DNA of 64,000 nucleotides, from positions 1,306-65,305 of the forward strand of contig CAMZNS010000032.1 of NCBI GenBank assembly GCA_947313855.1, given 5' to 3'. The position numbers were made by a program, and so were the translations under genes. The notes under the pieces are model-generated. The model was not told the DNA's origin, made no database searches, and saw only the letters and a program-made list of their open reading frames with translations. This document shows, piece by piece, positions 1 through 64,000 of this stretch; positions within the stretch are counted from its first letter, which is position 1; every line of letters begins with the position of its first letter. The DNA is from an uncultured Deferribacteraceae bacterium (lineage in GTDB: Bacteria > Chrysiogenota > Deferribacteres > CAMZNJ01).

Positions 1-794
1 ACATAACTCAGGTTGATGACTATTTTCTACGCCACTTTACATCGTATCTGTCGAGTAAGAATTTGTCCGACTCCAGCATCGAACGCAAAATAGCGACAAC
101 CAAGTCACTTTACAAGTACCTCCTCGCCGTCGGCATTGTTTCCACCAATCCTGCCAAGGGTCTCAAGTTTCCCAAAAAAGATAAGAAGCATCCGGAAATA
201 TTCAGTATCGACAGTATTCTACATCTCATGGATCTGCCCGATAAGTCCACGGCTAGAGGTTTGCGAGATGCTCTTCTCATGGATCTCATGTATTCCATGG
301 GCGTTCGGGTATCGGAGTTGGTAAGCATGGACGTGGGGGATATCGATTTCGGTGCCATGCATATTATCATCACGGGCAAGGGTGGCAAACAGCGTATCCT
401 CCCTGTGTTCGCTGAGCATATGGAGCTTATCAACAAATACATACTCATTCGTCCTCAGATGGTGGGCAAGGGGCATCATATCGATTCCGATTGCTTGTTC
501 ATCAACAAATACGGCAATCGGTTGTCGGATCGTAGTGTTCGCAATATTGTGGACAAATACCTCACCCAATCGGGGCTACCCTTGACACTATCACCGCACT
601 CGTTTCGACACACCTTTGCCACACACCTACTAGAATCAGGGGCAGACATCCGCTCTATCCAAGAGCTACTGGGGCACGATAGCCTTGCCACAACAGAGAA
701 GTACACACACATGAACCTCATAGCACTTCTCAAAGTGTACGACGAATCGCACCCCGCTAACGCAAAAAACACAAAAAAACACAAAAAAACATAA
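1..794 (+). CDS. Tyrosine site-specific recombinase XerC/XerD family, 5' end outside window
   Basis: The frame is open from nt 3. The C-terminal catalytic motifs are present: LSPHSFRHTFATHLLESGADIRSIQELLGH and EKYTHM (R..HxxR..Y). The N-terminal core-binding motif (SIERKIATTKSLYKYL) is present. Confidence 0.8.
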   Translation, partial: ITQVDDYFLRHFTSYLSSKNLSDSSIERKIATTKSLYKYLLAVGIVSTNPAKGLKFPKKDKKHPEIFSIDSILHLMDLPDKSTARGLRDALLMDLMYSMGVRVSELVSMDVGDIDFGAMHIIITGKGGKQRILPVFAEHMELINKYILIRPQMVGKGHHIDSDCLFINKYGNRLSDRSVRNIVDKYLTQSGLPLTLSPHSFRHTFATHLLESGADIRSIQELLGHDSLATTEKYTHMNLIALLKVYDESHPANAKNTKKHKKT

Positions 795-814
795 ACTAAT
801 CTAAGGACAAATAC

Positions 815-1870
815 ATGGGAAAACTTACAAGGAAGATACAGGTGGGGAGTGTGGACGTTGGCGGCGGTGCTCCTGTGTCCATTCAGTCCATGACCACCAC
901 TAACACCACCGACACAGAAGCAACAATCGCTCAGATACGGAGTTTGGCGAATGCTGGGTGCGAAATCATACGGTGCAGTGTTCCGTGCAAGGATTCGGCA
1001 GCCTCACTGAAACACATCGTCGACAGTGTTGACACCCCTGTTATCGCCGACATACACTTCAGCTACTCCCTCGCAATAGCCGCCATGGAGAACGGTGCTA
1101 GTTGCATACGCATTAACCCTGGCAACATCGGTGGTGAAAAGCGTTTGGAGAGTGTTATCCATGCCGCCAAGGCAAACAACTGCTCCATTCGTATCGGCGT
1201 CAATAGCGGTTCCATTGAAAAGCATGTTTTCGAGCAACACGGCATAACGCCAACAGCACTCGTCGAGTCCGCACTGAGCACCTTGGCCATATTTGAGCGG
1301 AACGGATTCTACAACACAAAACTCTCCCTGAAAGCCTCCCATGTGCCCACAATGGTGGAGAGTTATCGCATATTCGCTAGTCGATCAGACTACCCCCTGC
1401 ACCTTGGTGTAACCGAAGCGGGGTTGCCCTTTGAAGGGACAGTTAAGTCGGCTGTGGGTATCGGTGCTCTCCTGTTGGATGGTATCGGCGACACAATTCG
1501 CGTATCACTTACCACGGATCCGTTGGAGGAGATTGTTGTTGCCAAAGAGATACTGCACGCATCAGGGGTACGAAGTAGCGGTGTGGAGATAATCGCTTGC
1601 CCCACGTGTGCCCGTGTGGAGATAGATCTGTTTACGCTGGCTCAACAGGTGAAGGAACTAACCGTAGGGTTGCCCGCGGGCATAAAGATTGCGGTGATGG
1701 GGTGTATTGTGAATGGACCCGGTGAAGCTCGTGAGGCGGATTACGGTATTGCTGGCGGTCGCGGTTCCGGTATCTTATTCAAGAAGGGTGTGATTTTACG
1801 CAAAGTTTCTGAGGGGGAGCTACTCCACAGTTTGGAGGTTATGCTACGTGAGGATGGTCTTCTTAAGTAG
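815..1870 (+). CDS. ispG: 4-hydroxy-3-methylbut-2-enyl diphosphate synthase IspG/GcpE
   Basis: The N-terminus (IQVGSVDVGGGAPVSIQSMTTT) and the C-terminal iron-sulfur cysteines (CPTCARVEIDL, VMGCIVNGPGEA) are typical of GcpE. Confidence 0.9.
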   Translation: MGKLTRKIQVGSVDVGGGAPVSIQSMTTTNTTDTEATIAQIRSLANAGCEIIRCSVPCKDSAASLKHIVDSVDTPVIADIHFSYSLAIAAMENGASCIRINPGNIGGEKRLESVIHAAKANNCSIRIGVNSGSIEKHVFEQHGITPTALVESALSTLAIFERNGFYNTKLSLKASHVPTMVESYRIFASRSDYPLHLGVTEAGLPFEGTVKSAVGIGALLLDGIGDTIRVSLTTDPLEEIVVAKEILHASGVRSSGVEIIACPTCARVEIDLFTLAQQVKELTVGLPAGIKIAVMGCIVNGPGEAREADYGIAGGRGSGILFKKGVILRKVSEGELLHSLEVMLREDGLLK

Positions 1871-1873
1871 GGG

Positions 1874-1967
1874 CGGTCAGACTAGCAGACGGGCGAACAG
1901 TGGTCAGACTAGCAGACGGGCGAACAGTGGTCAGGCGAACAGACGGGCGAACAGACGAACAGACTAA
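1874..1967. repeat. Intergenic tandem repeat of 27-nt unit GGTCAGACTAGCAGACGGGCGAACAGT (2 copies), followed by degenerate ACAGACGGGCGAAC copies
   Basis: Direct reading of the ispG-aroE spacer. Confidence 0.8.
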
Positions 1968-1985
1968 AACCTCAAGGGGTGCTCG

Positions 1986-3020
1986 GTGAACTATAAATAC
2001 TACAACATGGGCGTTATCGGATCCCCCGCAGCCCACTCCCTCTCCCCCGTACTACACTCCTACCTCCTTCAGGAGCGTGGTCTTGTTGGCGGATACAATA
2101 TTTTCGACGTACCCGAATCACGTATTCGCAAGGTGCTCGACCATGGTGCAATGTTTCACTACAGTGGCTTTAATGTTACCCTGCCGTACAAGAAACATAT
2201 TATGTCCATGTGCCACCATATGGATCCGATAGCGACTAGTATTGGGGCGGTGAATACTGTGAAGCTGAGCACACTTGCTAAAAAAGGGGGGCACCATGGC
2301 TCTGAGTCGCCCCCTGTGACGGCTACCGATAGGGAGCTGGCTTGGCACCATGGCTCTGAGTCGCCCCCTGTGTACACTCTGACAGGCTACAATACCGACG
2401 TTGTAGGGTTTGCACATATGCTACAACACAAAAATATTAATCCTGCTGATCAGAATGTACTAGTATTGGGTGCTGGTGGTGGGGCACGAAGTGTTGTTCA
2501 TCACCTTGATGCAGTTGGTGCTAAGGTTCAGGTATTCAATCGCACTGTTGATACAGCCGTTAGCCTCATTGCAGACATGGGGGCTAACGCCACCATAGCA
2601 ACAGCCGACAACCTCGCTCAAGGTGACTTCTACCTCATCGTTAACACAACATCCTCAGGCGTTCATGGGGAGGCGTTCACGGCTCTCCCTCCAGGTGTTA
2701 ATCTCAAGTTGACCCATGCTGTTGATCTGATTTACACACAAAAAGTTGGGGGAGCTGCAACAGGACTAGCAGGGAGCATTGCCACCCCCTTCCTTAGCCA
2801 CATGGGGGCTGATGTTAGTTGTGACGGTTTGCTTCACCTAATTTATCAGGGTGTGGAGTCGTTTGAGATATTCGTCAGGGATACTGAGTCGCAAAATCTT
2901 GGCACTACCCCTGCAACCCCTGCAACCCCTGCAACTCCTACAACCCCTACAACCCCTGATCCCGAATTCATCGACTACCTTTACGCAAAACTAACTAGAA
3001 TAATAAGTGGCAGACAGTAG
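1986..3020 (+). CDS. aroE: Shikimate dehydrogenase AroE with an internal 20-aa duplicated insertion and a TPATPATPATPTTPTTP C-terminal tail
   Basis: Diagnostic motifs are present: GVIGSPAAHSLSP, NVTLPYK, NTD, and a GAGGGARS Rossmann motif. The start may be the ATG at 2007. Confidence 0.8.
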   Translation: MNYKYYNMGVIGSPAAHSLSPVLHSYLLQERGLVGGYNIFDVPESRIRKVLDHGAMFHYSGFNVTLPYKKHIMSMCHHMDPIATSIGAVNTVKLSTLAKKGGHHGSESPPVTATDRELAWHHGSESPPVYTLTGYNTDVVGFAHMLQHKNINPADQNVLVLGAGGGARSVVHHLDAVGAKVQVFNRTVDTAVSLIADMGANATIATADNLAQGDFYLIVNTTSSGVHGEAFTALPPGVNLKLTHAVDLIYTQKVGGAATGLAGSIATPFLSHMGADVSCDGLLHLIYQGVESFEIFVRDTESQNLGTTPATPATPATPTTPTTPDPEFIDYLYAKLTRIISGRQ

Positions 3021-3099
3021 CTAGTAGCGAGCAATAAAAATCTAGTTTAGAAGCTCTGCCCCTTGAAAAAAATATTGAATATGTATAGACTAGGAAAAT

Positions 3100-4686
3100 A
3101 TGAATACCTTAACCACAAATCAAGATCCGCAAATAGTAGCTGTTGAGCTAATGGAGCAGTTTGGGCTTCCCGGAGCTGCGTTCGACCTCTTCTCTGACGG
3201 CAATACAACCGCCATCACCATGAAAAGCAGTATCACCAAGCATATTGTAAAGCATCGTATTGCAAAAAATAAGATGATGGCCACAGTCTGCATACTACCC
3301 GCAACAATCGACTCCGATCTGACCGAAGAGGGGCTAACCACATACCTCAACGAACAAGGGATTAAGTATGGCATCAAGAGTAGAGCCATTAGCAAAGTTG
3401 TTCAGATGGTGAAAAACAAAGAACTTGTACTAGACGCCATTGTCGCCGAAGGGAAAGCTCCCGAAGGGGGCGAAGACGCAAAAGTAACCATCTTTTTCCG
3501 CGACCACTCAGCAAGCAAAGCACGTATCGACTCCTCAGGTCGTGCCGATTATAAAAATATCGACAAATTCGTATCGGTTAGAGCTGGCGACAAACTGATG
3601 ACACTACATAAACCTGTTCTAGGTGCACCCGGAATCAATATTGCCGGCGAAGAACTTGTTGCCAAAGGGTTCGACACCATCGATATCACCACTGGCGACA
3701 ACATACGAGTACTAGACAAAGGGGGCAGAATTGTCTACTTCGCCACCAAAAATGGCTACGTAAGCTATGACGCTGTATCATACAAAATCGCCGTTGTTGA
3801 CCTACTAGTCGTAAACACCGTTAGTTACGAAACAGGCAGTATCAACTTCGAAGGATCCGTTTACATCAAAGAAGATGTGTCGAGAGGCTTTAGAGTGAAA
3901 GCAACAGGAGATATCACTATTGCAGGTGTAGTGTCCGACGCAACTCTTATCGCTGGAGGAAGTATTACCATTCAGTCAGGAGTCAAAGCCAAAGGGAAGG
4001 CAACACTTTCTGCTGTGAAAAATATTGAAGTCGGATACCTGGAGCAAGCAAGTATTTACTGCTCTGGAAACCTAACAATTAACCGATACGCATACAATAG
4101 CGACATAAGGTGCAAGGGGGATCTGTTTTGCAGCCGTGAAGGATCGGTCATCTCGGGCACCACTCTCAGCATTCTCGGAAACGCAAGCATATATCAGCTC
4201 GGAAGCCCTAGCGACAAAGCAACAAGGATTAGCATGGGGGTATGGGAAGACAAATCTGCAACAGAGGTGATCGAAAAAGCCTTCGAACTAGAGGCAACAA
4301 TCGAACGACTCTCACTGATTATGCACTATATCTCATCACGTGAGGGAACACTTGGAGAGGTGGGGCGAGATAAATACAAAAAACTATGCCTGACATACAC
4401 AAAACTAATGTCGGATCTGGAAGCGTTGGAAGATCAGTTCTATATCTCAGATAGATTCATAAATTGCCCAAAATCAAAGCTGACAATATTCGGAACAGCG
4501 TACGAAGGGGTAACTATCGCCTTTTTCTCATCGATATTTCGAATTACCGAACAGTTTGCATACACTGTATTCAAATACAACTACCGAACAAAGCAAATAC
4601 TCCGTATGGATATCGATGATGATGCCGATAACGTAGCAGATAGTGCACCACAGGATGCTATCCAAACAGGGGAAACCTCCTCCTAA
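3100..4686 (+). CDS. FapA/DUF342 family protein (flagellar-assembly-protein-A-like, beta-helical repeats)
   Basis: The N-terminal region has a PG.NI.GE...G.D signature. A long run of degenerate G/V/I-rich beta-helix repeats follows (ITIAGVVSDATLIAGGSITIQSGVKAKG...). The C-terminal region is helical. This is a resemblance call only. Confidence 0.55.
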   Translation: MNTLTTNQDPQIVAVELMEQFGLPGAAFDLFSDGNTTAITMKSSITKHIVKHRIAKNKMMATVCILPATIDSDLTEEGLTTYLNEQGIKYGIKSRAISKVVQMVKNKELVLDAIVAEGKAPEGGEDAKVTIFFRDHSASKARIDSSGRADYKNIDKFVSVRAGDKLMTLHKPVLGAPGINIAGEELVAKGFDTIDITTGDNIRVLDKGGRIVYFATKNGYVSYDAVSYKIAVVDLLVVNTVSYETGSINFEGSVYIKEDVSRGFRVKATGDITIAGVVSDATLIAGGSITIQSGVKAKGKATLSAVKNIEVGYLEQASIYCSGNLTINRYAYNSDIRCKGDLFCSREGSVISGTTLSILGNASIYQLGSPSDKATRISMGVWEDKSATEVIEKAFELEATIERLSLIMHYISSREGTLGEVGRDKYKKLCLTYTKLMSDLEALEDQFYISDRFINCPKSKLTIFGTAYEGVTIAFFSSIFRITEQFAYTVFKYNYRTKQILRMDIDDDADNVADSAPQDAIQTGETSS

Positions 4687-4703
4687 CAGGCGTACACTGA
4701 ATA

Positions 4704-4753
4704 CGCGACACGACTGCGACACGACTGCGACACGACTGCTACACGACTGCTAG
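4704..4753. repeat. Intergenic tandem 11-mer CGACACGACTG, 4 copies
   Basis: Direct reading. Confidence 0.8.
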
Positions 4754-4899
4754 ATACCCCCCCCACCTTTGGCAACAAACTATTGCCAATTACAGCTTCA
4801 GTCTTATCTTAGTTGTAGAAACACCCTGCCACAAACCTCAAACTGTAGCAGGCATAATGAAAACATTAAAAAAAGATACATTTACAGAGGTCTTAAGTT

Positions 4900-7317
4900 A
4901 TGAGCGATGGCGATAAAGCAACGAATATTCAAAGCAGAAACCTACCTGTCCTGCCCGTAAAAGATATTGTGATATTCCCACAGATGATTGTCCCCCTTTT
5001 TATCGGTAGGGAGGGGAGTATTTTGGCGGTCAACGAGGCATCTGCCACACCTAGTCGAAGTATCCTTGTGCTTACACAAAAAGATATCTCCATAGACGAT
5101 CCCGCACCCGAAGACATGTTTGATGTGGGGTGCGTTGCCAACATTATGCGTACCCTAAAACTAAACGACGGTCGCATCAAAATCCTTGTTCAAGGTGTAT
5201 CGCGAGCATCGGTCAATAGCATCAAAAAAGAGGGGGGGCACTATGTTTCTGACGTGACCATTGTTGATACTGAGGAAGTTTCTGAAAACGACTTAGTGCG
5301 TGGCGAAGCCTTAATGCGTAGTGTTCGCGACAAACTCGATACCGCCTCCGACCTAGGCAAACCTATCCTCCCCGATCTACTATCGTTTATCGATGGGCTC
5401 AAAGACCAAGACAGACTCGCCGACATGATTGCAAGCAATGTGGGCTTCGGGTTTGAAGACACACAAGAACTACTATCACTACTCAACCCCATGGAACGAC
5501 TAGAACGAATCTCAGAACTACTAAGCCGCGAACTCTCTATTCTAGAAGTACAACACAAAATTATGGTTGACACGCGGGGCGAAATAGACAAATCGCAACG
5601 TGAATACTACCTACGAGAACAGCTCAAAGCCATCCTCAAAGAGCTAGGGGAAGATGAAGCCTTGGAAGAGGAAGTTGAGCGTTTTCGTGAGAAAATATAC
5701 AAATCAAAAATGCCACAAAAAGCCAAAGAAACAGCTCAAAAAGAGGTGAAAAGACTCGCACGAATGAACCAAGACGCCGCCGAAGCCACTGTTGTTCGCA
5801 ACTACCTCGAATGGCTCATCGAACTACCATGGGACGCACATACTAAAAAACAGGTGGCCCTAGACAAAAGCAAAACCATACTCGACTCCGACCATTACGG
5901 ACTCAAAGATGTCAAAGAACGAATACTCGAATTCCTAGCTGTTCTTAGCTTGAAAAATGCCAAATCTATCAAAAGCCCAATAATATGCCTTGTTGGACCC
6001 CCAGGTGTGGGAAAAACATCTCTAGGTGCATCCATCGCAAAAGCAACATCACGAAAATTTGTACGCATTAGCTTGGGAAGTATGCACGATGAATCAGAGA
6101 TCAAAGGACATCGACGTACCTACATCGGAGCAATGCCCGGCAAACTTATTCAGGCGATGAAAACCGCTGGCACTAGCAACCCCGTTATCCTGCTGGACGA
6201 AATCGACAAGGTGAGCTCTAGCTACCGTGGCGACCCATTCTCAGCGTTGCTCGAAGTGCTCGATCCGCAACAAAATCACTCATTCGTAGACAACTACATC
6301 AACATACCCTACGACCTTAGCCGTGTCCTATTCATCGCTACCGCAAACTACATCGGCAACATACCCGCAGCACTACGCGACAGGATGGATATCGTACAGC
6401 TGTCTGGATACACCAACTCGGAAAAACTCAGTATTGCACAGTCATACCTCATCCCAAGGCAACGCGAAGAATCGGGGCTAGGGGATCAGGATATTAGGTT
6501 TTACCCGAAATCACTGGAGTTTATCATCAGCGACTACACTCGCGAAAGTGGTGTGCGTCAGCTTGAACGTGAAATAGGTCGTATTTATCGCAAAATTGCA
6601 CTCAAAAAAGTCACAAAAGAGAAGTTCTCAACCACCATTACCCCCACTGGAGTAGCAAAATACCTCGGCACACCCCTGTACAAACGTGAAGACGAACTTG
6701 TCCACAACGAACTCGGTGTTGTTACCGGTCTTGCATGGACATCGGTTGGCGGAGATGTTTTGTACGTGGAAGCATTACGCTACAAAGGGGGGGGCAAGCT
6801 AAGTATCACGGGCTCCCTGGGGGACGTAATGAAAGAGTCGGCACGGGCAGCACTGAGCTATATCCGCTCCATTAGTGCTGAGCTTGGCATCGACAACAGC
6901 ATGTTTGAAAAATACGACATCCACATACACGTACCCGCTGGGGCTACCCCCAAAGATGGACCCTCAGCAGGTATCACAATCGTAACAGCACTCATCTCCA
7001 TTCTGCAGTGCAAATATGTCAGCCGACACGTTGCCATGACAGGCGAAATAACCCTTCGTGGAAAAGTCTTGCCTATTGGTGGACTCAAAGAGAAAATACT
7101 TGCAGCCAAAATGGTTGGCATCACAACCATTATCATCCCTGAGGGGAACAGAAAAGACGTGGAAAAGATGGACAAAGAGGTTGTGCATGGTGTGAAAATA
7201 ATACCTATCGCCAACTACATGGATATCATGGACAAAGGTGTTTTTGTCGAAAATAGCGAGGATAGTACTGGCAACACTGGGGGCTCTGGGGGCGACAACT
7301 CTGGCGAGGACAAATAG
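4900..7317 (+). CDS. lon: ATP-dependent protease Lon
   Basis: It has a Lon N-terminal domain. The AAA+ Walker A motif is GPPGVGKTS. The protease-domain catalytic Ser motif is PKDGPSAGITIVTAL. Confidence 0.95.
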   Translation: MSDGDKATNIQSRNLPVLPVKDIVIFPQMIVPLFIGREGSILAVNEASATPSRSILVLTQKDISIDDPAPEDMFDVGCVANIMRTLKLNDGRIKILVQGVSRASVNSIKKEGGHYVSDVTIVDTEEVSENDLVRGEALMRSVRDKLDTASDLGKPILPDLLSFIDGLKDQDRLADMIASNVGFGFEDTQELLSLLNPMERLERISELLSRELSILEVQHKIMVDTRGEIDKSQREYYLREQLKAILKELGEDEALEEEVERFREKIYKSKMPQKAKETAQKEVKRLARMNQDAAEATVVRNYLEWLIELPWDAHTKKQVALDKSKTILDSDHYGLKDVKERILEFLAVLSLKNAKSIKSPIICLVGPPGVGKTSLGASIAKATSRKFVRISLGSMHDESEIKGHRRTYIGAMPGKLIQAMKTAGTSNPVILLDEIDKVSSSYRGDPFSALLEVLDPQQNHSFVDNYINIPYDLSRVLFIATANYIGNIPAALRDRMDIVQLSGYTNSEKLSIAQSYLIPRQREESGLGDQDIRFYPKSLEFIISDYTRESGVRQLEREIGRIYRKIALKKVTKEKFSTTITPTGVAKYLGTPLYKREDELVHNELGVVTGLAWTSVGGDVLYVEALRYKGGGKLSITGSLGDVMKESARAALSYIRSISAELGIDNSMFEKYDIHIHVPAGATPKDGPSAGITIVTALISILQCKYVSRHVAMTGEITLRGKVLPIGGLKEKILAAKMVGITTIIIPEGNRKDVEKMDKEVVHGVKIIPIANYMDIMDKGVFVENSEDSTGNTGGSGGDNSGEDK

Positions 7318-7434
7318 TGGCAAATCGCAAAAACACTACCCGACGACACCTACTTAACAATAAATATACATATTCTAAAATTTATCGTTTCACAAGTATG
7401 CTATTAGTAGTATAATGACACTATAAATCAAATC

Positions 7435-8331
7435 ATGTGTAGGTTTTATATGAAAATTATTGCTATTGGTGGCGGAAAAGGTGGCGTAGGCAAAAGCTTT
7501 GTAACATCATCCCTAGGGATGGCACTCACGAAGGCTGGACACAAGACACTACTGGTTGACTGTGATCTCGGAAGTGCCAACCTCCACAACTTTGTTGGCG
7601 TATCAGCACCAACAAATGCCTTATACAACGTTATGCGTGGAGATACAGGGTTCGAAGAAGCCATAATCTCTACACCGTATGGAGTGGACATCCTATGCGG
7701 ATCCGTGGACATGCTGGGGATGGCACATATTACGCGACACGAACGCAAACACCTCCTAAACAGCATACAAAGCTCGAAATACGACTACGCACTCATGGAT
7801 CTTGGAGCCGGAAACTCATTCCATATGGTGGACTTCTTCAACGAAGCTCACATCAAAGTAATGGTTATGACCTCCGAACCAACATCCATCGAAAATACAT
7901 ACGGATTCCTCAAAGTGGCGTTGTATCGTGCGATTGAGCGTGGCTTTGCAGAAACGAACAGTTACGCCGAAATGTGCAAAATATTGCGTAACGCATCACA
8001 CACTTTTGCCGATATCAGAAGTATCCGATCGTTTATCTACAGCATCGATGTGAACGACCTAACCAAACTTGACAACATCATAAACAACTTCCAAGTCTCT
8101 GTTCTAATAAACGTTGTCCACAGCAAAAGCGATCTCACGCTGCTGAGCGGCTTCAAACAGATTATCTTCAACTACCTAGGTATTCATATCGACTTTATCG
8201 GGTTCGTACCCTACGACAAAGTTGTTGTAGACGCAATCAAAGGACAGCAGTCGGTGTATGGCGACTCATTGCACGAAAATATTATCGGGTGCTTTGACTC
8301 GATTTCAGGCAAACTAGCAGCTAGACTTTAG
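7435..8331 (+). CDS. MinD/ParA/FlhG-family P-loop ATPase (deviant Walker A)
   Basis: The deviant Walker A motif is KIIAIGGGKGGVGKSF. A DCD motif is present. The likely start is the ATG at 7450. Confidence 0.8.
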   Translation: MCRFYMKIIAIGGGKGGVGKSFVTSSLGMALTKAGHKTLLVDCDLGSANLHNFVGVSAPTNALYNVMRGDTGFEEAIISTPYGVDILCGSVDMLGMAHITRHERKHLLNSIQSSKYDYALMDLGAGNSFHMVDFFNEAHIKVMVMTSEPTSIENTYGFLKVALYRAIERGFAETNSYAEMCKILRNASHTFADIRSIRSFIYSIDVNDLTKLDNIINNFQVSVLINVVHSKSDLTLLSGFKQIIFNYLGIHIDFIGFVPYDKVVVDAIKGQQSVYGDSLHENIIGCFDSISGKLAARL

Positions 8332-8348
8332 ACGAAAAAGGAGCGGAG

Positions 8349-9470
8349 ATGGCTACGGAAAAAGGACAGACAACAAATACAGCTAATCCGATACTAACAA
8401 GAGCTGCAACTGAAGACTCTGTTCTTCGAAACTACTACTCCGAAACCTACTCGCAGGACAAGAAAGTAGGGCTTCTCGTATTTAGGATAGGGGACGGTGT
8501 TTTTGCCATCGCAAGTCTAAAAACACAAGAAATAATACGCTCTGTGGATATTACAAGAGTTCCACATCTTGAAAAATATATTCTGGGTATCACAAACTTG
8601 AGGGGAAAAATACTACCCATTTGCGACCTCAGATACTTCTTCGGACTGAAAAATACCATCTTCGATAGGGACACAAGGGTTATTGTTGCCAAATTTAACC
8701 AAGGATCGATCGGGTTTGTGGTGGATGCAGTGGTGGATACAATCCACATTGCTGTGTCCTCCTTGGAAAAAAATAATTCATCGGTGTCTTCATTACAATT
8801 CGACGGATTCATCTCAGGCGTATGCAACCATAAAGATGGCATCATATTTCTACTGAATATTCTGAAAGTTGCTGGCATTGAGTCTGCACCGGGGGAAAGC
8901 GATCCACTTGACACCTTCCTGAATATGTTGGGGGACAGGGAGGGTGGTAAGGGGTTGGAACGCTCAGGTGGCGACGGTGGTGGCGACGGTGGTGGCAGCA
9001 GCAACACACTCTGGTACCTCCTCGGACGATACAACCACAGTAACCCCGCAAAACTAACCCTCTACATACTATTCACCATACTCAACCAAGGGGGGTACAT
9101 GTTCGCTCCTTGGCGATGCTCCTCGTGCGGACAGAGCCTCACAGCCGAAAACCAAGATTGCAACACTGCGAGGGGCGTTGCAACCCTAAACCATGACGGC
9201 GAAATGCACTGTGCACAGTGTACGCCACAACCACACACCATTACTGCCACCGATATTGCTAGCTCAAACATCAAGTATGTTCGCACTAGTGTGTTTTTGG
9301 CGTTGCAGAGCTTTTACCACAGCCATAGCTACACATCCCTCGAGGTGGACGCAATACTGGAGCACGAATTACTAGACCTACTGTTTTACCATGGTGCCAA
9401 CGTGTTAGGGTATCAGCTGCACGCCTATCGCCACTACCGACTGCTCATGCCACCACCCAAAGGGGCATAA
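8349..9470 (+). CDS. CheW-domain protein with a ~200-aa C-terminal extension containing a CxxC...CxxC motif
   Basis: The CheW fold signature is VPHLEKYILGITNLRGKILPICDLR...RVIVAKFNQGSIGFVVDAV. The tail contains WRCSSCGQ...HCAQCT. Confidence 0.7.
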   Translation: MATEKGQTTNTANPILTRAATEDSVLRNYYSETYSQDKKVGLLVFRIGDGVFAIASLKTQEIIRSVDITRVPHLEKYILGITNLRGKILPICDLRYFFGLKNTIFDRDTRVIVAKFNQGSIGFVVDAVVDTIHIAVSSLEKNNSSVSSLQFDGFISGVCNHKDGIIFLLNILKVAGIESAPGESDPLDTFLNMLGDREGGKGLERSGGDGGGDGGGSSNTLWYLLGRYNHSNPAKLTLYILFTILNQGGYMFAPWRCSSCGQSLTAENQDCNTARGVATLNHDGEMHCAQCTPQPHTITATDIASSNIKYVRTSVFLALQSFYHSHSYTSLEVDAILEHELLDLLFYHGANVLGYQLHAYRHYRLLMPPPKGA

Positions 9471-9501
9471 TGAAGTCACCATACGGCTAATTCATGGCAA
9501 C

Positions 9502-10671
9502 TTAGTCGTAGCTCTCTAACTCCGCAAATGGGTAGCTGTCCACTTCATACACGTACCCCAAAGGGTTTTGTATGTAGTAAAATATACCAACCTGACAGAT
9601 GGGGAGGAGCGTATCGGTAATCCCTGCGGATTCGGTGCCTTGCACCACAACCATGGAGCCCGAAACGGCGTTACCCGTGGTTGGCGTTAACGTGGTTGGC
9701 GTGGCACCCAACCCCAAGGCAGAACACTCCTGCGGAAACCGACCATCCAAAGAGTACACGCGGAAGGCATCCAGTGGTGCAATATTCGCAAAAACCCTGC
9801 GACTCTCATCCGCCTGCAAAACCACTTTCGAGTTGAGTATCCACACCCCACCCCGCTCCGACAAAAACCCCTCTTCGTCACCCCCCACATGGGAATACAC
9901 AAGGGAATACTGCAAATCGCCAACATTCACAGCCCAAAACTCCATGCTATCCATGACAATATCGTAAACCCTCTGACTCGCTACCTGCTCGGCTGTGTCC
10001 GGTATAATCTGATACAAGTTCGTCGTCACAATATGAACTCTGTCCCCATACTTAACATACATGAACCCCTGAAAATGGGACGACTGCTCCCGTATTGCCG
10101 ATCCAAACTCCAAAACATGCCTCGCACCATTTCGAGTAACAATGGTCAGCTTACTAGGGTGCCCTTCACGGGTGACACTCAGGGGGGCATCGTCGTTGTT
10201 GCTGTCGTTGTTGCTGTCGTCAACACCATCCGCCATTTGTGGCAAAAAATCTTTCAAAAAATACTCGTCGCCAACTTCATCAATAGGTGTGGAACCCTCA
10301 CTTTTCAGATCGACCACATCCCGCAACACCTTCTCCACCAATGCGTTGTTAGCGGGGATACGCACACCCCTGTGAGTGTCGCCACCAGCGGTTTTATACG
10401 CGGTGATAAACCACCCCGCACCACCACCCGAAGCATACTCGAGGGTGTAAGCAGGCATCGACGTAACCATGGCACCAGCACCAACACTAGGCGTGTAACT
10501 CACCGACTGAATAACATTGCCGTCGTTGCCACTAACAAGGATATTCGCAGGGAGAACGTTTGCCACTGCACTAGGACGCACAGACACAACGTACACAGAC
10601 ACAGCAACAATTACTACAACCACGGCCATCACTTCAATACGTATTAAATGTGCAAGCTTGTGTTTAGTCAT
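9502..10671 (-). CDS. Membrane-anchored periplasmic protein, possibly the DUF4340-like accessory of the upstream GldG-type ABC system
   Basis: An N-terminal TM anchor (MAVVVVIVAVSVYVVSV) is present at the internal Met start. The assignment rests on position immediately downstream of the GldFG-like gene. Confidence 0.35.
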   Translation of the reverse strand: MTKHKLAHLIRIEVMAVVVVIVAVSVYVVSVRPSAVANVLPANILVSGNDGNVIQSVSYTPSVGAGAMVTSMPAYTLEYASGGGAGWFITAYKTAGGDTHRGVRIPANNALVEKVLRDVVDLKSEGSTPIDEVGDEYFLKDFLPQMADGVDDSNNDSNNDDAPLSVTREGHPSKLTIVTRNGARHVLEFGSAIREQSSHFQGFMYVKYGDRVHIVTTNLYQIIPDTAEQVASQRVYDIVMDSMEFWAVNVGDLQYSLVYSHVGGDEEGFLSERGGVWILNSKVVLQADESRRVFANIAPLDAFRVYSLDGRFPQECSALGLGATPTTLTPTTGNAVSGSMVVVQGTESAGITDTLLPICQVGIFYYIQNPLGYVYEVDSYPFAELESYD

Positions 10672-13240
10672 CCCTACCCCCTTGGGCACCCCTGAGCAAC
10701 AACGATACCGCCCGAAAACGCCGACGCAAACCCATAACCATGAAGAAACCGACAACCAGAAGGGGTGCAACAACAAACCATAACCTATACACACCCTCGG
10801 AACCGTACACGTCAGGACGAACAGGGGTTACACCCCGACCCTTGGGTGGTACCGGCGAAATATAAACACCGCCAGACGCACCGCCAGACACACCGCCAGA
10901 CGCACCGCCAGACACAAACTTACTACGACTCAACACGGCTCCACTATTGAGAATACTTACCAGAAGCTGAGCATTGTCGGCACTGTGGAAGAACTGCTCC
11001 CCCCACAACTGTGCGTCTGACACTAAGTAGAGCCCCCCGAACCCCGTTGCATCACCAGACTCACCAGACTCACCAGACTCACCAGCTGAAACCACTTTAA
11101 CCGCAAGTGCACTCGAACCTGTATAGTTTGTGTACTGCTTCCCCAAAGGTATGGCCAGCTCCCTCGACATATCCACCCCCGACTGCTTGGTGGAGCTCAG
11201 GATGGGGGTAACAGTAATATTGACAACGCCACCACCATGGCGACCGTAAGGCTCGTACACACCTGTACTGCCAAAGGGGTACGACGCGGTGATGGCAGAC
11301 GCATACGCCAACACAACCCGCGATACACCCTCCGTCTCCAAGGCTGTGCCCGTGGTCGTGGTCGGCTGAACATTCAACACAAACGGCAGCTTGACGCTAC
11401 GAACACCGCCAAACATATCACCAATCTGCACAAACAACGAACTGCTATCGTAAACAAGACCCTGACTCAAAACAATACCCATGGACGCAAGTAACGGCTC
11501 AAAACCTGTTTGCACACGCTGAAGAGGTATCTGATTGCGATTAATACTGCTAAGACCCAGACCATCCAGCTGAACATTATCCAACGCAAGCAACACGGTG
11601 CCACCTAGCTCCAAGTAGGTTGCCACGGAGTTAACAACAGCTGTCGGTGCCGTGCCCTCGTCCACCACAACAACCAAAATATCGTATGCTAAGTTGCGGT
11701 CTGCTGAGGTGCCCGACGTGGTGGAGGCACTGAATAACGGATTACTACCCGTGCTATTGCTAATATCCGTCCCACTCAACCACTCAATACGGAAATCGCT
11801 ACCAAGGTGTGTTTTCCAAATTATGGCTAGGGCATCTTGCTCTTCGCTACCGTGCTCATGATCGTCACCTGCGTAAGCATCACCGTCACCTGCGTAAGCA
11901 TCACCGTCACCACCCATGTACACAACACCCACCGTTGGCATAGCAATCTTCGACCCCAAAAGCTGCTTGATGACACCACTAATTCGCCGCTCCATCAACG
12001 ACTTCCCCATCAAGTTGGGTATGACAACATTTTCACCGCCGTAAGATACGATGGCACCAAAATAGTTCTCACCACCACCCGACGCACCACCACCCGACGC
12101 ACCCTTGCTCGGCGTATAAATGGGCTCCAACTCATACGCACCCGGAATCAGGGGCAACAACTCCCTGCCACTAATGGAGATGTTGCTCACTCGCACCGAT
12201 CCCCGCAAACCGCTCCTGTCCGCATAAGACACATACCTATCCAGCAACTGCTCAGCGTAGGTGTAGTTCTCCTGTATCGACGCAGGCAAAGGTGTTGTAT
12301 GCAACAAGATAACTCCCACATCACCACCCGTTCCCGCAATATCCAAAATCTCACGAGTAGGCTCACTAAGGCGAAACAAACCCCTGCCCGTCATGTCAAA
12401 CTGCACAACAAACCAGTAGGGCAACAGCAACGAACTCACAACAATTACCCAAACCGAAACAACTTTCACAAACAACAAACCGATGCCCACAAAACCACGT
12501 CGCAACTGTGCCACATAGTAAGCCATAAACAGAATACCCAAGGGCACAACAACAAAATAAACCACATTCAACAAGGTCTGCTCACCAAACAAAAACGGCG
12601 GATAATGATAAGCAATACTGCCAACATATGCATAACGAAGAAGACTCTCCGGTAACAAAAAAGTGAGAAACAACGGCGTATACAACAAAAACCACAAAAA
12701 TAACGCAAATGCAAACGATGCCGAAATACGACGCACAACCATGGACGAAAAAATAATCAAAGAAGCATTCAACAAAATAATGAAAACAAAACCGATGAGC
12801 GAAGATAACTCCAAAACCCAAACAATACCACCAGTACTCGAAACAACAAACAACAAACCAACCGTAACAACAACAAGGGGCAACGATACCAATACCAACG
12901 CAAAATACGAACCAACAATAATATGATACCAACGGATATTCGACGAAAATAAGTAATCCATCAAACCACCACGAGACTTGCTAAGGGGATGACTAAGAAG
13001 ACCCGCACCCATAAATAACATGGCAATCATACTCAAAAACGGGGCCAGAAGATAGTAAGGATACAACGATACGCGGTACTCAATAAAATAAACGGACGAA
13101 AGATACACACCGCTAACAACACCATACACCAACAAAACCACGTAATACGAATAAGCACGACCGTACAACACGAAACACAACGAATATACCGCCAAAAACT
13201 TGCGAATACTAGACGACAGCAACATAACCAACATCCTCAC
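10664..13240 (-). CDS. Fused ABC-2-type permease plus GldG-like auxiliary component, with several in-frame low-complexity repeat insertions
   Basis: The N-terminal ~280 aa form a polytopic membrane domain. They are followed by a GldG-like signature (FRLSEPTREILDIAG...VGVILLH). Repeats GASGGGASGGG, GDGDAYAGDGDAYAGDD, SGESGESGESGD and GGASGGVSGGASGGV are present. Confidence 0.5.
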   Translation of the reverse strand: MRMLVMLLSSSIRKFLAVYSLCFVLYGRAYSYYVVLLVYGVVSGVYLSSVYFIEYRVSLYPYYLLAPFLSMIAMLFMGAGLLSHPLSKSRGGLMDYLFSSNIRWYHIIVGSYFALVLVSLPLVVVTVGLLFVVSSTGGIVWVLELSSLIGFVFIILLNASLIIFSSMVVRRISASFAFALFLWFLLYTPLFLTFLLPESLLRYAYVGSIAYHYPPFLFGEQTLLNVVYFVVVPLGILFMAYYVAQLRRGFVGIGLLFVKVVSVWVIVVSSLLLPYWFVVQFDMTGRGLFRLSEPTREILDIAGTGGDVGVILLHTTPLPASIQENYTYAEQLLDRYVSYADRSGLRGSVRVSNISISGRELLPLIPGAYELEPIYTPSKGASGGGASGGGENYFGAIVSYGGENVVIPNLMGKSLMERRISGVIKQLLGSKIAMPTVGVVYMGGDGDAYAGDGDAYAGDDHEHGSEEQDALAIIWKTHLGSDFRIEWLSGTDISNSTGSNPLFSASTTSGTSADRNLAYDILVVVVDEGTAPTAVVNSVATYLELGGTVLLALDNVQLDGLGLSSINRNQIPLQRVQTGFEPLLASMGIVLSQGLVYDSSSLFVQIGDMFGGVRSVKLPFVLNVQPTTTTGTALETEGVSRVVLAYASAITASYPFGSTGVYEPYGRHGGGVVNITVTPILSSTKQSGVDMSRELAIPLGKQYTNYTGSSALAVKVVSAGESGESGESGDATGFGGLYLVSDAQLWGEQFFHSADNAQLLVSILNSGAVLSRSKFVSGGASGGVSGGASGGVYISPVPPKGRGVTPVRPDVYGSEGVYRLWFVVAPLLVVGFFMVMGLRRRFRAVSLLLRGAQGGRDD

Positions 13241-13255
13241 AAAAACATCCTCGCA

Positions 13256-14188
13256 TTAACACGAAGAACCCGAACCAACCGAGTTACCCAAAATACCATC
13301 ATAAATACCCGAAAGATACTCCCGAACACCCACACCACTCAAAGAGGAAGAAACATCACCACCAACACGAAGATGAACCGTTCTCGCAAGACAACCACCA
13401 TCCAACACAAACACCGTATCACACAACTCAACCATATCATCCAACAGGTGCGAAGACACAACAACAATACTACCACAACCCATCAAACGAATAATCTCAT
13501 GCAAAAATATGCGAAAAGAAGCATCAACATCACTGGACGGCTCATCAAGAACAACTACTGGCGGTGAATAAAGCAGAGCAGCAGCAATACCCACACGCTT
13601 GCGGTAACCCTTGGACAGCTTACCGCAAAGGGTGGCGGAATACGGGGCAAGACCACACAGATTCATGACACGACGTGCCTCTTGGCGAGGGGTGGCAGAC
13701 GCGGTGGACGCGATGGACGCAGAAACACGGTCGGGACACCTCAACTTTGCACAAAACTCGAGGAACTCAACAACACTAAGCTCAGGCACAACAAAACTAT
13801 CCTCAGGGAGGTAGCCAACACTCACAGACGACGTGGGCGACGTGGGCGACGTGGGCGACGTGGACACATCAGGCACCCCACCAGCACTAATCTCCACCCC
13901 ACCAGTGGTCGCCACCATCGCACCAGCCATAATACGCATCCACGTGCTTTTCCCACTACCGTTTGCCCCCAGTATCCCGTACACCCCAGGGGCACCCATA
14001 ACAATACGCTCCCCACGTAGATCGAGGATCGTCTGCTTACGCCCCATACGCTTGCTGAGGTTGACGGTAGTCATCACGGTTGCAACAGGCGTAGCCGTAG
14101 TCGTGGTCGTGGTCGTAGGCTGTCTCTCCATACTGATCTGCCCCCAAATAAATACAATGCGAAATAACTGTACCATCATACACCGCAA
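13256..14188 (-). CDS. ABC transporter ATP-binding protein (GldA-like) with a TSPTSPTSPTSS insertion
   Basis: Walker A is GANGSGKST. The ABC signature is LSKGYRKRVGIAAAL. Walker B is VVVLDEPSSDVD. Confidence 0.8.
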   Translation of the reverse strand: MRCMMVQLFRIVFIWGQISMERQPTTTTTTTATPVATVMTTVNLSKRMGRKQTILDLRGERIVMGAPGVYGILGANGSGKSTWMRIMAGAMVATTGGVEISAGGVPDVSTSPTSPTSPTSSVSVGYLPEDSFVVPELSVVEFLEFCAKLRCPDRVSASIASTASATPRQEARRVMNLCGLAPYSATLCGKLSKGYRKRVGIAAALLYSPPVVVLDEPSSDVDASFRIFLHEIIRLMGCGSIVVVSSHLLDDMVELCDTVFVLDGGCLARTVHLRVGGDVSSSLSGVGVREYLSGIYDGILGNSVGSGSSC

Positions 14189-14235
14189 GAACAGCCAAAC
14201 ACAACAGTAATTTGCCGTGCATCAGCACCCTCGGG

Positions 14236-14290
14236 CACCACAACAATCACGCCACGGCAATCACGCCACGGCAATCACGCCACAGCAAAA
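14236..14290. repeat. Intergenic tandem 14-mer GGCAATCACGCCAC, 3 copies, followed by (ACATGC)3 at 14440-14462
   Basis: Direct reading. Confidence 0.8.
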
Positions 14291-14426
14291 CAAGCGTTGA
14301 AATTCCCGTATTGCCGTGTTACAATGGTCTTGTTACACAAATACTCTTGCTACAAAAATACTTTCGTTACAAGCCGACCTGCCTTGAAAAGTGTAGCTTC
14401 AGGAGCACGCCACAGTTATCAAGACC

Positions 14427-16127
14427 ATGCACACGCAAACGCACATGCACATGCACATGCGACCCAACTTTCTCCAGTTGCGATCCCTTTTGTACCTCTT
14501 TTTTGCCCTATTTTTCCTTGGCAATATCCCCTTCCTGAGCATCGCCTTCCTCGACTACTCCTACGACGGTATTTTGCATTCAACATTTGCGGGGTTCGAC
14601 AACTTTCGTCCCATATTCAACGGCACCATGTCGCCTGTCATCCTCTGGAACACCCTCTGGCTTGGCACCGTTCGCATACTGCTCCTCCTCACGTTCTCCC
14701 TAACCAGTGCCTACTTCATCTCAAAATACTGGCATTCATGGTTAATGCCCGCCTTGTTGATTGTCGCCCTGTTGCCCAATTTTTTCTCATCCCCCGCAAC
14801 AGCCGCAATTTTCAAAACCCTTTTCGCCCATGACGGCATTATCGTCACAGTATTCGCCATGGATGCCAACCATACTGTTTTTTTCACTAGTGCCCCCTAT
14901 TTTTACATAGTTGTGTTCTTGTATATTTTATGGCAGAGTAGCGGTTTGTACATATTATTGGCGACCCTAGCGTTTACCAGTATCGATTCCAACTACTACG
15001 ACTTCATTCGCCTCCATTCAAGTCGCAACAAAACATTAAACTCCATCGCCTACGTACTGCTCCCCTTTTCACGCGGATACCTTTTCACCACCCTTGTACT
15101 CCTTGCCCTAGGTTTTTTCTCCGGAGTATTCGAGCCCATCTACACCATGTACAATCCCGCCCTGTATGATCGCGTCGACACAGTCTCCACCTACGCCTTA
15201 CGCACGTTTCTCAGCACCTCCCAACCTGAGCTACCCTTTGCCCTCACCCTTTTGGAGAACATGGCACTCCTCCTCCTCCTTGCCCCCCTTGTTCGCACCA
15301 CATTCCAACGCGTTGACGGTTGGGGCACCCGTTCCAAGGAGAACCACCATCGCTTCGTTCCGACCCGTATCACCATCCTTGCCAGAGTGTTTGTCCCCCT
15401 GTTTGTGGTGTTTTTCCTCGCCCCCATCCTACTCACCATACCTTGGCGAATCGCCCCCCTCCTTGTTCCCCTCCACGATCCTAGCTTCGTCCACGCCCTT
15501 TGGGTGAGCATCAAGGTAACAAGCATGGGCACCGCCCTCTCCCTGATACTTATTTACAGCAGTGCCTATATTTTTTCCAACATCAGTGCACGGGAAACCA
15601 GTGTATTTTTCCACATCCTTATGTTTGCTGTGGTGTTCAACGGTGGTGTTCTCGGTTTGTACATGGTTCTGAAGTGGCTCGGACTTATCAACACCCTGTA
15701 CGCCCTTATCCTCCCCTACCTGTTTTCGCCATTCTACTTTTATTACGCATTTTTCCGCATCAAAGATTACCCCGCAAGCGTTATCTACAGCACCAAGTTG
15801 CACACAGGGAGCCACGTTAAGATGCTGTTGAAGGTGTTGGTACCCATGGACAAGAAGTTTATCATGGCACTAGGTGTGCTCCTGTTTTTCTCACACTGGA
15901 ACAACTGGCTACCGAACATTATTTTCACCCACGCCGAAGACCTCGTAACCGTACAACTCTACATCCTCAACGTATTTCGTGGCGGTGGCAGTGTCCTTGG
16001 CATGGGGGACATACTCAGCACACAAGAGCAGATGGCATACGTTTACATCTCCCTACTTCCCGCCCTAGCACTCTTCCCTTTTACATACGGTATCTTTCGA
16101 ATATGGAAAAATATACCAAAACAGTAA
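14427..16127 (+). CDS. Fused carbohydrate-type ABC transporter permease (two MalF/MalG-like membrane domains in one polypeptide)
   Basis: There are about 12 predicted TM segments. Two weak EAA-loop-like regions (DFIRLHSSRNKT and FFRIKDYPASV) each sit in a half resembling a binding-protein-dependent permease. An adjacent solute-binding lipoprotein supports the call. Confidence 0.45.
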   Translation: MHTQTHMHMHMRPNFLQLRSLLYLFFALFFLGNIPFLSIAFLDYSYDGILHSTFAGFDNFRPIFNGTMSPVILWNTLWLGTVRILLLLTFSLTSAYFISKYWHSWLMPALLIVALLPNFFSSPATAAIFKTLFAHDGIIVTVFAMDANHTVFFTSAPYFYIVVFLYILWQSSGLYILLATLAFTSIDSNYYDFIRLHSSRNKTLNSIAYVLLPFSRGYLFTTLVLLALGFFSGVFEPIYTMYNPALYDRVDTVSTYALRTFLSTSQPELPFALTLLENMALLLLLAPLVRTTFQRVDGWGTRSKENHHRFVPTRITILARVFVPLFVVFFLAPILLTIPWRIAPLLVPLHDPSFVHALWVSIKVTSMGTALSLILIYSSAYIFSNISARETSVFFHILMFAVVFNGGVLGLYMVLKWLGLINTLYALILPYLFSPFYFYYAFFRIKDYPASVIYSTKLHTGSHVKMLLKVLVPMDKKFIMALGVLLFFSHWNNWLPNIIFTHAEDLVTVQLYILNVFRGGGSVLGMGDILSTQEQMAYVYISLLPALALFPFTYGIFRIWKNIPKQ

Positions 16128-16186
16128 AAAGCATAGACAAAAAACTTTACAATATGTATGTATATCAAATACAAGGAGGTAGCATT

Positions 16187-17737
16187 ATGCCTTTTCACAG
16201 CAAAACAAAAATACTAGGTGCACACACAACCTACAACACTATTATTCCTATCGCCCTTGCACTCTTTCTCCTACTAGCCAGTGGGTGTGCCACCACCAAC
16301 AACAAGAATGACAATGACAGCCTCAACACCGTAAGCATCTTCCACTACAACCTCAAAATCAACAGCACCTCCCCCGTATACCAACAGATACACAACGCCA
16401 CAGGACTCGATATTGTGGGCATCTACTCACCAATATCCATGTGGAGCGAAAAACTCAACACCATGGCTCTCGCAAACGACCTACCCGACATATTCATTAC
16501 CTACGGACCAGGGTTTAGCGACGGCGAAAATCTGCGGAAAAAAGGTGCCCTCCTCAACCTAGCACCATACATCAACCCACCACGCAAAGCCAGCCTATAC
16601 CCCAATCTACAAAAACACTTAACCCTACTCAACGTCGACTACCACCAAACCAACAAAATATTCTTCATCCCTATTAACGTCGGACTCGAACACACATTCA
16701 TATTCCGACAAGATATGCTGGACGCCATTAACACAAAAACACCCAGAACACTCGACGAATTCTACATCGCCGCCAAAAAACTACGCCAAAAATACAACAT
16801 CTACCCCATAACATCAGGGGACTACAGCAGTGGCGGACTTCGTCGACTCAACCCCATTTTCTACGCCCACAACGGCTCATGGTACTCATGGTACAAAAAT
16901 CCCGAAACAGAAACCATGGAACCCGACTGGATAAGCAACAACAACAAAGAAGCTGTCCGATACATCCGCAAACTCTACACCGAACAACTACTCGACCCAA
17001 ACTTCTTCACCAACACAGACGCTACCAAAAATAAAAAAATCTACGCATCAGAAGCAGCAATCGCACAAGTATCGAACTACGGACGCGTTTACAACAACCT
17101 ACGTAAACAATCACCAAATGCACGCCTATCATACACACCCGTACTCTTCAACAACGAAGAAAAAGCCGGAATACAACGCATGCCCTTCCTCACAGCCATA
17201 TCCATACCCGCAAACAGGAACGACAGACAGATACACAACGCCCTCACACTACTAGACTACCTCTACTCCGACGAAGGACGAAAACTATTGCGATACGGTA
17301 TCGAAGGAAAACACTACTACATCAACAACAACGGCACCCCCATGCCACTACTACCCAAAGTAGGGACCACCATCGAAGGCAAAATCATCTACGAAAACCT
17401 CGACAAAATCGACACCACAGCAAAACTACGCACACTCGTGGAAAAAGGGGGTGCGTTCTACGTCCCTTGGGAACCCTACTACGAAGACCTCGTCAACATC
17501 GTAAATATGGCCAACAAATACGCACAGTTTGACCCCACTCACTTCCGCAAAACCGACCTACAAAACAAACTCGAACCCGCACTCAACAGCTACGCCATCA
17601 GCAGTTATGTCCAACTAATCGTAAGCAAAGATGTCACCGACCAAAACTTCGACAACAGGTGGAACACCTTTGTACAAACATACCTAAGCAAGGGGGGAGC
17701 GGAACTCATACAAGAACAAAAAGATTTGTCAAAATAA
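16187..17737 (+). CDS. ABC transporter extracellular solute-binding lipoprotein
   Basis: A strong RBS (AAGGAGG) precedes the ATG at 16187. The lipoprotein signal is LALFLLLASGC. The size and composition fit family-1 solute-binding proteins. Confidence 0.55.
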   Translation: MPFHSKTKILGAHTTYNTIIPIALALFLLLASGCATTNNKNDNDSLNTVSIFHYNLKINSTSPVYQQIHNATGLDIVGIYSPISMWSEKLNTMALANDLPDIFITYGPGFSDGENLRKKGALLNLAPYINPPRKASLYPNLQKHLTLLNVDYHQTNKIFFIPINVGLEHTFIFRQDMLDAINTKTPRTLDEFYIAAKKLRQKYNIYPITSGDYSSGGLRRLNPIFYAHNGSWYSWYKNPETETMEPDWISNNNKEAVRYIRKLYTEQLLDPNFFTNTDATKNKKIYASEAAIAQVSNYGRVYNNLRKQSPNARLSYTPVLFNNEEKAGIQRMPFLTAISIPANRNDRQIHNALTLLDYLYSDEGRKLLRYGIEGKHYYINNNGTPMPLLPKVGTTIEGKIIYENLDKIDTTAKLRTLVEKGGAFYVPWEPYYEDLVNIVNMANKYAQFDPTHFRKTDLQNKLEPALNSYAISSYVQLIVSKDVTDQNFDNRWNTFVQTYLSKGGAELIQEQKDLSK

Positions 17738-17808
17738 AACATGCACTCTATCGATTTTTTTGGTATAATATCAAGCAGTAAGTTCTTTTTTTAGCTACTG
17801 GAGGTTTT

Positions 17809-19395
17809 ATGATCAACAACACAACCACTAACTCAACAAACACAAACCACGACAAAAACCCACTCGACAAGCTCTTTCAACTGCAAACAAAATATATGAA
17901 AGGGGGCTCCGACGCCTCAATACAAAAACAACACGACAAAGGGAAACTCACAGCACGTGAACGACTACTACTACTCTTCGACGAAAATACCTTCGTCGAA
18001 CTAGACATGTTTGTCCGAACACGATCCACAAACTTCGACATACACAAAAACCTTCCACACTCCGAAAGCGTTGTCACAGGGTATGGACTCATTCACGGAC
18101 GACTCGTTTACGCATACTCACAAGACTTCACCATCGTTGGCGGATCACTCGGCGAAATGCATGCCAAAAAAATCACCAAAGTAATGGACAACGCCCACAA
18201 AATGGGAGCACCACTCGTCGGCATCAACGACTCCGGTGGTGCACGCATCCAAGAAGGTATCGACGCCCTCAACGGCTACGGCGAAATATTCTACCGCAAT
18301 ACAAAATCCTCAGGCGTTATACCACAAATCACCGCAATTATGGGACCCTGTGCCGGCGGTGCCGTCTACTCACCCGCACTCACCGACTTCATCTTCATGG
18401 TGGAAAACTCCTCACAAATGTTCATCACTGGACCGCAGGTTATCAAATCCGTCACCGGCGAAGACGTCTCAGCTGAAACACTCGGCGGTGCCTCAACACA
18501 CAGCGGTCGAAGCGGTGTCGCACACTTCAGTGCCCCCAACGACGAAACCTGTATCGCACAAATCAAACAACTCATCAGCTACCTACCCTCCAACTACGGC
18601 GAAACACCACCCACATTCCAACCAAATGACGACGCAAACCGTAGCGTTGACCTCCTCAACACAGTCATACCACAAGACGCAAACACACCCTACAACGTCC
18701 TAGACATCATCAACACCGTAATGGACAACGGATCCTTCCTCGAAATACAAGCTCAGTTTGCACAAAATATCATCATCGGATTCGCACGACTCAACGGCTC
18801 AACAATCGGCATCGTTGCCAACCAACCACAAATCCTCGCCGGATGCCTCGACATCGACGCGTCCGACAAAGCTGCACGCTTCGTACGCTTCTGCGACGCA
18901 TTCAACATCCCCATACTAACAATTGTCGACGTACCAGGGTTTTTACCCGGCACCAACCAAGAATTCAACGGCATTATCCGACACGGTGCCAAACTCCTGT
19001 ACGCCTACTCCGAAGCCACTACCCCCAAAGTACAACTCGTTACACGCAAAGCCTACGGCGGCTCTTACCTTGCCATGAGCCCAAAATCACTCGGCGGGGA
19101 CATATGTCTCGCTTGGCCAACAGCCGAAATCGCCGTAATGGGTGCCAGTGGTGCCGCAAACATCATCTTCCGCAAAGAGATTGCCAAGGCAACAGACAAA
19201 GAAGCAACCAAAACAAACCTCATCAACAACTACGAATCAGAATTCAATACGCCATACAAAGCCGCCGAAAGGGGACTCATCGACGACGTTATCGAACCCG
19301 CAACAACACGCATACGACTCATCGACGCCTTCAACATGCTCCATACCAAAAATGAAGTTGCAATCGACAAAAAACACGGGAACATACCACTCTAA
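17809..19395 (+). CDS. mmdA: Methylmalonyl-CoA decarboxylase alpha subunit / acyl-CoA carboxyltransferase
   Basis: Carboxyltransferase motifs are present: NDSGGARIQEG, IMGPCAGGAVYSPALTDF, AYGGSYLAM. Confidence 0.85.
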   Translation: MINNTTTNSTNTNHDKNPLDKLFQLQTKYMKGGSDASIQKQHDKGKLTARERLLLLFDENTFVELDMFVRTRSTNFDIHKNLPHSESVVTGYGLIHGRLVYAYSQDFTIVGGSLGEMHAKKITKVMDNAHKMGAPLVGINDSGGARIQEGIDALNGYGEIFYRNTKSSGVIPQITAIMGPCAGGAVYSPALTDFIFMVENSSQMFITGPQVIKSVTGEDVSAETLGGASTHSGRSGVAHFSAPNDETCIAQIKQLISYLPSNYGETPPTFQPNDDANRSVDLLNTVIPQDANTPYNVLDIINTVMDNGSFLEIQAQFAQNIIIGFARLNGSTIGIVANQPQILAGCLDIDASDKAARFVRFCDAFNIPILTIVDVPGFLPGTNQEFNGIIRHGAKLLYAYSEATTPKVQLVTRKAYGGSYLAMSPKSLGGDICLAWPTAEIAVMGASGAANIIFRKEIAKATDKEATKTNLINNYESEFNTPYKAAERGLIDDVIEPATTRIRLIDAFNMLHTKNEVAIDKKHGNIPL

Positions 19396-19466
19396 CACAA
19401 GCTCTAACACAGCACCCAAAAGGGTGGAACAACCCGCAACGTAGTACTCCACAATAGGATGCAATT

Positions 19467-19886
19467 ATGGATTTTACACACTTAATGGAAACCTTCACAA
19501 ACCCAGATACAATACACTCCCTACACATATTCGACAAAATGATTGTTAGCGGATTCTCCATGTTTATCGGAATCAGCGTCACCATTGCAACACTGACTAT
19601 CATTTATATCGCCATGAAACTACTCACAGTCGCATGCAACATAATCATAGCCATGAACAACGCAGGGGGCATGATGAAAATGATGCGTGGCAGGAAAGAT
19701 GCTAACGCAAATACTAGCAATGACAACAACACGAATAACACGAACAACGATAACAATGACGTTGACGTTGTCGCCATCAGTGCCGCCATACACGCCTACT
19801 ACGCACCAAGGCTACAAGCAGGGAATCGTATCGTCATCAAAAATATTATACGTGGCGAAACAAAAACACGATTCCGACACAAATAA
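19467..19886 (+). CDS. Na+-transporting decarboxylase small membrane subunit (OadG/MmdD-like)
   Basis: It has a single TM helix and an Asn-rich linker. It sits between the carboxyltransferase and BCCP genes. Confidence 0.55.
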   Translation: MDFTHLMETFTNPDTIHSLHIFDKMIVSGFSMFIGISVTIATLTIIYIAMKLLTVACNIIIAMNNAGGMMKMMRGRKDANANTSNDNNTNNTNNDNNDVDVVAISAAIHAYYAPRLQAGNRIVIKNIIRGETKTRFRHK

Positions 19887-19934
19887 CCAAAACCTAAGTA
19901 CACTACATAAATTTATCCCTAGAGGTCAGTATTC

Positions 19935-20291
19935 ATGAGTATTAAAAAATTTAACATCAAAGTTAACGGTAAAAATTATAATGTGGAAGTTGAAGAGATT
20001 GGAGGTGTGGCGTCAGCTCCCACACCCTCGGCACCTGTGGCGTCGGCACCTGTGTCCTCGGCACCCACTGGTGGCGGTGCAGGGGGAATTACCGCACCCA
20101 TGCCAGGGAATATTATCGAAATAAATGTTAAGGTTGGCGACACTGTTGCCCCTGGAGATATTATTCTTGTTCTTGAGGCGATGAAAATGAAGAACAATAT
20201 TACTGCTCCCTCTGGTGGTACCGTTCAGGCTGTCAATATTAAGGCTGGCGATACTGTTGCCACTGGCGAGGTGCTTGTTAGCATCGGCTAA
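19935..20291 (+). CDS. Biotin carboxyl carrier protein (biotinyl domain)
   Basis: An EAMKM biotinylation motif is present. An Ala/Pro-rich linker is present. Confidence 0.85.
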   Translation: MSIKKFNIKVNGKNYNVEVEEIGGVASAPTPSAPVASAPVSSAPTGGGAGGITAPMPGNIIEINVKVGDTVAPGDIILVLEAMKMKNNITAPSGGTVQAVNIKAGDTVATGEVLVSIG

Positions 20292-20348
20292 CGAGCTAAT
20301 GTTTCACCAAATTATCCATTTCAACAGGGCTTGCCCTTTAGATGAGGT

Positions 20349-21509
20349 TTGATTCTTATGTCTGTGTTTATAAATTACTTTCAGTCAACAGGTGTTTTCA
20401 ACCTAGGTGTTGGGGACATGATAATGTTGTCCATCTCCCTACTCTTGCTGTACCTTGCAATACGCAAGCAGTTTGAGCCCCTTCTGCTTCTTCCCATAGC
20501 TTTTGGGATGATGCTTGCGAACCTCCCCCTTAGCGGTATCACCGATCTTCCCATCCCCGGCATGAACGGCAACCATGGTACTCCTGGCGGCTTGCTCTAC
20601 TACCTTTACCTCGGTGATGAGCTCGGTATCTTCCCGCCACTAATTTTCTTGGGTATCGGTGCTATGACCGATTTCGGTCCTTTGCTTGCTGCTCCCCGCT
20701 CTTTATTTATCGGTGCGGCTGCACAGTTCGGCATATTTATCACCTTCTTTGGAGCTGTTCTTCTTGGTTTCACCGCTCAGGAGGCTGCCACCATCGGCAT
20801 TATTGGCGGTGCCGACGGTCCCACCACCATCTACCTTTCATCCAAACTTGCTCCGACCATATTGGCGTCCGTGGCTGTTGCTGCTTACTCCTACATGGCA
20901 CTTGTTCCCCTCATTCAGCGTCCCATCATGGCCGCTCTCACCACGGAAAAGGAGCGTGTTATCCCCATGGCTCAGCTTCGCCAAGTGAGCAAGCTTGAGA
21001 AGATACTGTTCCCTATTGTTGTTACCATTATCGTCTCCCTCCTTGTTCCCGCTGCTACAACCCTTGTTGGTATGCTTATGCTTGGTAACCTGTTCCGCGA
21101 ATCGGGTGTTGTGGCTCGTTTGACCAACGTTTCCGAGAATGCACTCATTAATATCGTAACCATATTCTTAGGTTTGTCTGTTGGTAGCTCCGCGTCTGCC
21201 GAGTACTTCCTCACGCTGGATACCCTGAAGATACTACTTCTTGGTGTTTTTGCTTTCTCCGTTGGTAGTGCCACGGGGATTATTATTGTGAAGATTATGA
21301 ACCTATTCTTGAAGACCCCCATCAACCCCTTAATCGGTAGTGCTGGCGTCTCAGCAGTCCCCATGGCCGCACGTGTCTCCCAAGAGATGGGGCAACGTTA
21401 CTCGCCATCCAACTTCCTACTGATGCACGCTATCGGTCCTAATGTTGCCGGTGTTATCGGTAGTGCCGTTGTTGCTGGTACGTTCCTGAGCTTATACTCC
21501 TTGGTATAA
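20349..21509 (+). CDS. Na+-translocating decarboxylase beta subunit (OadB/MmdB)
   Basis: It is a polytopic membrane protein resembling the OadB family throughout. Confidence 0.85.
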
Positions 21510-21523
21510 AGAGGTACTCTTTT

Positions 21524-22603
21524 ATGACTGTTAGTGTTAGAAACGATGCAAAAAGAATACTCATCTTTAACCCCTCGTTCCTTGGCGACACTGTGCTGAT
21601 GACCCCATTGGCACAGTGTCTTAGTACCCTCTACAAGGATTCCGAAATATGGATCTGTGTTCGCCCCGAAAGCAAGCCTTTAGTGGACAACATACCCGCT
21701 GTTCACGGCGTCATTGTTTACGACAAACGGAACAAACAGAAGGGGTTTGCAAAATCTATCGCATTTATCAAAACACTTCGCAGCTACAACTTCCATCTTG
21801 TTTTAGGACTACACCTCTCATTTCGCTCAACATACATCATACGGGGACTAAAATCAGAATCCACCACCACTGTTGGGTTCCACGAAGGCGTAATGTCCAA
21901 AACCTACGACTTCCGTACAGCAAAATACACCGACGACGCCAAACATGAAGTTGAACGTTACCTCAACATTATCCGCTGCCTTGTCACCCCAAACTCGTTT
22001 CAAATGGCGGACGCCAAAGAACTGGCAGGCAAATGCCAAGTCTCCATCGACACCACCCTCGCCAACAACATCACAGAATACGTCGCAACCCTCAAACACA
22101 GCACCCTCGTAGGCATTGCACCCTTCTCCGCATGGAAAACCAAAGAATGGCCCATGGAAGGATACGCTTGGCTCGCACGACAACTAACTCTACAAGGACA
22201 CCTTGTGTTCCTATTCGGCGAAACCCGACACACGATTCAGGGTGAAGAGTTTCTGAAGCTGTGCATGGTCGATGTGGTCAACCTCATCGGCGTTGTGGAT
22301 ATTCAGGGTGCCGCAACATACATCCAAGCCCTCGACCTGCTGATTACCAACGACACCGCACCCATGCATATTGCCGCGGCTGTTGACACCCACGTTGTTG
22401 CCATGTTCGGACCAACCGTCCCCCACCTAGGCTTCCTCCCCTACACCGACAAATACACCCTCTTCGAAAACATCAACATCAACTGTCGCCCCTGCACCAT
22501 GCACGGTTCCGAGCTTTGCCCGCAAGGACACTTCAAATGCATGGAAGATATCCACCCACAGCGCGTCTACAACGCTGCCCAAGAGGTTTTGAGCCATGTC
22601 TAA
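21524..22603 (+). CDS. Glycosyltransferase family 9 (ADP-heptose:LPS heptosyltransferase-like)
   Basis: The N-terminal motif is ILIFNPSFLGDTVL. The C-terminal nucleotide-sugar pocket is TNDTAPMHIAAA. A C-terminal Cys/His cluster is present. Confidence 0.8.
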   Translation: MTVSVRNDAKRILIFNPSFLGDTVLMTPLAQCLSTLYKDSEIWICVRPESKPLVDNIPAVHGVIVYDKRNKQKGFAKSIAFIKTLRSYNFHLVLGLHLSFRSTYIIRGLKSESTTTVGFHEGVMSKTYDFRTAKYTDDAKHEVERYLNIIRCLVTPNSFQMADAKELAGKCQVSIDTTLANNITEYVATLKHSTLVGIAPFSAWKTKEWPMEGYAWLARQLTLQGHLVFLFGETRHTIQGEEFLKLCMVDVVNLIGVVDIQGAATYIQALDLLITNDTAPMHIAAAVDTHVVAMFGPTVPHLGFLPYTDKYTLFENININCRPCTMHGSELCPQGHFKCMEDIHPQRVYNAAQEVLSHV

Positions 22604-23759
22604 CAACAACTGCAACTACGACAACAATTCCCATCGAAACAGTGCCGAACAACACGATCCCATGTCGCCCAACCTCCTCTTCATCCGATTCAGCTCCCTT
22701 GGCGATGTACTCCTCACAACAGGGATCATCAAAGCCGCCCACGAAGCCCTCCCCCACGCAACAATCTCAGTCATCACCAAAAGCGAATACTACCACATTT
22801 ACGACGCATGCCCATTTGTGGACAACATCTACACCATACCCAACGGTGTCAGGTTCACCTCCTACCGCCGCCTGCTCCGCCATATCCGCGACAATATCAC
22901 CTTCCACTACATCATCGACCTACACAGCAACACTCGCTCCCACATGCTCGGCATCTGTTTCCGTTCCGCTCGTCTCAAGAAATACAAAAAGAATAGCTTC
23001 GCACGACGTCTCTACGCTAAAACCAAGATAAAGCTTCCCAGTATCGGTAAACATGTTGTTCAGAAGTATTACGCCTGCCTCTACACCACCCTTAAACCCC
23101 TACACAACAGCATTCCTGAGGGGAAACTGCCCCACCCTAAACAGGTCTCCCTCGAGTACCTTGCCCCCCATATCCACAGCGTTGGCAAGCTGAGTAAGGA
23201 GGTTCTCAAGGAGGTGTCGAAATTTTCCGATCAGAGTCGTCCATCGGTTGTTCTAGCCCCTTTTGCGAGCAAGCACACAAAACATATTCAGAATTATACA
23301 CATATTATGCGTAGCCTTGCCGCTGATTACAATGTTGTTCTTGTTGGCGTTTCACACGACTACTCCCCGCTGGACATGACCCTGTATGCCCCCAACAACA
23401 CCACAACTATTGTTGATCTTGTGGGGCGTCTTGAGATCCCCGACCTACTCCAGATTATCAGTACTGCGAACGTCGTTGTTAGTGCCGATTCGGGTATCAC
23501 CCATGCTGCTTCAGCGTTGCAGATCCCCCTTGTGACACTATTTTGCGGAACGGATACGCTCCTTGGGTTTGCCCCGTCGTATGGTATTTACGAAATCCTC
23601 GAGATAAACACCCTGAGCTGTCGTCCATGCAGTATTCATGGTAGGTCTAAGTGTAAGCTTGGCGATTTCCCCTGCTCGACCGGCATCACCCCCGCCATGG
23701 TTATGGAGACGGTTTCCCATGTTATTCAATATAAATATAGGGCACACATGCCGTCCTAG
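22596..23759 (+). CDS. Glycosyltransferase family 9 (second heptosyltransferase-like paralog)
   Basis: The N-terminal motif is LLFIRFSSLGDVLL. The C-terminal motif is SADSGITHAASAL. A CRPC...C..C motif is present. The likely start is the ATG at 22662. Confidence 0.8.
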   Translation: MSNNNCNYDNNSHRNSAEQHDPMSPNLLFIRFSSLGDVLLTTGIIKAAHEALPHATISVITKSEYYHIYDACPFVDNIYTIPNGVRFTSYRRLLRHIRDNITFHYIIDLHSNTRSHMLGICFRSARLKKYKKNSFARRLYAKTKIKLPSIGKHVVQKYYACLYTTLKPLHNSIPEGKLPHPKQVSLEYLAPHIHSVGKLSKEVLKEVSKFSDQSRPSVVLAPFASKHTKHIQNYTHIMRSLAADYNVVLVGVSHDYSPLDMTLYAPNNTTTIVDLVGRLEIPDLLQIISTANVVVSADSGITHAASALQIPLVTLFCGTDTLLGFAPSYGIYEILEINTLSCRPCSIHGRSKCKLGDFPCSTGITPAMVMETVSHVIQYKYRAHMPS

Positions 23760-23935
23760 GAGACGGTTTCCATACGGTTTCCATACGGTTCCCATATTGT
23801 TCCCATATTATTCAATATAAATATAGGGCACACATGCCGTCCTAGGAGACGGTTTCCATACGGTTCCCATACGGTTCCCATACGGTTCCCATATTGTTCA
23901 ATATAAATATAGGGCACACATGCCTATTAATCCAC
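23690..23935. repeat. Threefold direct repeat of the 3' end of the GT9 gene (unit TTCAATATAAATATAGGGCACACATGCC plus GGTT(T/C)CCATAC sub-repeats), followed by (CCCTATTG)4 at 23938-23970
   Basis: Direct reading. The first copy contains the native stop codon. Copies 2 and 3 lie downstream of it. Confidence 0.85.
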
Positions 23936-24099
23936 ATTTTGCCCCTTCCCTATTGCCCTATTGCCCTATTGCCCTATTTGATAAATTTCCCTTGATTTTT
24001 TTTGCAATACTCTTTATAGTTATTAACTAGTGATTATTAGTTTGATTTTTCAAACAAACTGTACTATTTTATACATAGGTGCTGTTTATTATTTTTTTT

Positions 24100-24173
24100 C
24101 GGGGCGTGGCGCAGCCTGGTAGCGTGCACCCTTGGGGTGGGTGAGGTCGCTGGTTCAAATCCAGTCGTTCCGA
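24100..24173 (+). tRNA. tRNA-Pro (anticodon GGG)
   Basis: A manual cloverleaf was built. The 7-bp acceptor stem is CGGGGCG/CGUUCCG with two G-U pairs. The D arm is GCGC/GCGU. The anticodon stem is CACCC/GGGUG with loop UUGGGGU. The T arm is GCUGG-UUCAAAU-CCAGU. The discriminator is A. No CCA is encoded. Confidence 0.85.
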
Positions 24174-24331
24174 TTTATTTTAAAAAATAGTTAATTGCAA
24201 ACATAGTAACCGTTTAAATTAAAAAATAAAAAATATTGCAGATACTTGTTAAGTTTTTGAATATTGCTACGATATACTAATTGTAGACACCACTCCACTC
24301 GCCTTGAGCCCTGTAGCATGGAGGCTATCTT

Positions 24332-25411
24332 ATGAAAACAACAACCCTTACGCTGTTTGCCGTTATCCTAGTGCTCGTATTCTCTCCACTAACCGCAAAA
24401 GCAACCTTTATCGCCCCCACTGCAACCATAAACAAAAAAACCACCCTCGGTCCCAACGTACAAATACTCGATTATGTCAGAATTTCCAAATCGGCAAAGG
24501 TGCTCGACAGTGCCTCAATTGAAGGGTTCTCCGAAATAGGCAAAAAAGTTGTCATTCGCAATAACGCCATCGTCTCTGGAAGCTCACGGGTGCTCAGTGG
24601 CTCCACTGTATCCAATAACGCCAAAATCCTCAACAACAGCTATGTCAAAGACGAATCCTCTGTCGCCGGATCCAGCACCATCGATGGCACATCATCCATC
24701 GAATCCCAATCACGCATATTCGGCAGTGTATCGATTAGTGGTAGCGTCCGTGTTATTCAAAAATCCACTGTCCGAGACAAAGCCACCGTACAAGACTCTG
24801 TTATTGTCAAAAAAGGCTCCACCGTACGAGACAATGCCCGCGTAAGCGGTAGTGCCGTTATCGACAAACGATCCATCATCAGAGACAACAGTACTGTTGG
24901 CGGTACTAGTCGCGTACGCGGTGCCATCATCCAAAACAACGTCGCACTCTACAACGCCTCCTTCGTAAACGGCAGATCCGTGGTCATCAAAGACTACGCC
25001 ACACTCTACGACTACGCATATGTTGCCCACAACGCCTCTGTTGCAGGACGTGCCACACTCCGTGACAGCGTTCGCGTTCTCAACAATGCCAAAATATACG
25101 ACATGGCAACACTCTCAAACTCCGCTGAAGTTCGCGACAATGCCAAAGTTTACGGCAAAGCCTCCCTAAGCGGTAGCACCATCGTTGAACAAAATGCCAC
25201 CGTCTCCGGCAATGCACAAATTATCGGCAATGTTCGTATCTCCGGCAATGCAAAAGTATCCGGCAATGCACAACTCTCCGGCAACCTTATCATCACTGGT
25301 GATGCTGTGATTACTGGTGATGCTATCATTAGTGGCACGATGGTTATTCGCTCAGGAACTATTACCGACCGGTACACAGGCGAATTCGTTCGGAGCTTTA
25401 CACCGCAGTAA
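24332..25411 (+). CDS. Secreted left-handed beta-helix (hexapeptide-repeat) protein of unknown function
   Basis: A Sec signal peptide is present (MKTTTLTLFAVILVLVFSPLTAKA). It is followed by more than 40 consecutive [LIV]-x-G/N-x-A-x hexapeptide-type repeats (ISGNAKVSGNAQLSGNLIITGDAVITGDAIISG). Confidence 0.6.
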   Translation: MKTTTLTLFAVILVLVFSPLTAKATFIAPTATINKKTTLGPNVQILDYVRISKSAKVLDSASIEGFSEIGKKVVIRNNAIVSGSSRVLSGSTVSNNAKILNNSYVKDESSVAGSSTIDGTSSIESQSRIFGSVSISGSVRVIQKSTVRDKATVQDSVIVKKGSTVRDNARVSGSAVIDKRSIIRDNSTVGGTSRVRGAIIQNNVALYNASFVNGRSVVIKDYATLYDYAYVAHNASVAGRATLRDSVRVLNNAKIYDMATLSNSAEVRDNAKVYGKASLSGSTIVEQNATVSGNAQIIGNVRISGNAKVSGNAQLSGNLIITGDAVITGDAIISGTMVIRSGTITDRYTGEFVRSFTPQ

Positions 25412-25454
25412 AAAGTCTCGCAACGCCGTCGATTATCAGTCGTAATGAGCAATA

Positions 25455-25575
25455 CTGTTGCGAACAACACACCGCCTCCCGCACCGCCTCCCACACCGCC
25501 TCCCGCACCGCCTCCCACACCGCCGCTCACACCGCCTCCCACACCGCCGCTCACACCGCCGCCCACACTGAGAGC
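25455..25575. repeat. Intergenic tandem 15-mer CACCGCCTCCCRCAC, about 8 copies
   Basis: Direct reading. It generates a spurious Gly-rich minus-strand ORF. Confidence 0.85.
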
Positions 25576-25626
25576 TAATAACATCAAATAATCGTACTGA
25601 ATTGTGACAGTACTAGGGGTTTTCGT

Positions 25627-26781
25627 ATGCCTTACAGCGATGAGCGTAACCAGCATGAACATAGCCATAGCCATAACCATAACCATAGTAATCGTGGCGA
25701 ACTTGTGTCCAGCCTCCTACCTGTGCACATCGTTCATACTGCCGACACACTCTCCACAGCGATGGCTCATGCCGTCATGGAGCACATAACGCGTATGGTT
25801 CATGAGAGCTCGACCGTGAACGCACCCGTGAACACACCCGCGAACACGAGCTCGCCCGTGAACAACACACCCGTGAGCACGAGCTCGCCAACAAATAGCA
25901 CTGATAACACTAGCAACACTGACAGTCGCATTGTTGTCCACCAATGTATTCGCGACTACGACTTCTTCCAACATATCACACATATTGCCACCAGCATTGC
26001 CAATCCATCCGTTAATGGGTCTATCATCGCAATCGACATGCACGGGATTCAGAGCTTCCACGCCGCCGTTGCTGTGCCCGGAATAGTTTCTGCACAGTGC
26101 TACGACGAGTTTACCAGCCAAATGACACGTGCACACAATGATGCCAAATGTATTACCCTTGCGTCGTCCATACTGTCGCCAAGCCTAGGGAGTCGCATTG
26201 CTGAGTTGTTCCTTACGACAGAGTTTGAGGGTGGGCGACATGCCGACAGGTTGAGGCTTCTTCATGGCATCCGGAGCAGTGCGACCGCGACCGCGACCGC
26301 AACCGCAACCGCAACCGCAACCGCAACCGCAACCGCAACCGCAACCGCAACCACGTTGATTGCCATCGGTTGCGATCACAGTGCACTCCAACACAAGAAT
26401 GAGATTAAGGCATACATCGAAGGGATGACGGTTCCGGGTAGCTCGAGTCATGTTTGCAAAGTTGTGGATGTTGGCACAAATACCACTGAAAGTGTACATT
26501 ACCCGAACTATGGGGAGGCAGTGGGTCGCTTGGTTGCCTCAGGCGAGGTTCACCTAGGGATTGTAATTTGTGGCACAGGTGTGGGGATAGTGAATGCTGC
26601 GAGCAAGGTTGATGGCGTGCGTAGCACCCTAGCGTTACACCCTAGCACGGCATACATTTCGCAATCGATGTACAGCTGCAACGTACTCGCCATAGGTGCA
26701 CGTACGACAGGTGTGGGTGTGGCGTTGGAGCTTGTTGAGTCGTTTGTTACGTCATGGCACCAGTATCGCCTAGCCCACTAG
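25627..26781 (+). CDS. rpiB: Ribose-5-phosphate isomerase B (RpiB/LacAB family) carrying an N-terminal partial duplication, a His-rich leader and an (Ala-Thr)12 linker
   Basis: The C-terminal 150 aa is a complete RpiB (IAIGCDHSA...GIVICGTGVGIVNAASKV...NVLAIGARTTG). Residues ~130-220 repeat the second half of RpiB, including the C-terminal signature FLTTEFEGGRHADRL. Confidence 0.7.
   Translation: MPYSDERNQHEHSHSHNHNHSNRGELVSSLLPVHIVHTADTLSTAMAHAVMEHITRMVHESSTVNAPVNTPANTSSPVNNTPVSTSSPTNSTDNTSNTDSRIVVHQCIRDYDFFQHITHIATSIANPSVNGSIIAIDMHGIQSFHAAVAVPGIVSAQCYDEFTSQMTRAHNDAKCITLASSILSPSLGSRIAELFLTTEFEGGRHADRLRLLHGIRSSATATATATATATATATATATATATTLIAIGCDHSALQHKNEIKAYIEGMTVPGSSSHVCKVVDVGTNTTESVHYPNYGEAVGRLVASGEVHLGIVICGTGVGIVNAASKVDGVRSTLALHPSTAYISQSMYSCNVLAIGARTTGVGVALELVESFVTSWHQYRLAH
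26281..26355 (+). repeat. In-frame hexanucleotide repeat (GCRACC)12 encoding (Ala-Thr)12 inside rpiB
   Basis: Direct reading. Confidence 0.9.
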
Positions 26782-26859
26782 AGCTAACTTGGTTAGTGCA
26801 TCAGCTACGGCGATGGCGTCGTCATGGCACCAGTATCGCCTAGCCCACTAGAGCTAACT
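26750..26859. repeat. 39-nt direct repeat (GTCATGGCACCAGTATCGCCTAGCCCACTAGAGCTAACT) duplicating the 3' end of rpiB downstream of its stop; copies at 26750-26788 and 26821-26859
   Basis: Direct reading. The second copy abuts the flgH stop codon on the opposite strand. Confidence 0.85.
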
Positions 26860-27657
26860 AAACGGCCAGAGCCAGTCTACAACTTTGCTGAATAGCCCTG
26901 TGTTCCTCGTATCAGAGATCATCCCTTTCCCGGAGTAGCTAATCTGTGCGTTAGCGATATTTTGCGATGAAACCACGTTGTTTGCGTTAATATCTTTGGG
27001 ACGAATCAGTCCTCGAATGGACATTATCTGCTTCTCATTATCCACAACAATTTCACGGTGCCCTTCAATTACCAGATTGCCTGATGGTAGTACTCGCAAA
27101 ACTGTTGCTGCGATTGTTGCCTGTATCTGATCTTGCCTTGTGTTTGAGCCTTGCCCGGCAAAAGATGACGTGTACTGCGTGCCTAGGTTTGGCGAAAAGC
27201 CCACTCCACTGCCGAGGAAGTTTGTTATGCCAAGGTCGAGTGGCAGTCCTCCCAGTGCTGTTGCCGAGGCTCCCACGGATGAGGTTTTCCCCGTTGTTGC
27301 ACTCCCTGTGTTGGTTGCGGATGATGATTCTGAAATGATTACGGTAATAAGGTCGCCCACTTGTCGTCCTTTGTAGTCGGCAAACAGGTCGCTTTTGTAT
27401 TCGTTATTTGCCCACAGTGATGCTGTACGCGAGGATTTTTGTGCAACTTGGTTATCGTAGTCTTCCATGAGAGCCACGTAGTCCACGGATGGTTCGAATG
27501 CCACACTGTCTGTGTTTACGCGGGCACATCCCCCCAGTGGCAATAGCATCAGCGACGCCAACGCAACCGATGCAAGCACAGAAACCTTTTTCAGATTCAT
27601 CGTAGGTGTATGGTTGGTTATGGTTTGTGGGATGGTAGTAGTTTTTGTGTTAATCAT
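26854..27657 (-). CDS. flgH: Flagellar L-ring lipoprotein FlgH
   Basis: The lipobox is LLPLGGC. FlgH signature regions are GDLITVIISESSSA and LRVLPSGNLVIEGHREIVVDNEKQIMSIRGLIRPKDI. The likely start is the internal Met at 27600. Confidence 0.85.
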   Translation of the reverse strand: MINTKTTTIPQTITNHTPTMNLKKVSVLASVALASLMLLPLGGCARVNTDSVAFEPSVDYVALMEDYDNQVAQKSSRTASLWANNEYKSDLFADYKGRQVGDLITVIISESSSATNTGSATTGKTSSVGASATALGGLPLDLGITNFLGSGVGFSPNLGTQYTSSFAGQGSNTRQDQIQATIAATVLRVLPSGNLVIEGHREIVVDNEKQIMSIRGLIRPKDINANNVVSSQNIANAQISYSGKGMISDTRNTGLFSKVVDWLWPFS

Positions 27658-28147
27658 AGGCGTACCCTTATGTTATAATCTCATGGTTTTCATATTAGCA
27701 ACCCCCCTCACAGAAGCCTATGAGAGGGGTTAGTGGTTTATCCTAATAGCGGATGTTGTGTTTTTGAGTAATAATTTTAACAGCAAGTGTTTGTGGTAAA
27801 AGTTAGTATGAAGTCGTCACTTGCGTACTGTAGAGCTTTTGGGCAACAGTTGAAGGTTCTTGTTCTGTTTAGAGAACTTGGAACATGGAAAGAACATCAT
27901 CAATCTTAGTTGCAACTTGGTAGATTCCTGTGAAAATAATCACATTGATTATTGCTTTCATAATGCACACCCTTCGTTTTATTTTGATAAATAAAACTTA
28001 TGTAATATGCATAGTAAGTAGCAACAAGCATGCCAACTTCGGACTATGGTGCTAATTTTTTGGGGATAAGTTGTTGATGAGGGGTTAAACCCTCCATAGA
28101 TAAAGGGTTTCGGGTGGTAGCTAAGTTTTGTGAATTATGTAGACGTG

Positions 28148-28393
28148 TTAATCTTTGGTATGTTTTTTACGCAGTTGCTCCAACGCTGAGGAACTCTTTA
28201 CCTTCGTTGCCTGCCTATTTTCCTCCAAAACCATGTCAAATATCTCTTTACGCAAAATATGATACTTCATCGGAGCTTCAATACCCACTTTCACAGCATT
28301 GGCACTAATATCCACAATTTTGAACTCAATCAGCCCATCGATCATTATACTTTCGTTTAGCTTTCGTGACAGTACAAGCATTGTTGCAAACAC
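28148..28393 (-). CDS. csrA: Carbon storage regulator CsrA
   Basis: The diagnostic motif is MLVLSRKLNESIMIDGLIEFKIVDI...VKVGIEAP. The start is probably the Met at 28381. Confidence 0.9.
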   Translation of the reverse strand: MFATMLVLSRKLNESIMIDGLIEFKIVDISANAVKVGIEAPMKYHILRKEIFDMVLEENRQATKVKSSSALEQLRKKHTKD

Positions 28394-28438
28394 CTCTGAC
28401 GTTTCTAGTTTTTGTATCTGTACTTAGGGTACTGTGTG

Positions 28439-28918
28439 TTAGGCGAATATCTTTGTTCGCAGTCCGAGTGTTTCGTCATCCAAGACAAACTGCATGGCAA
28501 AGCGTTTTTCAAGGTTGAGGAGGATGGGTGCACGCATATTGACTGTAGCCTGTTCGATATTGGAGTGCATCCGTACTACTCCGAATAAGTTTAGGGAGTT
28601 TTTGTTGTTAGCATCCGCCTCGAGCACTTCGTAACATGAGTCTGGTATTTGTGGGTCGTAATCCACCCCTGAGCTTTGCATATCGAGTAGTATAAATATT
28701 AAGTCGGGCTCTTCAATGCACACAAGGCGGTAGAATGGCATCTCGCCATCGTTGCCCACAAGTAGGAACTGCCTACGGAATGGGTAGCCGATAATCGGTG
28801 CTGCAAAGTTCACGATATCGCTACGCGAGTAGTTTACTGATCCTAAGCCGTCTATCTCTATTTGGAATTTCTCTTCGACTACTTGACGAGACATCAATCC
28901 TCCACCATATTGATCCAT
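28439..28918 (-). CDS. fliW: Flagellar assembly factor FliW (CsrA antagonist)
   Basis: FliW family motifs are present: FAAPIIGYPFRRQFLLV, FYRLVCIEEP, APILLN. Confidence 0.85.
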   Translation of the reverse strand: MDQYGGGLMSRQVVEEKFQIEIDGLGSVNYSRSDIVNFAAPIIGYPFRRQFLLVGNDGEMPFYRLVCIEEPDLIFILLDMQSSGVDYDPQIPDSCYEVLEADANNKNSLNLFGVVRMHSNIEQATVNMRAPILLNLEKRFAMQFVLDDETLGLRTKIFA

Positions 28919-28970
28919 TAAGCTTGTACAGTAGCAGTCCTATCCCGGTGAAATATTTGTCACCGGTGCC

Positions 28971-31900
28971 CTAAATATAGTTCATTAGGGATAGACCTAG
29001 TATTCTGCTTGTTGCTTGCAGTGCTGTTTCGTATATCAGCATGGACTGTTGATAGTTATTCGTTATGTTGTAGATATCGTTTTCGGTAGATCCTAGGTAG
29101 TTGGATCGGAACTGTTCTAGGTTGAGGTTTATCCGTTCGTTAAACGATATCTGGGAGCTTACAATATTCCCTCTGTTACCTATATCGGCATAAATGCTAT
29201 TTACCTGAGAGGCAATTTTGTCGAATATGTCAATTTCCTGTTGTACTCCTGATCCGAGTGCGGTGGTGAAGTTGTTGCCACGCATTACACTCCCTGAGTC
29301 GAACCCCAAGGAGATTCCGTCTGCTACGAAATAGTTTTGGTTGGCAGTTTTGATGTTAATGTTGTCCACTATTCTGCCTGCGGAATCGGTAATGGCAACG
29401 CTCAAGGACTCCCCTGCACGTGCAAACCCTAGCACTATGTTGTTTTCAGCCCTTGGATCGTGGTTCCCCTCGACAAACCCCACTGTTGTGTTGGCTTTGT
29501 TGACCACAAATCCAAACCCTTTATCCCCTGTGCGTACGGCGGTGAAGAATGTGTCAAGACCGGCTGTGGCAAGCTCTGTTGCCAGATCGTCCATGAGGTT
29601 GTTGAAGCCTGTGGTGCTGTAGTCTTTGTTGGGGATGGTAATGGATTGTGTCTGTACTTGCGTCCCGACCATGTATCGGAAAGTTAGTGTTCGTTCGTCC
29701 ACAGATGCTTTTGACAGATCGAGGCTTACCATGTCTGCAACGGGGCTGATGAGGTCAGTACCTTTGTATCCTACGCCTAGGGGGTTGTTGGGGGAGGCGG
29801 ACAGATACCCTGTGCCACTAGTGTACGTTGGCGTAATGGTGTCGCCACTACCTGCAAACGTTATCAGTGTATTGAGCACTGCTGAGGCTGATATCTGGTT
29901 GTTTATCTCTGTGGCGAGTGCATCGACGTCGCCATAGTTGTTGGCTGGTATGGTGATGGTGTCGCTCACCCAAGTATTTGTTCCGAGGTCGAAGGTTTTG
30001 ATGGTCATATCTTGTGCAACGGCAATATTTAGGTTGACGGGGAAAGGATCCCCTGTTGGCTTCCCCGCATCGAGGGCAATAATTGCCGCATCACTTTGTG
30101 CCGCTAGGTTTATGTTGCTTGTGCCCGCCCCAGACTTTACCACGAGGGTGCCACCATTGTCGTGTGCTACTATCCCTACTGCTTTGAATGCGGGGTCGTT
30201 ATTGATTGCGTCGATGATAAGTTTGTTTTGCTGTTTGAGGGTCATACCTGTGGGGTAGCTTGTTGCGGGGATTTGAACGGGGATGGTGCGAAGTGTGTCT
30301 TTGTCGTTATCCCATACCTCCACGTCGAACAGGATATCGCCTAGGGCGGGGCTAACGAGGGTGGTGTTGGCGTACTCCAAGCGAAGCTCGTCTTGGAGGT
30401 ACGACTCGGGGGACGAAGCGAACTGATTAACATTGAATCCCCATGTATCGTTGTTGTAGCCGGTGTATTGCCCTGAGAAGAATGCCTTTGCGAGGAGATC
30501 GTTGTTCGGATCGAGGGCCCATTCGCTTGGTGACAGGTCGCCATTGTCGCGAACATTGTTGCTCAAGGCGTCTTCTAGGTTTTGGATGGCGTTAAATATG
30601 TTTACGTTACTGCCCTGCTCCGTAATATGCATATCCCCTAGGCGAAGGTTGTTGCCACCACTTAGTGCGATGGTGAAGTTCCTGTCCACGCCTATGTTTG
30701 CTGCATCAATGGGGGGAGTCCACGAGATCCCCTGCTTCAGATCCACAGGACCACCCTTGTAGTCGGCAACTGTACCGCTAGCTATGGGACCACCCTTTTT
30801 GCTTACGATATTGTAGGTTAAGTCGAACCGACCACCAACGTTGTCTATGCGATAGCTAACATCCCAGTCCATGTCCCCTTGACCATCGTAAGAGCCACTT
30901 ATAATTTGGTCGGTGTACCCCAACGAGCGATCGATACCTCTGTTGTCGGGGGTCATGCTCAAGGATAGGCGACTGTCGGAACCGCTGTACAAATCCTCCA
31001 CAACAATCTGACCGACGCTGTTGATGGAAACGATTGCTGAGCCGTTGTAGAAGTTGTTGGCGAAGTTGAGGAGATCCTCGAACGATTTGTTGACAGGGGC
31101 GGAGTAGTCGCGACCCAAGGTTGCACTGTGCAGGGTGCCGTTGGACATGATGGACAGGGATGTGTTCTCGCCGTAATTCTCATTCTCGAAGGTGTAGGTT
31201 ATGTCGTAAACGTCGGCAACACCAGTGGCAACAACGTGGGATTGGATGTTAAACCCTGTGTCCATACTCATCTGCTTGTTTATCATAAACTGAATATCTA
31301 ACTCTGTCGAACCCGCAGGGATAGCTAACGTGTAGTCGTTGCCGTTGATGGTGTAGTTGTATGTACCCGAAGAGAGGTTTGTGTTGGTAGCGGTTAGTTG
31401 CAAAAACTCGTTGGCACCCGGTACCGTAAACGGACGAGTCGACAGGTTGAACTCGTTATCTTTCCCGTAGGTGAGGTTCCCCGTGTAGTCCTGAAACTTG
31501 TCAAACCCCAAAGCGTTATCGATGTCGCCAAACGCTGAGAGGGAAACCTTATCCCCAACCTCATTGGTCATTATCATAAGTTGCTGTCCGTCGGCAACAC
31601 TACGCAATTCGCCAGATATATCCACAACATGGCTAGTATCTTGAGGCGTGGGGGATAGTAGGGATGACCCAGCAAACGTTGCTGTTTTCATGGCAACGTT
31701 GAAAGCGTCGGAAAGATTTTCCACACTACCATAATTCTTCGCCTCAAGCTCTACCTTGTAGTAACTACTGCCATAACGAACATAAGTAATACGTGCACTA
31801 TCAGGGAGATCGGCTAAGTTAACATTAACCTCACTGGTGCCCGACACCCGTGCATTCCCCACAGGATGACCATAATGATCGCTTGCCCGAAACTGAATCG

Positions 31901-32906
31901 CATCACCGGGACTACTCTTCACACCATCCAATCCCGAAAACACGGAGGCTAAGTTTATTGGGAGACCGCTGTAGGTGTTGAGAAACGAACTCTGCAACGT
32001 CTTGTACGTGGACATGAATAAGGAGTTGCCTGAAACATTCAATGCCACATTGGAGTTGCTCCCTATCTGCGACACGATCTCACTGGAATCACCTTTGTAC
32101 GTAATATCCGAACCCGCAACATAGGTGAAATGGTATTCGGTGAAAAGGTGCGTCGTATTTTCGGGTAGCTTTATGGCCATGCCACGACCTAGGTTGACCA
32201 CCTTGCCAGGCTCGTATGCCACTGATGTTGAGAGCATCAACTTGTTGCCGTCACTCGTTGCATCATCGCTAGAGTTGGAGTCGATGGGTACGGCATTCCC
32301 GTATTTGTCGTACAGGGTAAGCTCTGCCATACCGTTGGAAATTGTTACCCCCATGCGATAGTCGCCCTGAGGGAGCTCCCGCACGTCGCTGAATGTATCT
32401 GTGGCGAACAAAGCCCCGTCGCTGTTGTTGCTAGAGCGAATGTTCTTCACATCGTTGCTACCCTCAACAAACGGCGGTTCACCTGTGCCAAAACCACCAA
32501 AAATATAGTGATCAAGGTAATCGGTGTTGGACAAACCAACAACCTGTTGCATAATGGACTTAATCGCCGAAGCCATGGAGCTCCTATCGCTAGCACTAAG
32601 GGTATCGTTGGCACCCTGTATGGCGTAGTCGTTTTTGACAGTATTGATAATGTTCACTAGGGAACCAACGGCGGAATCCGACTCTGTCAGCCAGTGTGAG
32701 GCTTTGTCCGCATTGTCGCCATAGGATTGCAGAATATTTATTTGTTGCTGTGTTTTGAGGTAGAACGAGTAGGATCGAACGTCGTTTTCAGGGTTAATCA
32801 ATTGGCGACCATTTAAAACACGCATGTAGTCTTGTTGCATGCGTTGGTTTGTGGACTGCATATGTGCTGCCCCTGTGTTGTACAAGCTGTTGAATGTAAC
32901 TCTCAT
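28971..32906 (-). CDS. flgL: Flagellar hook-associated protein 3 FlgL, giant form (1311 aa)
   Basis: The N-terminal flagellin-like helices are MRVTFNSLYNTGAAHMQSTNQRMQQ. The C-terminal helices are QEIDIFDKIASQVNSIYADIGNRGNIVSSQISFNERIN...SRILGLSLMNYI. About 900 aa of central insertion lie between them. Confidence 0.7.
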   Translation of the reverse strand: MRVTFNSLYNTGAAHMQSTNQRMQQDYMRVLNGRQLINPENDVRSYSFYLKTQQQINILQSYGDNADKASHWLTESDSAVGSLVNIINTVKNDYAIQGANDTLSASDRSSMASAIKSIMQQVVGLSNTDYLDHYIFGGFGTGEPPFVEGSNDVKNIRSSNNSDGALFATDTFSDVRELPQGDYRMGVTISNGMAELTLYDKYGNAVPIDSNSSDDATSDGNKLMLSTSVAYEPGKVVNLGRGMAIKLPENTTHLFTEYHFTYVAGSDITYKGDSSEIVSQIGSNSNVALNVSGNSLFMSTYKTLQSSFLNTYSGLPINLASVFSGLDGVKSSPGDAIQFRASDHYGHPVGNARVSGTSEVNVNLADLPDSARITYVRYGSSYYKVELEAKNYGSVENLSDAFNVAMKTATFAGSSLLSPTPQDTSHVVDISGELRSVADGQQLMIMTNEVGDKVSLSAFGDIDNALGFDKFQDYTGNLTYGKDNEFNLSTRPFTVPGANEFLQLTATNTNLSSGTYNYTINGNDYTLAIPAGSTELDIQFMINKQMSMDTGFNIQSHVVATGVADVYDITYTFENENYGENTSLSIMSNGTLHSATLGRDYSAPVNKSFEDLLNFANNFYNGSAIVSINSVGQIVVEDLYSGSDSRLSLSMTPDNRGIDRSLGYTDQIISGSYDGQGDMDWDVSYRIDNVGGRFDLTYNIVSKKGGPIASGTVADYKGGPVDLKQGISWTPPIDAANIGVDRNFTIALSGGNNLRLGDMHITEQGSNVNIFNAIQNLEDALSNNVRDNGDLSPSEWALDPNNDLLAKAFFSGQYTGYNNDTWGFNVNQFASSPESYLQDELRLEYANTTLVSPALGDILFDVEVWDNDKDTLRTIPVQIPATSYPTGMTLKQQNKLIIDAINNDPAFKAVGIVAHDNGGTLVVKSGAGTSNINLAAQSDAAIIALDAGKPTGDPFPVNLNIAVAQDMTIKTFDLGTNTWVSDTITIPANNYGDVDALATEINNQISASAVLNTLITFAGSGDTITPTYTSGTGYLSASPNNPLGVGYKGTDLISPVADMVSLDLSKASVDERTLTFRYMVGTQVQTQSITIPNKDYSTTGFNNLMDDLATELATAGLDTFFTAVRTGDKGFGFVVNKANTTVGFVEGNHDPRAENNIVLGFARAGESLSVAITDSAGRIVDNINIKTANQNYFVADGISLGFDSGSVMRGNNFTTALGSGVQQEIDIFDKIASQVNSIYADIGNRGNIVSSQISFNERINLNLEQFRSNYLGSTENDIYNITNNYQQSMLIYETALQATSRILGLSLMNYI

Positions 32907-33034
32907 GATTTTCCGCTCCTAAAAACATATTCGTGGGTAGTTGTGTGCGAACCCCTGCTAACCAGCACTACACACCACGCCACACCTACCAACCAGCACC
33001 ACACACCACGCACACCTACCAACTAGCACTACGG

Positions 33035-34789
33035 CTACCTACCAACCAGCCCAAGCCGATTAACGATTAAGTCCAACATCTGATCAACAGCCGTAATAAA
33101 CCTTGCGTTCGCCTCATACGACTTCTGAAATTTTGTAAGATTTATTGCCTCTTCATCGAGGGAGACCCCTGTAACTGCGTCTAAGCGTACACTTACCGCC
33201 TGAAGTGAGACCAGCTTCGAGCCGGCAAAAATATCCGCCTCGTACTTCATGGCAGATATTTCCGCCACAAAAGAGGAGTAGTACGCCTCAAACGATATAT
33301 TCCCAAGCGACCCGCCAGTATTAATTCCTGACATGGCTATGGCGTTTGTATTATCGCCAACCTTACCTGACGTACCCGCCACCAAAAACCCTGAATCCAC
33401 CTGTATCTTTTGGCTTACAGAGATATCTCGCACACCTGTGCCGCTGAAAAAACTATTGAACCCCATAGCGGCCGAAAACCCCGTATTGTCGGCGGTGAAA
33501 GCGATTGTGCTGTTATCTTTACTCGACAGCACCAGTCGGTTGTCCGAATTAACAACAGCACTTATCAGCCCCCCTGAAGCATCACTAATCTTCTCCGCAA
33601 TGCTCCCGATGGAGTCGACTTTAGGGTCGATACTAATGTTAACAGTTTGCACAACCGTATTGTTGTCGTCATAAATACTCAGGGAGAACGATCCCGCCTG
33701 CATCTGAAAACTCGTATTCTCAAACGTATCACCAAGGTGCTGTTGCAACGGGAATCGAGAATCGGTAACGCTGTAGGCGGAAACAAGACTAGACTCTGCA
33801 CGCAAGTGTCGTCCTAGACCATGCACCTTGTTTGTTTCAAAGATTAGGGCACTAGCAAACGAATCTATCTGCTCGATGGTGTTCAGAAGGTTCTTGTCGC
33901 GAGAATCAAGGTCGCCGCGAATCGAGCCAGCACGTATTTGGCTAGTAATATCCACAGACTCGCCACGGGTGCCAATATTTACCCCCCGATACTTGATTGT
34001 CAGGAGCCTGTCCTGCCCCTCCCCAACCTCGGTAATAAACTTACCCGCATCACCACGATCCACAGCCACAACACCAGCGATTACGACGGCATAACTACCA
34101 TCAACACGCTCCGTTACGTTTGTTGGTGCGTAGTTAGAGATTGTCGCCACAGCCATGTCACGTTTGTCACGCAATTCATTTGCGATTGTAACCCCATCAC
34201 TCTCAATCTCCACTATTTTCAGGTTATACTGAGCAATATTTTTCAACTGCATATTCATGTCATCCACAGCGATATTAACTTTGACCTCAATATCATCGCG
34301 AACAGACTCAATATGCTTGTAGCCGTCTTGGAGCTTATCCGAAAGGGTGACAGCTTTGTTGACTACGTTGTTTCGGTTTGTCAGAGCTGTCTGGGTATCG
34401 TCTGGCGGTGTTCCCCCAAGGGTAACCCACGATTGTGTGTAGTCACTAAGGGCATCGGAGAGTCCGCCACTCCCGTCGAGTTCGTTGAAGTATTGTTGTA
34501 GGTTGCCGATGTTTTCCTGCATCGAAGACCACATGGTAAACCCCGACATTTCATGGCGAACATTTGATGCAAGGAGATCGTCGTAAACACGCTCAACACG
34601 GGTAAGGCTAGCACCTGTGCCGAACCAACCACGAGTGTCGATAGCTTCACGGGATTCGATAACAGCACGTTGACGCGAATAACCGACCGTATTGGCATTA
34701 GAAATATTATTACCTGTAACACTGATTCCTGCTTGGGCGGTGTAGAGCCCCGACGAGCCGGTGTAGAGCATTCCGAACAAAGAACTCAT
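33035..34789 (-). CDS. flgK: Flagellar hook-associated protein 1 FlgK
   Basis: The N-terminus is LFGMLYTGSSGLYTAQAGISVTGNNISNANTVGYSRQ. The C-terminal conserved helix is QKSYEANARFITAVDQMLD. Confidence 0.9.
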   Translation of the reverse strand: MSSLFGMLYTGSSGLYTAQAGISVTGNNISNANTVGYSRQRAVIESREAIDTRGWFGTGASLTRVERVYDDLLASNVRHEMSGFTMWSSMQENIGNLQQYFNELDGSGGLSDALSDYTQSWVTLGGTPPDDTQTALTNRNNVVNKAVTLSDKLQDGYKHIESVRDDIEVKVNIAVDDMNMQLKNIAQYNLKIVEIESDGVTIANELRDKRDMAVATISNYAPTNVTERVDGSYAVVIAGVVAVDRGDAGKFITEVGEGQDRLLTIKYRGVNIGTRGESVDITSQIRAGSIRGDLDSRDKNLLNTIEQIDSFASALIFETNKVHGLGRHLRAESSLVSAYSVTDSRFPLQQHLGDTFENTSFQMQAGSFSLSIYDDNNTVVQTVNISIDPKVDSIGSIAEKISDASGGLISAVVNSDNRLVLSSKDNSTIAFTADNTGFSAAMGFNSFFSGTGVRDISVSQKIQVDSGFLVAGTSGKVGDNTNAIAMSGINTGGSLGNISFEAYYSSFVAEISAMKYEADIFAGSKLVSLQAVSVRLDAVTGVSLDEEAINLTKFQKSYEANARFITAVDQMLDLIVNRLGLVGR

Positions 34790-34792
34790 GGC

Positions 34793-35356
34793 TTACCCCT
34801 TAAATGAAATGGTGCTAATGTCTGAACCGCCACTTGTTGGTTTCCAAGGTGAGTTTGCGTAAACGCCACTATTTGCAATCCCCACCGACTGAAAGAACCC
34901 CTCGCAAAGACGCTTATTTGTGTTATAAACCGACTGGAGTTGAGCCGTCAACCCCTTCAGAGCTAGCACCTGTTCTTCGATTGTTTTTTGCAGTAGCTCC
35001 AACTCTGTTGCGATAGAGGTGTCAGGCATATCTTTCAACGCCTCGATAACTTGAGGGAGAGTCATCTCCGACGATCCAAGCTCTCGGCACACTCTGGTCA
35101 TAATGGCGGTCTTGCTTTTGCCAAGAACAGCTTCGTTTGCGATGAGTGTCTCCTTACGCTTGGTAAACTCCTCCACCGCCTCACTATCCCATTGTATTGC
35201 ACTTTCAAGCTCTTGAGTCGAGATGGTAATAAATTCCGTCAAAAGGTTGGACGACGACACTAAAACATCTCTCAAGCGTTGAATAATCTCCATAACGTCA
35301 CCTCGATCATAAGTATCATTTGCGTTCATCAGTAGTGTTAACGGCATTCTCAGCAC
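34793..35356 (-). CDS. Probable flagellar chaperone FlgN-like protein
   Basis: It is small, helical and acidic. It sits between flgM and flgK, the canonical flgN position. No strong motif was found. The likely start is the Met at 35296. Confidence 0.4.
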   Translation of the reverse strand: MLRMPLTLLMNANDTYDRGDVMEIIQRLRDVLVSSSNLLTEFITISTQELESAIQWDSEAVEEFTKRKETLIANEAVLGKSKTAIMTRVCRELGSSEMTLPQVIEALKDMPDTSIATELELLQKTIEEQVLALKGLTAQLQSVYNTNKRLCEGFFQSVGIANSGVYANSPWKPTSGGSDISTISFKG

Positions 35357-35426
35357 TGGCTAACACTACTCCACATATCACTCTATTCCCTAGCAATTTT
35401 CTAGCCAACTCTCCGCCGTCTGGCGT

Positions 35427-35531
35427 TGTGGACGTGTGGGACGTGTGGGACGCGGGGGGACGCATGGAACGTGTGGGACGTGTGGGACGTGTGGGACGCG
35501 GGGGACGCGGGGGGACGCGGGGGGACGCATG
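35427..35531. repeat. G-rich tandem repeats (GGGACGTGT / GGGACGCGGG units, about 12 copies) in the flgM-flgN spacer
   Basis: Direct reading. There are multiple GGG/GGGG runs on the plus strand. Confidence 0.85.
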
Positions 35532-35628
35532 AGGATGGACGGTGCTGGCACTCTAGTGGAGCAGGTGATATTTTACGGGAGCAAAGCGAACAGCGAAGAT
35601 TAATGGAGAAAACGGACGACCAAATGAA

Positions 35629-35700
35629 CGCAGGAGCAAAACTAACGAACGCAGGAGCAAAACTAACGGACAAGTGGACAAAACTAACGGACAGGCGGAC
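35629..35700. repeat. Tandem about 20-mer GCAGGAGCAAAACTAACGRAC (3 degenerate copies) immediately downstream of flgM
   Basis: Direct reading. Confidence 0.75.
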
Positions 35701-36020
35701 TACTCCGAGTCAAGAGATATCTCATCAAACACACTATTAACCATCGCCGCCGCAATTAAATCGGGAGAGGGCTTGTACGTTCCATTAGCAATCTTTTCCT
35801 TAAGATCATTCACCAAATCCAAACGAATATTCGGCTGACTCTCAATGGACTTGGACAAAGAGGAAGCACTACTACTCACAGATACAGAGGCTGCCGATGG
35901 CACCTTGGCACCAGGGGAGGACTCTGCACCCACAAGAGCATTACGTTTACTACTGTTTACACTTACCCTATCTGAATCTAGATAAGGTGGCAATAACGAC
36001 GCATCTCCGTTTATTTTCAT
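35700..36020 (-). CDS. flgM: Anti-sigma-28 factor FlgM
   Basis: The C-terminal signature is RLDLVNDLKEKIANGTYKPSPDLIAAAMV. Confidence 0.7.
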   Translation of the reverse strand: MKINGDASLLPPYLDSDRVSVNSSKRNALVGAESSPGAKVPSAASVSVSSSASSLSKSIESQPNIRLDLVNDLKEKIANGTYKPSPDLIAAAMVNSVFDEISLDSE

Positions 36021-36403
36021 AGTAAACCTCTATGGGTCTGCAAACACACCCTTGCAGCAATTAGATACCCTGAGACGATAACCCTAACTAGTTAGCAATT
36101 CAATTAGCAACTCTCAATTTAGATTCTCAACCTAGACTGCCGATTGCTATGGCAACTAATTACAATATCGACATTAAGTAATAATTCTAAACATAAATAT
36201 AATATATGTCTACTGAAGTCAGTATTTAGTTCAGTTTCCGAGACAATTAGTTCAGTTTCCGAGACAATTAAACAACAAGCACAACAGCTCTGCAACAGGC
36301 TAGAAAGCGAACAAGAAATTATAACTCGGATACGACGATAACTACGACTCTGCAACACAAACTGCACTACCGTAGATAATACACGCCTGCTACTACATTA
36401 ATC

Positions 36404-36940
36404 CTAATATACTTTGTTGTCAAGTGCTTTGTCGTTAAAATTCTGAGACTTTATCTCTCTAAGGGTGCTGGATAGCCCCAAATACTGATCTGTTAGCATG
36501 TTGCTATTTATTTTATCACCACCATTATTGTTACCAGCTGTAACTTCAACATCCGAAGACGGAACTATTACCCCTGCCGATCTGAGCTGATTAGTGCGAT
36601 TCTCATGCCAACCTTCAAGGGTCGGTAGCAGAGATTGATACACCATTTCAGAGAGACCGTAAGGATTTTTGTGCGACGCCATGTCGGCAATTTCTGCATC
36701 CAACATGGAGGTAAATATTTTCTCCTCTTGAGTTGTCTGAAATAAACCTTTCTCGTCATCGTCAGAAAAACTTATCTTACGCATGGACTTAAATATTTCG
36801 TTGGTCAATAGCGACTCGAAACTTTCTGCCAATGTGCGTAACTTATCCTTCTGCATGCTCAAAAATTTCTCAGGATCGCGAGTATCCCCACCTACCTGCA
36901 TGGCGGTGGCTTTGTATTGAGTGCTGTTAATGCTTTCCAT
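36404..36940 (-). CDS. flgJ: Flagellar rod-binding protein (FlgJ N-terminal-domain-only homolog, no muramidase domain)
   Basis: The rod-binding-domain motif is LRTLAESFESLLTNEIFKSMRK...EEKIFTSMLDAEIADMAS. Confidence 0.65.
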   Translation of the reverse strand: MESINSTQYKATAMQVGGDTRDPEKFLSMQKDKLRTLAESFESLLTNEIFKSMRKISFSDDDEKGLFQTTQEEKIFTSMLDAEIADMASHKNPYGLSEMVYQSLLPTLEGWHENRTNQLRSAGVIVPSSDVEVTAGNNNGGDKINSNMLTDQYLGLSSTLREIKSQNFNDKALDNKVY

Positions 36941-36954
36941 GATAATGCCCCTTG

Positions 36955-38034
36955 TTAGATTATTTCCAGTTCTGCGTGCAATGCACCTGCAACTTTCACA
37001 CTTTGGAGTATGGCTATGAGGTCGTTGGAGGTGGCACCCACGGCGTTGAGGGCACGGATGAGATCCCCGATGGTTGCCCCCCCCCCTAGGGAGAATACAC
37101 TTGCTTGTGTTGCACCTTCGATGAGGGGATCGAGGTCGTTTGGTGCTCCATCGAGTGGTGCATCGCTCCCTATTGTGATGGTCATCCCTGCGTGTGATAC
37201 TGCCACTTGGTTGATGCTAACGTCCGAGCCCATGACAACCGTACCTGTGCGTTGGTCGATTACTACTCTGGCAAAATTTGCGGGGGTAATTTCTAGGTTG
37301 AGGATGGTGTTGAGGAAGTCGTAGTAGCTTGCACGATAGTTTTCAGGGACAGCAACCGAAACCGTATTCGGGCTTGAGATGATGCTGATGGGTGAGTTGA
37401 AGAATTTGTTGATGGCATTTTTGATGCTTACGGTGTCGTCAACGTTGTACCTTGATAGCGACAGGTCGATCTTTGTGGTGTCCATGTTGTAGTCGATTTT
37501 GTGTTCGACAAACCCACCGTTGGGGATATTCCCTGCAGTCAGTGCGACACCGTTGGGGTCGACAACAACTTGTCCTTGAGCGATGGCGTATATTTGTCCA
37601 TCGGCACCAACAAGTTGTGTCATTAGTAGTGTGCCGCTTGCCAGCGAGCTAGCGTCCCCTAGGGATGATATTTTCAGGTCGATACGTGATCCCGGTTGTG
37701 CGAATGGTGGTAGCATTGCTGTGACCATAACAGCGGCGACGTTATTGACGTTGATGTCTGCTGCGTTTACCGATACTCCCATGCGTTCCAGAGCTGAGGA
37801 GAGTGATTGCACGGTGAATTGTGCATTTTGCGAGTTATCGCCGGTGCCTTCAAGACCTACAACGAGTCCGTATCCGATGAGCTGATTGAATCGAATCCCT
37901 TCGACGGTGGATATGTCCCGTATTTTCACTGATGCTAGAAGGTTGGTGCTAAGGAGTAGCATGACTGTTGTGATGGCAATGATGGCCAAGGGTTGTTTCC
38001 CATCTATTTTGGTGTACTTTGCGAATCTAGTCAT
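36955..38034 (-). CDS. flgI: Flagellar P-ring protein FlgI
   Basis: The signal peptide is followed by VKIRDISTVEGIRFNQLIGYGLVVGLEGTGD. The FlgI family is matched throughout. Confidence 0.9.
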   Translation of the reverse strand: MTRFAKYTKIDGKQPLAIIAITTVMLLLSTNLLASVKIRDISTVEGIRFNQLIGYGLVVGLEGTGDNSQNAQFTVQSLSSALERMGVSVNAADINVNNVAAVMVTAMLPPFAQPGSRIDLKISSLGDASSLASGTLLMTQLVGADGQIYAIAQGQVVVDPNGVALTAGNIPNGGFVEHKIDYNMDTTKIDLSLSRYNVDDTVSIKNAINKFFNSPISIISSPNTVSVAVPENYRASYYDFLNTILNLEITPANFARVVIDQRTGTVVMGSDVSINQVAVSHAGMTITIGSDAPLDGAPNDLDPLIEGATQASVFSLGGGATIGDLIRALNAVGATSNDLIAILQSVKVAGALHAELEII

Positions 38035-38179
38035 ATTAGTTTATTCCCTGCGTGTATTTATTCGGCTACGTTGTTGCACCTTGTTAAGGGCGTTGTTTGT
38101 TGCCATGTAGTTCACAGCAATTAGTGTGCCATGGGGTGGCGGTTTGGTTAAACCAGATTGTTTGGTTAAACGCCCTTGT

Positions 38180-40159
38180 TTAGTTAAACGCCCCCGCTGC
38201 TTCGAGTATGCTTACAATGTTCACGCTATTGTACAACCCTGCCACACGCCTTGCTGTAAACCCTGCGTCGTTGGTATGAGTAACGTCGGCACCGTAAACG
38301 AGTAGTTGTTGTACTAGCTGTTGGTTGTTGTTTGTTACCCCCCATATTAGTGGTGAGTCGCCGGCAATGTTGTAGATATTCGGGTTCGCACCATTTTTCA
38401 GCAGTAGGTTGACGATGGTGAGTGAGTCGCGACTTGCGGCTAGTATGAGTGGTGTGTTCCCTTCAACATTTTGTGTGTTCAGGTTGGCACCAGCATCAAC
38501 TAGCATGGACACAATACCGTATTGATCTTGTGCGATTGCGAGGAAGATGGCGGTGTTGCCTGTTTCGTTGTCCACAATATCGGGGGAGGCACCCAACCTT
38601 AGGGCACGCTGTACTTTGGCGATGTTGCCCGTATTGGCACCATCAAACATCATGGCATTGTATTCGGTTAGTTGGCTGTAGTATTCGGAGAGGATATTTT
38701 GTATTACGGGATAGCCGTTCTGTTCAGCAATGTCGTATGCTGTGGAGCGTTCGTTGTTTTGAGTAAGTGGGTTCGGTTTGTTTTCGATAACGAGGCGAAC
38801 CATATCGAGGAACCCATTGGAAGACGCAACCATGAGTGGTGTGTTCCCGTCGGAGTTGACGATGTCGACCATGGCACCGTCGTTGAGTGCTTCACGTGCG
38901 GTGGCAATGCTGTTATTCATTACGGCAAGCATGAGGGGGGTGTTGCCTTGATTGTCTTTTGTTTCGAGGTTGGCACCGTAGTTGACTAACGTACGCATGG
39001 TGAATACGTTGTCGTTGTAGGATGCGAGGGAGAGGGCTGTTCGACCATTGTTGTCCCGTGTTTCGATATCAGTGGAGTAGGAGGCTAGTATGTTTGCTGT
39101 GGCGGAGTTGCCCACACTGGCAGCAATCATGAGGGGGGTACGCCCCTGAGCGTCCACCGTATCTATCTGTGCACCGCTAGCAATGAGCAGGTTAACAATG
39201 TCGGAGTCGCCACGGTATGATGCGTACGCCAAAACGGACATCTCTTGGTTATCCTTGCTGTTGGGGCTAGCACGAAGGCGTAGTAGCATCTCCACAACGT
39301 CTTCATGGGAGTACACAACAGCATACATGAGGGCGGTTTGCCCCCGAGCGTTGGTTCGGAAGATGTCCGCACCCTGTTCGATGAGGAATGTTGCTGTTTC
39401 GTATTGGTTGTTGGCGAGGGCGTACATGAGAGCTGTGTTGCCTAAGGCATCCACGGTGTTGATGCTCAGGGTGGACACCTCGATACTGCGAGCAAGGGCA
39501 TCAAGCTGACCGCGAGACGCCGCATAAAGTAGGGGGCTCTTAGGGGACAAACCAACATCTATGTTGACCAAACTCTTCTCTTGAACCACAGTGTAACGCT
39601 TAGTCAACGTTGCAATACTGTTGGAGTCGTCTAGGTTGCTCTTCATACCCATACGCTCACGCATACTGTAAGCGTTAGCTGAGTCCTCAATGTAGAGGAT
39701 CGTCTGAACGGTGTCGGAACGCTCACCAATGGTTTCACTCGAAGTGAGCACGTTGTCCACAACAACAAGCTTACGAAGCAGGGTTGACTGTGGTATCTGG
39801 TAAATATTGCCGTAATCGAAGTCCACCGCAATCCCGATACGATTAACATCTGTCCCCAAGGCATTGTTGTTGATGAACCACTCACCACGACGACGAACAA
39901 GATCTATGGACACGTCGCGATAACCACGCTTCTCCAAAACAACATGATAGCTGTCGCCAGAGATGCGAACCCATGAAGGGAGTGCCGCAACTTTATTGTT
40001 GATAAAATATTCAGCATTCTTTTTGGATGGTGGCTTGGTAAGGCTTCGAACATCAGACGAAAAATATGAACAAGACGCTATTATGGGCAAAATTAACATC
40101 ACCAAACCCAACTTCAAAAACCTCAACATAACAAGAACCCTCCGCACACGGACACACAA
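38180..40159 (-). CDS. Ankyrin-repeat lipoprotein (about 12 ANK repeats), co-directional with and immediately upstream of flgI
   Basis: The lipobox is LILPIIASC. There are repeated ANK consensus units (G.TALMYA....V..LL..GA..N..D..G.TPL). The likely start is the Met at 40129. Confidence 0.8.
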   Translation of the reverse strand: MCVRVRRVLVMLRFLKLGLVMLILPIIASCSYFSSDVRSLTKPPSKKNAEYFINNKVAALPSWVRISGDSYHVVLEKRGYRDVSIDLVRRRGEWFINNNALGTDVNRIGIAVDFDYGNIYQIPQSTLLRKLVVVDNVLTSSETIGERSDTVQTILYIEDSANAYSMRERMGMKSNLDDSNSIATLTKRYTVVQEKSLVNIDVGLSPKSPLLYAASRGQLDALARSIEVSTLSINTVDALGNTALMYALANNQYETATFLIEQGADIFRTNARGQTALMYAVVYSHEDVVEMLLRLRASPNSKDNQEMSVLAYASYRGDSDIVNLLIASGAQIDTVDAQGRTPLMIAASVGNSATANILASYSTDIETRDNNGRTALSLASYNDNVFTMRTLVNYGANLETKDNQGNTPLMLAVMNNSIATAREALNDGAMVDIVNSDGNTPLMVASSNGFLDMVRLVIENKPNPLTQNNERSTAYDIAEQNGYPVIQNILSEYYSQLTEYNAMMFDGANTGNIAKVQRALRLGASPDIVDNETGNTAIFLAIAQDQYGIVSMLVDAGANLNTQNVEGNTPLILAASRDSLTIVNLLLKNGANPNIYNIAGDSPLIWGVTNNNQQLVQQLLVYGADVTHTNDAGFTARRVAGLYNSVNIVSILEAAGAFN

Positions 40160-40309
40160 CCATGACTAGTAACTCTCCTCTTTCAAGCAATTTCAATACC
40201 AACTCAAACGACAAGAGCAAAAAATACACAAACAAAAAAGGGCAAGCACAGCACAATAATGCTGAACCTACCCTCTTACGTAAACTATTCGAGTTGAAAA
40301 GCTTAAAGC

Positions 40310-41131
40310 CTACTTTTTACTGTTGTGGTGTGCCTCTTCGATAATATTGAGAAGATCACGGGAACCAGACACAACGTTAAACCCAGAGTCAGCATACATA
40401 ACCTCACCAGTGATAGCACTAGCAAGATAACTCGACAAGAATGCCGCTACATTACCAACCTCTTCCTGAGTTACAAGCTTGCGACTTGGTGCAATAACCT
40501 CGAAGGAGCGTAGGAGGGAGTTGAAGTTGCCAACACCGCTAGCAGCAAGGGTTTTGATCGGGCCAGCGGAAATAGCATTAACGCGAATACCCTTGGTGGA
40601 GCCGAGATCGTCGGCAAGGTAGATTACCGATGCTTCGAGGGCTGCTTTCGCAACACCCATAACGTTGTAGGATGGAACAACTTTTTGTGAGCCGTAGTAG
40701 GTTAGTGTTAGGAAGCTGCTCCCCGGCTTCATCATGGGGGAGAAGTGTTGTGCGACGCTAACAAAGGAGTAGCAGCTAATGTCTAGTGCAACTTTGAACG
40801 CATCTCGTGTTGTTTGTGAAAATGGTGCTTTCAGAGCTTCACGTGGGGCATAGGCTACGGAGTGTATTACGATATCCACCTCGCCAAAAACCTCTTTGGT
40901 GAGGGCGGCGGCCTTTTCCACATCGGCGTCTATGCTTAGGTCTGCCTCCGCACATATTTTTGCGTTATATTTTTCTGCAATGGGTTGAACCCTTTTCTCG
41001 AGTTGTGGTATCCCGTAAAACAAGCCTAACTCAGCACCTTCACGATGAAGTGCTTCGGCAATACCTGCCGCTATCGACTTGTCATTTGCAATACCAAAAA
41101 TTACGGCTTTTTTGCCCTTTAATATTCCCAT
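40310..41131 (-). CDS. fabI: Enoyl-[acyl-carrier-protein] reductase (NADH) FabI
   Basis: The Rossmann N-terminus is GKKAVIFGIANDKSIAAGIA. A Y-x6-K catalytic dyad is present (SYNVMGVAKAALE). Confidence 0.9.
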   Translation of the reverse strand: MGILKGKKAVIFGIANDKSIAAGIAEALHREGAELGLFYGIPQLEKRVQPIAEKYNAKICAEADLSIDADVEKAAALTKEVFGEVDIVIHSVAYAPREALKAPFSQTTRDAFKVALDISCYSFVSVAQHFSPMMKPGSSFLTLTYYGSQKVVPSYNVMGVAKAALEASVIYLADDLGSTKGIRVNAISAGPIKTLAASGVGNFNSLLRSFEVIAPSRKLVTQEEVGNVAAFLSSYLASAITGEVMYADSGFNVVSGSRDLLNIIEEAHHNSKK

Positions 41132-41288
41132 AACTAAAACCTCTAAAACATATTACTTTGAATACCCTAATAACTAACACAAAAGCATATACTTTTGCAA
41201 CATACAATTAACGTAAAAAGAACAAATATTAAAAAAACGTCGAACTTAGCATGCAGAAACGTACTCAAAACCATGGCAACTGCCCTAT

Positions 41289-42689
41289 TTATAGGCTGTC
41301 GATTAGTTGAACCAAGTTCCTTACATATTTAATGCTAACATGTTTAACCGACTTTGTGAACTCTAACCTTTCCGATCCCACAATACTCGTTACCCCAAAC
41401 TTCTCAGCTTCGCTGAGTCGACTGTTGACGTTGGTGACCGACGATATTTCGCCACTCAAACCAACCTCCCCCAAAAAGGAGTATTGAGAGCTGATGGGCT
41501 TGTCTTTAACCGAAGAGAGGATCGCCGCACATATGGCCAGATCGCCACCAGGATCGTTGACGCGAAGCCCCCCAGCAATATTTAAATAAACGTCGTAGGT
41601 GCTCAGATTGATGTTGCAGTATTTGTCGAGCACGGCCATGAGCATATCCAACCGACGTGCATCAAAGCCTACTGTTGTGCGTTTGGGGTATTGGTAGTAG
41701 GTGGTGGACACCAACGCCTGAACCTCAACCAAAAATGAGCGTGTCCCCTCCATAATGGGCGTGATGACCTTACCCGGCATGGGGGTATCGAGGTTTGATA
41801 CAAACATGGACGCATCAGCACTTTTGAGACCTTGGGAGCTCATCTCGAAAACACCCACCTCATCCGTACTGCCAAACCTGTTTTTCACCGCCCGAAGGAT
41901 ACGAAGCCCACGGTTGTGATCCCCTTCAAAGTAGAGCACCGTGTCCACCAGATGCTCCAAAACCTTGGGGCCAGCAACAGCACCATCTTTCGTAACCTGT
42001 CCGATGAGGAACAGGGTAATATTTTTGCGTTTTGCAATCTCCATCATCTGATAGGCTATGTGTTTCACTTGTGTAACGGTGCCTGCCGCTGAGCTCAGGT
42101 TGGAAGACGACACCGATTGCACGGAATCAACTATGGCATACCGGTATGTGCCACTCTCCAAATGGGAGATGGCCTGCTCGATGTCCATGGTGGCGAGGAC
42201 GCTAATGTTCTTGCTTGTGGCGTTGAGTCGCTCAGCACGATTTTTAATCTGCGATGGAGATTCCTCCCCGGAGATGTAGAGAACACCGTGACCTGCTTCT
42301 GCTAAAATCGACGCCACCATGAGAATAATGGTGGATTTGCCGATACCGGGTTCGCCACCGATGAGGGTAACGGAGCCTTGAACGATACCACCACCCAGCA
42401 CAGTGTCAAACTCGCGTATGCCTGTCATGAAGCGACTGAATTCGCCACGGGTTTCTATCTCGTCAAACTTCTTGGGCACAAGGGTGCTGATGGCGTAGCC
42501 ACTACCCATCCCTAGCCCCCCTATCCCCCCCATGGAGTTGCCTGCCATGGTGGAAGATTTTTTGGCGGCGACCACCACAGGTTCTTGCGGGATGGTGTTC
42601 CACTCGCCACAGTCGGGGCATTTGCCTGCCCATTTTGGAAACTCACCACCACAGCTGGAGCATATGTATCTTTGTTTCGGTTTTGCCAT
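41289..42689 (-). CDS. radA: DNA repair protein RadA/Sms
   Basis: The N-terminal zinc finger is CSSCGGEFPKWAGKCPDCGEWNT. Walker A is GGEPGIGKST. A KNRFG motif is present. A Lon-like C-terminal domain is present. Confidence 0.95.
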   Translation of the reverse strand: MAKPKQRYICSSCGGEFPKWAGKCPDCGEWNTIPQEPVVVAAKKSSTMAGNSMGGIGGLGMGSGYAISTLVPKKFDEIETRGEFSRFMTGIREFDTVLGGGIVQGSVTLIGGEPGIGKSTIILMVASILAEAGHGVLYISGEESPSQIKNRAERLNATSKNISVLATMDIEQAISHLESGTYRYAIVDSVQSVSSSNLSSAAGTVTQVKHIAYQMMEIAKRKNITLFLIGQVTKDGAVAGPKVLEHLVDTVLYFEGDHNRGLRILRAVKNRFGSTDEVGVFEMSSQGLKSADASMFVSNLDTPMPGKVITPIMEGTRSFLVEVQALVSTTYYQYPKRTTVGFDARRLDMLMAVLDKYCNINLSTYDVYLNIAGGLRVNDPGGDLAICAAILSSVKDKPISSQYSFLGEVGLSGEISSVTNVNSRLSEAEKFGVTSIVGSERLEFTKSVKHVSIKYVRNLVQLIDSL

Positions 42690-42758
42690 TATAATTCTAC
42701 CTAGTTAATAATTTGAGTTCGACCATATGAAAACACGCCTGAATAACTCTAAAGACAC

Positions 42759-43574
42759 TTACAAACCGCTGAGCAACTCCACAACATCCCCTAACCCCTT
42801 GCGGTTCCGCTTCTCCACCAAAAACTGCACAAAACCTAAGGGATCGTAGTTGTATATTTTGTCTTCACGAATACCCGCACCAAGGGCAAGGGCAAGGGCT
42901 TCATCCACAATACCAACCTGAGACGAGTGGTGTGCATCAGAGGACAAAACAACATGCATGTCTAACTGTGCAGCAATGGTTGCAATGAGCCCACAGTTCG
43001 GCTTGCTCCCCAACCTCGATCGCACCAAGGAGCTGTTGTTTATCTCCACCAACACATTATTCGCCTTCGCCACCTCCATAACCCGAAAGTAGTCGCAGCT
43101 GTAGTGGGGATTGCCAAGGTGACCAAGAATATCCACCCTGCCACTTTGGACAACGTCCATGAGTGTTTGGGTAATGTTGGCGGGATCGGATTGTGGGTAA
43201 ACAGCATCATGGAGGGACGCAACAACAACGTCCAGACGTTCATTCACAGCGTCGGGGATGTCGATGGGCACCCCCCCCTTTTTCACAGGCATAATATTCG
43301 CCTCAACACCGCGAAGGATGATGACACCCTCCTGAACCCTCGGACAAGTGGATTGATTGCTAATGCCGTAAATATGAGCACCACCAGGCATTTCAGGGGC
43401 ATGCTCTGTGGAAACAATAACCTGAACACCCAAACTACTTGCTGCCCGTGCATTCTCCCACAAAGTGGAGTAGGCATGGGTACTGAGAACCGTATGGGTG
43501 TGCGTATCCAGAAGATTGCGACGCCCCTGAGATGTGCTTCCTAAGCTTCCTATGTTTTCCATAATAACTGCCAC
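42759..43574 (-). CDS. PHP-domain metal-dependent phosphoesterase (YcdX/histidinol-phosphatase-like)
   Basis: The N-terminal motif is DTHTHTVLSTHAYS. PHP-fold His/Asp/Glu residues are distributed through the protein. Confidence 0.7.
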   Translation of the reverse strand: MAVIMENIGSLGSTSQGRRNLLDTHTHTVLSTHAYSTLWENARAASSLGVQVIVSTEHAPEMPGGAHIYGISNQSTCPRVQEGVIILRGVEANIMPVKKGGVPIDIPDAVNERLDVVVASLHDAVYPQSDPANITQTLMDVVQSGRVDILGHLGNPHYSCDYFRVMEVAKANNVLVEINNSSLVRSRLGSKPNCGLIATIAAQLDMHVVLSSDAHHSSQVGIVDEALALALGAGIREDKIYNYDPLGFVQFLVEKRNRKGLGDVVELLSGL

Positions 43575-43597
43575 CTCGTATTTGATTTTTTCATTTG

Positions 43598-43731
43598 CAA
43601 CTTACGAACACAACTTACGAACACAACTTACGAACACAACTTACGAACACAACTTACGAACGCGACTTACGAACACAACTTACGAACGCAACTTACGAAC
43701 GCAACTTACGAACGCAACTTACGAACGCGAC
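43598..43731. repeat. Intergenic tandem 13-mer CTTACGAAC(A/G)C(A/G)A, about 10 copies, in the 5' region of the PHP gene and just downstream of ruvB
   Basis: Direct reading. The unit length is not a multiple of 3. Confidence 0.9.
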
Positions 43732-45005
43732 GAAGACGGTGTCCAAGGTACGCCAAGATGTGCATATGCCTGCTCAGTGGCAACCCGTCCACGTGGCGTT
43801 TTATGCACAAAACCTAAATAAATAAGGTAAGGCTCAATAACATACTCCACCGTGACCCTGTCCTCCGAAAGCATGGACGCCATCGTCTCAAGACCCACCG
43901 GTGCCCCTTTATACACCTCTATCATTGCACGCAAATAACCCACATCTGCCGTCGTAAGACCGATGGGATCAACGCCGATACGATTCATACCCTCTTGTGC
44001 GATGGACTTCGTAATCTTGCCACCATTGTAAACGTCGGCAAAATCGCGAATACGATTAAGGGTGCGAAGGGCTATGCGAGGCGTGCCACGTGAACGACTA
44101 CCTATTTCGATAGCAGCATCAGCATCTAAAGTGGCGATACTAGAACTACTCTGAGCAGCATTCAACACGATAGTAGCAAGCTCCTCATGTGTGTAGTACT
44201 CAAGACGCATAATAATGCCAAACCGATCCCGAAGGGGGGAAGTGAGCATACCAGCACGCGTTGTCGCACCAATAAGGGTGAACGGCGGGAGATCCATGGT
44301 AACAGTGCGAGCAGCAGGACCCTGACCGATGATGATGTCCAAACGGTAGTCCTCCATGGCAGGGTAAAGGAGCTCCTCAACCGATGGATGAAGGCGATGG
44401 ATCTCGTCGATAAATAAAACGTCGCCAGCGTTGAGGTTGGTCAAGATGGCCGCCAAGTCGCCCTGCTTTTCGATGGTAGGACCTGTGGTAGTGCGGATTG
44501 TGGTGCCCATTTCGTTGGCGATAATGTTCGCAAGGGTGGTTTTCCCTAACCCTGGGGGACCATAAAACAGTGTGTGATCCAACGGCTTCTCACGCCGACG
44601 CGCTGCTTCGATGTAAACCTTGAGGTTGCCAACAACATGGGACTGACCGATGTACGTGCTGAAACTTTGGGGTCGTGTGCTGATGTGTGCATTTATCGTG
44701 GGATCTGCCCACGTATCATCGGCACCGTCAGCGTCGTAACCAGAGCCGCCAGCATCGTAACCAAAGCCGTCAGCATCGTAACCCGAGCCGTCAGCATCGT
44801 AGCCAGAACCGCCAGCATCGTAACCCGAGCCGCCAGCATCGTAACCAGAACCGCCAGCATCGTAACCCGAGCCGTCAGCATCGTAGCCAGAACCGCCAGC
44901 ATCGTAACCCGAGCCGCCAGCATCGTAACCAGAACCGCCAGCATCGTAACCCGAGCCGTCGCCTTTCGTATCCCTATTCTTTTCCATGGAAGAAGTATAC
45001 CCCAT
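43719..45005 (-). CDS. ruvB: Holliday junction branch-migration helicase RuvB with an N-terminal about 16-copy (GSGYDAG)-type repeat extension
   Basis: The RuvB core has Walker [12 protein letters not shown], the motif [11 protein letters not shown] and sensor motifs. The only in-frame Met codons lie upstream of the repeat array, so the repeats are translated if the gene is intact. Confidence 0.9.
44722..44960 (-). repeat. In-frame 15-nt tandem repeat (about 16 copies) encoding GSGYDA(G/D)G at the ruvB 5' end
   Basis: Direct reading. The unit length of 15 preserves the frame. Confidence 0.9.
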
Positions 45006-45087
45006 TCCCCCCTATCTTGCAAACCATAAACGAAAAATGGGTTTGAACCCGAAAAATGACGAATTCAAACCCATAATTAAGTGGTAT

Positions 45088-45370
45088 GTTGCTTGCTTGC
45101 GTTACGTTGCTTGCTTGCGTTACGTTGCTTGCTTGCGTTGCTTGCTTGCTTGCTTGCGTTACGTTGCTTGCTTGCGTTGCTTGCTTGCTTGCGTTACGTT
45201 GCTTGCTTGCGTTGCTTGCTTGCTTGCTTGCGTTACGTTGCTTGCTTGCGTTGCTTGCTTGCTTGCTTGCTTGCGTTACGTTGCTTGCTTGCGTTACATT
45301 CCCACCCGCGTTACTTGCTTGCTTGCGTTACGTTGCTTGCTTGCGTTACATTCCCGCCCGCGTTGCCCGC
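45088..45370. repeat. Intergenic tandem array of about 18-mer GTTGCTTGCTTGCGTTAC units with GCTTGC sub-repeat variation, about 280 nt, immediately upstream of ruvB
   Basis: Direct reading. It generates several spurious Leu/Ala/Cys-rich ORFs in the track. Confidence 0.9.
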
Positions 45371-47292
45371 TATGGCTGCGTCACAACACCAGATTCGCTC
45401 GCATCTACTGTGTACAAATCAAGGTAGTCATACAACCAAAATCTCACAGCTGATGCAGTCTGTATTACCGTCTTTTTGCCATTAATATCGTATGAGTAGG
45501 ATGTTACCGACTCACTATCGAGCCTACCAAGGGGGTTACCCACACTATTCGTTGGTCGACCGAAGAACGACAATGAACCGGGATCATCTGTTCCTAATTT
45601 TGCTAGGGCGTCATTAGAGCTTTGCTGAGAGGCATCGTAGTAATCGGTTACAACAAGGTTGAAAAATGTTCCCTTCTCTTTTGGGGATGTAGTCCCAACC
45701 TGTGGTGCTTTCGTGTAGTTAAACACACCCTTAAACGCATCGTTTGCATCAACAGTAATGGAGCGATTGTCCACCTCAGACTGAGCAATTAATATTCTAC
45801 TTGGCGAGGGGCTTAACAGTATCGGTGCATCGTATCCGCAAATATCCACCTTAAGATTAGTTGACTTTGCTATTTGTGGGTCGTAACCAGATTGACCATA
45901 GTGTGGCGAAAGGGGGTTGCTAGTCACGGTGGTTATAACCAAGCTGGAATCGGCATAACACGTGATACCCGCAGCTGTGGACGGCTGAATACCAGAAGTG
46001 GTGCTCGATAACCCTTGATACGGATCAGAGAACGAGTAATTCCCCGTCGATGGCGAAAGGGTGGGTGATGGTGCACCGTATTCATCTGCCGACAACTCGA
46101 AAGAGCTGAAGCTTTGGGATGTGGGATTGTGGACTTTTAACTCCACAAAGTGCACCCTCATTACGTCACCATTGATACCACTTGCAACTGTCGACTTAAA
46201 CTTATCCCGAACAGTAGCTGTAATATCTGTGTTGCTACTATCTTGCACAGTGTAGGAGCATGATGATTCCGCTAGGGGCGACTCGTGCGTAATGTAAGAG
46301 CATGGGTCGAAGCCAATGGAGATGAGTGCCACACCGTTCTCCACAGCATAAACACCAAGGTTGGAAGCAAGGGTCAGACCGCCGTCAGTAAGGTCATTGG
46401 TGGTGGCATTTCGCTGCACATCGGGGATAGCCTTCACACGAAGGTTGCAACCTACGGAATCAGTGTTGCCTGTAACCCCTGGGTATGGGGAGCACAGGGA
46501 GTAGAGTCCGGAGTATTGTTCCGTGTCGAACAGTATTTTTGAGAAGAATTCTTCGTAAGCGGTACTTGTTTTGCTGGTCGATGCCGAAAATTGTGGCAGA
46601 AGGGTATTGCTTGACGGCATGTCAAGGGTGCCTGAGTCGTACTTCATGTGAACATCGTAGGAGTTCGGCACCGGATCGCCTGAGTGTGGATCAACATCTT
46701 GTTCAAAGTCGAGCCCTGAGAACTTAACGTCGAACGGTTTGATTGTTGCGTGCGTGCTAGTTAGTGAGTGGGGATCAAATACCTGTTGCCCCCCCTCGTT
46801 CCATGATGCTCGCAACGGGTGTAGTACTAGTGTGTTTAGTTTTCCGGAAACAATCTCAGCGTCAACATTAAACTGTTCATGTAGCTTACCGATGCACAAT
46901 GTAGTGTCGTTCGGGTTAACTCCCCCGCTGTAGGAGGACAGTGTAAATTTGTTCATGCCTTCCGGAACATTTATGGTGCCACTTGCCTTAGCTCCTGAGA
47001 ACCCAGCCGCAAGTTTGGCATTTGGGTCGCGATTGGAGCTGATGGCGATACATCTTGTTTCGGTGGTGATAATTTGAGCAAGGTTACCAGAGTTTGCAAC
47101 TGCCTCTGTTTGTTGAAATTCGAAGAAAACATCAGCTCTCTTCTGCTCAGCTGTTCCACCACAAGCAACAATTACGGTTGTTGTTAGCACCGCAATAGCT
47201 AGTAATGCAATACGTCGCATAAGTCTTACCTCCAAGGGCAAACATAAACATAGATATAGGTCGTTTCCCCACTGTGTATTCTGTAAAATCAA
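45370..47292 (-). CDS. Large putative surface lipoprotein of unknown function
   Basis: The probable start is the Met at 47220. A lipoprotein signal follows (RRIALLAIAVLTTTVIVACGG). The protein is Ser/Thr/Asn-rich with no recognisable domain. Confidence 0.45.
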   Translation of the reverse strand: MILQNTQWGNDLYLCLCLPLEVRLMRRIALLAIAVLTTTVIVACGGTAEQKRADVFFEFQQTEAVANSGNLAQIITTETRCIAISSNRDPNAKLAAGFSGAKASGTINVPEGMNKFTLSSYSGGVNPNDTTLCIGKLHEQFNVDAEIVSGKLNTLVLHPLRASWNEGGQQVFDPHSLTSTHATIKPFDVKFSGLDFEQDVDPHSGDPVPNSYDVHMKYDSGTLDMPSSNTLLPQFSASTSKTSTAYEEFFSKILFDTEQYSGLYSLCSPYPGVTGNTDSVGCNLRVKAIPDVQRNATTNDLTDGGLTLASNLGVYAVENGVALISIGFDPCSYITHESPLAESSCSYTVQDSSNTDITATVRDKFKSTVASGINGDVMRVHFVELKVHNPTSQSFSSFELSADEYGAPSPTLSPSTGNYSFSDPYQGLSSTTSGIQPSTAAGITCYADSSLVITTVTSNPLSPHYGQSGYDPQIAKSTNLKVDICGYDAPILLSPSPSRILIAQSEVDNRSITVDANDAFKGVFNYTKAPQVGTTSPKEKGTFFNLVVTDYYDASQQSSNDALAKLGTDDPGSLSFFGRPTNSVGNPLGRLDSESVTSYSYDINGKKTVIQTASAVRFWLYDYLDLYTVDASESGVVTQP

Positions 47293-47371
47293 TAACTATC
47301 TTACCATATAAGAGTACATTAGTGTATTAAAGTTTACTATTTCTATGGTGTGGGGAGCTAAGTACTCTAAT

Positions 47372-47797
47372 CTACACTTCCACAGAAAGTGCTTCTGACT
47401 GCCATAAACCGTGTAGGTTGCAGTAGCTTGATGCCATGAGGGTGCCTTTTTTGTCTAGGCGAACCTTGAATATGGCGGAAGAATCTGTGTGTGCTGGTCC
47501 ATTGTTGGCACCTTTCAAAGACTCACCATGTGCCGTAAACTCCACTTTGCCAAGCTCGGTAATCATTTTTGTACCTGCTGGTAGGTAGTAAAGTGCTATC
47601 CATGAGATAAAGTGTTCGGTGGTATTTGGGTGTGCAATATCTTTGCCAACGCTTACCTCTACTGTAAAATATTCACCTGACTTGGGATCTGTCAAGAGGG
47701 TGATAACGGGGGCGTGTTTCTCTAGTTTGAAGTCTGCACTCTGAATATGGTTTGTTAATGACATGGCGTTCTCCTTGGGTATTTTTATCGTAGGCAA
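47372..47797 (-). CDS. Superoxide reductase (desulfoferrodoxin/neelaredoxin family)
   Basis: The iron-centre ligand regions are EKHAPVI, HPNTTEHFISWI and CNLHGLW. The likely start is the Met at 47764. Confidence 0.85.
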   Translation of the reverse strand: MPTIKIPKENAMSLTNHIQSADFKLEKHAPVITLLTDPKSGEYFTVEVSVGKDIAHPNTTEHFISWIALYYLPAGTKMITELGKVEFTAHGESLKGANNGPAHTDSSAIFKVRLDKKGTLMASSYCNLHGLWQSEALSVEV

Positions 47798-47897
47798 GAA
47801 ATGTTATGCTCATGTTACTACCCTCCCCCCCAAATAGCAAGGTTTTTCGAAAAAATATAAATAGGTTACCAAGTACGACAATTTTATTTGTGGGGTC

Positions 47898-49130
47898 TTG
47901 TCCCTAATTGTGCTAAAGTGGTGGTTGCTTCCACTGTGCTTGAAGTACAGAACGTCACCATTAGGAGTTCGTATGCGTGGTTTATACATACATGTGCCAT
48001 ACTGTCAAATGCGATGCCACTACTGTGCGTTCTACTCCAAAACCCGATTCGACACGAACGAACCTGAACTGTTTGCCCGTAGTGTTGTTGCTGAGCTGTC
48101 CACCTTGCAAAACACGAACTTCCAAACGGTGTATATCGGTGGCGGAACCCCAACGATCATGGGCAACGGACTTGTGGAACTTATTCAGCAGGTGGCGAAT
48201 ACCATCCAGCTCCCACAAGTGGCGGAGTTTACCATCGAGGCGAACCCGGAATCACTAACGCCTGACCTACTCCATAACCTCAAACACTACACACCCGTCA
48301 ACAGAATAAGCATCGGTGCACAGTCTTTCGACGACAAAACACTGAAATTCCTCAACAGACCACACTCAGCTAAAGTGGCAACTCAGCGTATCGAAAAATC
48401 GCTAAACCTAGGCTTCAACACCGGTGCCGACATTATATTCGACATACCAACAGTTCCAACCAGCAACACTCTCAACGATATCAATACACTCGTCAAACTT
48501 GGCGTAAACCATATCTCAGCATACTCCTACACTCCAGACACAAACTTCCTCAAAGACAAAGTCAACCCTGACAATACAATATTCGACCAAGTTGCAAACG
48601 AAATAACAAAATACGGCTACAAACACTACGAAGTCAGCAACTTTGCCCAAAAAGGGTGCGAATCCAAACACAACGGAATATACTGGAACATGGACGAATA
48701 CATGGGACTAGGACCTTCAGCACACTCAATGTTCTACAACGACAAAGGGGAACGAATACGATACAAAAACGTGAGCAACACAAAACTCTACTGCCAAAAC
48801 TACGAAAAATATCGACAATACACAACGCTAACCTCACACCAACAACTAATGGAAAGCTTTGTCTTCCCCTTACGAACAAGTCGAGGCGTTGACGTGGCAA
48901 ACGTCTTGAATCGAATGCCCATAGCATGGCAACAAGATCGGAAAAATAATCAGGGGAACAGGAACGAACAACCGAGACTAAAAATATTGCAAGGACTACC
49001 AGACGAACTGCAAAAAAGGGTTGTGCACCTCATGGACAAACAACTACTACTCGAAACACCTGTGGGAGTCGCAACAACACCGAAAGGACTCATGCTACTA
49101 GACTCGGTGATGGAGTATTTATACTACTGA
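47898..49130 (+). CDS. hemW: Radical SAM heme chaperone HemW (HemN-like, oxygen-independent coproporphyrinogen oxidase family)
   Basis: The motif YIHVPYCQMRCHYCAFY (CxxxCxxC) is present. Further motifs are GGGTPT and the HemN C-terminal domain. The likely start is the ATG at 47973. Confidence 0.85.
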   Translation: MSLIVLKWWLLPLCLKYRTSPLGVRMRGLYIHVPYCQMRCHYCAFYSKTRFDTNEPELFARSVVAELSTLQNTNFQTVYIGGGTPTIMGNGLVELIQQVANTIQLPQVAEFTIEANPESLTPDLLHNLKHYTPVNRISIGAQSFDDKTLKFLNRPHSAKVATQRIEKSLNLGFNTGADIIFDIPTVPTSNTLNDINTLVKLGVNHISAYSYTPDTNFLKDKVNPDNTIFDQVANEITKYGYKHYEVSNFAQKGCESKHNGIYWNMDEYMGLGPSAHSMFYNDKGERIRYKNVSNTKLYCQNYEKYRQYTTLTSHQQLMESFVFPLRTSRGVDVANVLNRMPIAWQQDRKNNQGNRNEQPRLKILQGLPDELQKRVVHLMDKQLLLETPVGVATTPKGLMLLDSVMEYLYY

Positions 49131-50012
49131 ATCAGCACCTGAACCAGCACCTGAACCAGCACCAGCACTAGTGCGATCCATATCCATGTGCTTCACCAAG
49201 CAGTTGTACCCCAAATCAGTAAGGTGCGTACCAACAGACTCAGCAACATGAACAGAACGATGACGACCACCCGTGCAACCGATGGACAACGTAAACGACG
49301 ACTTCATCTCATTAATATAACGGGGAACAAGGAGATCCAACATGGCGAAAAGTTGGGTCATGAACGGCTCATAAAAATCGTCCCGCTGAATATACGCCGA
49401 TACATCAGCATTTTGACCCGAAAAACCGCGAAGCTCCGGAACAAAATACGGATTCTTCAGAAAACGAACATCCATAAGCATGTCGCTATCACGAGGCGAA
49501 CCGTACTTGAAACCAAACGACTGAACAACTATCTGAAACTCAGCACGATTATCACGCTCAACCCATGTCTGCAACCGACTCTGCAAGTCGTGGGGCGAAT
49601 AATCCGAAGTATCGATAATAACGTCAGCAAACTCGCGAATGGGAGCGAGCATGGTAATCTCCTCGTCGATGGCATCACCAATAATCACACCCCGTGGATG
49701 CATCCGTCGCGACTCCTTAAAGCGGTTAATCAGCACCGCTTTGTCGCACTCAAGGTAGACAACTCGTGCGTTGTAACGAGTCTTCTCCTTGTCAATAACC
49801 TTGTACGCGTTCTCAATGCCACGGGTGCGAACATCGATGGACAAAACAAGCTTGCTTACACCAGAACTCGGCTTACTCGACGTCTCAATAATGGCGGTAA
49901 ACATGTCTAGCGGAACGTTGTCTATGGCGTAGTAGCCGTTGTCGTTGAATATGCTCAGTGCCTTGGTTTTACCGGCACCCGAAAGCCCCGTCAGTATTAC
50001 TAGCTCAAGCAT
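49119..50012 (-). CDS. rapZ: RNase adapter protein RapZ (YhbJ)
   Basis: Walker A is LTGLSGAGKT. The C-terminal signature is GCTGGRHRSV. Confidence 0.9.
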   Translation of the reverse strand: MLELVILTGLSGAGKTKALSIFNDNGYYAIDNVPLDMFTAIIETSSKPSSGVSKLVLSIDVRTRGIENAYKVIDKEKTRYNARVVYLECDKAVLINRFKESRRMHPRGVIIGDAIDEEITMLAPIREFADVIIDTSDYSPHDLQSRLQTWVERDNRAEFQIVVQSFGFKYGSPRDSDMLMDVRFLKNPYFVPELRGFSGQNADVSAYIQRDDFYEPFMTQLFAMLDLLVPRYINEMKSSFTLSIGCTGGRHRSVHVAESVGTHLTDLGYNCLVKHMDMDRTSAGAGSGAGSGADSVV

Positions 50013-50073
50013 AGTGTTGCTCCATTGTTGACTAAAACGTGCGTGTTTGCGTTAATGCAGGGTAAAGGAGGGC

Positions 50074-50185
50074 ACCATCGACCATCGACCATCGACCATC
50101 GACCATCGACCATCGACCATCGACCATCGACCACTGCCACCGAAAGCATGGCGAACATGGCGAACATGGCGAACATGGCGAACAT
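50074..50185. repeat. Intergenic tandem 8-mer CCATCGAC (about 9 copies), then 9-mer CATGGCGAA (4 copies), in the hpf-rapZ spacer
   Basis: Direct reading. Confidence 0.9.
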
Positions 50186-50223
50186 GGTGCCCAAATAACT
50201 ATAACACCGCAACGTTCATGGTT

Positions 50224-50841
50224 TTAGTCGGTGTAGAATAGTCCTATTTTTTTGTCGTCGCGAACATACACAACCTTAACAGAGTTGTCTTCCACATCCC
50301 TGAATACGTAGAAGTTTTTGTGTAGGAGTTCCATTTGCAAAACAGCTTCGTCGAGCATCATGGGTTTGAAGGGTACGTCTTTCACTACAACAGCGGTGGA
50401 CATGCCGATATTTTCGTCATTGTCGTCCCCATCCATGCCAAACGGCTCGTAAACCGCCATTTTGAATGTTTCGTCCCCTTTGCGAACGGACAGCCTTTTT
50501 GTTAGGCTTTTGTCTTTGTATTTCGATAGTTTTGCTTCTAGCTTGTCCGTTGCCTCTTCGATGGATGCGTAAAGGTCGTTTGTTGAGGCAGTTGCTTTGA
50601 AGAAGACTCCTTTTACGAGGAGTAGCATCTCCACCTTGTGTGTATCTTTTTGAACCGAGTAGGTAACGATTAGGTCGGCGTCTTTTTTGGGGTAATGTTT
50701 AAACACTCGTTCCGTTTTCTTGTCTGTGAATTCTTTTATGGCCTCTGTTACATCGAGTCCTCTTCCAACATACTTCGTCATATGAATACCTCCAGTATTA
50801 GGAATATATCTTACGTGTTCAGTATTTTCTACTGTTGTCAT
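50224..50841 (-). CDS. hpf: Ribosome hibernation-promoting factor HPF (long form)
   Basis: The N-terminal S30AE/YfiA domain is GRGLDVTEAIKEFTDKK...VEMLL. It also has a C-terminal dimerisation domain. It lies directly downstream of rpoN. The likely start is the Met at 50781. Confidence 0.85.
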   Translation of the reverse strand: MTTVENTEHVRYIPNTGGIHMTKYVGRGLDVTEAIKEFTDKKTERVFKHYPKKDADLIVTYSVQKDTHKVEMLLLVKGVFFKATASTNDLYASIEEATDKLEAKLSKYKDKSLTKRLSVRKGDETFKMAVYEPFGMDGDDNDENIGMSTAVVVKDVPFKPMMLDEAVLQMELLHKNFYVFRDVEDNSVKVVYVRDDKKIGLFYTD

Positions 50842-52388
50842 TGCGTTCGATCGAATCTTGATGGTATGGCAAAGTCTTCGCGGTATTTGGTAACAGTTCG
50901 TCGGGCGATTTTTATCCCCCTTTCGGCAAGTTTTTCGGATATTTTTTGGTCGCTTAGTGGGTTATTTTTGTTTTCTCCGTCAATTATTTCTTGCAGAACC
51001 AGTTTTACGGCTTGGTTAGAGAGAGTGTTCCCCTCTGAGCCAGCGGGTTTGGGCACCCCTTTTACGAAGAAGTGTTTGAGTTCGAGTAGTCCGTACGCCG
51101 TCATGGCGAATTTACCTGCTGTTGCTCTGCTTACGGTGGATTCGTGCAGTCCTGTGACTGTTGCGATGTCCACAAGACGCAGTGGGCTAAGCCTGAGTGA
51201 TCGTTTCATTAGGAAGTCTTCTTGGTGTTCGGCAATTACTTCGCAAACTCGTCGAATGGTATCTTGTCGTTTTGTTAGCCCTGATATTAGAAATTGTGCT
51301 TCTTTTAGTTTTTCGTCAACATATTTTTTATGTCCGATGTTATTTGGTGTGTTTGTTTTGTTATTTTTGATGTCTAGGAACATTTTGATATACTTGCGAT
51401 TAATTCCTAGGGATGGCACAACGTTGTCGTTTAGTGTGATTTCGATACTGTCATTGTTGGCGTTGGGCACAAGGTAGATATCGGGAATAATGTGGTGTCC
51501 AACACTATCGTACCCTTTGCTGGGTGCAAGTGTAGTTTTTTTGATGGATGCGGCTGTCCGCTCTACGAATGTTGTGGGTATCCCTAGTGCTGTGGCGATT
51601 TTGCTATAACGCATGAGCGACAGCTCTTTTAGGTAGTCGTGGAGTAGTATGGTTGCGAGTTCTACCTCGTCGGGGCATACCTCCATATCTTTCATCTGTT
51701 TGATTATGCTCTCTTGGAATGAGGCACAGGCGACGCCAACAGGGTGAAACTCTTTGATAACGTTGAGCACCTCTTCAAACTCGCCAACAGTTATGCCTAG
51801 GTATCTGCTTGATTTTTTAATATCGAGGGTAAAGAAGCCGTTGTCGTCAAGGTTTCCGATAATGTACATCCCTATTGTTTCTTGGCTTGGCGAGAGGTGC
51901 GAGATGATTAGCTGTTTTGAAAGTGCTTCGTACAGGGATTCGGTATGCCCCACAAAGCTTTCATACTCCACAAAATCGGTGTCGCCGTAGGAGTCTATCC
52001 CAGTCATGGGTTGGTAGGTTTCGCTGATGAAGTTGTCCCATTCGTCGGAATCGAACGTTTCGTAAATCGAGTCATCTTTGCCGCTAATATTTTCGGTGGT
52101 ATCTTGGGTATTGCTAGTGTTGTCGGTGTTATTGGAGTCTGAGTCTGAGCCGGAATCTGCGTTTGTGTTTGCGTCCATGTTTATGTTTGTGTTTGCGTCT
52201 GATTCTGCGTCGGCGTCTAGGTCGTGTGTGTACTCGAGTAGTGGGTTCTCCTCCATGAGTTCGCCGATGGTGGAGGCGAGTTCCATGGTTGTCATGCGTA
52301 ACATGCTAATGGATTGTTGCATGGAGGCAGTCATGACAATCTTCTGGCTAAGCTGATTATTGAGGGATAGATTTATTCCTTGAGCCAT
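50838..52388 (-). CDS. rpoN: RNA polymerase sigma-54 factor RpoN with an acidic low-complexity insertion
   Basis: The N-terminal Gln/Leu-rich region I is present. The C-terminal RpoN box is ARRTVTKYRE. A helix-turn-helix is present. Confidence 0.9.
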   Translation of the reverse strand: MAQGINLSLNNQLSQKIVMTASMQQSISMLRMTTMELASTIGELMEENPLLEYTHDLDADAESDANTNINMDANTNADSGSDSDSNNTDNTSNTQDTTENISGKDDSIYETFDSDEWDNFISETYQPMTGIDSYGDTDFVEYESFVGHTESLYEALSKQLIISHLSPSQETIGMYIIGNLDDNGFFTLDIKKSSRYLGITVGEFEEVLNVIKEFHPVGVACASFQESIIKQMKDMEVCPDEVELATILLHDYLKELSLMRYSKIATALGIPTTFVERTAASIKKTTLAPSKGYDSVGHHIIPDIYLVPNANNDSIEITLNDNVVPSLGINRKYIKMFLDIKNNKTNTPNNIGHKKYVDEKLKEAQFLISGLTKRQDTIRRVCEVIAEHQEDFLMKRSLRLSPLRLVDIATVTGLHESTVSRATAGKFAMTAYGLLELKHFFVKGVPKPAGSEGNTLSNQAVKLVLQEIIDGENKNNPLSDQKISEKLAERGIKIARRTVTKYREDFAIPSRFDRTQ

Positions 52389-52390
52389 GG

Positions 52391-53335
52391 TTACAGGGTG
52401 AACTCCTCGCCTAAATATTTTCTACGAACTTCAGCATTACTGGCGATATCATGGGCATTCCCCTCCGCCACAATACTACCTTCTATCATTATATACGAAC
52501 GATGAGTAATACTCAAGGTATCGCGAACGTTGTGATCGGTGATAAGCACGCCAATACCGTCTTTTGTTAGGTCAGAAATAATATTTTTTATGTCGCTGAC
52601 GTTCACAGGATCAACACCCGCAAACGGCTCGTCAAGCATGATGAATGTGGGATCGATGGCAAGACAGCGGGCTATCTCCAAGCGACGACGCTCACCACCA
52701 GACAACACGGAAGCTTCCGAATAAAGAACGCCACCCAAACCGAATCGGCTCACAAGGCTGTCTAAATCCTTCTCATTATTGAGGGGTGCCTCGGATTTGC
52801 GTAACTGCAGTGCGGTGAGGATGTTGTCGCGAACAGTCATTTTACGAAAAATGGATGTCTCTTGCGGCAGGTAACCCATACCTATTCTTGCACGTTTGTG
52901 GATGGGGTACGAAGTAATATCCTTGTCGCCGAAGAATACCTGACCACGATCCGGCTTGATAAGACCAACAAGCATGTAGAATGATGTGGTTTTCCCCGCA
53001 CCGTTGGGTCCCAAGAGACCCACACACTCACCAGCAGAGATGTGGAACGTGATGTCATGCACAACCTCACGCCTACCGTAGGATTTGGATATCCCCGAAG
53101 CGGTAATGGTTGTGACCGGCTGGGCGGTTGTGTTGGTGTGCCCTTGCGGTGTGCTGCTATTTTTTGCCATCGGTGAGCCCCCCGTTAGTACGCCCCTTGT
53201 CGATACGCTCCCCGTCGCGACGAAGAGATTGCAAGCCGTCAGACGACTTGAGTGTGGCAACGGAGCCGTTGTTGGATTCGATAACAGTACGATTTTCTTC
53301 GTAGTAGTGGTAGATAACGTCGCCGCTAACAACAT
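52391..53335 (-). CDS. lptB: LPS export ABC transporter ATP-binding protein LptB (the ORF has about 55 extra N-terminal codons; real start probably near 53170)
   Basis: Walker A is GPNGAGKTT. The ABC signature is LSGGERRRLEIARCL. It lies upstream of rpoN. Confidence 0.85.
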   Translation of the reverse strand: MLLAATLSTTTTKKIVLLSNPTTAPLPHSSRLTACNLFVATGSVSTRGVLTGGSPMAKNSSTPQGHTNTTAQPVTTITASGISKSYGRREVVHDITFHISAGECVGLLGPNGAGKTTSFYMLVGLIKPDRGQVFFGDKDITSYPIHKRARIGMGYLPQETSIFRKMTVRDNILTALQLRKSEAPLNNEKDLDSLVSRFGLGGVLYSEASVLSGGERRRLEIARCLAIDPTFIMLDEPFAGVDPVNVSDIKNIISDLTKDGIGVLITDHNVRDTLSITHRSYIMIEGSIVAEGNAHDIASNAEVRRKYLGEEFTL

Positions 53336-53771
53336 AAGATGAGCCGTGCCATATGGTCACATTCCCTATTAGTTTGATAAACTTGCCCGTTTTGTCGTCA
53401 ATATCAACAGCATCTGCAATACCGATATTCCCCCACCTATCGGAGTAGGTAATGTTGCCCTGTGCACTGCCTTTGATTCCGCTGTTGTCGATGGCAACCT
53501 TGGCACGATCACCCTTGACGGCGAAACGGTGATCGAAAACCTCAACATTGCCCCTTAATTCGACAGTGCCTTCGTTGGAGTTGTAGGTGGTGGTGTCGGC
53601 AAAGATATTTATTCGTGCTGTGGCTGTGGTTGGGTAGAGGAGGGGTGTCCACAAAAGGAGTGCCCATGGGAGGAGTGCCCATGGGAGGAGTGCCGCAACG
53701 GGAGTACCCCACCAGCGTTGAATAGTGCTAAGAAAAGCCTGTGGGGCTACTAATAGTTTCACCATTCCCAT
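53157..53771 (-). CDS. lptA: LptA/OstA-like periplasmic LPS transport protein
   Basis: It has signal/hydrophobic-like and Pro-rich N-terminal segments. An OstA-like beta-jellyroll region is present (GNVEVFDHRFAVKGDRAKV...GNVTIWHGS). It is positioned between lptC-like and lptB. Confidence 0.55.
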   Translation of the reverse strand: MGMVKLLVAPQAFLSTIQRWWGTPVAALLPWALLPWALLLWTPLLYPTTATARINIFADTTTYNSNEGTVELRGNVEVFDHRFAVKGDRAKVAIDNSGIKGSAQGNITYSDRWGNIGIADAVDIDDKTGKFIKLIGNVTIWHGSSYVVSGDVIYHYYEENRTVIESNNGSVATLKSSDGLQSLRRDGERIDKGRTNGGLTDGKK

Positions 53772-53869
53772 GCCTCCCTTTTTGTACCATTAATATGTAA
53801 CCATTATACACCGTAAACACAACTAACTACAACGGTAATAACAACAAATACAAAAAAGTTGCCACAACC

Positions 53870-54799
<930 letters not shown>

Positions 54800-54933
54800 A
54801 CCCTACCCCCCGAAGTAGTCTCTGCATCGTTATTTCGCTTTTAATGTGTGGGCACCTGAGTGCCCATTAATGTCTACCCCCCGAAGTAGTCTCTGCATCG
54901 TTATTTCGCAGGTTAATCCATGTTATTGCGAGC

Positions 54934-56538
54934 CTACCCTTTCTGGCTACTGTGGTTTATCGCTGCTGAAATAAACCCTACAAATAAGGGGTGCGGTGAT
55001 GTTGGTTTCGACTTAAACTCGGGATGGAATTGGCATCCCAAAAACCACGGATGACCAGGTATTTCCGCAACTTCAGGGAGACCTGAACCGGGGTTGACGC
55101 CAGAGATAACGAGTCCTTGTTCGCTGTAGCGATCGAGGTAGTCCTGATTGACTTCCAGACGATGACGGTGTCGTTCGTGAATAGTTTTCACACCGTAAGC
55201 TGTCCGTGCAAGCGAGCCTTCATCCAGCTCGCATTCGTAAGCACCAAGACGCATGGTTCCACCCTTTTCAGCACCCTCCTGACCAGCCATGTAGTGGATG
55301 ACGGGGTTGGGGGTAAATGGGGCAAACTCTTGACTGTTGGCATCGGCAAGACCTAGCACGTTTCGTGCGAAGTCGATAATGGCAACCTGCATCCCCAGAC
55401 AGATACCGAAGTACGGAATATTATTCTCCCTAGCATAGGCGGACGAGCGTATCTTCCCTTCAACGCCTCGCTCCCCAAAGCCACCGGGGGTCAGGATACC
55501 GCTAACGTTGGCGAAAGCGTTCCTTGCGTCCTCATCGGTTTTTATCCCCTCGGAGTCAACAAGCTTGACCTGTATTTTGGTTTGGTGATGAATCCCCGCA
55601 TGGTTGAGGGCTTCTCGCAGGGAGATGTATGTATCTTTGAGGTTAACATATTTTCCAACCATGGCGACGGTTACTTCGTGTTTCGGATCTTTTATGCGAT
55701 TGCTAATGTCGTACCATTTGTCTAGTGTGTACGGTTTTTCGTCCAGTTGTAGTTTGCGTAACACGAGGTTGTCCATCCCCTCTTTGTTGAGCATGATGGG
55801 TATTTCATAGATGGAGGCAACATCAAATGCGTTGATTATGTCTTCGTCACGCAGGTTGCAGAACCGTGCTGTTTTGCTTTTCGTATCTTGGTTGAGGGGG
55901 TATCGACTACGGCAAACAAGGATATCTGCCATGATGCCTATCTCCATCAGTTTCTGCACGGAGTGTTGCGTTGGTTTGGTTTTCATCTCCCCAGATGTTT
56001 CCAGGTAGGGAACGTATGTTACGTGTACGTAGACAACGGAGTTGGTAGGTGCATCGTATTTGAATTGGCGAATAGCTTCCAGAAACGGCAACGACTCGAT
56101 GTCGCCAACGGTGCCGCCAACCTCGATGATAACAATATCGTAGTCGTCGTCACCTTTGGTAATGCGTTCTTTGATCATGTCGGTAATATGGGGGATAACC
56201 TGCACTGTTTGTCCTAGGTAGTCACCCCGACGCTCTTTCTCCAGCACTTTGTCGTACACCTTGCCGGATGTAATGTTGGAGTATTTGTTGGTGTTGGAGG
56301 ACAGGAATCGTTCGTAGTGTCCTAGGTCCAAGTCGGTTTCGGTTCCGTCTTCGGTGACGAAAACCTCCCCATGTTCAAAGGGGCTCATGGTTCCGGGATC
56401 GATGTTTAGGTATGGGTCGAATTTTTTCATTAAAACTCGGTATCCTCGCCCTTCAAGGAGAGATCCTAAAGCTGCACCTGTGATCCCTTTGCCTAGGGCA
56501 GACATTACGCCACCTGTAATGAAAATATATTTAGCCAT
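54934..56538 (-). CDS. pyrG: CTP synthase PyrG
   Basis: The N-terminus is KYIFITGGVMSALGKGI. The glutamine amidotransferase region is GICLGMQ. The full length is consistent with CTP synthase. Confidence 0.95.
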   Translation of the reverse strand: MAKYIFITGGVMSALGKGITGAALGSLLEGRGYRVLMKKFDPYLNIDPGTMSPFEHGEVFVTEDGTETDLDLGHYERFLSSNTNKYSNITSGKVYDKVLEKERRGDYLGQTVQVIPHITDMIKERITKGDDDYDIVIIEVGGTVGDIESLPFLEAIRQFKYDAPTNSVVYVHVTYVPYLETSGEMKTKPTQHSVQKLMEIGIMADILVCRSRYPLNQDTKSKTARFCNLRDEDIINAFDVASIYEIPIMLNKEGMDNLVLRKLQLDEKPYTLDKWYDISNRIKDPKHEVTVAMVGKYVNLKDTYISLREALNHAGIHHQTKIQVKLVDSEGIKTDEDARNAFANVSGILTPGGFGERGVEGKIRSSAYARENNIPYFGICLGMQVAIIDFARNVLGLADANSQEFAPFTPNPVIHYMAGQEGAEKGGTMRLGAYECELDEGSLARTAYGVKTIHERHRHRLEVNQDYLDRYSEQGLVISGVNPGSGLPEVAEIPGHPWFLGCQFHPEFKSKPTSPHPLFVGFISAAINHSSQKG

Positions 56539-56583
56539 AATACCTCTGTTGTTTCGCTCTATGCGTCGCTATTATTGTTATGT

Positions 56584-57246
56584 TTACTTCATGTTATATT
56601 TTTGCAAAATATGGAGCAACATCTCGCCGTAATCGCTGATGCGAACACACCCTGAGCTGTCTAACTTGCCTGTGTCATCGAAATCAACACCGATAAAGTA
56701 GCACCCAACAGCCAATGCACCCTCCATATCGGATATGGAGTCGCCAATCATGATTGTTGTTTCAGGGGTGGCACCACAGTGGGTCATGGCGGTACGTAGG
56801 TGTGCTTCTTTCATGTTTGGATCGCCGTAAATGCCACGAAAGTAGTGGCTCAAGCCAGACTGATCAACCGCCTTGGTTAGAAACTCTTGGGGCGTTGCAG
56901 AGTTGATGTACAGGCTGACGCCCATGCTTGCTAGGTGGTCGAAGAATGGTATCACATTGCGAACAATATTTTTTTGGGAGGTGAAGAACTCGTCAAGGGT
57001 GGATGCATACCGCTCGAGGAGGTATTGGGGCGACAACCCTGATATTTCGGAAAAATACTGTGCAAGGTCGTACCTGTCTTTAAACGGTTTAAACGCATAA
57101 ACCTCACGTATCATCTCCCCATATTTGGGATCGAGCATATCGTACCACAATTGGCGTTTGATGCTTTCGCTCATTACAATGGTATCGTCAAAGTCGAGTA
57201 CTACACATTTCAACATAAGAACACCTTCACAACAATTATACACCAT
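56584..57246 (-). CDS. HAD-superfamily hydrolase
   Basis: Motif I is VVLDFDDTIV. The C-terminal motif is GDSISDMEGA. The likely start is the Met at 57216. Confidence 0.6.
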   Translation of the reverse strand: MVYNCCEGVLMLKCVVLDFDDTIVMSESIKRQLWYDMLDPKYGEMIREVYAFKPFKDRYDLAQYFSEISGLSPQYLLERYASTLDEFFTSQKNIVRNVIPFFDHLASMGVSLYINSATPQEFLTKAVDQSGLSHYFRGIYGDPNMKEAHLRTAMTHCGATPETTIMIGDSISDMEGALAVGCYFIGVDFDDTGKLDSSGCVRISDYGEMLLHILQKYNMK

Positions 57247-57326
57247 CTTAATTATTTTGTAAATATTGGATATTGATCACGAAAAACGAATTCTGCATAA
57301 TGGATTGCTTTACAGTGGCTGTGGCA

Positions 57327-58859
57327 CTACTGTGTTTTTTTGAGGCGATACAAAGACTCCTCAATACCCACTACGTAACGGTGAGGATTCACCAAACGAC
57401 GATAAGAAATGTCTAAACTTTGAAGAGATTTCTGCAACAAACTACGAGCAGACTCAACAGAGTAGTCCCCGCCAGAGGAGTAACAACCGGTGCCAACATG
57501 GCGACGACAAGGCTCATAAAGAACAGAACAACATGTACCAACAGGGAATGTGCGAACACGTGAGGTGTACTCATCCACCGAACGAACATCTCGCAACAAA
57601 CGCAAACCAACATTGCCCGAACCAACAACACCGTCAAGCATATCCATGGGCAGAATAACATCACCCATCAACCTAGAACCACCATCAGAATCGGGTCTAA
57701 ACATGCGAAGAAGAACAGTGGCACCCGGCAGAGTGGTCTTAAACGGATCCGACGAAATCTTCTGCACACCAACACCATCGATGGAACGAAGCTTGTACAC
57801 ACCCCCCAAAGGTGCAAGACCCTTACCAACAACAAGGGAGGTACCAACACCGAACGCGTCGATAGGTGCCGACTGCTCGCCAAGGAGGGAGTGGATAACA
57901 AACTCATCCAAATCACCCGAAACAATAATCTTAGTGGACGAAAATCCGCCCAAATCCAGCACCTTACGCACCTCCATGCTCAAATAAGCAAGATCACCAC
58001 TATCGATTCGCACAGAAGCAAGGGGCACACCCGTAAGCTTAGACGCTAACATGGCGTTTTTTGCACCCTCAATAGTCTCGTAAGTGTCGATCAAAAGAGT
58101 TGCCGAACCCAAACCGCAATGACGCATGTAGCTGCAAAAAGCATCCAATTCACCACCATCACCATAACTCATCACAAACGAATGTGCATGGGTGCCCATA
58201 ACAGGAAGATTGTAACGCAAACTAGCACAAACATTGCTCGTACCTGTCACACCACCAATACTCGCACCGCGTGACGACAACATACCACCAACATCCATGG
58301 AACGACGCAAACCGAACTCGACCACAGGACGACCATCTGCAGAACCAACAATACGACTCGCAATAGTTGCAACAGCCGTCTGCGTATTCACAAAATTCAG
58401 CAACGCCGCCTCAACAACAACGCAAGCCCAATGGGGACCACTAATCTGGACCAATGGGGTGTTAGGAAAAAATATCTCACCCTCACGAAGGGCATTAATC
58501 GTTATGTCAAGGGTGGAGTGAGACAAAAAATCGAGGAAATCGGAATCAAGGGCAGACAAACCGGAATTAGCAAGGGGAGAAACACCACTACCACACTCCG
58601 AAAGGAAACGAGCAACATTCTCCTCCCAACTATCCACCCACTCAAGGAAAGTGCCCAAACCAGCAAAAACCATGTAGGAGTAGCCGAGGGGCACCTTGCG
58701 AACAAACATCTCGTAAACAGTATGACGCTCGTGAGTGCCCTCACGCAGAAGAGACTGACACATACTTAGGTGGTAAAGATCGCAATTAAGACCCATGGGA
58801 GCCCCTCCTCGCGGGCAACATACTAACGTGCGGGGCGAACATCGCCCAGTAATAAGCAA
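57327..58859 (-). CDS. pncB: Nicotinate phosphoribosyltransferase family protein
   Basis: NAPRTase family motifs are present: DLYHLSMCQSLLREG...YEMFVRKVPLGYSYMVFAGL, ATNVCASLRYNLPVMGTHAHSFV and IRIDSGDLAYLS. The likely start is the Met at 58796. Confidence 0.75.
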   Translation of the reverse strand: MLITGRCSPRTLVCCPRGGAPMGLNCDLYHLSMCQSLLREGTHERHTVYEMFVRKVPLGYSYMVFAGLGTFLEWVDSWEENVARFLSECGSGVSPLANSGLSALDSDFLDFLSHSTLDITINALREGEIFFPNTPLVQISGPHWACVVVEAALLNFVNTQTAVATIASRIVGSADGRPVVEFGLRRSMDVGGMLSSRGASIGGVTGTSNVCASLRYNLPVMGTHAHSFVMSYGDGGELDAFCSYMRHCGLGSATLLIDTYETIEGAKNAMLASKLTGVPLASVRIDSGDLAYLSMEVRKVLDLGGFSSTKIIVSGDLDEFVIHSLLGEQSAPIDAFGVGTSLVVGKGLAPLGGVYKLRSIDGVGVQKISSDPFKTTLPGATVLLRMFRPDSDGGSRLMGDVILPMDMLDGVVGSGNVGLRLLRDVRSVDEYTSRVRTFPVGTCCSVLYEPCRRHVGTGCYSSGGDYSVESARSLLQKSLQSLDISYRRLVNPHRYVVGIEESLYRLKKTQ

Positions 58860-58869
58860 GCAGGGGGGG

Positions 58870-59012
58870 CATCATCGCCCAGCAGGCACCACCCAGCAGG
58901 CAGGGGGCATCATCACCACCACCGCCCAACAGGCACCGCCCAACAGGCACCACCCAACAGGCATCACCGCCCAACAGGCACCACCCAACAGGCATCACCG
59001 CCCAACAGGCAG
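58870..59012. repeat. Intergenic tandem repeat of CCCAACAGGCA(C/T)CACCG 17/11-mer units, about 9 copies, between the pncB start and oppF end
   Basis: Direct reading. Confidence 0.85.
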
Positions 59013-59031
59013 GGACGACACAAGCTAAATA

Positions 59032-60015
59032 CTACTTCTCATGCAGGAAACAAGCAACCTTATGACCCGCTTCCATTTCGATAAGCTTAGGTTTGTTGTC
59101 CAAACACTTGTCCATCTTCCTAGGACAACGTGAGTAGAACGGACACCCGAATATTTTCACCGTTGGAGATGGCAGATCCCCCTCCAAGATAATCCTACTA
59201 CGGGAACGCTCAATCTCAGGATCAGGAACCGGAACAGCTGACAACAACGACTCAGTATACGGATGCAAAGGGTTCTCATAAAGACGAGAAGCCTCACACA
59301 TCTCCATAATCTGACCGAGATACATCACAGCAACACGATGACAAGTGTATCGAACAACAGCCAGATCGTGGGCAACAAAAAGGTAACTCAACCCACGCTC
59401 CTCCTGAAGATCGGAAAGAAGATTCAACACCTGTGCCTGAATAGAAACATCCAAGGCACTAACAGGCTCATCCAAAAGGATAAGCTTCGGATCCATAGCC
59501 AAGGCACGAGCGATACCGATACGCTGACGCTGACCACCAGAAAACTCGTGGGGGTAACGCTTACGCAAGCTGTAACGCAAACCAACACGCTCCATAACCT
59601 CAGCAACCTTACGATCGATACCTGCTTTATCTATGTCGATGAGCTTCCTGTTGCGAAAAATTGTCAACGGCTCCGCAATAATATTACCAACAGTAATACG
59701 AGGACTTAGGGATTCATAAGGATCCTGAAAAACAATCTGCATCTCACGACGAGAAGCGATAAGCTCTCTCTTGTTCAGATTTGCAAGATCCTTGCCCTCG
59801 AAAATAACAGACCCCGAAGTGGGCTTGTACAAACGTGCAATGGTACGAATTGTTGTGGACTTACCGCAACCAGACTCACCAACAAGACCCAATGTTTCAC
59901 CGGGATAGATATCGAAACTCACACCATCAACGGCACGAAGTGTTCGCTTACCACTTATATCAAAGTGCTGTTTTAATTTGCGAACCTGCAATAAAGGTTT
60001 CTTTTTGTTACTCAT
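59032..60015 (-). CDS. oppF: Oligopeptide/dipeptide ABC transporter ATP-binding protein OppF-like
   Basis: Walker A is GESGCGKST. The signature is LSGGQRQRIGIARAL. A C-terminal Cys-rich oligopeptide-transporter domain is present. Confidence 0.85.
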   Translation of the reverse strand: MSNKKKPLLQVRKLKQHFDISGKRTLRAVDGVSFDIYPGETLGLVGESGCGKSTTIRTIARLYKPTSGSVIFEGKDLANLNKRELIASRREMQIVFQDPYESLSPRITVGNIIAEPLTIFRNRKLIDIDKAGIDRKVAEVMERVGLRYSLRKRYPHEFSGGQRQRIGIARALAMDPKLILLDEPVSALDVSIQAQVLNLLSDLQEERGLSYLFVAHDLAVVRYTCHRVAVMYLGQIMEMCEASRLYENPLHPYTESLLSAVPVPDPEIERSRSRIILEGDLPSPTVKIFGCPFYSRCPRKMDKCLDNKPKLIEMEAGHKVACFLHEK

Positions 60016-61021
60016 GACTCCCCCCCTCCTCGTCGTACAACCAGCATGCTACCCTGTGGACGTCACCACCTTCGGAAACCTTTAGCACCTTGGACTCAGG
60101 AAGCTTATCCTGACAAATATCCATACGCTTGGAGCACCTATCGTAAAAGGCACAACCCTTAGGCAAGTGTAGTAGGTTTGGCGGCTGACCTTCGATGGAT
60201 ATGAGTCGCTCTGTTACATCCATGTCAACGCGGGGCACAGAGGCGATAAGACCCTGTGTGTAGGGGTGATGGGGGCTCTTGAACAGGTCAACAGCACAGC
60301 TCTCCTCAACAATTTTACCAGCATACATAACGCAGATGCGATCGCACAGACCAGCGATAACACCGAGGTCGTGGGATATCATAATAATCGATGTACCAAG
60401 ATCGGCGGCAAGAGCTTTAAGGAGATCGATAATTTGTGCCTGAATGGTTACATCCAACGCCGTGGTGGGTTCATCGGCAATAAGTATCTTAGGGTTGCAA
60501 CTCAATGCCATGGCTATCATAACACGCTGACGCATACCACCGGAAAACTGGTGCGGATACGAATCAACAACCTTGACAGGATCAGGGATACCAACCATCT
60601 CCAAGCTTTTTATCGCTATCGCTTTCGCCTCTTTTCGCCTCACGTTCTGATGCAAAACAATGGTTTCAATCATCTGAGTGGATATGCGAAGGAACGGGTT
60701 CAGGGAGGTCATCGGATCCTGAAATATCATGGCGATGTCACCACCACGAACCTTCTGCATCTCCTTTTCAGTTGCCTTCAACAGATCCTTGCCATCAAAA
60801 AGCACCTCACCACTTTCAATGCGTGCTGTGCCCCCTGGCAAGAGACCCATTATGGTCATGGCTGTAATAGACTTACCCGACCCAGACTCCCCAACAATAC
60901 CGATAAGCTCACCCGGTTTCAGGGTGATACTCACGCCGTCGACAGCCTTTACAACGCCGTCGTCGGTGTTGAAGTATGTTCTCAAGTTGTTAACTTCTAG
61001 GATATTCCCGTTGCTACTCAT
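60008..61021 (-). CDS. oppD: Oligopeptide/dipeptide ABC transporter ATP-binding protein OppD-like
   Basis: Walker A is GESGSGKS. The signature is FSGGMRQRVMIAMAL. A C-terminal Cys cluster is present. Confidence 0.85.
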   Translation of the reverse strand: MSSNGNILEVNNLRTYFNTDDGVVKAVDGVSITLKPGELIGIVGESGSGKSITAMTIMGLLPGGTARIESGEVLFDGKDLLKATEKEMQKVRGGDIAMIFQDPMTSLNPFLRISTQMIETIVLHQNVRRKEAKAIAIKSLEMVGIPDPVKVVDSYPHQFSGGMRQRVMIAMALSCNPKILIADEPTTALDVTIQAQIIDLLKALAADLGTSIIMISHDLGVIAGLCDRICVMYAGKIVEESCAVDLFKSPHHPYTQGLIASVPRVDMDVTERLISIEGQPPNLLHLPKGCAFYDRCSKRMDICQDKLPESKVLKVSEGGDVHRVACWLYDEEGGSHE

Positions 61022-61117
61022 AATAAGTAAACTCCTCTAACGCCACTCTTCTTCGTAATAGTGTCTAGTGTGCCCCAAGCAGTGCGAGACAACAAACATA
61101 ACGCCACCTAACCAGCA

Positions 61118-62233
61118 TTACAGATTCTTTTTGTCATGGGGATCGAAGGCGTCCCGAAGTCCATCACCGATGAAGTTCATGGAGAACAGGAACACAACCA
61201 TGGCAACAGATGGCACAATCAAACGCCAAGGGTAAACGCTCATGCTAGGAACGCCATCGCGAACCAGAACGCCCCAAGAGGTGTACGGTGCCGAAATACC
61301 AAGACCCAAGAACGACAAGAACGACTCGGTCAAAATAAATGCAGGAACACCAAGGGTTACAAATATAATAATCACGGTGAGGGTGTTTGGAATAAGGTGT
61401 ATAAACACTATGCGAAGATTAGATGCACCCATGGAGCGTGCCGACTCGATGAACAGTGAGTTCTTAAGGGACATAATCTGACCCCGGACGACTCGAGCCG
61501 TCGTCAGCCAACTAACCAAGGCTAATGCCAAAAATAGATTGAAAATATTACGACCAAAAATGGACATCAGAAGAATAACTAGGAGCATGTAGGGCAAACC
61601 GTACATGACGTCAACAACACGCATGATTATGTAATCCGTACGACCCCCAACATAACCCGAAATAGCACCGATAATCGTACCGATGAGCACGGACGTAACA
61701 GCACCAAAAATACCAACAGCAATGGATATTTGACTACCGTAAATTACGCGGGCAAGAACATCGCGACCAAGATCGTCCACACCAAGAATATATCGACGAT
61801 CGTTGACCATGACAAGCTTACCGCTAAGAGTACGCTCCTCAAGGGCAAGCATTTCGGTGTACTCTGTGTAGTTGGAAACAGCACTGCGGGACAGCATGGA
61901 TACGTCCGAAACCTGCTCCTGCTGCATCAAGGACTTAATACGCAACTCAACAAGGAGCTCCCCAGCAGTTTTGGTCAGGGATGGACGAAGATTTTGGTGA
62001 GACAAAACCTGATCCGAAAAGGAGTGTATGGGGAGTATGGGTGCGGTGACGGCAAGGATAATGTAAACCCCCACAATCCATAAACCTATTATCGCTAGCT
62101 TATTCTTACGCAGACGCCTGATGGCATCTTTAGTCAAAGAGCCACCCTTGACTGCCTCGTCATCTAGAATATTATTCGAGTTATCTGAGCCAACAGACGC
62201 AATGGCCGACTCTTTTATTTCAGTGCTTTTCAT
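61118..62233 (-). CDS. oppC: Oligopeptide ABC transporter permease OppC-like
   Basis: It has an OppC N-terminal TM domain. An EAA-like loop is IESARSMGASNLRIVFIHLIPN. Confidence 0.8.
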   Translation of the reverse strand: MKSTEIKESAIASVGSDNSNNILDDEAVKGGSLTKDAIRRLRKNKLAIIGLWIVGVYIILAVTAPILPIHSFSDQVLSHQNLRPSLTKTAGELLVELRIKSLMQQEQVSDVSMLSRSAVSNYTEYTEMLALEERTLSGKLVMVNDRRYILGVDDLGRDVLARVIYGSQISIAVGIFGAVTSVLIGTIIGAISGYVGGRTDYIIMRVVDVMYGLPYMLLVILLMSIFGRNIFNLFLALALVSWLTTARVVRGQIMSLKNSLFIESARSMGASNLRIVFIHLIPNTLTVIIIFVTLGVPAFILTESFLSFLGLGISAPYTSWGVLVRDGVPSMSVYPWRLIVPSVAMVVFLFSMNFIGDGLRDAFDPHDKKNL

Positions 62234-62369
62234 AACTACACTCTCCTAAATCGTACTTCTGGAGGCTTACAGCAAGCCCAACCAACTTCAGGAGCCTGCC
62301 ACAGGACAACTAACTAGCAAAACGATATGTTGATCGTTGCCCTTAATCTATCTCGTTTCTGCTCCGTTC

Positions 62370-63299
62370 TTATTTATAATCTATGCGTGGATCGAGGAAT
62401 ACGTACAGGAGATCCACAATGAGGTTGAAAACCACTAGCAATGATGCGTAAACCACTACGATACCCAATAGCAAGAAGTAGTCACGGTGCAACGCCGACT
62501 CAACAAAGTAGCGACCGATACCGGGCACACGGAATATCTGTTCGATAACAATGGAGCCCGTCAGGATGGACGCCATGGTTGGCCCTAGAAAGCTGACAAT
62601 GGGCAGCAAACCCCCTTTGAGGGTGTGGCGAACAACAACAGCGCGCGTGGACAACCCTTTCGCCCTAGCCGTGCGGATGTAGTCGCTCTTCAGAACCTCG
62701 AGCATACTACCACGCGTAATACGGGCAATCTCAGCAAAGTAGATGAACGCGAGGGTAACCACAGGCAGGATGACGGCAGACCAACCGTTGATGCTAGACA
62801 GCCATCCCGACGTGGGGAGGAGCCCCAGCTTGAGGGCGAACACGTACTGCAGTAAGGGTCCTATCACAAAGAGGGGGATGGAGATACCGATGATTGCGAT
62901 ACCCATCAAGGTGTAATCTATGTAGGTATTCTTAAACAGGGCGGCGAGAACCCCCACCGTTATCCCCAAGGAGAGTGCCAAAATCATGGCGAGACCTCCG
63001 AGGGTGATGGATATGGGAAGCGACTTGAATATGTATTCTGTTACGGTGTAGTCCTTGTAAAATATGGACAAACCCAGGTCGCCATGGAGCAACCTGCCGA
63101 CGTAGTTGAAATACTGAATCACAGGGGCTTTGTCTAACCCATACTTCGCCTCAAGATTGGCACGAACCTCAGGTGGTATGGGGCGTTCGGAGCTGAATGG
63201 ATCCCCCGGTGCCAAGTGAAGCATTGCAAAACTGATGCTTATAATTACAAATATTGTGGGTATGATACCCAGCACCCTTTTAATGGCGTAGACTCTCAT
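62370..63299 (-). CDS. oppB: Oligopeptide ABC transporter permease OppB-like
   Basis: The N-terminus is IKRVLGIIPTIFVIISISFAMLHLAPGDPF. The EAA loop is YIRTARAKGLSTRAVVVRHTLKG. Confidence 0.85.
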   Translation of the reverse strand: MRVYAIKRVLGIIPTIFVIISISFAMLHLAPGDPFSSERPIPPEVRANLEAKYGLDKAPVIQYFNYVGRLLHGDLGLSIFYKDYTVTEYIFKSLPISITLGGLAMILALSLGITVGVLAALFKNTYIDYTLMGIAIIGISIPLFVIGPLLQYVFALKLGLLPTSGWLSSINGWSAVILPVVTLAFIYFAEIARITRGSMLEVLKSDYIRTARAKGLSTRAVVVRHTLKGGLLPIVSFLGPTMASILTGSIVIEQIFRVPGIGRYFVESALHRDYFLLLGIVVVYASLLVVFNLIVDLLYVFLDPRIDYK

Positions 63300-63754
63300 T
63301 TAAAATCCCCCTGCTTGATCGAAACAGTGTAAGCAACCGGCACGGTACGTTATTGTTATCACTAACACTAGTGATAATACCGTAATAAGTTAATTATTGT
63401 TGCAAATGCCTTATTAGCTGTGATAAAGTAGCCCCGTTCAGCCGTAAAACTTAACCATGCAACTAACTGATACGACTACTTTTTAACTACTTAACGGGCA
63501 GCTTAACCACTTTGCATTCGCAATAATTTAGTTATCTGATTATTATAACAGATGCCTTTTCCGGATGTCAACATTTAAATTAACTCCGCGACACATCCAC
63601 GCGGAACCCCTAACCATGCACCACACAAAGGCTTCACGAACCGAAACACACGAACCGAAACACACGAACACACTGCAAGTGTGCACCAACACCAACAACA
63701 ACACTCCCGTGGCACACTGCAACACTCAAACAACCATCCTACGAGGTGCTTACC

Positions 63755-64000
63755 ATGCGTATACTTGATATTGTTGACTCACAGGCGGGCTTCATGGCTC
63801 CATGGGGGAACCTCTATGTTGAAGGTGCCGACCAAATAATCGAACCCATAAACAACTTTTTCCGAAAAGTACCCCCAAACGCCTACAAACTTGCCCTCGC
63901 AAAATACGACACGCACCTAAAAGAAACTTACCACCTGTCACCCGAAAGCAAACTCTTCCCACTGCACTGCGAATACCAATCCCAAGACTGGCAACTCGCC
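63755..64000 (+). CDS. Nicotinamidase/pyrazinamidase PncA-like (isochorismatase family), 3' end outside window
   Basis: An RBS (GAGGTG) lies 7 nt upstream of the ATG at 63755. The motifs are ILDIVDSQAGF (D-x-Q-x-x-F) and KYDTHLKETYH...FPLHCEYQSQDW (D-x-H...H...HC metal/catalytic cluster). It is absent from the ORF track because no stop codon falls inside the window. Confidence 0.55.
   Translation, partial: MRILDIVDSQAGFMAPWGNLYVEGADQIIEPINNFFRKVPPNAYKLALAKYDTHLKETYHLSPESKLFPLHCEYQSQDWQLA

Follow-up and report, generated by a model that had tools for sequence, protein, structure and literature searches.

The 64-kb window, as the whole stretch of DNA analysed here will be called, carries housekeeping genes such as aroE, lon, rpiB, ruvB, rapZ, rpoN and pncB together with flg, opp and lpt genes, and its coding density is about 90% (by longest ORFs). 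It very probably derives from one of the four MAGs of 'Candidatus Rimicarispirillum' (Deferribacteres) from the midgut of the vent shrimp Rimicaris exoculata, and the nearest named proteins to its RuvB are those of Deferribacteres (~64%). The genome from which it derives is small and host-restricted, and belongs to a gut symbiont. The four MAGs show an ANI of 87-97.6%, a GC content of ~47% and sizes of 1.25-1.36 Mb, and they were assembled from Illumina 2x150 data with MEGAHIT, with k unstated in the paper (PMC9636832). Three related MAGs, designated A, B and C, have been recovered at 96.4%, 87.6% and 87.9% identity to the window, A being the closest, and about 200 kb of their DNA was analysed alongside it. 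All four sequences come from short-read MAGs, and the copy numbers given below rest on such assemblies.

Table 1. Tandem arrays in the window and the corresponding sites in the related genomes A, B and C (3n, multiple of 3 nt).
Position	Strand	Array	Location	Relatives
764-795	.	10-mer x3.2	Straddles stop codon of integrase (Xer-like) ORF	B, C: 20 nt less
1875-1964	.	27-mer x3.0 + 8-mer x2.1	Fill co-directional ispG-aroE spacer	B/C: 185/199 nt, other sequence
2907-2958	+	9-mer x5.8, (TPA/TPT)n	aroE C-terminal region	A -9 nt, B and C -33 nt; AroE 344 aa in window, 314 aa in B, C
4705-4750	.	11-mer x4.2	From fapA stop to lon promoter-like site (4783-4810)	A: 90 nt (+4 units, as 22-mer x3); B, C: almost no array
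8967-8996	+	12-mer x2.5 (GGDG repeats)	cheW	Homology with A, B, C stops there; CheW 373 aa in window, 456/464/431 aa in A/B/C
10866-12103	-	Four in-frame arrays: 12/24-mer 10866-10916; 9-mer x3.8 11052-11085; 21-mer x2.3 11863-11911; 15-mer x2.3 12070-12103	GldG-like ABC auxiliary gene; G/S/A/D-rich peptides	Length differences all 3n
13698-14116	-	In-frame: 9-mer 13698-13720; 21-mer 13768-13807; 9-mer x3.9 13829-13863; 6-mer x3.5 14096-14116	ABC ATPase ORF	Site 14096, other units: A 12-mer x7.2, B 12-mer x5.1, C 9-mer x3.2
14244-14372	.	14-mer x3.2 (14244-14288) + 17-mer x2.1-2.6	Only divergent intergenic region with arrays	A: same copy number; B, C: without array
20026-20065	+	15-mer x2.7	Ala/Pro/Ser linker of biotin carrier subunit	A +45 nt; B, C -15 nt
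23709-23978	.	86-nt higher-order repeat x2.5, nested 11-mer x4.1 sub-arrays, + 8-mer x3.9	Between hepT2 stop and tRNA-Pro (24099-24174)	97-130 nt shorter
25468-25568	.	12-mer x8.4	Spacer, hexapeptide-repeat gene to rpiB ORF	A: x3.7; B, C: no array
25660-26352	+	In-frame: 6-mer 25660-25688; 12/18-mers 25814-25889; ACCGCA x11.5 26284-26352, (TA)n	RpiB ORF, N-terminal extension and linker	(TA)n site: A 30-mer x3.3, C 9-mer x17.4
32960-33032	.	30/31-mer x2.4	flgK - flgL-like spacer	
35430-35700	.	9-mer x8.6-10.7 + 21-mer x2-3	flgM-flgN spacer; arrays yield a spurious 104-aa ORF, + strand	A: 258 nt
36226-36270	.	21-mer x2.1	flgJ-like - flgM spacer	
38142-38193	.	18-mer x2-2.7	Ankyrin gene stop codon, spacer upstream of flgI	A: +54 nt (3 units)
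43598-43726	.	13-mer x9.9	Fills ruvB-stop to PHP-start spacer; 24 nt before PHP start codon	A: 49 nt (12-mer x2.9); B, C: one 12-nt copy
44724-44958	-	21-mer x11.1, 42-nt higher order	(GSGYDAG)11 N-terminal extension of RuvB	RuvB 428/386/407/438 aa across the four genomes
45088-45347	.	Hierarchical TTGC-based array, period 4, 35, 39	3' UTR of ORF 45370-47292	63-123 nt
49127-49163	-	12-mer x3.1, (GAGS)n	C-terminal tail of RapZ; shares last 4 nt of convergent radical-SAM ORF	RapZ 297/301/296/308 aa across the four genomes
50074-50187	.	Perfect 7-mer ACCATCG x8.6 + perfect 9-mer x4.6	hpf-rapZ spacer	A: ~1.5 copies; B: 13-mer x2; C: 19-mer x10.9 + 17-mer + 13-mer
52135-52198	-	6-mer and 12-mer arrays (DANTN repeats)	Acidic linker of RpoN	
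53656-53694	-	15-mer x2.6	N-terminal hydrophobic (signal-like) region of LptA	A -15 nt
54194-54495	-	Four in-frame 6/12-mer arrays (NT, SP, SGSA repeats)	LptC-position ORF	309 aa in window, 273/259/271 aa in A/B/C
58920-59011	.	14-mer x6.1, 31-nt higher order	Between oppF stop (59032) and pncB start	
63635-63704	.	14-mer x2.5 + 6-mer x3.5	Upstream of oppB	

Tandem Repeats Finder (TRF) returned 93 rows for the window, corresponding to 68 non-redundant arrays, 24 of which show 100% matches, so that the saturation with tandem arrays announced in the original prediction is confirmed. At scores of at least 30, 50 and 80, the window holds 68, 42 and 21 arrays, compared with 7.0, 0.1 and 0 in the dinucleotide shuffles used as null and with 29.9, 5.5 and 2.0 per 64 kb in a background of 80 unrelated bacterial loci (1.36 Mb). 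Arrays with units of at least 10 nt and at least four copies reach ~141 per Mb, versus 7.4 per Mb in the background. Short tandem repeats are about 10 to 20 times commoner in the window than in typical bacteria, and the density in A, B and C equals that of the window. Arrays cover 22.6% of the intergenic bases versus 2.2% of the coding bases. Their units are locus-specific, sharing between arrays being limited to trivial 9-mers. The peptides encoded by the in-frame arrays are rich in G/S/T/A/P/D/N and are located at termini or between Pfam domains, as linkers and tails of housekeeping proteins (RuvB, RpiB, AroE, RapZ and RpoN).

Unit length follows the reading frame within genes. When unit length modulo 3 is tabulated against location, 3n units account for 16 of the 16 CDS arrays with a score of at least 60 versus nine of the 17 intergenic ones (Fisher p=0.0027), and for 21/23 versus 9/19 at a score of at least 50, as had been predicted for coding sequence. 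The rule is repeated in relative B (21 of 21 CDS arrays), and it is borne out independently by the length differences between genomes, of which 50 of 52 at CDS arrays are 3n versus 14 of 51 at intergenic ones (p=5e-14). No non-3n array of at least three copies was found inside coding sequence proper in the window, and the sole strong one touching a CDS is the 10-mer at the integrase stop codon. Units of 3n length (27, 12, 30, 9 and 21 nt) occur in about half of the intergenic arrays as well, and therefore the claim that non-3n units are intergenic holds one way only; 18 nt, which had been listed among the units of non-coding type, is itself a multiple of 3. Both the unit lengths and the between-genome length differences support the proposal of a very active duplication or slippage process filtered by selection for frame.

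The arrays are also polymorphic. Length heterogeneity across strains, which had been anticipated, is seen in 27 of 33 arrays compared between the window and A, versus 5 of 120 control segments, and of the 14 breaks in the BLAST alignments, 12 coincide with arrays. The in-frame arrays do behave as copy-number-variable linkers or tails, with variation in RuvB, RapZ, AroE, RpiB, the biotin carrier, the ABC ATPase, the LptC-like protein and CheW, and an RpoN allele from an independent assembly (508 aa) is that of the window minus 24 nt (8 aa) inside the array. Orthologous spacers and linkers often host different units in different lineages, and because of this turnover the birth and death of arrays appear to be fast; the 13-mer site before the PHP gene, with its ~10 copies in the window, shows array birth and expansion.

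Several individual arrays of the original prediction have been recovered at the positions of Table 1, namely the hexamer in rpiB, the 12-mer in cheW, the 9-mer in the ABC ATPase (x3.9), the 9-mer and 12/15/21-mers in the GldG-like gene (there GldFG), the 11-mer of the fapA-lon spacer, the 13-mer before the PHP gene and the 14-mer upstream of the permease-like ORF. Other assignments had to be revised. The supposed 15-mer x16 of ruvB is the 21-mer x11.1 (GSGYDAG heptads, 44725-44958), and as its 235 nt exceed the default maximum k of MEGAHIT (141), this copy number is approximate. In the lptC-like ORF, the arrays given by TRF are 6- and 12-mers, without any 9-mer. The 8-mer CCATCGAC placed at 14470-14560 is absent, the motif being the 7-mer ACCATCG of the hpf-rapZ spacer (50074-50133). 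The ORF at 59032-60015, taken for lptB, is oppF (ABC_tran + oligo_HPY), and the neighbouring 14-mer array assigned to its 5' leader sits 3' of its stop codon. Finally, a terminator-like hairpin (45074-45037) stands between the ruvB promoter-like site and the TTGC array, which had been regarded as promoter-proximal upstream of ruvB; this array therefore belongs to the 3' UTR of the gene before it.

According to these data, it is probable that tandem duplication occurs here at a high rate without targeting and is followed by selection, most arrays being hypervariable, near-neutral minisatellites (VNTRs) without a role as regulatory switches. Units of 6-40 nt would duplicate in tandem and then expand or contract at an unusually high rate, likely by slipped-strand mispairing at replication and/or by unequal exchange involving sister or sibling copies of the chromosome. 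Targeting is apparently absent, as suggested by units that are locus-specific and arrays that arise anywhere, with selection sorting the survivors. Within genes, survival would be restricted to 3n units and 3n changes of length, almost exclusively in flexible low-complexity linkers and tails, while intergenic spacers would tolerate any unit length, so that arrays would come to make up about a fifth of the non-coding DNA; given this frame-filtered survival in genes and free survival in spacers, most arrays would be near-neutral. The analysis directly demonstrates the array density, the frame rule, the length polymorphism among relatives, the unit turnover at orthologous sites and the composition of the peptides, while the molecular mechanism (slippage or unequal exchange), the mutation rate and the within-population heterogeneity are inferred. 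The high rate may stem from a diminished set of repair functions, from relaxed selection or from polyploidy in filamentous cells.

It has also been considered that the in-frame arrays, such as the RuvB heptads or the RpiB and LptC-like linkers, are kept by positive or balancing selection because the length of a linker or a low-complexity tail has a function in symbiosis, a reading that we regard as unlikely. The RuvB repeat tract is found in all four genomes, which represent two species, although its unit arrangement differs among them; it is missing from RuvB proteins elsewhere, which measure ~335-357 aa and have no N-terminal extension. Linker positions are, in addition, conserved hotspots. 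Against this, unit sequence, length and even peptide differ between lineages at one site, as in RpiB, where (TA)n alternates with 10-aa and 3-aa units, and in RapZ (GAGS versus DSTSTS), the affected housekeeping proteins are unrelated (cytoplasmic, periplasmic and membrane), and non-coding spacers are filled by the same process. The retention of the Gly/Tyr/Asp-rich extension of RuvB in both species could reflect selection for function at that locus and not neutrality.

The original prediction viewed the intergenic arrays as contingency or rheostat loci, maintained because changes in their copy number would reversibly switch or tune the expression of the downstream gene. The arrays are indeed hypervariable between close relatives; the 14-mer array ends 8 nt 5' of the -35 of a good promoter-like site (14297-14325, + strand) for the ORF 14427-16127, the promoter-like site for lon is preceded by the 11-mer array at a distance of 33 nt, and the 13-mer array stops just short of the PHP start codon. 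However, predicted -35 and -10 hexamers in no case enclose an array. Of the 19 intergenic arrays classed as strong, ~16 occupy spacers between co-directional genes, and promoter proximity is not an observed property; the TTGC array, moreover, is upstream of a terminator-like hairpin. Coding sequence proper is free of frameshifting arrays of three or more copies, and the neighbours are housekeeping genes (lon, aroE, rapZ, ruvB, pncB, tRNA-Pro), not genes for surface, restriction-modification or host-interaction functions. The usual motifs of such loci, tracts of 1-5 nt, show neither expansion nor variation: except for the TTGC complex, the window has no long mono- to penta-nucleotide tracts, and its homopolymers are short and keep their length within CDS across the relatives. 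Linkers of cytoplasmic enzymes carry arrays as often as promoter neighbourhoods do, which fits an untargeted process. Contingency as a general account is thus unsupported and seems quite improbable. For a few arrays just upstream of promoter-like sites (the 11-mer and 14-mer arrays), a regulatory effect is possible.

It is highly improbable that de Bruijn graph assembly made the arrays or their copy-number differences: although the MAGs stem from 2x150 Illumina reads and MEGAHIT, the contigs of A and C break off within the repeat-rich GldG-like gene, a chimeric join may be present in the window at the cheW array and arrays above ~141 nt lack reliable sizing, repeats are collapsed or broken by assemblers and not invented, most arrays (30-130 nt) are shorter than k and than a read, arrays occupy orthologous positions in four independent assemblies, an independent k=31 assembly of run ERR7998034 (Logan contig L001) matches at 100% and stops 30 nt into the ispG-aroE array, and the strict 3n rule in CDS is a biological signature, to which artefacts would not conform. 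At the arrays exceeding 141 nt (ruvB, 235 nt; TTGC complex, 257 nt; 86-nt repeat, 216 nt), sizes may be collapsed or arbitrary, and part of the variation at the longest ones could be assembly noise.

The arrays of the window can be compared with three known systems. Simple-sequence contingency loci, as described by Moxon and colleagues, include the tetranucleotides of Haemophilus influenzae and the homopolymers of Neisseria and Campylobacter. They have in common with the window slippage-prone repeats and frequent length change, but the window units measure mostly 6-40 nt instead of 1-5 nt, are never frameshifting within coding sequence proper, are never located between promoter hexamers, and accompany housekeeping genes. 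A second likeness is found in the VNTR (minisatellite) loci used for MLVA typing in Yersinia pestis, Bacillus anthracis and Mycobacterium tuberculosis (MIRU-VNTR), which are head-to-tail repeats of ~6-100 nt, locus-specific and copy-polymorphic. Bacterial VNTRs in coding regions also have mostly 3n units (PMC6749651). That survey, 'Satellites in the prokaryote world', covers 119 reference bacteria, and a density above four satellites per Mb is reached by only 18 of them; the most satellite-rich bacteria on its list hold about 4-13 per Mb, the highest ~10-13 per Mb (PMC6749651). By a comparable TRF criterion, the window, with its ~141 arrays per Mb, stands far above these values.

Genome-wide tandem-repeat plasticity has reportedly been described in Ehrlichia ruminantium by Collins et al. 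and in a 2006 J Bacteriol study. The plasticity seen in the window is of this kind and is apparently unreported for its Deferribacteres-like lineage. E. ruminantium is an intracellular pathogen of the Rickettsiales, unlike the Deferribacteres-like extracellular gut symbiont of the window, and its coding density is ~64%, versus ~90% here. Spacers in the window, in part composed of arrays, are short and lack the great inflation of that genome, and many window arrays, unlike those of E. ruminantium, are in-frame insertions in housekeeping enzymes. The two studies of E. ruminantium are cited in PMC10710844. Both systems share a small (~1.3-1.5 Mb), host-restricted genome and many locus-specific tandem arrays, coding and non-coding, whose copy number varies among close strains.

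A Tandem Repeats Finder (TRF) scan of the window returned 93 rows, corresponding to 68 non-redundant arrays, of which 24 match perfectly (100%). All 68 score at least 30, compared with 7.0 in dinucleotide shuffles (n=20) and 29.9 per 64 kb in a background of 80 unrelated bacterial loci (1.36 Mb); at scores of at least 50 the corresponding counts are 42, 0.1 and 5.5, and at scores of at least 80 they are 21, 0 and 2.0. When satellites are defined by a unit of at least 10 nt and at least four copies, the window holds nine (~141 per Mb), versus 7.4 per Mb in the background set. In a survey of 119 reference bacteria, only 18 species exceeded 4 satellites per Mb, and the densest bacteria tabulated reached roughly 10-13 per Mb (PMC6749651). 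Because the counts exceed the shuffles, the background and this survey, the saturation of the window with tandem arrays is real and extreme, and a density far above the bacterial norm was found in all the DNA scanned (these 64 kb and ~200 kb of three relatives). The saturation claimed in the original prediction is thus upheld in its core, while several of the coordinates, units and gene names that accompanied it were wrong. According to TRF and sequence inspection, the arrays are head-to-tail direct repeats whose units fall in the range typical of VNTR/minisatellite loci (~6-100 nt). Those scoring at least 50 occupy 22.6% of the intergenic bases versus 2.2% of the coding bases, in a window of which ORFs span ~90%. 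GC content is higher in the arrays (56%) than in the window (48%), and in 29 of 42 arrays C exceeds G on the + strand.

The window lies within an NCBI contig of 65,921 nt, and exact-sequence look-ups retrieved three sister assemblies with syntenic loci, here named relatives A (GCA_947313805.1), B (GCA_947313825.1) and C (GCA_947313785.1), which are 96.4%, 87.6% and 87.9% identical to the window, respectively. The nearest named proteins of its RuvB belong to Deferribacteres (~64%), a genome-contig search with the RuvB core gave distant RuvB proteins only (at most 62% among the matches listed), and a search of metagenome contigs with a lineage-specific 640-aa ORF gave no relatives. Aubé et al. 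2022 (PMC9636832) described four Deferribacteres MAGs from the midgut of Rimicaris exoculata, under the names Candidatus Microvillispirillaceae / Rimicarispirillum, with ANI of 87.0-97.6%, GC of 46.7-47.6% and sizes of 1.25-1.36 Mb, assembled with MEGAHIT from Illumina 2x150 reads. From the RuvB neighbours and this matching description, we infer that the window and its relatives very probably come from those MAGs; searching the literature for the assembly and run accessions gave no match. Tandem repeats are never mentioned in PMC9636832, and the unusually high minisatellite density is apparently unreported for this lineage.

Most ORFs of the window were assigned by Pfam, in the order Xer-type integrase, ispG, aroE, fapA, lon, a ParA/MinD-like gene and cheW; a GldG-like ABC auxiliary protein with its ATPase and a solute-binding protein; four methylmalonyl-CoA/oxaloacetate decarboxylase subunits, two heptosyltransferases, a hexapeptide-repeat protein and an RpiB fusion; flgH, fliW, a large Flagellin_N protein, flgK, flgN, flgM, a flgJ-like gene and flgI; an ankyrin protein, a FabI-like gene, radA, a PHP protein and ruvB; and finally desulfoferrodoxin, a radical-SAM protein, rapZ, hpf, rpoN, lptB, lptA, pyrG, a HAD hydrolase, pncB and oppFDCB.

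Coordinates of individual features (positions in the window unless stated otherwise)
Feature	Position	Strand	Remarks
Promoter-like site of lon	4783-4810
12-mer array in cheW	8967-8996		Junction region noted at 8967-11700
GldG-like gene, contig ends of A and C	near 11600-11700		Both contigs stop inside the gene
Strongly strand-asymmetric region	12001-20000		GC skew -0.27 to -0.29, AT skew up to +0.30
14-mer array	14244
Promoter-like site of ORF 14427-16127	14297-14325
86-nt higher-order repeat	23709-23978		AT-rich module (TATTCAATATAAATATAGGGCACACATGCC) plus nested 11-mer x4 sub-arrays; followed by an 8-mer x3.9, all just upstream of tRNA-Pro(GGG)
tRNA-Pro	24099-24174		Sole Rfam match in the window
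Flagellin_N protein	28971-32906		1311 aa, at the flgL position, Flagellin_N its sole domain; exactly 1311 aa also in A and C; no strong arrays despite its length
ORF through array	35426-35740	+
Homopolymer in flgI	37077-37086		C10 (G10 on the coding strand); C8 in the relatives after a substitution, length unchanged
Ankyrin-repeat protein	38180-40159		659 aa, eukaryote-like, typical of host-associated bacteria; ~92% conserved in B and C, above its neighbours
ORF through array	44574-45029	+
Promoter-like site of ruvB	45023-44994
Terminator-like hairpin	45074-45037	-	Strong, 15 pairs plus T-run
ORF through array	45086-45427	+
Radical-SAM ORF	47898-49130		Convergent with rapZ; 410/385/455/385 aa (window/A/B/C), varying as RapZ does
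Region with the 12-mer array of the RapZ C-terminal tail	49119-49163		Array overlaps the last 4 nt of the radical-SAM ORF, within its stop codon
hpf-rapZ spacer of relative C	L084 (contig of C) 16215-16540		19-mer x10.9-11.5 (~210 nt), the largest intergenic array at this site among the four genomes, plus 17-mer and 13-mer

It had also been claimed that unit length tracks coding status, and within the window this holds. At scores of at least 60, units divisible by 3 (3n) make up 16 of 16 arrays in coding sequences (CDSs) and 9 of 17 in intergenic regions (Fisher p=0.0027); at scores of at least 50 the proportions are 21/23 and 9/19 (p=0.0024), the two coding exceptions being a 17-mer of poor quality (74% matches) and a 10-mer lying across the stop codon of the integrase gene. 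Weaker non-3n matches ascribed to CDSs consist of two copies, are invariant between genomes and are probably due to chance. The rule is one-directional, as about half of the intergenic arrays are 3n, a proportion not significantly different from one third, and it was replicated in relative B (21/21 CDS arrays, 4/10 intergenic arrays). The non-3n arrays that naive longest-ORF calls placed in CDSs of A and C proved to lie in spurious ORFs running through intergenic arrays. In the window, the three ORFs of 100-155 aa that run through arrays and have no Pfam hit appear to be repeat artefacts; small ORFs at such array sites are also found in the annotations of the relatives. The prevalence of 3n units in coding tandem repeats is a general property (PMC6749651), and the excess is visible in the 80-locus background set too.

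The in-frame arrays encode peptides rich in Gly, Ser, Thr, Ala, Pro, Asp and Asn, located at protein termini or between Pfam domains. Examples are (GSGYDAG)11 at the N-terminus of RuvB, (TA)11 before the RpiB domain, (TPA)n near the C-terminus of AroE, (GAGS)n at the C-terminus of RapZ, (SGSA)n, (NT)n and (SP)n in the ORF at the LptC position, an Ala/Pro/Ser linker in the biotin carrier and (STSP)n inside the ABC ATPase. Other RuvB proteins measure ~335-357 aa, and the extension is confined to this genus.

Arrays were located in the relatives by their 150-nt flanks, with 120 segments of 45 nt away from repeats as controls. Between the window and relative A, length changed in 27 of the 33 arrays scoring at least 50 and in 17 of the 18 scoring at least 80, versus 5 of the 120 controls. 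Copy number is polymorphic among close relatives, often by whole units (from the window to A, +4 for an 11-mer, +3 for a 15-mer, +3 for an 18-mer, -7 for a 7-mer, +1, +5 and +9 for hexamers, and -6 for the ruvB 21-mer, 11 vs 5 units). Non-zero length differences across A, B and C, counts in which B and C are not mutually independent, are 3n in 50/52 cases at CDS arrays and in 14/51 at intergenic arrays (p=5e-14). In addition, 12 of the 14 breaks in the BLAST alignment of the window with A fall at arrays; since the gap-by-gap BLAST catalogue splits array differences into many gaps of 1-2 nt, only its junctions and total enrichment were used, and length differences were taken from the flank-anchored measurement.

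Protein lengths vary accordingly, which supports the proposal that in-frame arrays are length-variable linkers. In the window, A, B and C, RuvB has 428, 386, 407 and 438 aa, RapZ 297, 301, 296 and 308 aa, and CheW 373, 456, 464 and 431 aa, respectively; AroE has 344 aa in the window and 314 in both B and C, and the LptC-position ORF 309 aa versus 259-273 in the relatives. One RpoN allele, present in an independent Logan assembly, is identical to the window protein at all 508 shared residues and lacks exactly 8 residues (24 nt) inside the 12-mer array, while RpoN of relative A shows several substitutions. As the Logan allele differs solely within the array, arrays seem to change faster than substitutions accumulate.

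The unit found at an orthologous site often differs between lineages. The hpf-rapZ spacer holds a 7-mer x8.6 and a 9-mer x4.6 in the window, ~1.5 copies in A and a 13-mer x2 in B. Among the three genomes compared, the RpiB linker is built from ACCGCA x11.5 in the window, a 30-mer x3.3 in A and a 9-mer x17.4 in C. The N-terminal tract of the ABC ATPase consists of a 6-mer in the window, a 12-mer x7.2 in A, a 12-mer x5.1 in B and a 9-mer in C, and the ruvB-PHP spacer has ~10 copies in the window, ~3 in A and 1 in both B and C. Such turnover points to the birth, expansion and replacement of arrays at recurrent permissive sites on the timescale of species and strain divergence.

All four genomes are short-read MAGs. 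The default maximum k of MEGAHIT is 141. The k used is not stated in PMC9636832, and arrays longer than the maximum k or the read length are not reliably sized; most arrays are shorter. The arrays are present in the reads, because run ERR7998034, assembled independently at k=31, gives sequence that matches window positions 1-1904 at 100% and breaks off 30 nt into the 27-mer array. A junction in cheW deserves separate mention. The gene matches all three relatives up to its 12-mer array, beyond which its last 158 codons lack homology to the C-termini of their CheW proteins; downstream, the relatives have coaE and a poly(A) polymerase-like gene, and the window a 430-aa ORF and the GldG-like gene. 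This junction is either a real rearrangement at the repeat or a chimeric short-read join.

The best-supported explanation for these observations is untargeted duplication of short units by slipped-strand mispairing or unequal exchange. Selection would then purge frameshifts and insertions in folded domains, leaving low-complexity in-frame linkers within genes and, in spacers, arrays of whatever period. The higher-order periodicities (42 nt over 21, 86 over 11, and 35/39 over 4) fit repeated local duplication. As for the high rate, a reduced genome and long filamentous cells, which elongate without dividing (PMC9636832), make lost repair functions, relaxed selection or recombination among multiple copies plausible causes; the main text of PMC9636832 and the supplements searched make no mention of mutS, mutL, recJ, recA, xseA or uvrD. 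A bolder version, which we consider improbable, would rank the genus among the highest bacterial minisatellite densities owing to a lineage-specific change in DNA metabolism rather than ordinary slippage (either a lost repeat-stabilising function, for instance mismatch repair or single-strand exonucleases, or frequent unequal exchange between the numerous chromosome copies of the long non-dividing filaments), the variation in linker and spacer length then being used adaptively to tune the expression of proteins and operons from one vent site or host to another.

The original prediction combined slippage, a reading-frame filter and variable linkers, all of which agree with the data, with the proposal that promoter-proximal arrays are contingency (phase-variable or rheostat) loci, for which no support was found. 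Around 16 of the 19 strong intergenic arrays lie between co-directional genes, and in a consensus-based promoter scan no array separates a -35 from a -10 element. The array based on TTGC, described as upstream of ruvB, follows the stop codon of the preceding ORF and comes before the terminator-like hairpin, which separates it from the ruvB promoter-like site further downstream; the promoter-like sites of lon and of ORF 14427-16127 are also outside the neighbouring arrays. Moreover, no non-3n CDS array scores 60 or more, and classical contingency motifs are missing, as the longest homopolymer has 10 nt, di- and trinucleotides never exceed 4 copies, and CDS homopolymers have the same length across relatives. 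The host or neighbouring genes are housekeeping ones (lon, aroE, ruvB, rapZ, rpoN, rpiB, pncB, tRNA-Pro, ABC transporters and flagellar chaperones), and genes of the surface, host-interaction or restriction-modification classes are not among them. As to frequent reversible switching in a clonal population, the sole hint is the 24-nt array difference of the otherwise identical RpoN allele. For a few arrays, such as the 11-mer before lon or the 14-mer at 14244, a regulatory effect is conceivable but speculative. The 86-nt repeat possibly represents duplicated promoter modules for tRNA-Pro(GGG).

Other candidates can be dismissed briefly. Phase variation by homopolymers, for instance C10 in flgI, is contradicted by the conserved length of CDS tracts, and slippage inactivation of hepT2 in relative C by the lack of gaps with respect to B. 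The arrays are not a mobile or dispersed family of the REP or MITE type, because no element recurs at many loci and units are locus-specific (any shared 9-mer in 13 of 861 array pairs, all trivial); nor are they CRISPR arrays, because units are contiguous without unique spacers, and Rfam gives one tRNA only.

The present case offers a clean natural experiment, in which one mutational process is visible in coding and non-coding DNA and the filter is seen in both unit lengths and inter-genome length differences. For work on Rimicaris symbionts, the arrays account for broken contigs and possible mis-joins in the published short-read MAGs, give rise to spurious ORFs and to protein lengths that are inflated or variable, and provide ready VNTR markers to track symbiont populations between vent fields and hosts; their annotation as phase-variation switches is unwarranted without expression or read-level evidence. 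Compared with known systems, the arrays lack the tested features of contingency loci and agree with VNTR/minisatellite loci in every feature tested. The closest known case is Ehrlichia ruminantium, with which they share the kind of process. Nevertheless, the present lineage differs from it in phylum, lifestyle and coding density (~90% here, in contrast to the very low ~64% with long repeat-rich intergenic regions of the Ehrlichia ruminantium type), and in how prominent in-frame arrays are among housekeeping enzymes. It represents an extreme case of a known process, adding a lineage of a distant phylum and a different lifestyle to the very few bacteria in which saturation with actively changing tandem repeats is known.

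Follow-up and report, generated by a model that had tools for sequence, protein, structure and literature searches.

We describe a gene pair in a 64,000-nucleotide stretch of DNA from an uncultured Deferribacteraceae bacterium (referred to here as the window), in which a gene for a deviant Walker-A ATPase is followed on the same strand by a gene encoding a CheW domain. In related genomes, the gene directly downstream of an ATPase of this family codes for an extended CheW protein in 17 of 17 Deferribacterota loci, contexts that are phylogenetically non-independent, and the pair is thus kept both within the lineage of the window and across the phylum. We give an even chance to the reading that the window holds a lineage-specific version of a module conserved across the Deferribacterota, which combines an FlhG-derived ATPase with a CheW or CheW-CheZ scaffold and which is analogous, not homologous, to ParC/ParP. 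Such a module is undescribed, and no report of CheW-CheZ fusions, or of such a pairing with an ATPase, was found in the literature.

Gene layout and conservation of the pair

Two forward-strand open reading frames, 7435 to 8331 and 8349 to 9470, are present as listed in the first-pass annotation of this DNA, separated by 17 nt rather than the 18 nt given there. Homologues of the ATPase start with M(A)EII..GKGG, and the ATG at 7450 is therefore a more likely start than the mechanical one at 7435, which would give a gene at 7450 to 8331 encoding 293 amino acids. An AAGGAG ribosome-binding site is found 7 nt 5' of the CheW reading frame, and the two genes are probably co-transcribed. Upstream, on the same strand, lies the gene for Lon protease (4900 to 7317), whose place ahead of the module is conserved in the phylum. 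The 117-nt spacer between Lon and the ATPase contains a sigma-70-like sequence on the forward strand (7389 to 7416; TTCACA, a 16-nt spacer and TATAAT) that agrees with the consensus at 11 of 12 positions; promoter-like sites are no commoner in this region overall than in shuffled sequence, so we regard it as a promoter candidate.

No cheA or MCP gene adjoins the pair, and none was found among the Pfam-scanned open reading frames of the window, which comprise most of the large ones. Genes for CheA, CheB, CheY or an MCP were likewise absent within 8-10 kb in the window and in eight genomes identified through the ATPase, in agreement with the earlier description of a stand-alone, co-oriented pair outside a che operon, an arrangement that is the same in related loci. 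The DUF342/FapA gene, to which the pair had also been connected, is indeed located two genes upstream of the ATPase (3100 to 4686), but this link is not conserved outside the lineage of the window, where relatives carry HSP20-Lon-DUF2062 upstream in its place.

Conservation was followed from both genes. Starting from the ATPase, an extended CheW protein was encoded directly downstream in eight of eight homologue loci (L001, L002, L089, L170, L171, and those of Denitrovibrio, L006, Deferribacter, L007, and Calditerrivibrio, L172). Starting from the CheW protein, an ATPase of the family was encoded directly upstream in all nine of the closest metagenomic scaffolds (L008, L090-L096 and L101), and in no case upstream of the more distant canonical CheWs of 150-190 amino acids.

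The CheW scaffold and its chimeric gene in the window

The CheW domain of the second protein covers residues 42-174 (8472 to 8870, forward strand), includes an NLRGK motif and matches Pfam PF01584 with 108.6 bits, while the sister protein P0122 matches solved CheW structures with an E value of 5e-16. An alignment of the CheW domains of the scaffolds contains invariant columns, and by sequence the domain is predicted to belong to the CheW/SH3-like fold, an assignment of fold membership only. The score against the NCBIfam CheW equivalog, 69 bits compared with a cutoff of 260, lies far below that of a canonical CheW; intact orthologues have 328-682 amino acids, carry C-terminal extensions and are encoded outside che operons. 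The partner is therefore not the canonical CheW of a che operon, a possibility that the first-pass annotation had named as counting against its own reading.

The CheW fold was correctly recognized, but the 373-amino-acid protein encoded at 8349 to 9470 is a truncated hybrid, a chimera of codons 1 to about 214 of the scaffold gene and part of a CxxC..CxxC gene. The scaffold part (8349 to 8990, forward strand) shares 96-97% identity with residues 1-205 of P0122, a protein of 456 amino acids. The assembly to which the window belongs has the siblings GCA_947313785.1, GCA_947313805.1 and GCA_947313825.1. At the nucleotide level, the window follows the cheW locus of a sister assembly (L001, 97% identity) as far as nt 8988 and no further; beginning at nt 8995, it matches L004, a different contig of the same assembly as L001, which carries the unrelated CxxC..CxxC gene. 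Correspondingly, residues 1-205 match P0122 and residues ~205-371 match residues 127-304 of P0125, and the segment 8995 to 9470 (forward strand), joined in frame, is the 3' half of a gene of the possibly RecO-like P0125/P0126 family. The similarity switches within a repeat encoding GGDGGGDGGG (8961 to 9010, forward strand; GGTGGCGACGGTGGTGGCGAC), whose GGDGGGD-coding unit is common to both parental genes, and the missing halves of both genes are nowhere else in the window. An exact look-up of the fused protein, P0121, found no record. An assignment of this second parental gene to RecO was considered and is not established, as its Pfam RecO_N match (E 2e-3) is sub-threshold and searches of NCBIfam and the PDB returned nothing.

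Since the join lies inside a repeat common to both genes, two origins come into question, an error of assembly and a true rearrangement, and of these the assembly chimera is the more likely. An intact scaffold gene of 431-464 codons with its conserved tail, followed by coaE, is present in three of three sister assemblies, the ATPase of the window shares 100% identity with P0001 from a sister assembly in which the partner gene is intact, metagenome assemblies are commonly misjoined at short repeats, and a real event would have wrecked the second gene as well. These observations speak against a true destruction of the scaffold gene by recombination between GGDGGGD-coding repeats, an erosion that would have orphaned the ATPase in a repeat-rich, probably host-associated lineage. 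We hold such an event to be unlikely, even though the junction is in frame within the common repeat, short tandem repeats are abundant in the genome, a 659-amino-acid ankyrin protein is encoded, and the lineage had already lost the CheZ domain described below. Were the rearrangement genuine, the module of this genome would be non-functional.

In most Deferribacterota loci, the scaffold comes with a CheZ-like phosphatase, which is fused to it or is the product of the following gene. The C-terminal region of these relatives contains the active-site motif FQD(I/L)TEQ and the C-terminal peptide DxLLxxFGL, matches CheZ in both Pfam and NCBIfam (E 1e-5 each), and has E. coli CheZ (1KMI) as its top PDB match when searched as a profile (E 5e-7), with the alignment running through the active site. 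The three hallmarks of CheZ, namely the DxxxQ helix, the CheY-binding peptide and the profile match, are thus all found in other Deferribacterota. This region is wholly absent from the truncated open reading frame of the window. The tail of the intact scaffolds of its lineage has no Pfam match to CheZ and a probability below 1% against the CheZ profile in hhalign. A MAFFT alignment that placed ADQYPQK of the tail against FQDITEQK was consequently rejected as evidence of homology. The lineage of the window has lost CheZ and has TDAST low-complexity repeats and a conserved tail of about 90 amino acids in its place; as no CheZ homology is detectable there, the function of the tail may differ from that in other Deferribacterota.

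The linker of the scaffold contains, in one or two copies, a helix motif, (I/L)DxLIAxELxxRE, followed by a run of lysines. In a search of 5917 six-frame open reading frames from 169 loci, the pattern IDxLIAxELxxRE occurred in 12, and all 12 are scaffolds encoded beside the ATPase; it is absent from five CheW-CheZ fusions that lack the ATPase. Two of three further relatives contain the motif once or twice, and L171 has only a variant that falls outside the pattern. An AlphaFold2 model of the intact sister scaffold P0123, made with four sequences, had a pLDDT of 31 and was unusable.

Classification of the ATPase and competing readings

Sequence, predicted structure and tree agree that the ATPase is on the FlhG/FleN-MinD branch and not on the ParA/ParC branch. 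As had been proposed, it belongs to the P-loop ATPases, and its Walker A motif is of the deviant kind, GGGKGGVGKS (7471 to 7500, forward strand), with the signature lysine at K10 and the P-loop lysine at K15, and this motif is invariant in family alignments of 12 and 43 sequences. Its P-loop GKGGVGKS and its switch I of the DxDLGxAN type (DCDLGSANLH) differ from the ParA/Soj core, KGGxGKTT and DxDPQG, expected of a ParC. Among solved sequences, the top match is FleN (91 bits), followed by archaeal MinD and FlhG, and no ParA/Soj protein was found among the PDB matches at E<1e-5. With an AlphaFold2 model (pLDDT 90), Foldseek placed FleN 5j1j first (E 7e-18, TM 0.73/0.86), then FlhG 4rz2 and then MinD; Soj ranked 43rd. 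The protein thus combines a MinD-like fold with FlhG-type motifs, and the suggestion that it is ParC-like was not borne out by profile, structure or fold searches.

Within this branch, the family stands apart. Its HMM scores full-length members at 448-508 bits, most orphan FlhG-like ATPases at 127-265, flhF-adjacent FlhG proteins at 77-164 and a ParC-like ATPase at 29. A neighbour-joining tree, calculated with no bootstrap, groups it in a clade of orphans whose sister is canonical FlhG, and the window ATPase shares 28% identity over 157 amino acids with an flhF-linked FlhG. Scores against the MinD equivalogs fall below their cutoffs (63.7 bits against 212.9 for minD_bact; 85.6 against 201.75 for minD_arch), and no MinE was detected beside any family member. 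The FlhG and orphan comparators were taken from the matches listed in a profile search of genome contigs with the ATPase alignment; among these there were no Deferribacterota, and flhF lies immediately next to FlhG in at least ~34 of them. By contrast, flhF was found in none of the eight loci identified through the ATPase, within flanks of 8-10 kb; the nine metagenomic loci are mostly short-flanked. An assignment to MinD or FlhG next to minE or flhF had been named in advance as evidence against the ParC/ParP reading, and the branch is indeed that of MinD and FlhG, with neither gene adjoining.

The termini differ as well. The motif DQAxxLR marks the N-terminal FlhF-activating segment of FlhG. 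It is present in four of six comparator FlhGs (L023, L033, L069 and L072), and a C-terminal amphipathic helix is found in all six. The family starts 7-9 residues before the P-loop, so it lacks the N-terminal extension and with it DQAxxLR, and it ends in ...CxDDIRxxIxxKL, without the FLKRLF-type tail of the comparators, its last helix being modelled at residues 276-292. A helical insert of about 45 residues is predicted at residues ~170-213. FlhG/FleN (YlxH), which is MinD-like and regulates the number of flagella and their placement, is the closest solved relative by sequence and by fold. Both have the deviant Walker A, a DxDLGxAN motif and EPTSxxxxY in the switch II region; FlhG differs from the window ATPase in its flhF linkage, its activating segment, its C-terminal membrane-targeting helix, which is not evident in the latter, the absence of the insert and its clade.

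This relationship raises the question of whether the ATPase might be the only FlhG of the phylum. Besides the kinship to FleN and FlhG, such a role would fit the name 'FlhG' given to homologues in JGI and NCBI sources and the presence of fliN/fliP/fliQ 6-9 kb upstream in Deferribacter and L171, and adjacency to CheW-CheZ would then reflect co-regulation of motility and not a physical partnership. We judge it unlikely in view of the missing flhF, the termini, the separate clade and the linker motif, which is found only where the ATPase is present. A partnership with the upstream genes, in a membrane or proteostasis role with CheW-CheZ as a passenger, seems less probable still. Lon and DUF2062 are equally conserved upstream, and therefore either Lon or the membrane protein DUF2062 could be the real partner of the ATPase: Lon is encoded immediately or nearly upstream in L007, L090, L101, L170, L171, L172 and the sister assemblies, the order HSP20-Lon-DUF2062-ATPase is kept in Deferribacter, Calditerrivibrio and L170, the ATPase of L090 is preceded by HSP20-Lon, and where DUF2062 is the gene directly upstream, its stop codon in most loci touches or overlaps the start of the ATPase. 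Against this, DUF2062 is absent in the lineage of the window and in L171, and Lon is absent in Denitrovibrio, while the CheW scaffold is there in every case; the window also has the promoter-like site between Lon and the ATPase.

The first-pass annotation had favoured a true ParC/ParP orthologue pair, with a ParA-like ATPase at the pole and a ParP adaptor tethering the arrays. The likeness to ParC/ParP of Vibrio and Pseudomonas lies in a ParA/MinD-superfamily ATPase encoded, with a short spacer, immediately upstream of a multi-domain CheW-like adaptor other than a canonical single-domain CheW (PMC5706961; bioRxiv 10.1101/2025.10.27.684771), and the logic of an ATPase with an array adaptor is likely the same. 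In ParP, however, a proline-rich linker connects a ParC-binding domain at the N-terminus to a CheW-like domain at the C-terminus (PMC5706961), whereas the window scaffold has its CheW domain at the N-terminus and its extension at the C-terminus, with no N-terminal ParC-interaction domain and no C-terminal CheW-like AIF domain, and scaffolds of its type usually come with CheZ, unlike ParP. ParC is ParA/Soj-type and is encoded with ParP within a che operon (cheA/cheB ... parC parP cheW), whereas the window pair follows lon, and the pair was part of a che operon in none of the eight genomes identified through the ATPase. A ParC is further expected to sit at the pole through HubP/FimV and to be required for arrays to be inherited. 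As comparator we used the ParC/ParP-like pair L103, an architecture-defined stand-in and not an authentic Vibrio or Pseudomonas sequence, whose ATPase matches ParA/Soj at 125-159 bits and whose partner has the ParP-type domain order; the L103 ATPase has only 39 P-loop residues (29 bits) in common with the window ATPase. With the wrong ATPase class, a reversed domain order and a CheZ-like extension in the relatives, orthology to ParC/ParP is very improbable.

Proposed function and relation to other positioning systems

In the reading that we prefer, the FlhG-derived ATPase would be an ATP-dependent dimerising switch from a paralogue-like clade distinct from flhF-linked FlhG, lacking the N-terminus that activates FlhF and showing no obvious helix for membrane targeting. 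The N-terminal CheW domain of the scaffold would insert into arrays through receptor tips and CheA-P5, the linker motif may dock onto the ATPase or stimulate it, and in most members the C-terminus, fused or encoded by the next gene, would act as a CheZ-type CheY-P phosphatase. The module would then anchor an adaptor that bears a phosphatase at the arrays, and the ATPase switch would control the localisation or assembly of the adaptor or of the arrays. The connection between ATPase and scaffold is circumstantial, drawn from adjacency and co-occurrence of the motif. A conserved pair of an ATPase and a non-canonical CheW outside a che operon makes a cargo-adaptor relation to chemoreceptor arrays a reasonable functional analogy.

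Comparable arrangements exist elsewhere. PpfA of Rhodobacter sphaeroides also partitions chemosensory clusters through a partner, TlpT, that is an array component; it differs in being ParA-type, in using the nucleoid as matrix and in having a cytoplasmic chemoreceptor as partner. MinD4 of Haloferax volcanii is, like the window ATPase, of the MinD branch and not of the ParA branch, and has been linked to the placement of the machinery for motility and chemotaxis; it is archaeal, only distantly similar and has no adjoining gene for a CheW-domain partner. It has been listed as a positioning ATPase (PMC11407121). CheZ is targeted to arrays or poles by CheA-short in E. coli and through ChePep-CheZ in Helicobacter (PMC7750401, PMC3143842). 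A CheW-CheZ fusion would likewise hold a CheY-P phosphatase at a defined site, with the difference that targeting in the Deferribacterota would involve a covalent CheW fusion and an ATPase partner; the lineage of the window, in turn, has no CheZ domain.

For the window itself the lesson is a cautionary one, as its 373-amino-acid CheW protein is a chimera made at a low-complexity repeat. The label 'FlhG' that homologues carry in public sources is probably wrong. To our knowledge, the ATPases so far shown to position chemotaxis arrays are ParA-type proteins (ParC, PpfA) of Proteobacteria. If our reading is true, a phylum-wide module of the FlhG/MinD branch would represent the convergent recruitment of another ATPase lineage to the same cargo, with an adaptor whose domain order is opposite to that of ParP and which usually comes with CheZ. 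More tentatively, the Deferribacterota may use a system that evolved independently, from FlhG and not from ParA, in which an orphan FlhG-like ATPase binds the helix motif of the CheW-CheZ scaffold, organises the arrays and fixes the CheY-P phosphatase to them. Array positioning by ATPases would then have arisen by convergence a third time, and for the first time with physical coupling of the phosphatase. The module also points to a direct means by which the phosphatase could be localised, and it offers a short candidate ATPase-docking motif that is testable in the culturable Denitrovibrio, Deferribacter and Calditerrivibrio.

Gene context and class of the ATPase

The P-loop ATPase gene (window positions 7435/7450-8331, + strand) follows genes for a xerC/D-like integrase (63-794), ispG (815-1870), aroE (1986-3020), FapA/DUF342 (3100-4686) and Lon (4900-7317), all on the + strand. 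An ORF with a CheW domain (8349-9470, +) starts 17 nt past the ATPase stop and is preceded by a ribosome-binding site (AAGGAG); a promoter-like site, TTCACA-16-TATAAT, lies at 7389-7416. Homologues begin M(A)EII..GKGG, making ATG 7450 a likelier start than 7435. Among the Pfam-scanned window ORFs, which comprise most of the large ones, no che, MCP, flhF or min gene was found. The scan detected flgH, flgI, flgK, flgN, a giant flagellin-N protein and rpoN, indicating that the organism is flagellated. The giant 1311-aa ORF (28971-32906, -), located between flgK/flgN and flgH, has the flagellin N-terminal region as its sole domain match and may encode a FlgL- or flagellin-like protein. A 659-aa protein (38180-40159, -) with ankyrin repeats nearly throughout hints at a host-associated lifestyle of this divergent Deferribacterota-like lineage.

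The ATPase has a deviant Walker A motif (GGGKGGVGKS), a switch I motif (DCDLGSANLH) and a Walker B motif (DLGAG). FleN was the best match in a sequence search against solved structures (91 bits), followed by archaeal MinD and FlhG; the alignment covered residues 2-156 only, and no Soj/ParA match reached E<1e-5. An AlphaFold2 model built on 43 sequences (pLDDT 90) gave FleN, FlhG and MinD, in that order, as top Foldseek matches, with Soj at rank 43. The protein scored far under the cutoffs of the NCBIfam MinD models. With an HMM of the family, that is, the window ATPase and its Deferribacterota homologues, full-length members scored 448-508 bits, orphan FlhG-like ATPases without an flhF neighbour (Nitrospirota, Spirochaetota, Myxococcota and others) mostly 127-265 bits, and flhF-adjacent FlhGs 77-164 bits. 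In an unbootstrapped neighbour-joining tree the family falls among the orphans, whose clade is sister to canonical FlhG. Structure searches, HMM and tree thus relate the ATPase, annotated in the first pass as ParA/MinD-type, to FlhG/FleN-MinD. Aligned with six comparator FlhGs, the family has no N-terminal DQAxxLR segment (present in four of them) and no evident C-terminal amphipathic tail (present in all six).

The orphans, of about 300-400 aa, form a large clade among the matches listed (L009-L038), spanning Nitrospirota, Spirochaetota (Treponema, Salinispira), Myxococcota, Bdellovibrionota and SAR324; none of these adjoins flhF, and a che-like cluster surrounds only that of Salinispira (L010).

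Conservation of the CheW partner and its CheZ part

All ATPase homologues at 39-47% identity belong to Deferribacterota, and in every context examined an extended CheW-domain protein, here called the scaffold, is encoded directly downstream, which bears out the conservation of the pair that the first-pass annotation had raised as a question. The order is DUF2062, ATPase, extended CheW (328 aa) and a separate CheZ-like gene in Denitrovibrio (L006); Lon, DUF2062, ATPase and a CheW-CheZ fusion (553 aa) in Deferribacter (L007); and HSP20, Lon, (DUF2062), ATPase and CheW-CheZ (533-682 aa) in Calditerrivibrio (L172) and loci L170 and L171. Searching from the CheW side, the family ATPase was immediately upstream in all nine closest metagenomic scaffolds, and no canonical CheW of 150-190 aa had one directly upstream.

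The C-terminal domain of these relatives carries FQD(I/L)TEQ and a DxLLxxFGL tail and falls slightly under the Pfam CheZ threshold; among solved proteins, its profile finds its best match in CheZ of E. coli (1KMI; E 5e-7), with the active site aligned. In the window lineage, no CheZ part was detectable by Pfam or by profile comparison of the tail. CheZ itself is already known in Deferribacteres (PMC12887009); in the searchable literature we found no description of the ATPase-CheW pairing or of CheW-CheZ fusions.

Of the extension, only a helix motif, (I/L)DxLIAxELxxRE, is common to the window lineage and the other Deferribacterota. Among the 5917 ORFs of all 169 fetched loci, 12 contain it, each of them a scaffold adjoining the ATPase; it was not found in five CheW-CheZ fusions without the family ATPase. 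Because its occurrence tracks the presence of the ATPase, we infer from sequence that it is a putative ATPase contact.

These five fusions, of 408-442 aa, come from other metagenomic lineages (L097 4944-6245, L132 2673-3908, L153 2275-3501, L158 2531-3826, L169 836-2164); each combines a canonical FQDLTGQ site with a DDLLxEFGF tail. The five occur without the FlhG-like ATPase, four of them close to a canonical cheW. A gene for a small DUF2062 membrane protein adjoins or overlaps the start of the ATPase gene in L006 (9562-9999), L007 (9569-10000), L170 (7518-8000) and L172 (7566-7997), and is missing from the window lineage and L171; its product may tether to the membrane an ATPase that has no evident targeting helix itself.

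A composite CheW-domain ORF in a repeat-rich genome

The window's 373-aa CheW-domain ORF matches only nine database proteins, in two unrelated sets. Its first ~205-215 residues match the intact scaffolds of three sister assemblies (P0122, P0123, P0124; 431-464 aa), which continue with TDAST low-complexity repeats, a short helix and a tail of ~90 aa, the last two conserved; the window copy ends before the helix motif. Its last ~160 residues match unrelated CxxC..CxxC proteins (P0125, P0126; 303-307 aa). A sister assembly that is 97% identical matches the window DNA collinearly through its cheW locus until nt 8988; from nt 8995 on, the collinear match is to another contig of this assembly. The switch point is the repeat GGTGGCGACGGTGGTGGCGAC, which encodes GGDGGGD and is found in both parental genes. 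All three sisters have FapA, Lon, ATPase and intact scaffold, then coaE on the opposite strand; the CxxC gene occupies a separate sister locus, whose downstream genes match the window from 9502 onward. Neither missing half was found elsewhere in the window. The proposed pair therefore stands as two co-oriented ORFs, the second of them a chimera.

Short tandem repeats abound (31 TRF rows at score >=80 in the window), both between and within coding regions, for example at 43598-43726, 44724-44958, 45088-45347, 23709-23924 and 25468-25568; they include (TTGC)x47 and, near the 5' end of the ruvB ORF, 11 copies of a 21-nt unit. These repeats and, at protein level, those of TDAST and GGDGGG mark a repeat-prone genome and are a likely cause of assembly breaks or chimeras. 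In such a genome the join is more probably an assembly chimera than a genuine recombination event, by which both genes would have been destroyed.

Long repeat-containing N-terminal extensions are present in two housekeeping proteins, encoded at 25627-26781 (+; RpiB/LacAB domain confined to residues 245-376 of 384) and 43719-45005 (-; RuvB domains beginning at residue ~111 of 428). Strand-composition bias is unusually strong at 10001-26000, independently of gene strand (GC skew -0.2 to -0.34 and AT skew up to +0.46 in 2-kb windows).

Relation to ParC/ParP and proposed module

A metagenomic contig used for comparison, L103, encodes a compact ParC/ParP-type trio of overlapping genes (286-2514): a CheW of 159 aa, an ATPase of the ParA/Soj type (259 aa; KGGSGKTT, DMDPQG) and a 305-aa protein whose N-terminal segment is joined through a P/E/V-rich linker to a C-terminal CheW domain, which is the published architecture of ParP. 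Its ATPase scores 125-159 bits against ParA/Soj structures and shares with the window ATPase only the P-loop (29 bits). Neither component of the window pair is thus homologous to ParC/ParP; the ParC/ParP-like reading of the first-pass annotation holds as an analogy, and the pair may be a functional analogue.

We propose, with confidence evenly balanced, a previously undescribed Deferribacterota module of an FlhG-derived ATPase and a CheW(-CheZ) scaffold. Less probably, the ATPase could be the FlhG of the phylum, a reading in line with its FleN and FlhG matches and at odds with the apparent lack of FlhG-type termini and its place in the orphan clade. It could also serve Lon or DUF2062, its frequent neighbours; DUF2062 is variably present, and the scaffold adjoins the ATPase throughout. 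Decay of the module in the window genome would fit the truncated scaffold if the join were real, and the sister assemblies keep the scaffold intact. In the module that we propose, the FlhG-derived ATPase switch would partner a CheW-domain scaffold, which would insert into arrays, usually carrying CheZ along; the window lineage retains ATPase, CheW domain and motif, with repeats and a novel tail in place of CheZ.

Follow-up and report, generated by a model that had tools for sequence, protein, structure and literature searches.

Stop-codon-spanning repeats at gene ends of a Rimicaris gut symbiont are probably recent, neutral local duplications

Introduction

Why does the end of a gene recur directly past its own stop codon? 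The question is raised by two genes of an uncultured Deferribacteraceae bacterium, the second GT9 (heptosyltransferase-family) gene, GT9-2, and rpiB. Both lie in a 64-kb stretch of DNA, referred to here as the window, which matches Deferribacteraceae MAGs from the gut of the vent shrimp Rimicaris (Ca. Rimicarispirillum). The original prediction offered several answers: such repeats could be built by the same slippage or template switching as microsatellites, could form latent C-terminal extension modules, or could function as terminators or attenuators.

We compared the window with L017, the locus of a sister MAG that is 95.5% identical to it; with an outgroup, a Ca. R. nautilei-type MAG (L001, and L019 and L020 for rpiB/flgH); and with L016 and L021. 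We conclude that the repeats are probably what common slippage or duplication leaves behind once selection has acted.

Results

Each repeat includes a stop codon

The repeat at the GT9-2 end spans 23706-23924 and is built from the last 54 nt of the coding sequence (Table 1). TRF counts 2.5 copies at period 86, with 93% matches (23709-23924), although copy numbers are uncertain, since the MAG behind the window was assembled from short reads. The 28-mer TTCAATATAAATATAGGGCACACATGCC is present in exactly three copies, at 23725, 23811 and 23897, where 0 are expected (100 shuffles). Thus, the claim that about 30 nt of GT9-2 recur twice more holds for these three sites, but the true unit is longer, comprising 54 nt of coding sequence in an 86-nt period. 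The coding copy, unit A, starts GAGACGG and ends CCTAG, with the stop codon (TAG) at 23757-23759, and it carries a 6-nt AATATA tandem duplication that is absent from L017 and L001. The length of the C-terminal tail of GT9-2 is kept in both of these relatives. Units B and C are longer than unit A because 11-nt sub-repeats have been added: the predicted sub-repeats are present as ACGGTT(T/C)CCAT, in about four copies in unit B (23763-23807) and in a separate array of four in unit C (23849-23893). Mismatches among the copies consist of G/A and T/C sites together with indels of the 11-mer. Further downstream, the CCCTATTG microsatellite has 4 units in the window, 3 in L016 and 1 in L017, and a conserved promoter-like site of tRNA-Pro lies outside the arrays at 23992-24020 (promoter scan, conservation). 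The neighbours are rpiB, flgH and the gene of a hexapeptide protein, and the tRNA lies between them.

At the other locus, a perfect 40-nt direct repeat with a period of 70 (0 expected by chance) spans the end of rpiB. The duplication was correctly spotted, though its dimensions were not: rather than 39 nt recurring 32 nt downstream, the last 32 nt of rpiB and 8 nt past the stop recur after a 30-nt filler. rpiB terminates in copy 1, at a TAG stop (26779-26781). What had been overlooked is that the stop of the convergent flgH (CTA, 26854-26856) lies inside copy 2; the duplicated unit therefore contains both gene ends. The last 6 nt of copy 2 hold the end of flgH, its final codon and stop read on the minus strand, and the remainder is new intergenic DNA. 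The flgH product of the window is 100% identical to NCBI protein P0041. For the filler, an origin as an inverted copy, made by a template-switch fold-back, was considered; the similarity to the outgroup junction is weak, a single 15-nt opposite-strand match (shuffle p=0.02, uncorrected for six comparisons).

Table 1. Genes, repeat units and nearby features in the window.
Feature	Position	Strand	Basis or remark
GT9-2, second GT9 (heptosyltransferase-family) gene, 387 aa	22596..23759	+	ORF list; Pfam PF01075, E=1.3e-19
Unit A, coding copy, final 54 nt of GT9-2 with its stop codon (ETVSHVIQYKYRAHMPS*)	23706..23759	+	sequence, translation
Unit B, 86-nt non-coding copy of unit A	23760..23845	+	TRF periods 86, 11; 95% identity
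Unit C, 79-nt truncated third copy	23846..23924	+	ends where L017 similarity restarts (TATTAATCC)
CCCTATTG microsatellite, 3.9 units	23948..23978	+	TRF; strain-variable
tRNA-Pro(GGG), outside all repeats	24099..24174	+	ARAGORN, Rfam
rpiB, fused two-domain RpiB, 384 aa	25627..26781	+	Pfam PF02502 in two stretches; alignment with relatives
Copy 1 of the 40-nt repeat, final 32 nt of rpiB and 8 nt past the stop	26750..26789	+	100% identity
30-nt filler between the copies	26790..26819		unique in window
Copy 2 of the 40-nt repeat	26820..26859	+	100% identity; compared with L017, L019, L020
flgH, flagellar L-ring protein, convergent with rpiB	26854..27657	-	Pfam PF02107, E=3.7e-55
flgK end, last 15 nt recurring in a 30-nt-period array directly downstream	32960..33037	-	TRF, 15-mer recurrence test
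flgK CDS	33035..34789	-	
Ankyrin gene end, 18-nt x2.7 array, stop in first unit	38142..38193	-	TRF, 15-mer recurrence test
Ankyrin-repeat gene CDS	38180..40159	-	
ruvB end, 13-nt x9.9 array, first unit formed by the last 8 nt of ruvB	43598..43726	-	TRF
ruvB CDS	43719..45005	-	

Gene ends duplicate at the intergenic rate

Stop-associated repeats were also found at three additional gene ends that the original prediction had not covered, those of flgK, an ankyrin gene and ruvB; in the sister MAG the ruvB array is down to about 4 units, which are degenerate. We scored recurrence by asking where a 15-mer reappears, with up to 2 mismatches, within 150 nt downstream. In coding sequence this holds for 1.95% of positions, in intergenic DNA for 10.65%, and at gene 3' ends for 5/50 (10%), with the statistics drawn from 50 crudely called genes in one 64-kb window. 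The value at gene ends is compatible with the intergenic rate (P=0.63) but not with that of coding sequence (P=0.003). Gene ends behave as intergenic DNA, and a process specific to 3' ends is therefore not needed. The anticipated excess of 3'-end duplications does appear against the whole-sequence background (about 3-fold, P ~0.01-0.05) but is absent when intergenic DNA is taken as the reference. Stop codons fall in arrays 2.7-fold more often than under random placement (P=0.017), a point against the neutral explanation.

Reading frame separates the arrays inside genes from those outside. Among the TRF rows in coding sequence, 47 of 57 have a period divisible by 3; those in intergenic DNA split 9 to 18 between multiples of 3 and other periods. 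The same filter is seen between strains: the window and L017 differ by 38 indels, which sit in arrays, and all 11 of the 11 that fall in solid genes are multiples of 3, as against 4 of 27 elsewhere. A per-gap test for tandem copies, which scored 11/38 indels as tandem, is crude because the gaps are multi-unit and fragmented, and only the mod-3 result is used here.

The gene-end repeats are set in DNA that is rich in arrays of this kind. TRF finds 66 tandem arrays in the 64 kb, or 5.3% of the window sequence, and 41 of the 66 score at least 50, which corresponds to 6.4 per 10 kb. At that score, unrelated control loci, including Pasteurellaceae, mostly have 0-0.7 arrays per 10 kb, and two control loci from unidentified bacteria have 3.6-3.8. 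Tandem-repeat density in the Rimicaris gut Deferribacteraceae is thus about ten times that of most control loci, and two genome papers make no mention of it. Together with the strain indels within arrays and the nested 6-, 11- and 86-nt duplications at the GT9 end, this density bears out the suggestion that the gene-end repeats share their origin with the microsatellites. Repeat richness probably fragments short-read assemblies of these symbionts, and it may create strain-level variation in them.

Close relatives carry other duplications, or none

As had been proposed, we compared the structures between strains, and they differ among the window, the sister and the outgroup. The GT9 end is single-copy in L001. 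In L017 a different repeat, of 33 nt with a period of 71, lies over the GT9 stop, and an 18-nt duplication lies over the rpiB stop; at both gene ends the sister's duplications differ from those of the window and are smaller. The AATATA duplication is specific to the window and is present in all three GT9 copies, and the copies therefore arose after the split from L017. These sequence comparisons show that both duplications are young. Two scans of JGI metagenomes, for the 3' pattern of GT9 and for that of flgH, returned no match, exact look-ups with the window's GT9-2, RpiB, P0039 and P0041 matched no contig, and the hexapeptide-repeat protein, when used as a homologue query, drew mostly low-complexity hits and missed close relatives.

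Independent duplications at the same two gene ends in two sister strains could hint at local hot spots or at selection in place of pure neutrality. For example, the rpiB/flgH duplication might be adaptive, with a spacer relieving interference between convergent genes whose stops overlap or abut, which would explain the recurrence in the sister strain. The stops of rpiB and flgH overlap in the outgroup (GGCTAACT; L019, L020) by a 4-nt CTAA, and such overlaps are a common type among convergent genes (bioRxiv 10.64898/2026.09.10.750558). A single unit of the window type would give a 2-nt gap, while different duplications have produced spacers of 20 nt in L017 and 72 nt in the window. However, the new spacer contains neither a terminator nor a stable structure, the overall gene-end rate equals the neutral intergenic rate, the comparison covers only three lineages, and another convergent pair, radical-SAM/rapZ, retains a 12-nt overlap in both strains. 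We consider an adaptive origin unlikely.

Could the repeats instead be an artefact of short-read metagenome assembly with MEGAHIT, in which a mixture of strains yields copies or copy numbers that exist in no single genome? MEGAHIT was indeed used on Illumina reads to build the Rimicaris MAGs (PMC9636832), proteins of the window have identical counterparts on a 65,921-nt NCBI MAG contig, and the third GT9 copy is exactly where the Logan assembly of run ERR7998034 breaks. Yet a De Bruijn assembler will collapse a repeat but not make one up, and a path from one rpiB copy through the filler to the other requires reads that cover the filler junctions. L016, an independently assembled Logan contig, begins inside unit C and confirms the junction from the third copy into unique downstream sequence; the separately assembled sister MAG has duplications of its own at both sites; and the arrays obey the frame rule expected of real biology. 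An assembly artefact is thus quite improbable.

The repeats lack the marks of terminators and of protein extensions

Repeats that start directly past stop codons are placed where 3' regulatory RNA elements would be expected, whether intrinsic terminators, attenuators or protein-binding sites in a 3' UTR. The junction between GT9 units gives a small predicted hairpin, CCGUC-CUAGGA-GACGG, whose loop contains GGA, and synteny with L017 would place csrA nearby, although any link to csrA is speculative. Against this, no hairpin followed by a T-run occurs on either strand in 23700-23930 or 26740-26870; the five terminator-like matches in the region, where 3.3 are expected by chance, all lie outside both repeats. 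The folding check that had been suggested turned up nothing terminator-like or unusually stable in seven segments (z from -1.55 to +0.97) or in the whole GT9 array (z of -1.13), with no excess over shuffles. In Rfam, only tRNA-Pro reaches the gathering score, and the sole further match at E<=1, HPnc0260, is outside the repeats, in which there is no match. Nor is the repeat sequence conserved, since the sister and outgroup have other sequence or none. These results leave the terminator or attenuator proposal without its expected features, and a role in RNA regulation of any of these kinds is very improbable.

Latent C-terminal extensions, or a C-terminus that varies in phase through stop loss or slippage, can be set aside as extremely improbable: a TAG-to-sense change in GT9-2 would carry translation on into units B and C for about 49 codons, but mostly out of frame and encoding nothing modular, because 32 extra nt of 11-mers shift the 28-mer into another frame; loss of the natural rpiB stop adds one residue before the next in-frame stop, with three stops within seven codons (TAG-AGC-TAA-CTT-GGT-TAG); the copies at both loci are in different frames, since neither period, 86 or 70, is divisible by 3; the 11-mer arrays lie past the stop and so cannot shift the coding frame; and the relatives have no extended proteins (385 aa, 378 aa).

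Several other classes of element were considered and rejected. The units and their core motifs are found only at their own loci within the 64 kb, as opposed to a dispersed repeat or MITE, and the absence of homologous units at other loci in the window likewise argues against a MIRU-like dispersed family, although units do overlap the flanking stops of GT9-2, rpiB and flgH, as in MIRUs. A diversity-generating VR/TR pair (DGR) does not fit identical rpiB copies, GT9 mismatches that are not adenine-specific and the lack of an adjacent reverse transcriptase. For an att duplication left by an integrative element, the copies are only 30-60 nt apart, so that no mobile element lies between them, there is no adjacent integrase, and tRNA-Pro is outside the repeat. 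Finally, a phase-variable contingency locus is at odds with the position of the 11-mer arrays and of units B and C after the stop, and with a tRNA promoter-like site outside the arrays.

Discussion

The stop-codon-spanning repeats probably arose recently as local duplications of no consequence for selection, in a lineage where strand slippage or short homology gives rise to duplications very often. Under this explanation, duplications of 3 to about 90 nt would arise genome-wide. Within coding sequence only in-frame duplications would survive, while a duplication of any length would survive if its unit is intergenic, or if it begins within the final codons and takes in the stop, because the protein is then unchanged. 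The first copy would keep the full protein and its stop, and later copies would become new non-coding DNA. At GT9-2, the order of events may have been a 6-nt duplication in the tail, a 54-nt duplication over the stop, 11-nt slippage in the non-coding copy and an 86-nt duplication. At rpiB/flgH, 40 nt with both convergent stops would have been duplicated, leaving rpiB to end in copy 1 and flgH in copy 2, with 72 nt of new spacer between genes whose stops overlap in the outgroup. One observation counts against plain tandem duplication, namely that the rpiB structure has the form X-filler-X, in which the 30-nt filler is not accounted for. The molecular mechanism is presumably replication slippage or template switching, and we infer that the duplications are neutral.

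The closest likeness is to bacterial minisatellites (VNTRs), which are products of slipped-strand mispairing or short-homology tandem duplication; Levinson and Gutman in 1987 and Lovett in 2004 reportedly described these sources. The repeats here share the head-to-tail copies of 10-90 nt, with nested periods of 6, 11 and 86 nt, as well as the in-frame periods within genes and any period outside them, and their copy number and structure vary among close relatives, as expected of a VNTR. They differ in the 30-nt filler of the rpiB case, which plain slippage does not explain, and in an array density (about 1 per kb) far above most control loci. The MIRU-VNTRs of Mycobacterium tuberculosis are tandem units of 40-100 bp in intergenic DNA; they overlap the adjacent genes at their ends and differ in copy number by strain (PMC3184786, citing Supply et al. 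1997). The units here also overlap adjacent gene ends and vary by strain; MIRUs, however, are one dispersed family with some 40-50 homologous loci, whereas each array here comes from a local gene end.

Other resemblances are more limited. Like the contingency loci of Haemophilus, Neisseria and Campylobacter, the many strain-variable short tandem repeats belong to a host-associated bacterium, but the GT9 and rpiB repeats lie past the stop codon, and a change in copy number therefore cannot switch the protein on or off. Rho-independent terminators share the position just past the stop codon, and unlike them the repeats have no G+C-rich hairpin with a T-run and no excess folding energy. In attL/attR duplications and DGR VR/TR pairs a gene 3' end also recurs downstream, but these repeats have no intervening element, no adenine-specific changes and no adjacent reverse transcriptase or integrase.

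Repeated gene ends past the stop are what is expected where frequent local duplication meets purifying selection, and comparing the gene-end rate with the intergenic rate supplies a simple quantitative check. At the rpiB/flgH junction one can see cleanly how duplicating two convergent stop codons turned an overlap into a spacer with neither protein touched. More tentatively, it is possible, though on balance doubtful, that exceptionally active local duplication in Ca. Rimicarispirillum builds new intergenic DNA and 3' UTRs from gene ends, most clearly at rpiB/flgH, and that it also yields strain-specific arrays which may act as contingency loci for the gut symbiont. If true, this would document how overlapping genes can come apart and spacers arise, in a genome with a richness in repeats that had gone unreported.

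Repeated gene ends at GT9-2 and rpiB

The original prediction held that the 3' ends of two genes are repeated beyond their stop codons. Both cases are real, although its numbers need small corrections. At the end of the second GT9-family gene (GT9-2), the final 54 nt (unit A) are followed by two further copies (units B and C), which together form an array of period 86 with 2.5 copies and 93% matches (TRF). The 28-mer first noticed here occurs exactly three times, and shuffles predict none. The extra length of B and C over A comes from an 11-mer, ACGGTT(T/C)CCAT, expanded to about four copies in each of them (TRF). At the rpiB/flgH junction, two copies of a perfect 40-nt repeat flank a unique 30-nt filler; copy 2 includes the flgH stop, so both gene ends are contained in the repeated unit.

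Features at the repeated gene ends (window coordinates)
Feature	Position	Strand	Description
GT9-family glycosyltransferase (GT9-2)	22596-23759	+	ORF, Pfam PF01075; ends ...ETVSHVIQYKYRAHMPS-TAG
Unit A	23706-23759	+	final 54 nt of GT9-2; coding copy
Unit B	23760-23845	+	86 nt, directly past GT9-2 stop; copy of unit A
Unit C	23846-23924	+	79 nt, truncated; next copy after unit B
RpiB	25627-26781	+	fused two-domain; ORF, Pfam
Copy 1	26750-26789		perfect 40-nt repeat; last 32 nt of rpiB + 8 nt
Copy 2	26820-26859		perfect 40-nt repeat; holds flgH stop codon
flgH	26854-27657	-	convergent with rpiB; ORF, Pfam
Ankyrin-repeat protein	38180-40159	-	659 aa; stop in first unit of 18-nt x2.7 array

The two RpiB domains are joined by a (GCAACC)11.5 array (26284-26352) encoding an Ala-Thr repeat, a linker that differs in the sister MAG, and the canonical FEGGRH tail is missing from the second domain. 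The spacer between a hexapeptide-repeat gene and rpiB holds a 12-nt array, CACACCGCCTCC x8.4 (25468-25568), which is crossed by small ORFs on both strands and in the sister MAG is shorter by 64 nt.

Comparison with relatives

The window's relatives are Deferribacteraceae MAGs from the Rimicaris exoculata gut, and its GT9-2 and FlgH are 100% identical to NCBI proteins encoded on a 65,921-nt contig. The sister MAG (L017, L021; GCA_947313805.1) shares 95.5% DNA identity and synteny over 21 kb, and the outgroup MAG, M_SnakePit_MAG_00002 (L001, L019), shares 84-87% (L001). Aubé et al. named the lineages Ca. Rimicarispirillum atlantis and Ca. R. nautilei, with MAGs assembled with MEGAHIT from Illumina reads (PMC9636832); identity levels suggest that the window belongs to the atlantis pair.

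The GT9 gene end is present once in L001. L017 carries a different repeat there, of 33 nt at 91% identity and period 71, with the first copy running across the stop. An AATATA duplication is shared by all three copies in the window and absent from L017 and L001; thus the 86-nt units postdate the split from L017. A nearby CCCTATTG microsatellite (23948-23978) has four units in the window, three in L016 (a Logan contig from run ERR7998034) and one in L017. In L019 and a separately assembled outgroup-type contig (L020), the convergent rpiB and flgH stops overlap by 4 nt, as GGCTAACT; CTAA is a common type of such overlap (bioRxiv 10.64898/2026.09.10.750558). In L017, 18 nt are duplicated across the rpiB stop, which leaves a 20-nt spacer before flgH; in the window, a 70-nt event leaves one of 72 nt.

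At ruvB, a 13-nt x9.9 array (43598-43726) begins in the last codons and runs to within 24 nt of the following start codon; the window has about 10 near-perfect 13-mers there, vs about four degenerate ones in the sister MAG (L021 7891-9130). RuvB has 428 aa in the window vs 386 aa in the sister MAG, and its N-terminal extension contains an in-frame 21-nt x11 array (44724-44958).

The comparison of copy numbers between strains proposed in the original prediction yields differences at the GT9, rpiB/flgH and ruvB ends and at the microsatellite, which argues for frequent, recent, lineage-specific local duplication.

Gene ends behave like intergenic DNA

When the last 20-30 nt of each of the window's 50 genes were sought within 150 nt downstream, only GT9-2 and rpiB scored (2/50; 0.5-0.6 expected from all positions, P ~0.1). 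With a 12-15-nt probe, which added the ends of flgK, the ankyrin gene and ruvB, 4-5 of 50 scored vs ~1.4 expected (P=0.05 to 0.0125), and stop codons fell within arrays in 7/50 genes vs 2.6 under random placement (P=0.017). Yet the recurrence rate of 15-mers is 10% at gene ends, as against 1.95% within coding sequence and 10.65% between genes; the gene-end value fits the intergenic (P=0.63) and not the coding one (P=0.003). The predicted excess of 3'-end duplications thus holds, among these 50 genes, over the all-position background with the shorter probe, but not over intergenic DNA. The last codons and stop tolerate duplication just as intergenic DNA does, and a dedicated 3'-end process is therefore not needed.

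Elsewhere, the last codons and stop of a tyrosine-recombinase (phage integrase family) gene (63-794) lie within an A-rich 10-nt array (764-795). The ankyrin repeat is a eukaryote-like domain type, here in a gut symbiont. A 1311-aa protein (28971-32906, -), with an N-terminal flagellin domain as its sole recognised domain, is a very large flagellin-like protein whose length is kept in both relatives.

A repeat-rich background filtered by reading frame

In all, 66 distinct tandem arrays make up 5.3% of the window's bases; 41 reach a TRF score >=50, or 6.4 per 10 kb. In the same scan, most unrelated control loci, Pasteurellaceae included, gave 0-0.7 per 10 kb, and two from unidentified bacteria 3.6-3.8. 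Two Rimicaris genome papers make no mention of tandem repeats. Of 57 TRF rows within genes, 47 have a period divisible by 3, the remainder being mostly weak two-copy matches or within a doubtful ORF over a TTGC array; in intergenic DNA the corresponding rows number 9 and 18. Between the window and L017 (723 substitutions, 38 indels), all 11 indels within solid genes are multiples of 3, and those outside mostly are not.

The TTGC array (45088-45347) is long and imperfect, with ~47 units; it follows closely on ORF 45370-47292 (-), and the ruvB start (-) lies 83 nt downstream. The predicted ORF that overlaps the array (45086-45427, +) lacks any Pfam match and is probably spurious. Between hpf and rapZ (-), a perfect heptamer array, ACCATCG x8.6, precedes CATGGCGAA x4.6 (50074-50187). 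On the + strand, composition is strongly biased over positions 12001-20000, which contain genes on both strands: AT skew reaches +0.46 and GC skew falls as low as -0.34. L016 starts and stops within repeats, so arrays break short-read assemblies; that the repeats are themselves an assembly artefact is unlikely.

Interpretation

Local duplications probably arise at a high rate, those out of frame within genes being purged by selection; where the unit takes in a stop codon, the duplication spares the protein, persists and adds non-coding DNA. The data show the repeats themselves, their recency, the frame filter and the equal rates at gene ends and in intergenic DNA. Replication slippage or template switching is the probable molecular cause, and the duplications appear to be neutral. 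What this account does not explain is the 30-nt filler between the two rpiB/flgH copies. A selected benefit from separating convergent rpiB and flgH is possible but unsupported.

Of the original interpretation, the local duplication process survives and the proposed functions do not. The repeats were suggested to be latent C-terminal extension modules. The in-frame codons from the stop of rpiB onwards are TAG-AGC-TAA-CTT-GGT-TAG, so one stop mutation would lengthen RpiB hardly at all. A GT9-2 stop mutation would add ~49 residues, but the expanded 11-mers put the 28-mer copy in another reading frame, where it would be translated differently and its TAG would be out of frame. Nor do they resemble terminators or attenuators: neither the GT9-2 nor the rpiB repeat has a hairpin followed by a T-run, fold z-scores range from -1.55 to +0.97, and Rfam matched tRNA-Pro alone. 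Diversity-generating retroelement (DGR), att-site and dispersed-element readings are ruled out by anatomy.

The feature is thus real and its mechanism ordinary. Worth remembering are a repeat-rich symbiont genome and, in rpiB/flgH, an example of a gene overlap turned into a spacer.

Follow-up and report, generated by a model that had tools for sequence, protein, structure and literature searches.

The window analysed here is a 64-kb stretch of DNA from 'Ca. Rimicarispirillum', which belongs to the Deferribacterota and lives as a symbiont in the midgut of Rimicaris shrimps. On its minus strand lies the gene here called ank (38180..40129), delimited by its open reading frame, Pfam matches and the public gene call, which encodes a predicted exported ankyrin-repeat lipoprotein of 649 aa. 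In the list of open reading frames the frame is extended to a TTG at 40159 (38180..40159, 659 aa); the likely start is the ATG at 40129, giving 649 aa. The 649-aa product is identical to the public gene call (P0001), and a Shine-Dalgarno sequence (GGAGGG, 40138..40143, minus strand) is found 8 nt upstream of this ATG. A lipoprotein signal was defined as an N-terminal basic and hydrophobic region followed by a lipobox ([LVI][ASTVI][GAS]C). Such a signal peptide was read from the sequence in residues 1–20 of the product (MLRFLKLGLVMLILPIIAS↓C; 40070..40129, minus strand), closing in a lipobox (IIAS↓C), a feature that had been predicted originally, with the Cys20 codon at 40070–40072 and Ser at residue +2. 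The lipobox feature is shared by P0127–P0130, and an export signal, whether a lipobox or a signal peptide of Sec type, is present in every member of the ank family. We infer that the ank product is exported and lipid-anchored and that it would face the periplasm rather than the cell surface.

The position of ank marks the junction of a housekeeping block (ruvB, a PHP-family gene, radA, and fabI) and a flagellar block. As stated in the original prediction, the gene is co-directional with flgI (P-ring; 36955..38034; Pfam FlgI, E 5e-105) and located 145 nt upstream of it, the intergenic gap spanning 38035..38179; all genes of the ank-flgI block are on the minus strand. Downstream of flgI follow a flgJ-like gene (36404..36940), the 178-aa product of which has the Rod-binding domain only and, by Pfam, no muramidase domain, flgM (35700..36020), flgN (34793..35356), flgK (33035..34789), a giant flgL of 1311 aa (28971..32906), fliW (28439..28918), and csrA (28148..28393), the stretch from flgN to csrA covering 28148..35356. 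This gene order had also been predicted and was confirmed by Pfam and NCBIfam, with FlgK, FliW, and CsrA assigned by translation only. The flgH gene (L-ring; 26854..27657), with a 30-aa ORF ahead of it (27869..27961), lies apart from flgI in the window genome, and rpoN (50838..52388), with all three sigma-54 domains present, belongs to an lptB-rpoN-hpf-rapZ cluster; flgH and rpoN are on the minus strand as well. The Rfam search of the window gave one tRNA as the sole match, far from the ank locus.

Ankyrin repeats were defined as tandem repeats of ~33 residues, each a helix-loop-helix with a hairpin, that are stacked into a solenoid, and the ank product has this organisation. Pfam ankyrin families span it from approximately aa 205 (659-aa numbering) to the C-terminus (Ank_2, E 2e-86; Ank, E 8e-63), and every NCBIfam ankyrin match was far below the family cut-off. 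The twelve repeats counted originally were an underestimate: the AlphaFold2 model has 14 helix-pair repeats (aa 199–649; 38183..39535, minus strand; pLDDT mostly >85), arranged as a stack of nine, a long connecting helix (474–500), and a stack of five. Across the family, the C-terminal stack is conserved on its concave face (0.64 vs 0.21 at the outer positions), which fits a conserved partner; the concave face of the N-terminal nine-repeat stack is variable.

The N-terminal domain (aa 21–198; 39536..40069, minus strand), delimited with the family profile and the AlphaFold2 model, is beta-rich, with pLDDT of 80–91 across mature residues 20–100 and the conserved motif GW...G..(I/V)DF..G..Y..P. 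The earlier description of ~200 N-terminal aa with no recognisable domain holds for Pfam, which gave no match there, and Foldseek comparison of the domain to the PDB gave nothing below E 0.9. The profile of the region, however, reached short PEGA-domain lipoproteins (E 6e-6 to 8e-4), the PEGA-bearing proteins being P0136 (E 6e-6) and P0137–P0139 (1.6e-4 to 7.6e-4), and the N-terminal ~180 aa appear to be distantly related to them. The likeness to these lipoproteins (PF08308; NCBIfam LEPBI_I2678) lies in the PEGA-like strands, the GW...(I/V)DF.(S/T)G..Y motif, and the lipobox, whereas a glycine-rich hydrophobic segment of the small proteins corresponds to a polar segment in the ank product. The PEGA model (PF08308) had no match to the window's own N-terminal domain at E up to 1, and the word-indexed search with a 16-sequence N-terminal alignment was empty, though the exhaustive profile search had found the family. 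The idea that the domain is a FlgH remnant, suggested by flgH preceding flgI in L008, was rejected, because no FlgH Pfam match was obtained, the window has an intact flgH at another place, and the domain is present in homologues far from flagellar genes.

On sequence grounds, ank represents, in Rimicarispirillum, an old Deferribacterota-specific family. The members are co-linear proteins of ~650 aa with ~30% identity, and only 10 full-length clusters (50% identity) were obtained in the exhaustive profile search. The members to which a name or a place could be given all come from gut-associated Deferribacterota, found in the shrimp midgut, in 'Ca. Termitispirillum reticulitermitis', an ectosymbiont of termite-gut protists, and as low-GC Mucispirillum-like contigs in many samples; Mucispirillum schaedleri, which is cultivable and inhabits the mouse gut, probably carries a homologue. 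Most proteins obtained by scanning metagenomes with the full-length alignment were generic ankyrin proteins, and the true members were only L094, L095, L100, and L111. In the literature, no paper was found that ties ankyrin proteins to flagellar motors or describes a Deferribacterota motor, and ankyrin is not mentioned in two Rimicaris symbiont genome papers.

When the ank-flgI linkage was followed in relatives, direct adjacency was seen in the window genome and in L007, i.e., it is kept within Rimicarispirillum and absent outside the genus. At least three insect-gut lineages ('Ca. Termitispirillum reticulitermitis', L092/L093; L173; L175) have the homologue as the last gene of another flagellar array, ordered (flhF-flhG-)fliA-cheB-fliM-fliN-cheY-cheZ-like-cheA, then a small OmpA-like gene, a partner gene, and the homologue, with neighbouring genes overlapping or at most 32 nt apart. 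The two arrangements are perhaps not independent, since L008 has flgHIJMN and the cheA-OmpA-like-partner genes on one contig, with the clusters less than 10 kb apart. A FlgT_N-like gene (E 8e-6) is located two genes downstream of the homologue in L092. In eight other contexts (L002–L006, L087–L090, L094, L095, L100, L174), no flagellar neighbour was found within 6–10 kb of the homologue.

Upstream of ank, the strong intrinsic terminator of fabI (40230..40277, minus strand; dG −29.7 kcal/mol, z −6.7, with a U run after it) should insulate the gene from upstream transcription. Sigma-54-dependent genes were defined by a TGGCAC-N5-TTGCW element, with GG at −24 and GC at −12, at a suitable distance upstream and by rpoN in the genome. 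In addition to rpoN in the window, ank has a −24/−12 element of this type, TGGTATTGAAATTGCT (40186..40201, minus strand), 57 nt upstream of the ATG; it has the form GG-N10-GC (chance P 0.025 for its gap) and is kept in L007, beside an 85-nt indel. The consensus promoter of flgI, TGGCACACTAATTGCT (38116..38131, minus strand; chance P 0.006), is the only sigma-54 site with no mismatches in the window and is also kept in L007. Further elements of the type were found upstream of flgN (TGGCTAGAAAATTGCT, 35392..35407, minus strand; chance P 0.003) and before the 30-aa ORF and flgH (TGGCATGCTTGTTGCT, 28020..28035, minus strand; chance P 0.016). The 64 kb contain nine TGG-N8-TTGCW sites, five of them in non-coding DNA (11% of the window), and four of these five lie in the correct orientation upstream of ank, flgI, flgN, and flgH (chance per gap 0.003–0.025). 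The only such site of the related MAG L008, TGGCATACACTTTGCT, is directly before flgH. TGGCAT-N5-TTGCT is present at the homologous position in L088, L094, L095, L100, L111, and L090, and in two other lineages, the P0127 type and P0130, the homologues have it 52–82 nt upstream (chance 0.003–0.009 each). From these elements, ank transcription is predicted to be sigma-54-dependent, and a sigma-54 flagellar regulon is probable in Deferribacterota. Sigma-54 transcription also takes an enhancer-binding activator, of the FlgR/FleQ/FlrA type for flagellar genes, and none was identified among the window's genes. Campylobacterota flagellar basal-body genes are under sigma-54 control. Sigma-54 also drives non-flagellar genes, which counts against a flagellar reading.

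Between ank and flgI, no terminator-like hairpin was detected (z −1.3) and the minus-strand terminator scan was also empty, so read-through into flgI is possible; the length of the gap varies in L007. The original prediction regarded an own promoter and terminator of ank, together with a lack of synteny, as evidence against its link to flgI: ank does have a promoter-like site of its own, as does flgI, and the adjacency is lost outside the genus, but no terminator separates the two genes. The candidate −10 box of a sigma-28 promoter in the gap, GCCGAATAA, was dropped, since it is not kept in L007, and the generic sigma-70 and terminator scan gave counts not above those of shuffles.

The promoter type and the gene neighbours in several lineages suggest that the ank product works with the flagellar motor. 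On comparative evidence, it is tentatively proposed, at somewhat short of an even chance, to be an accessory of the flagellar apparatus that faces the periplasm, with MotX/MotY or PflA/PflB as analogues. In part of the lineages the gene lies in or beside flagellar clusters (flgI in the window genome and L007; the arrays of L092/L093, L173, and L175), which the eight other contexts do not show, and Pfam, NCBIfam and, for the N-terminal domain, Foldseek gave no similarity of the product to MotX, PflA/B, FlgT, FlgP, or collar proteins. The PEGA-like beta-rich domain would sit beside the lipid anchor, and the two ankyrin stacks (9+5) would form a protein-binding platform. Under sigma-54 control, the gene would be expressed with those for the ring, rod, and hook-associated proteins, and the product could dock, by the conserved ankyrin face at its C-terminus, on a conserved partner in the bacterium close to the P-ring and the peptidoglycan layer; any contact with the motor is putative. 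The periplasmic flagellar scaffold suggested originally gains support from the flhF...cheA cluster of the insect-gut relatives and from the sigma-54 element in three lineages. A further-reaching proposal, in which the product and its homologues form or nucleate a ring or scaffold of a new kind that surrounds the P-ring in the periplasm of Deferribacterota, is put forward as a possible, if doubtful, arrangement.

Known periplasmic repeat proteins offer partial parallels to such an accessory. The TPR proteins PflA/PflB of Campylobacter and FlcA, a collar protein of spirochaetes, make the stator ring wider or more stable; they resemble the ank product in being periplasmic repeat proteins of spiral, host-associated mucus-swimmers, and differ from it in repeat class, with no homology. 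In Vibrio, MotX, a Sel1-repeat alpha-solenoid, and the OmpA-like MotY form a pair around the P-ring, and PflA/PflB have roles as a periplasmic motor scaffold in Campylobacter (PMC5774414). The likeness to the MotX/MotY T-ring is that an exported alpha-solenoid is encoded with an OmpA-like protein in flagellar clusters (insect-gut relatives) and that the proposed place is by the P-ring and peptidoglycan (PMC5774414), and the FlgT_N-like gene near the L092 homologue recalls FlgT of the Vibrio H-ring. Unlike MotX, the ank product has ankyrin rather than Sel1 repeats, shows no sequence homology to it, and is much larger (649 aa), lipid-anchored, and equipped with an extra PEGA-like domain; moreover, no OmpA-like partner adjoins ank in the window. 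The catalase-linked AnkB of Pseudomonas aeruginosa and Cj1386 of Campylobacter are small bacterial ankyrin proteins that act in the cell's own envelope or cytoplasm and not in the host cell. They are short (~4–6 repeats) and encoded beside catalase genes, whereas no catalase gene was found near ank or in any relative neighbourhood examined.

A different, and unlikely, reading is that the product is a host-interaction factor, i.e., a eukaryote-like ankyrin protein that is displayed on the surface or released (e.g., by type II secretion), binds host or protist surface proteins, and helps the bacteria to live among microvilli, in mucus, or on protists, the flagellar neighbours reflecting shared colonisation-stage regulation or chance. 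The gut association of all placed members fits a host-related role equally well, and the small number of full-length clusters, the export signals on all members, and the variable face of the nine-repeat stack are in line with it. Lipoproteins of Deferribacterota are not known to be exposed on the surface, which counts against display. Long ankyrin arrays in a host-associated bacterium recall the Ank effectors of Legionella and Coxiella and the ARPs of sponge symbionts, which carry a Sec-type export signal, as does the ank product; against the Legionella Dot/Icm Ank effector models, however, the product scores far below the cut-offs (best NCBIfam effector score 166 bits vs a cut-off of 600), and its signal is of the Sec/SPII type. 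Ten ANK genes have been reported in M. schaedleri and discussed as host-interaction candidates (PMC5285517). The L090 homologue adjoins pseudopilin, GspE-like, and GspF-like genes, and the published description of Rimicaris symbiont MAGs names, for secretion, only the type II system and Sec-SRP; it reports neither a type VI nor a Tat system and makes no mention of type IV secretion (PMC9636832). Length, repeat number, and C-terminal face are nevertheless conserved across mouse mucus, shrimp microvilli, and termite protists, which is unusual for host-targeting effectors, and this constancy across very different hosts, the sigma-54 promoter, and the flagellar neighbours distinguish ank from symbiont and pathogen Ank proteins. 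A host factor does not predict membership of the cheA operon or a sigma-54 promoter common to the ring genes.

It is rather improbable that the ank product is a general cell-envelope protein, acting as an adaptor in the periplasm, for the biogenesis of peptidoglycan or lipoproteins or for envelope stress, and perhaps regulated by sigma-54, with incidental flagellar neighbours. Genes for a glutamate racemase-type protein and PBP1A neighbour the homologue in L002–L006, lspA is directly downstream in L092, and lgt is downstream in L173, but such neighbours vary by lineage and are mostly outside the operon. The OmpA-like peptidoglycan-binding gene upstream in the clade from insect guts and the resemblance of the N-terminal domain to small PEGA lipoproteins of uncharacterised envelope function agree with an envelope role, yet the conserved operon partners of the homologue are only cheA, the OmpA-like gene, and the partner gene, and the sigma-54 sites of the window are confined to the flagellar block. 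A recent foreign insertion or non-functional ORF next to flgI by chance, one of the options considered originally, is largely refuted and extremely improbable: ankyrin genes are often horizontally acquired and ank lies exactly at the junction of the two blocks, but its composition is typical (GC 0.496 and GC3 0.563, within 1 sd of the window genes), the ORF is intact, with a Shine-Dalgarno sequence and a high-confidence fold, the sister species keeps it at 92% nucleotide identity with the same neighbours, and co-linear homologues occur in three further clades across divergent Deferribacterota.

In the high-torque motors of host-associated spiral bacteria, lineage-specific periplasmic scaffolds are added, of which few are known and none from Deferribacterota; the ank family, a small uncharacterised protein family defined here, provides a concrete, testable candidate. 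If the product binds the host while being co-regulated by sigma-54, motility would be linked to host contact in shrimp microvilli, mouse mucus, and termite protists. If it is part of the motor, ankyrin repeats would join the folds recruited to the flagellum, in convergence with MotX/MotY and PflA/PflB. If the scaffold around the P-ring is real, an ankyrin-repeat protein would for the first time be a structural component of a bacterial flagellum, in convergence with the Sel1/TPR scaffolds (MotX, PflA/PflB, FlcA) that give mucus-swimmers high torque.

The ank open reading frame occupies 38180..40159 (−) and would encode 659 aa if started at TTG; the likely start is the ATG at 40129, which has a GGAGGG ribosome-binding site ahead of it and gives a 649-aa product, the same as the public gene call (P0001). 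Residues 1–20 form a signal peptide with the lipobox IIAS|C at its end and Ser at +2. Pfam returned ankyrin families only, from approximately aa 205 (659-aa ORF numbering) through to the C terminus (Ank_2, E 2e-86). The lipobox and the Pfam matches bore out the original prediction of an exported ankyrin lipoprotein. Its twelve repeats were an undercount: the AlphaFold2 model (three sequences), confident over aa 199–649, contains 14 helix pairs, nine before a long connecting helix (474–500) and five after it. The N-terminal domain was beta-rich in a 16-sequence model (pLDDT 80–91 for mature residues 20–100) and had no match in the PDB, either by fold or by sequence profile. The earlier statement that this region lacks a recognisable domain holds for Pfam, but the domain has strands and the motif GW...(I/V)DF.(S/T)G..Y..P in common with small PEGA lipoproteins. 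Conservation was scored across the family at the positions that correspond to the binding face of designed ankyrins. Overall, the face was no more conserved than the outer positions (0.30 vs 0.25). The face of the C-terminal stack was clearly conserved (repeat at aa 521, 0.64 vs 0.21 outer; aa 587, 0.47 vs 0.37), which suggests, from sequence conservation, that this stack has one conserved ligand.

All genes of the ank cluster are on the minus strand. As described originally, flgI (36955..38034) lies downstream of ank after a gap of 145 nt. It is followed on the same strand by a rod-binding-only flgJ-like gene, flgM, flgN, flgK, a 1311-aa flgL, fliW, and csrA. The genes upstream, fabI, radA, a PHP-family gene, and ruvB, have housekeeping functions. 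An intact flgH (26854..27657, −) comes after csrA and not before flgI; within 26854–28147, a sigma-54-type site of its own and a hydrophobic ORF of 30 aa (27869–27961) precede it. The flgJ-like gene (36404–36940, −) encodes 178 aa without a muramidase domain. The flgL homologue (28971–32906, −) is three to four times the usual length; FlgL/flagellin models match its N-terminal ~150 aa only, and the large middle part is unannotated. Further motility-related genes are found at 3100–9470 (+), with lon between them: FapA (3100–4686), a ParA/MinD-type ATPase that is possibly FlhG-like (7435–8331), and a CheW-domain protein (8349–9470), all on the plus strand. The 10001–26000 stretch differs from the remaining window in its strongly negative GC skew and its large swings of AT skew, and it includes repeat-rich coding regions and ORFs without a family match (9502–10794, 14427–16127). 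Another predicted lipoprotein (…VACGG…, 640 aa) is encoded at 45370–47292 (−) and had no match in Pfam or NCBIfam.

A strong intrinsic terminator (dG −29.7 kcal/mol, z −6.7) lies at the end of fabI, and ank therefore needs its own promoter. No terminator-like structure was found in the ank-flgI gap (z −1.3). The sole perfect TGGCAC-N5-TTGCW site of the window (38116–38131) lies inside this gap, and a putative sigma-54 GG-N10-GC element, TGGTATTGAAATTGCT, is located 57 nt ahead of the ATG of ank. The looser pattern TGG-N8-TTGCW occurs nine times in the window, five of them in the non-coding 11%, and four of these five are in the right orientation upstream of ank, flgI, flgN, and flgH (the last via the 30-aa ORF); the probability of such a site arising by chance in a given gap is 0.003–0.025. 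Both the ank and flgI sites are kept in the sister species despite flanking indels. The window contains rpoN with all three sigma-54 domains, in a canonical lptB-rpoN-hpf-rapZ cluster (49119–53335, −), and the presence of this gene supports the promoter calls. In L008, a more distant Deferribacteraceae MAG locus, only one such site was found, directly ahead of flgH. Among the ank homologues, TGGCAT-N5-TTGCT was present 52–82 nt upstream of the P0127 type (L088, L094, L095, L100, L111) and of P0130 (L090), where the spacers are very AT-rich (chance 0.003–0.009 each), and was absent upstream of P0012/P0013, P0128, P0129, and the operonic insect-gut genes. The predicted sigma-54 promoter thus recurs in the family and is common to the ring genes. 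The low-GC lineage has a second site of sigma-54 type, TGGCACATTATTTGCA (L100 7868–7883), ~365 nt upstream of a gene for a conserved 303-aa membrane protein (L100 8248–9159; L095 5999–6910), two genes upstream of ANK, with an MCP gene between them in L095.

FlgI of the window shares 92% identity with its counterpart in M_SnakePit_MAG_00002, an uncultured Deferribacteraceae MAG named 'Ca. Rimicarispirillum nautilei' by Aubé et al., in which the order ruvB-PHP-radA-fabI-ank-flgI-flgJ-flgM is kept at 84–92% nucleotide identity. Many intergenic spacers of the window carry short tandem repeats with units of 4–42 nt and one of 86 nt (e.g., 43598–43726, 44724–44958, 45088–45347, 35430–35528, 23709–23924, 50074–50133), and a 21-nt array within the ruvB 5′ end encodes GSGYDAG repeats. 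These arrays evolve fast, since the sister-species locus (L007) has other units at the same places.

The N-terminal domain profile was searched exhaustively against 1.84 billion representative proteins and yielded 15, of which ten were 646–663 aa long with the architecture of ank and four were short lipoproteins bearing Pfam PEGA hits. The full-length members align co-linearly, repeat for repeat, at ~30% identity and group in three clades, the window protein forming a deep branch by itself. An export signal (lipobox or Sec-type signal peptide) was present in every family member. Two members are named: 'Deferribacteraceae bacterium' and 'Deferribacterales bacterium RsTz2092', the latter from contig accession series BAAIHG01, 'Ca. 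Termitispirillum reticulitermitis', an ectosymbiont of termite-gut protists. Other members are on contigs of 28–31% GC present in many samples, which by GC content resemble Mucispirillum (31%; PMC9636832); GC content and synteny served to assign the taxa of most homologues. The apparent absence of the family from free-living Deferribacterota is read from the small number of matches in the profile search.

The ank-flgI linkage was conserved within Rimicarispirillum, but direct adjacency was found nowhere else among the relatives checked. In L008, where FlgI is 46% identical, the genes run flgH-flgI-flgJ-flgM-flgN without an ank, and flgH immediately precedes flgI (895–2731), as opposed to the separated pair in the window. 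The ring genes have therefore been rearranged, with ank at the break. No flagellar genes were found within 6–10 kb of the homologue in L002–L006, L087–L090, L094, L095, L100, and L174, where neighbours include cation-efflux, glutamate-racemase-type, TauE, and phosphotransacetylase genes, and in L090 pseudopilin/GspE/GspF genes.

A second flagellar linkage was found in the insect-gut clade, where a long flagellar/chemotaxis array closes with the homologue: fliA-cheB-fliM-fliN-cheY-X-cheA-small-OmpA-like-partner (326 aa)-ANK in L092/L093 ('Ca. Termitispirillum reticulitermitis'). L173 has this array from fliM on and L175 from flhF-flhG on, the L175 contig breaking off within the N-terminal domain of ANK. 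Neighbours among the OmpA-like, partner, and ANK genes either overlap or are ≤32 nt apart, and these genes thus form an operon. The L008 contig carries flgHIJMN and, ~6.5 kb on, cheA-small-OmpA-like-partner, ending short of the expected ANK position. With CheA identities of ~54% between them, these loci represent separate lineages. The ank-flgI and flhF-to-ANK arrangements may stem from one ancestral supercluster and so not be fully independent. In the insect-gut clade, ANK is in every case immediately preceded by the gene for the partner protein (324–328 aa; L092 7024–8004, L173 6523–7509, L091 62–1045, L175 10001–10975, L008 10501–10947). This protein carries a membrane anchor at its C terminus, and its N-terminal part by eye resembles a restriction-endonuclease-like domain; it matches no family in Pfam or NCBIfam. 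The partner family consists of 11 clusters, among which Deferribacter-type names are the only ones given. In L092 (9962–11792), ANK is followed by lspA and then by an FlgT_N-like/LipL46-like exported protein, its FlgT_N match being just below the Pfam cut-off (E 8e-6, 26.7 vs 28.8 bits). In L173 (9959–11005), ANK is followed by lgt, which like lspA is a lipoprotein-maturation gene.

Every placeable family member is gut-associated, and the ANK genes of M. schaedleri have been discussed in terms of host interaction (PMC5285517); such a role is nevertheless less probable for this family than a flagellar one, as the architecture is conserved across unrelated hosts and the gene, in the insect-gut clade, belongs to a cheA operon. 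A general envelope role, for which the lspA, lgt, murI-type, and PBP neighbours speak, seems slightly less probable again; these neighbours differ between lineages. Chance insertion, the unrelated insertion considered originally, is essentially excluded by the typical composition of ank (GC 0.496, GC3 0.563, both within one standard deviation of the window's genes) and by the co-linear family.

No paper was found in the literature searched linking ankyrin proteins to flagellar motors or describing a Deferribacterota motor. The alpha-solenoid and OmpA-like pairs of Vibrio (MotX/MotY, FlgT) and the Campylobacter PflA/PflB scaffolds (PMC5774414) are proposed as functional analogues; this is analogy of function, not membership, and no homology of the ank protein to any of them was found. 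The most economical reading of the evidence, all of it comparative, which we put forward tentatively, is that the ank product would be an accessory to the flagellar apparatus that faces the periplasm and is co-regulated by sigma-54.
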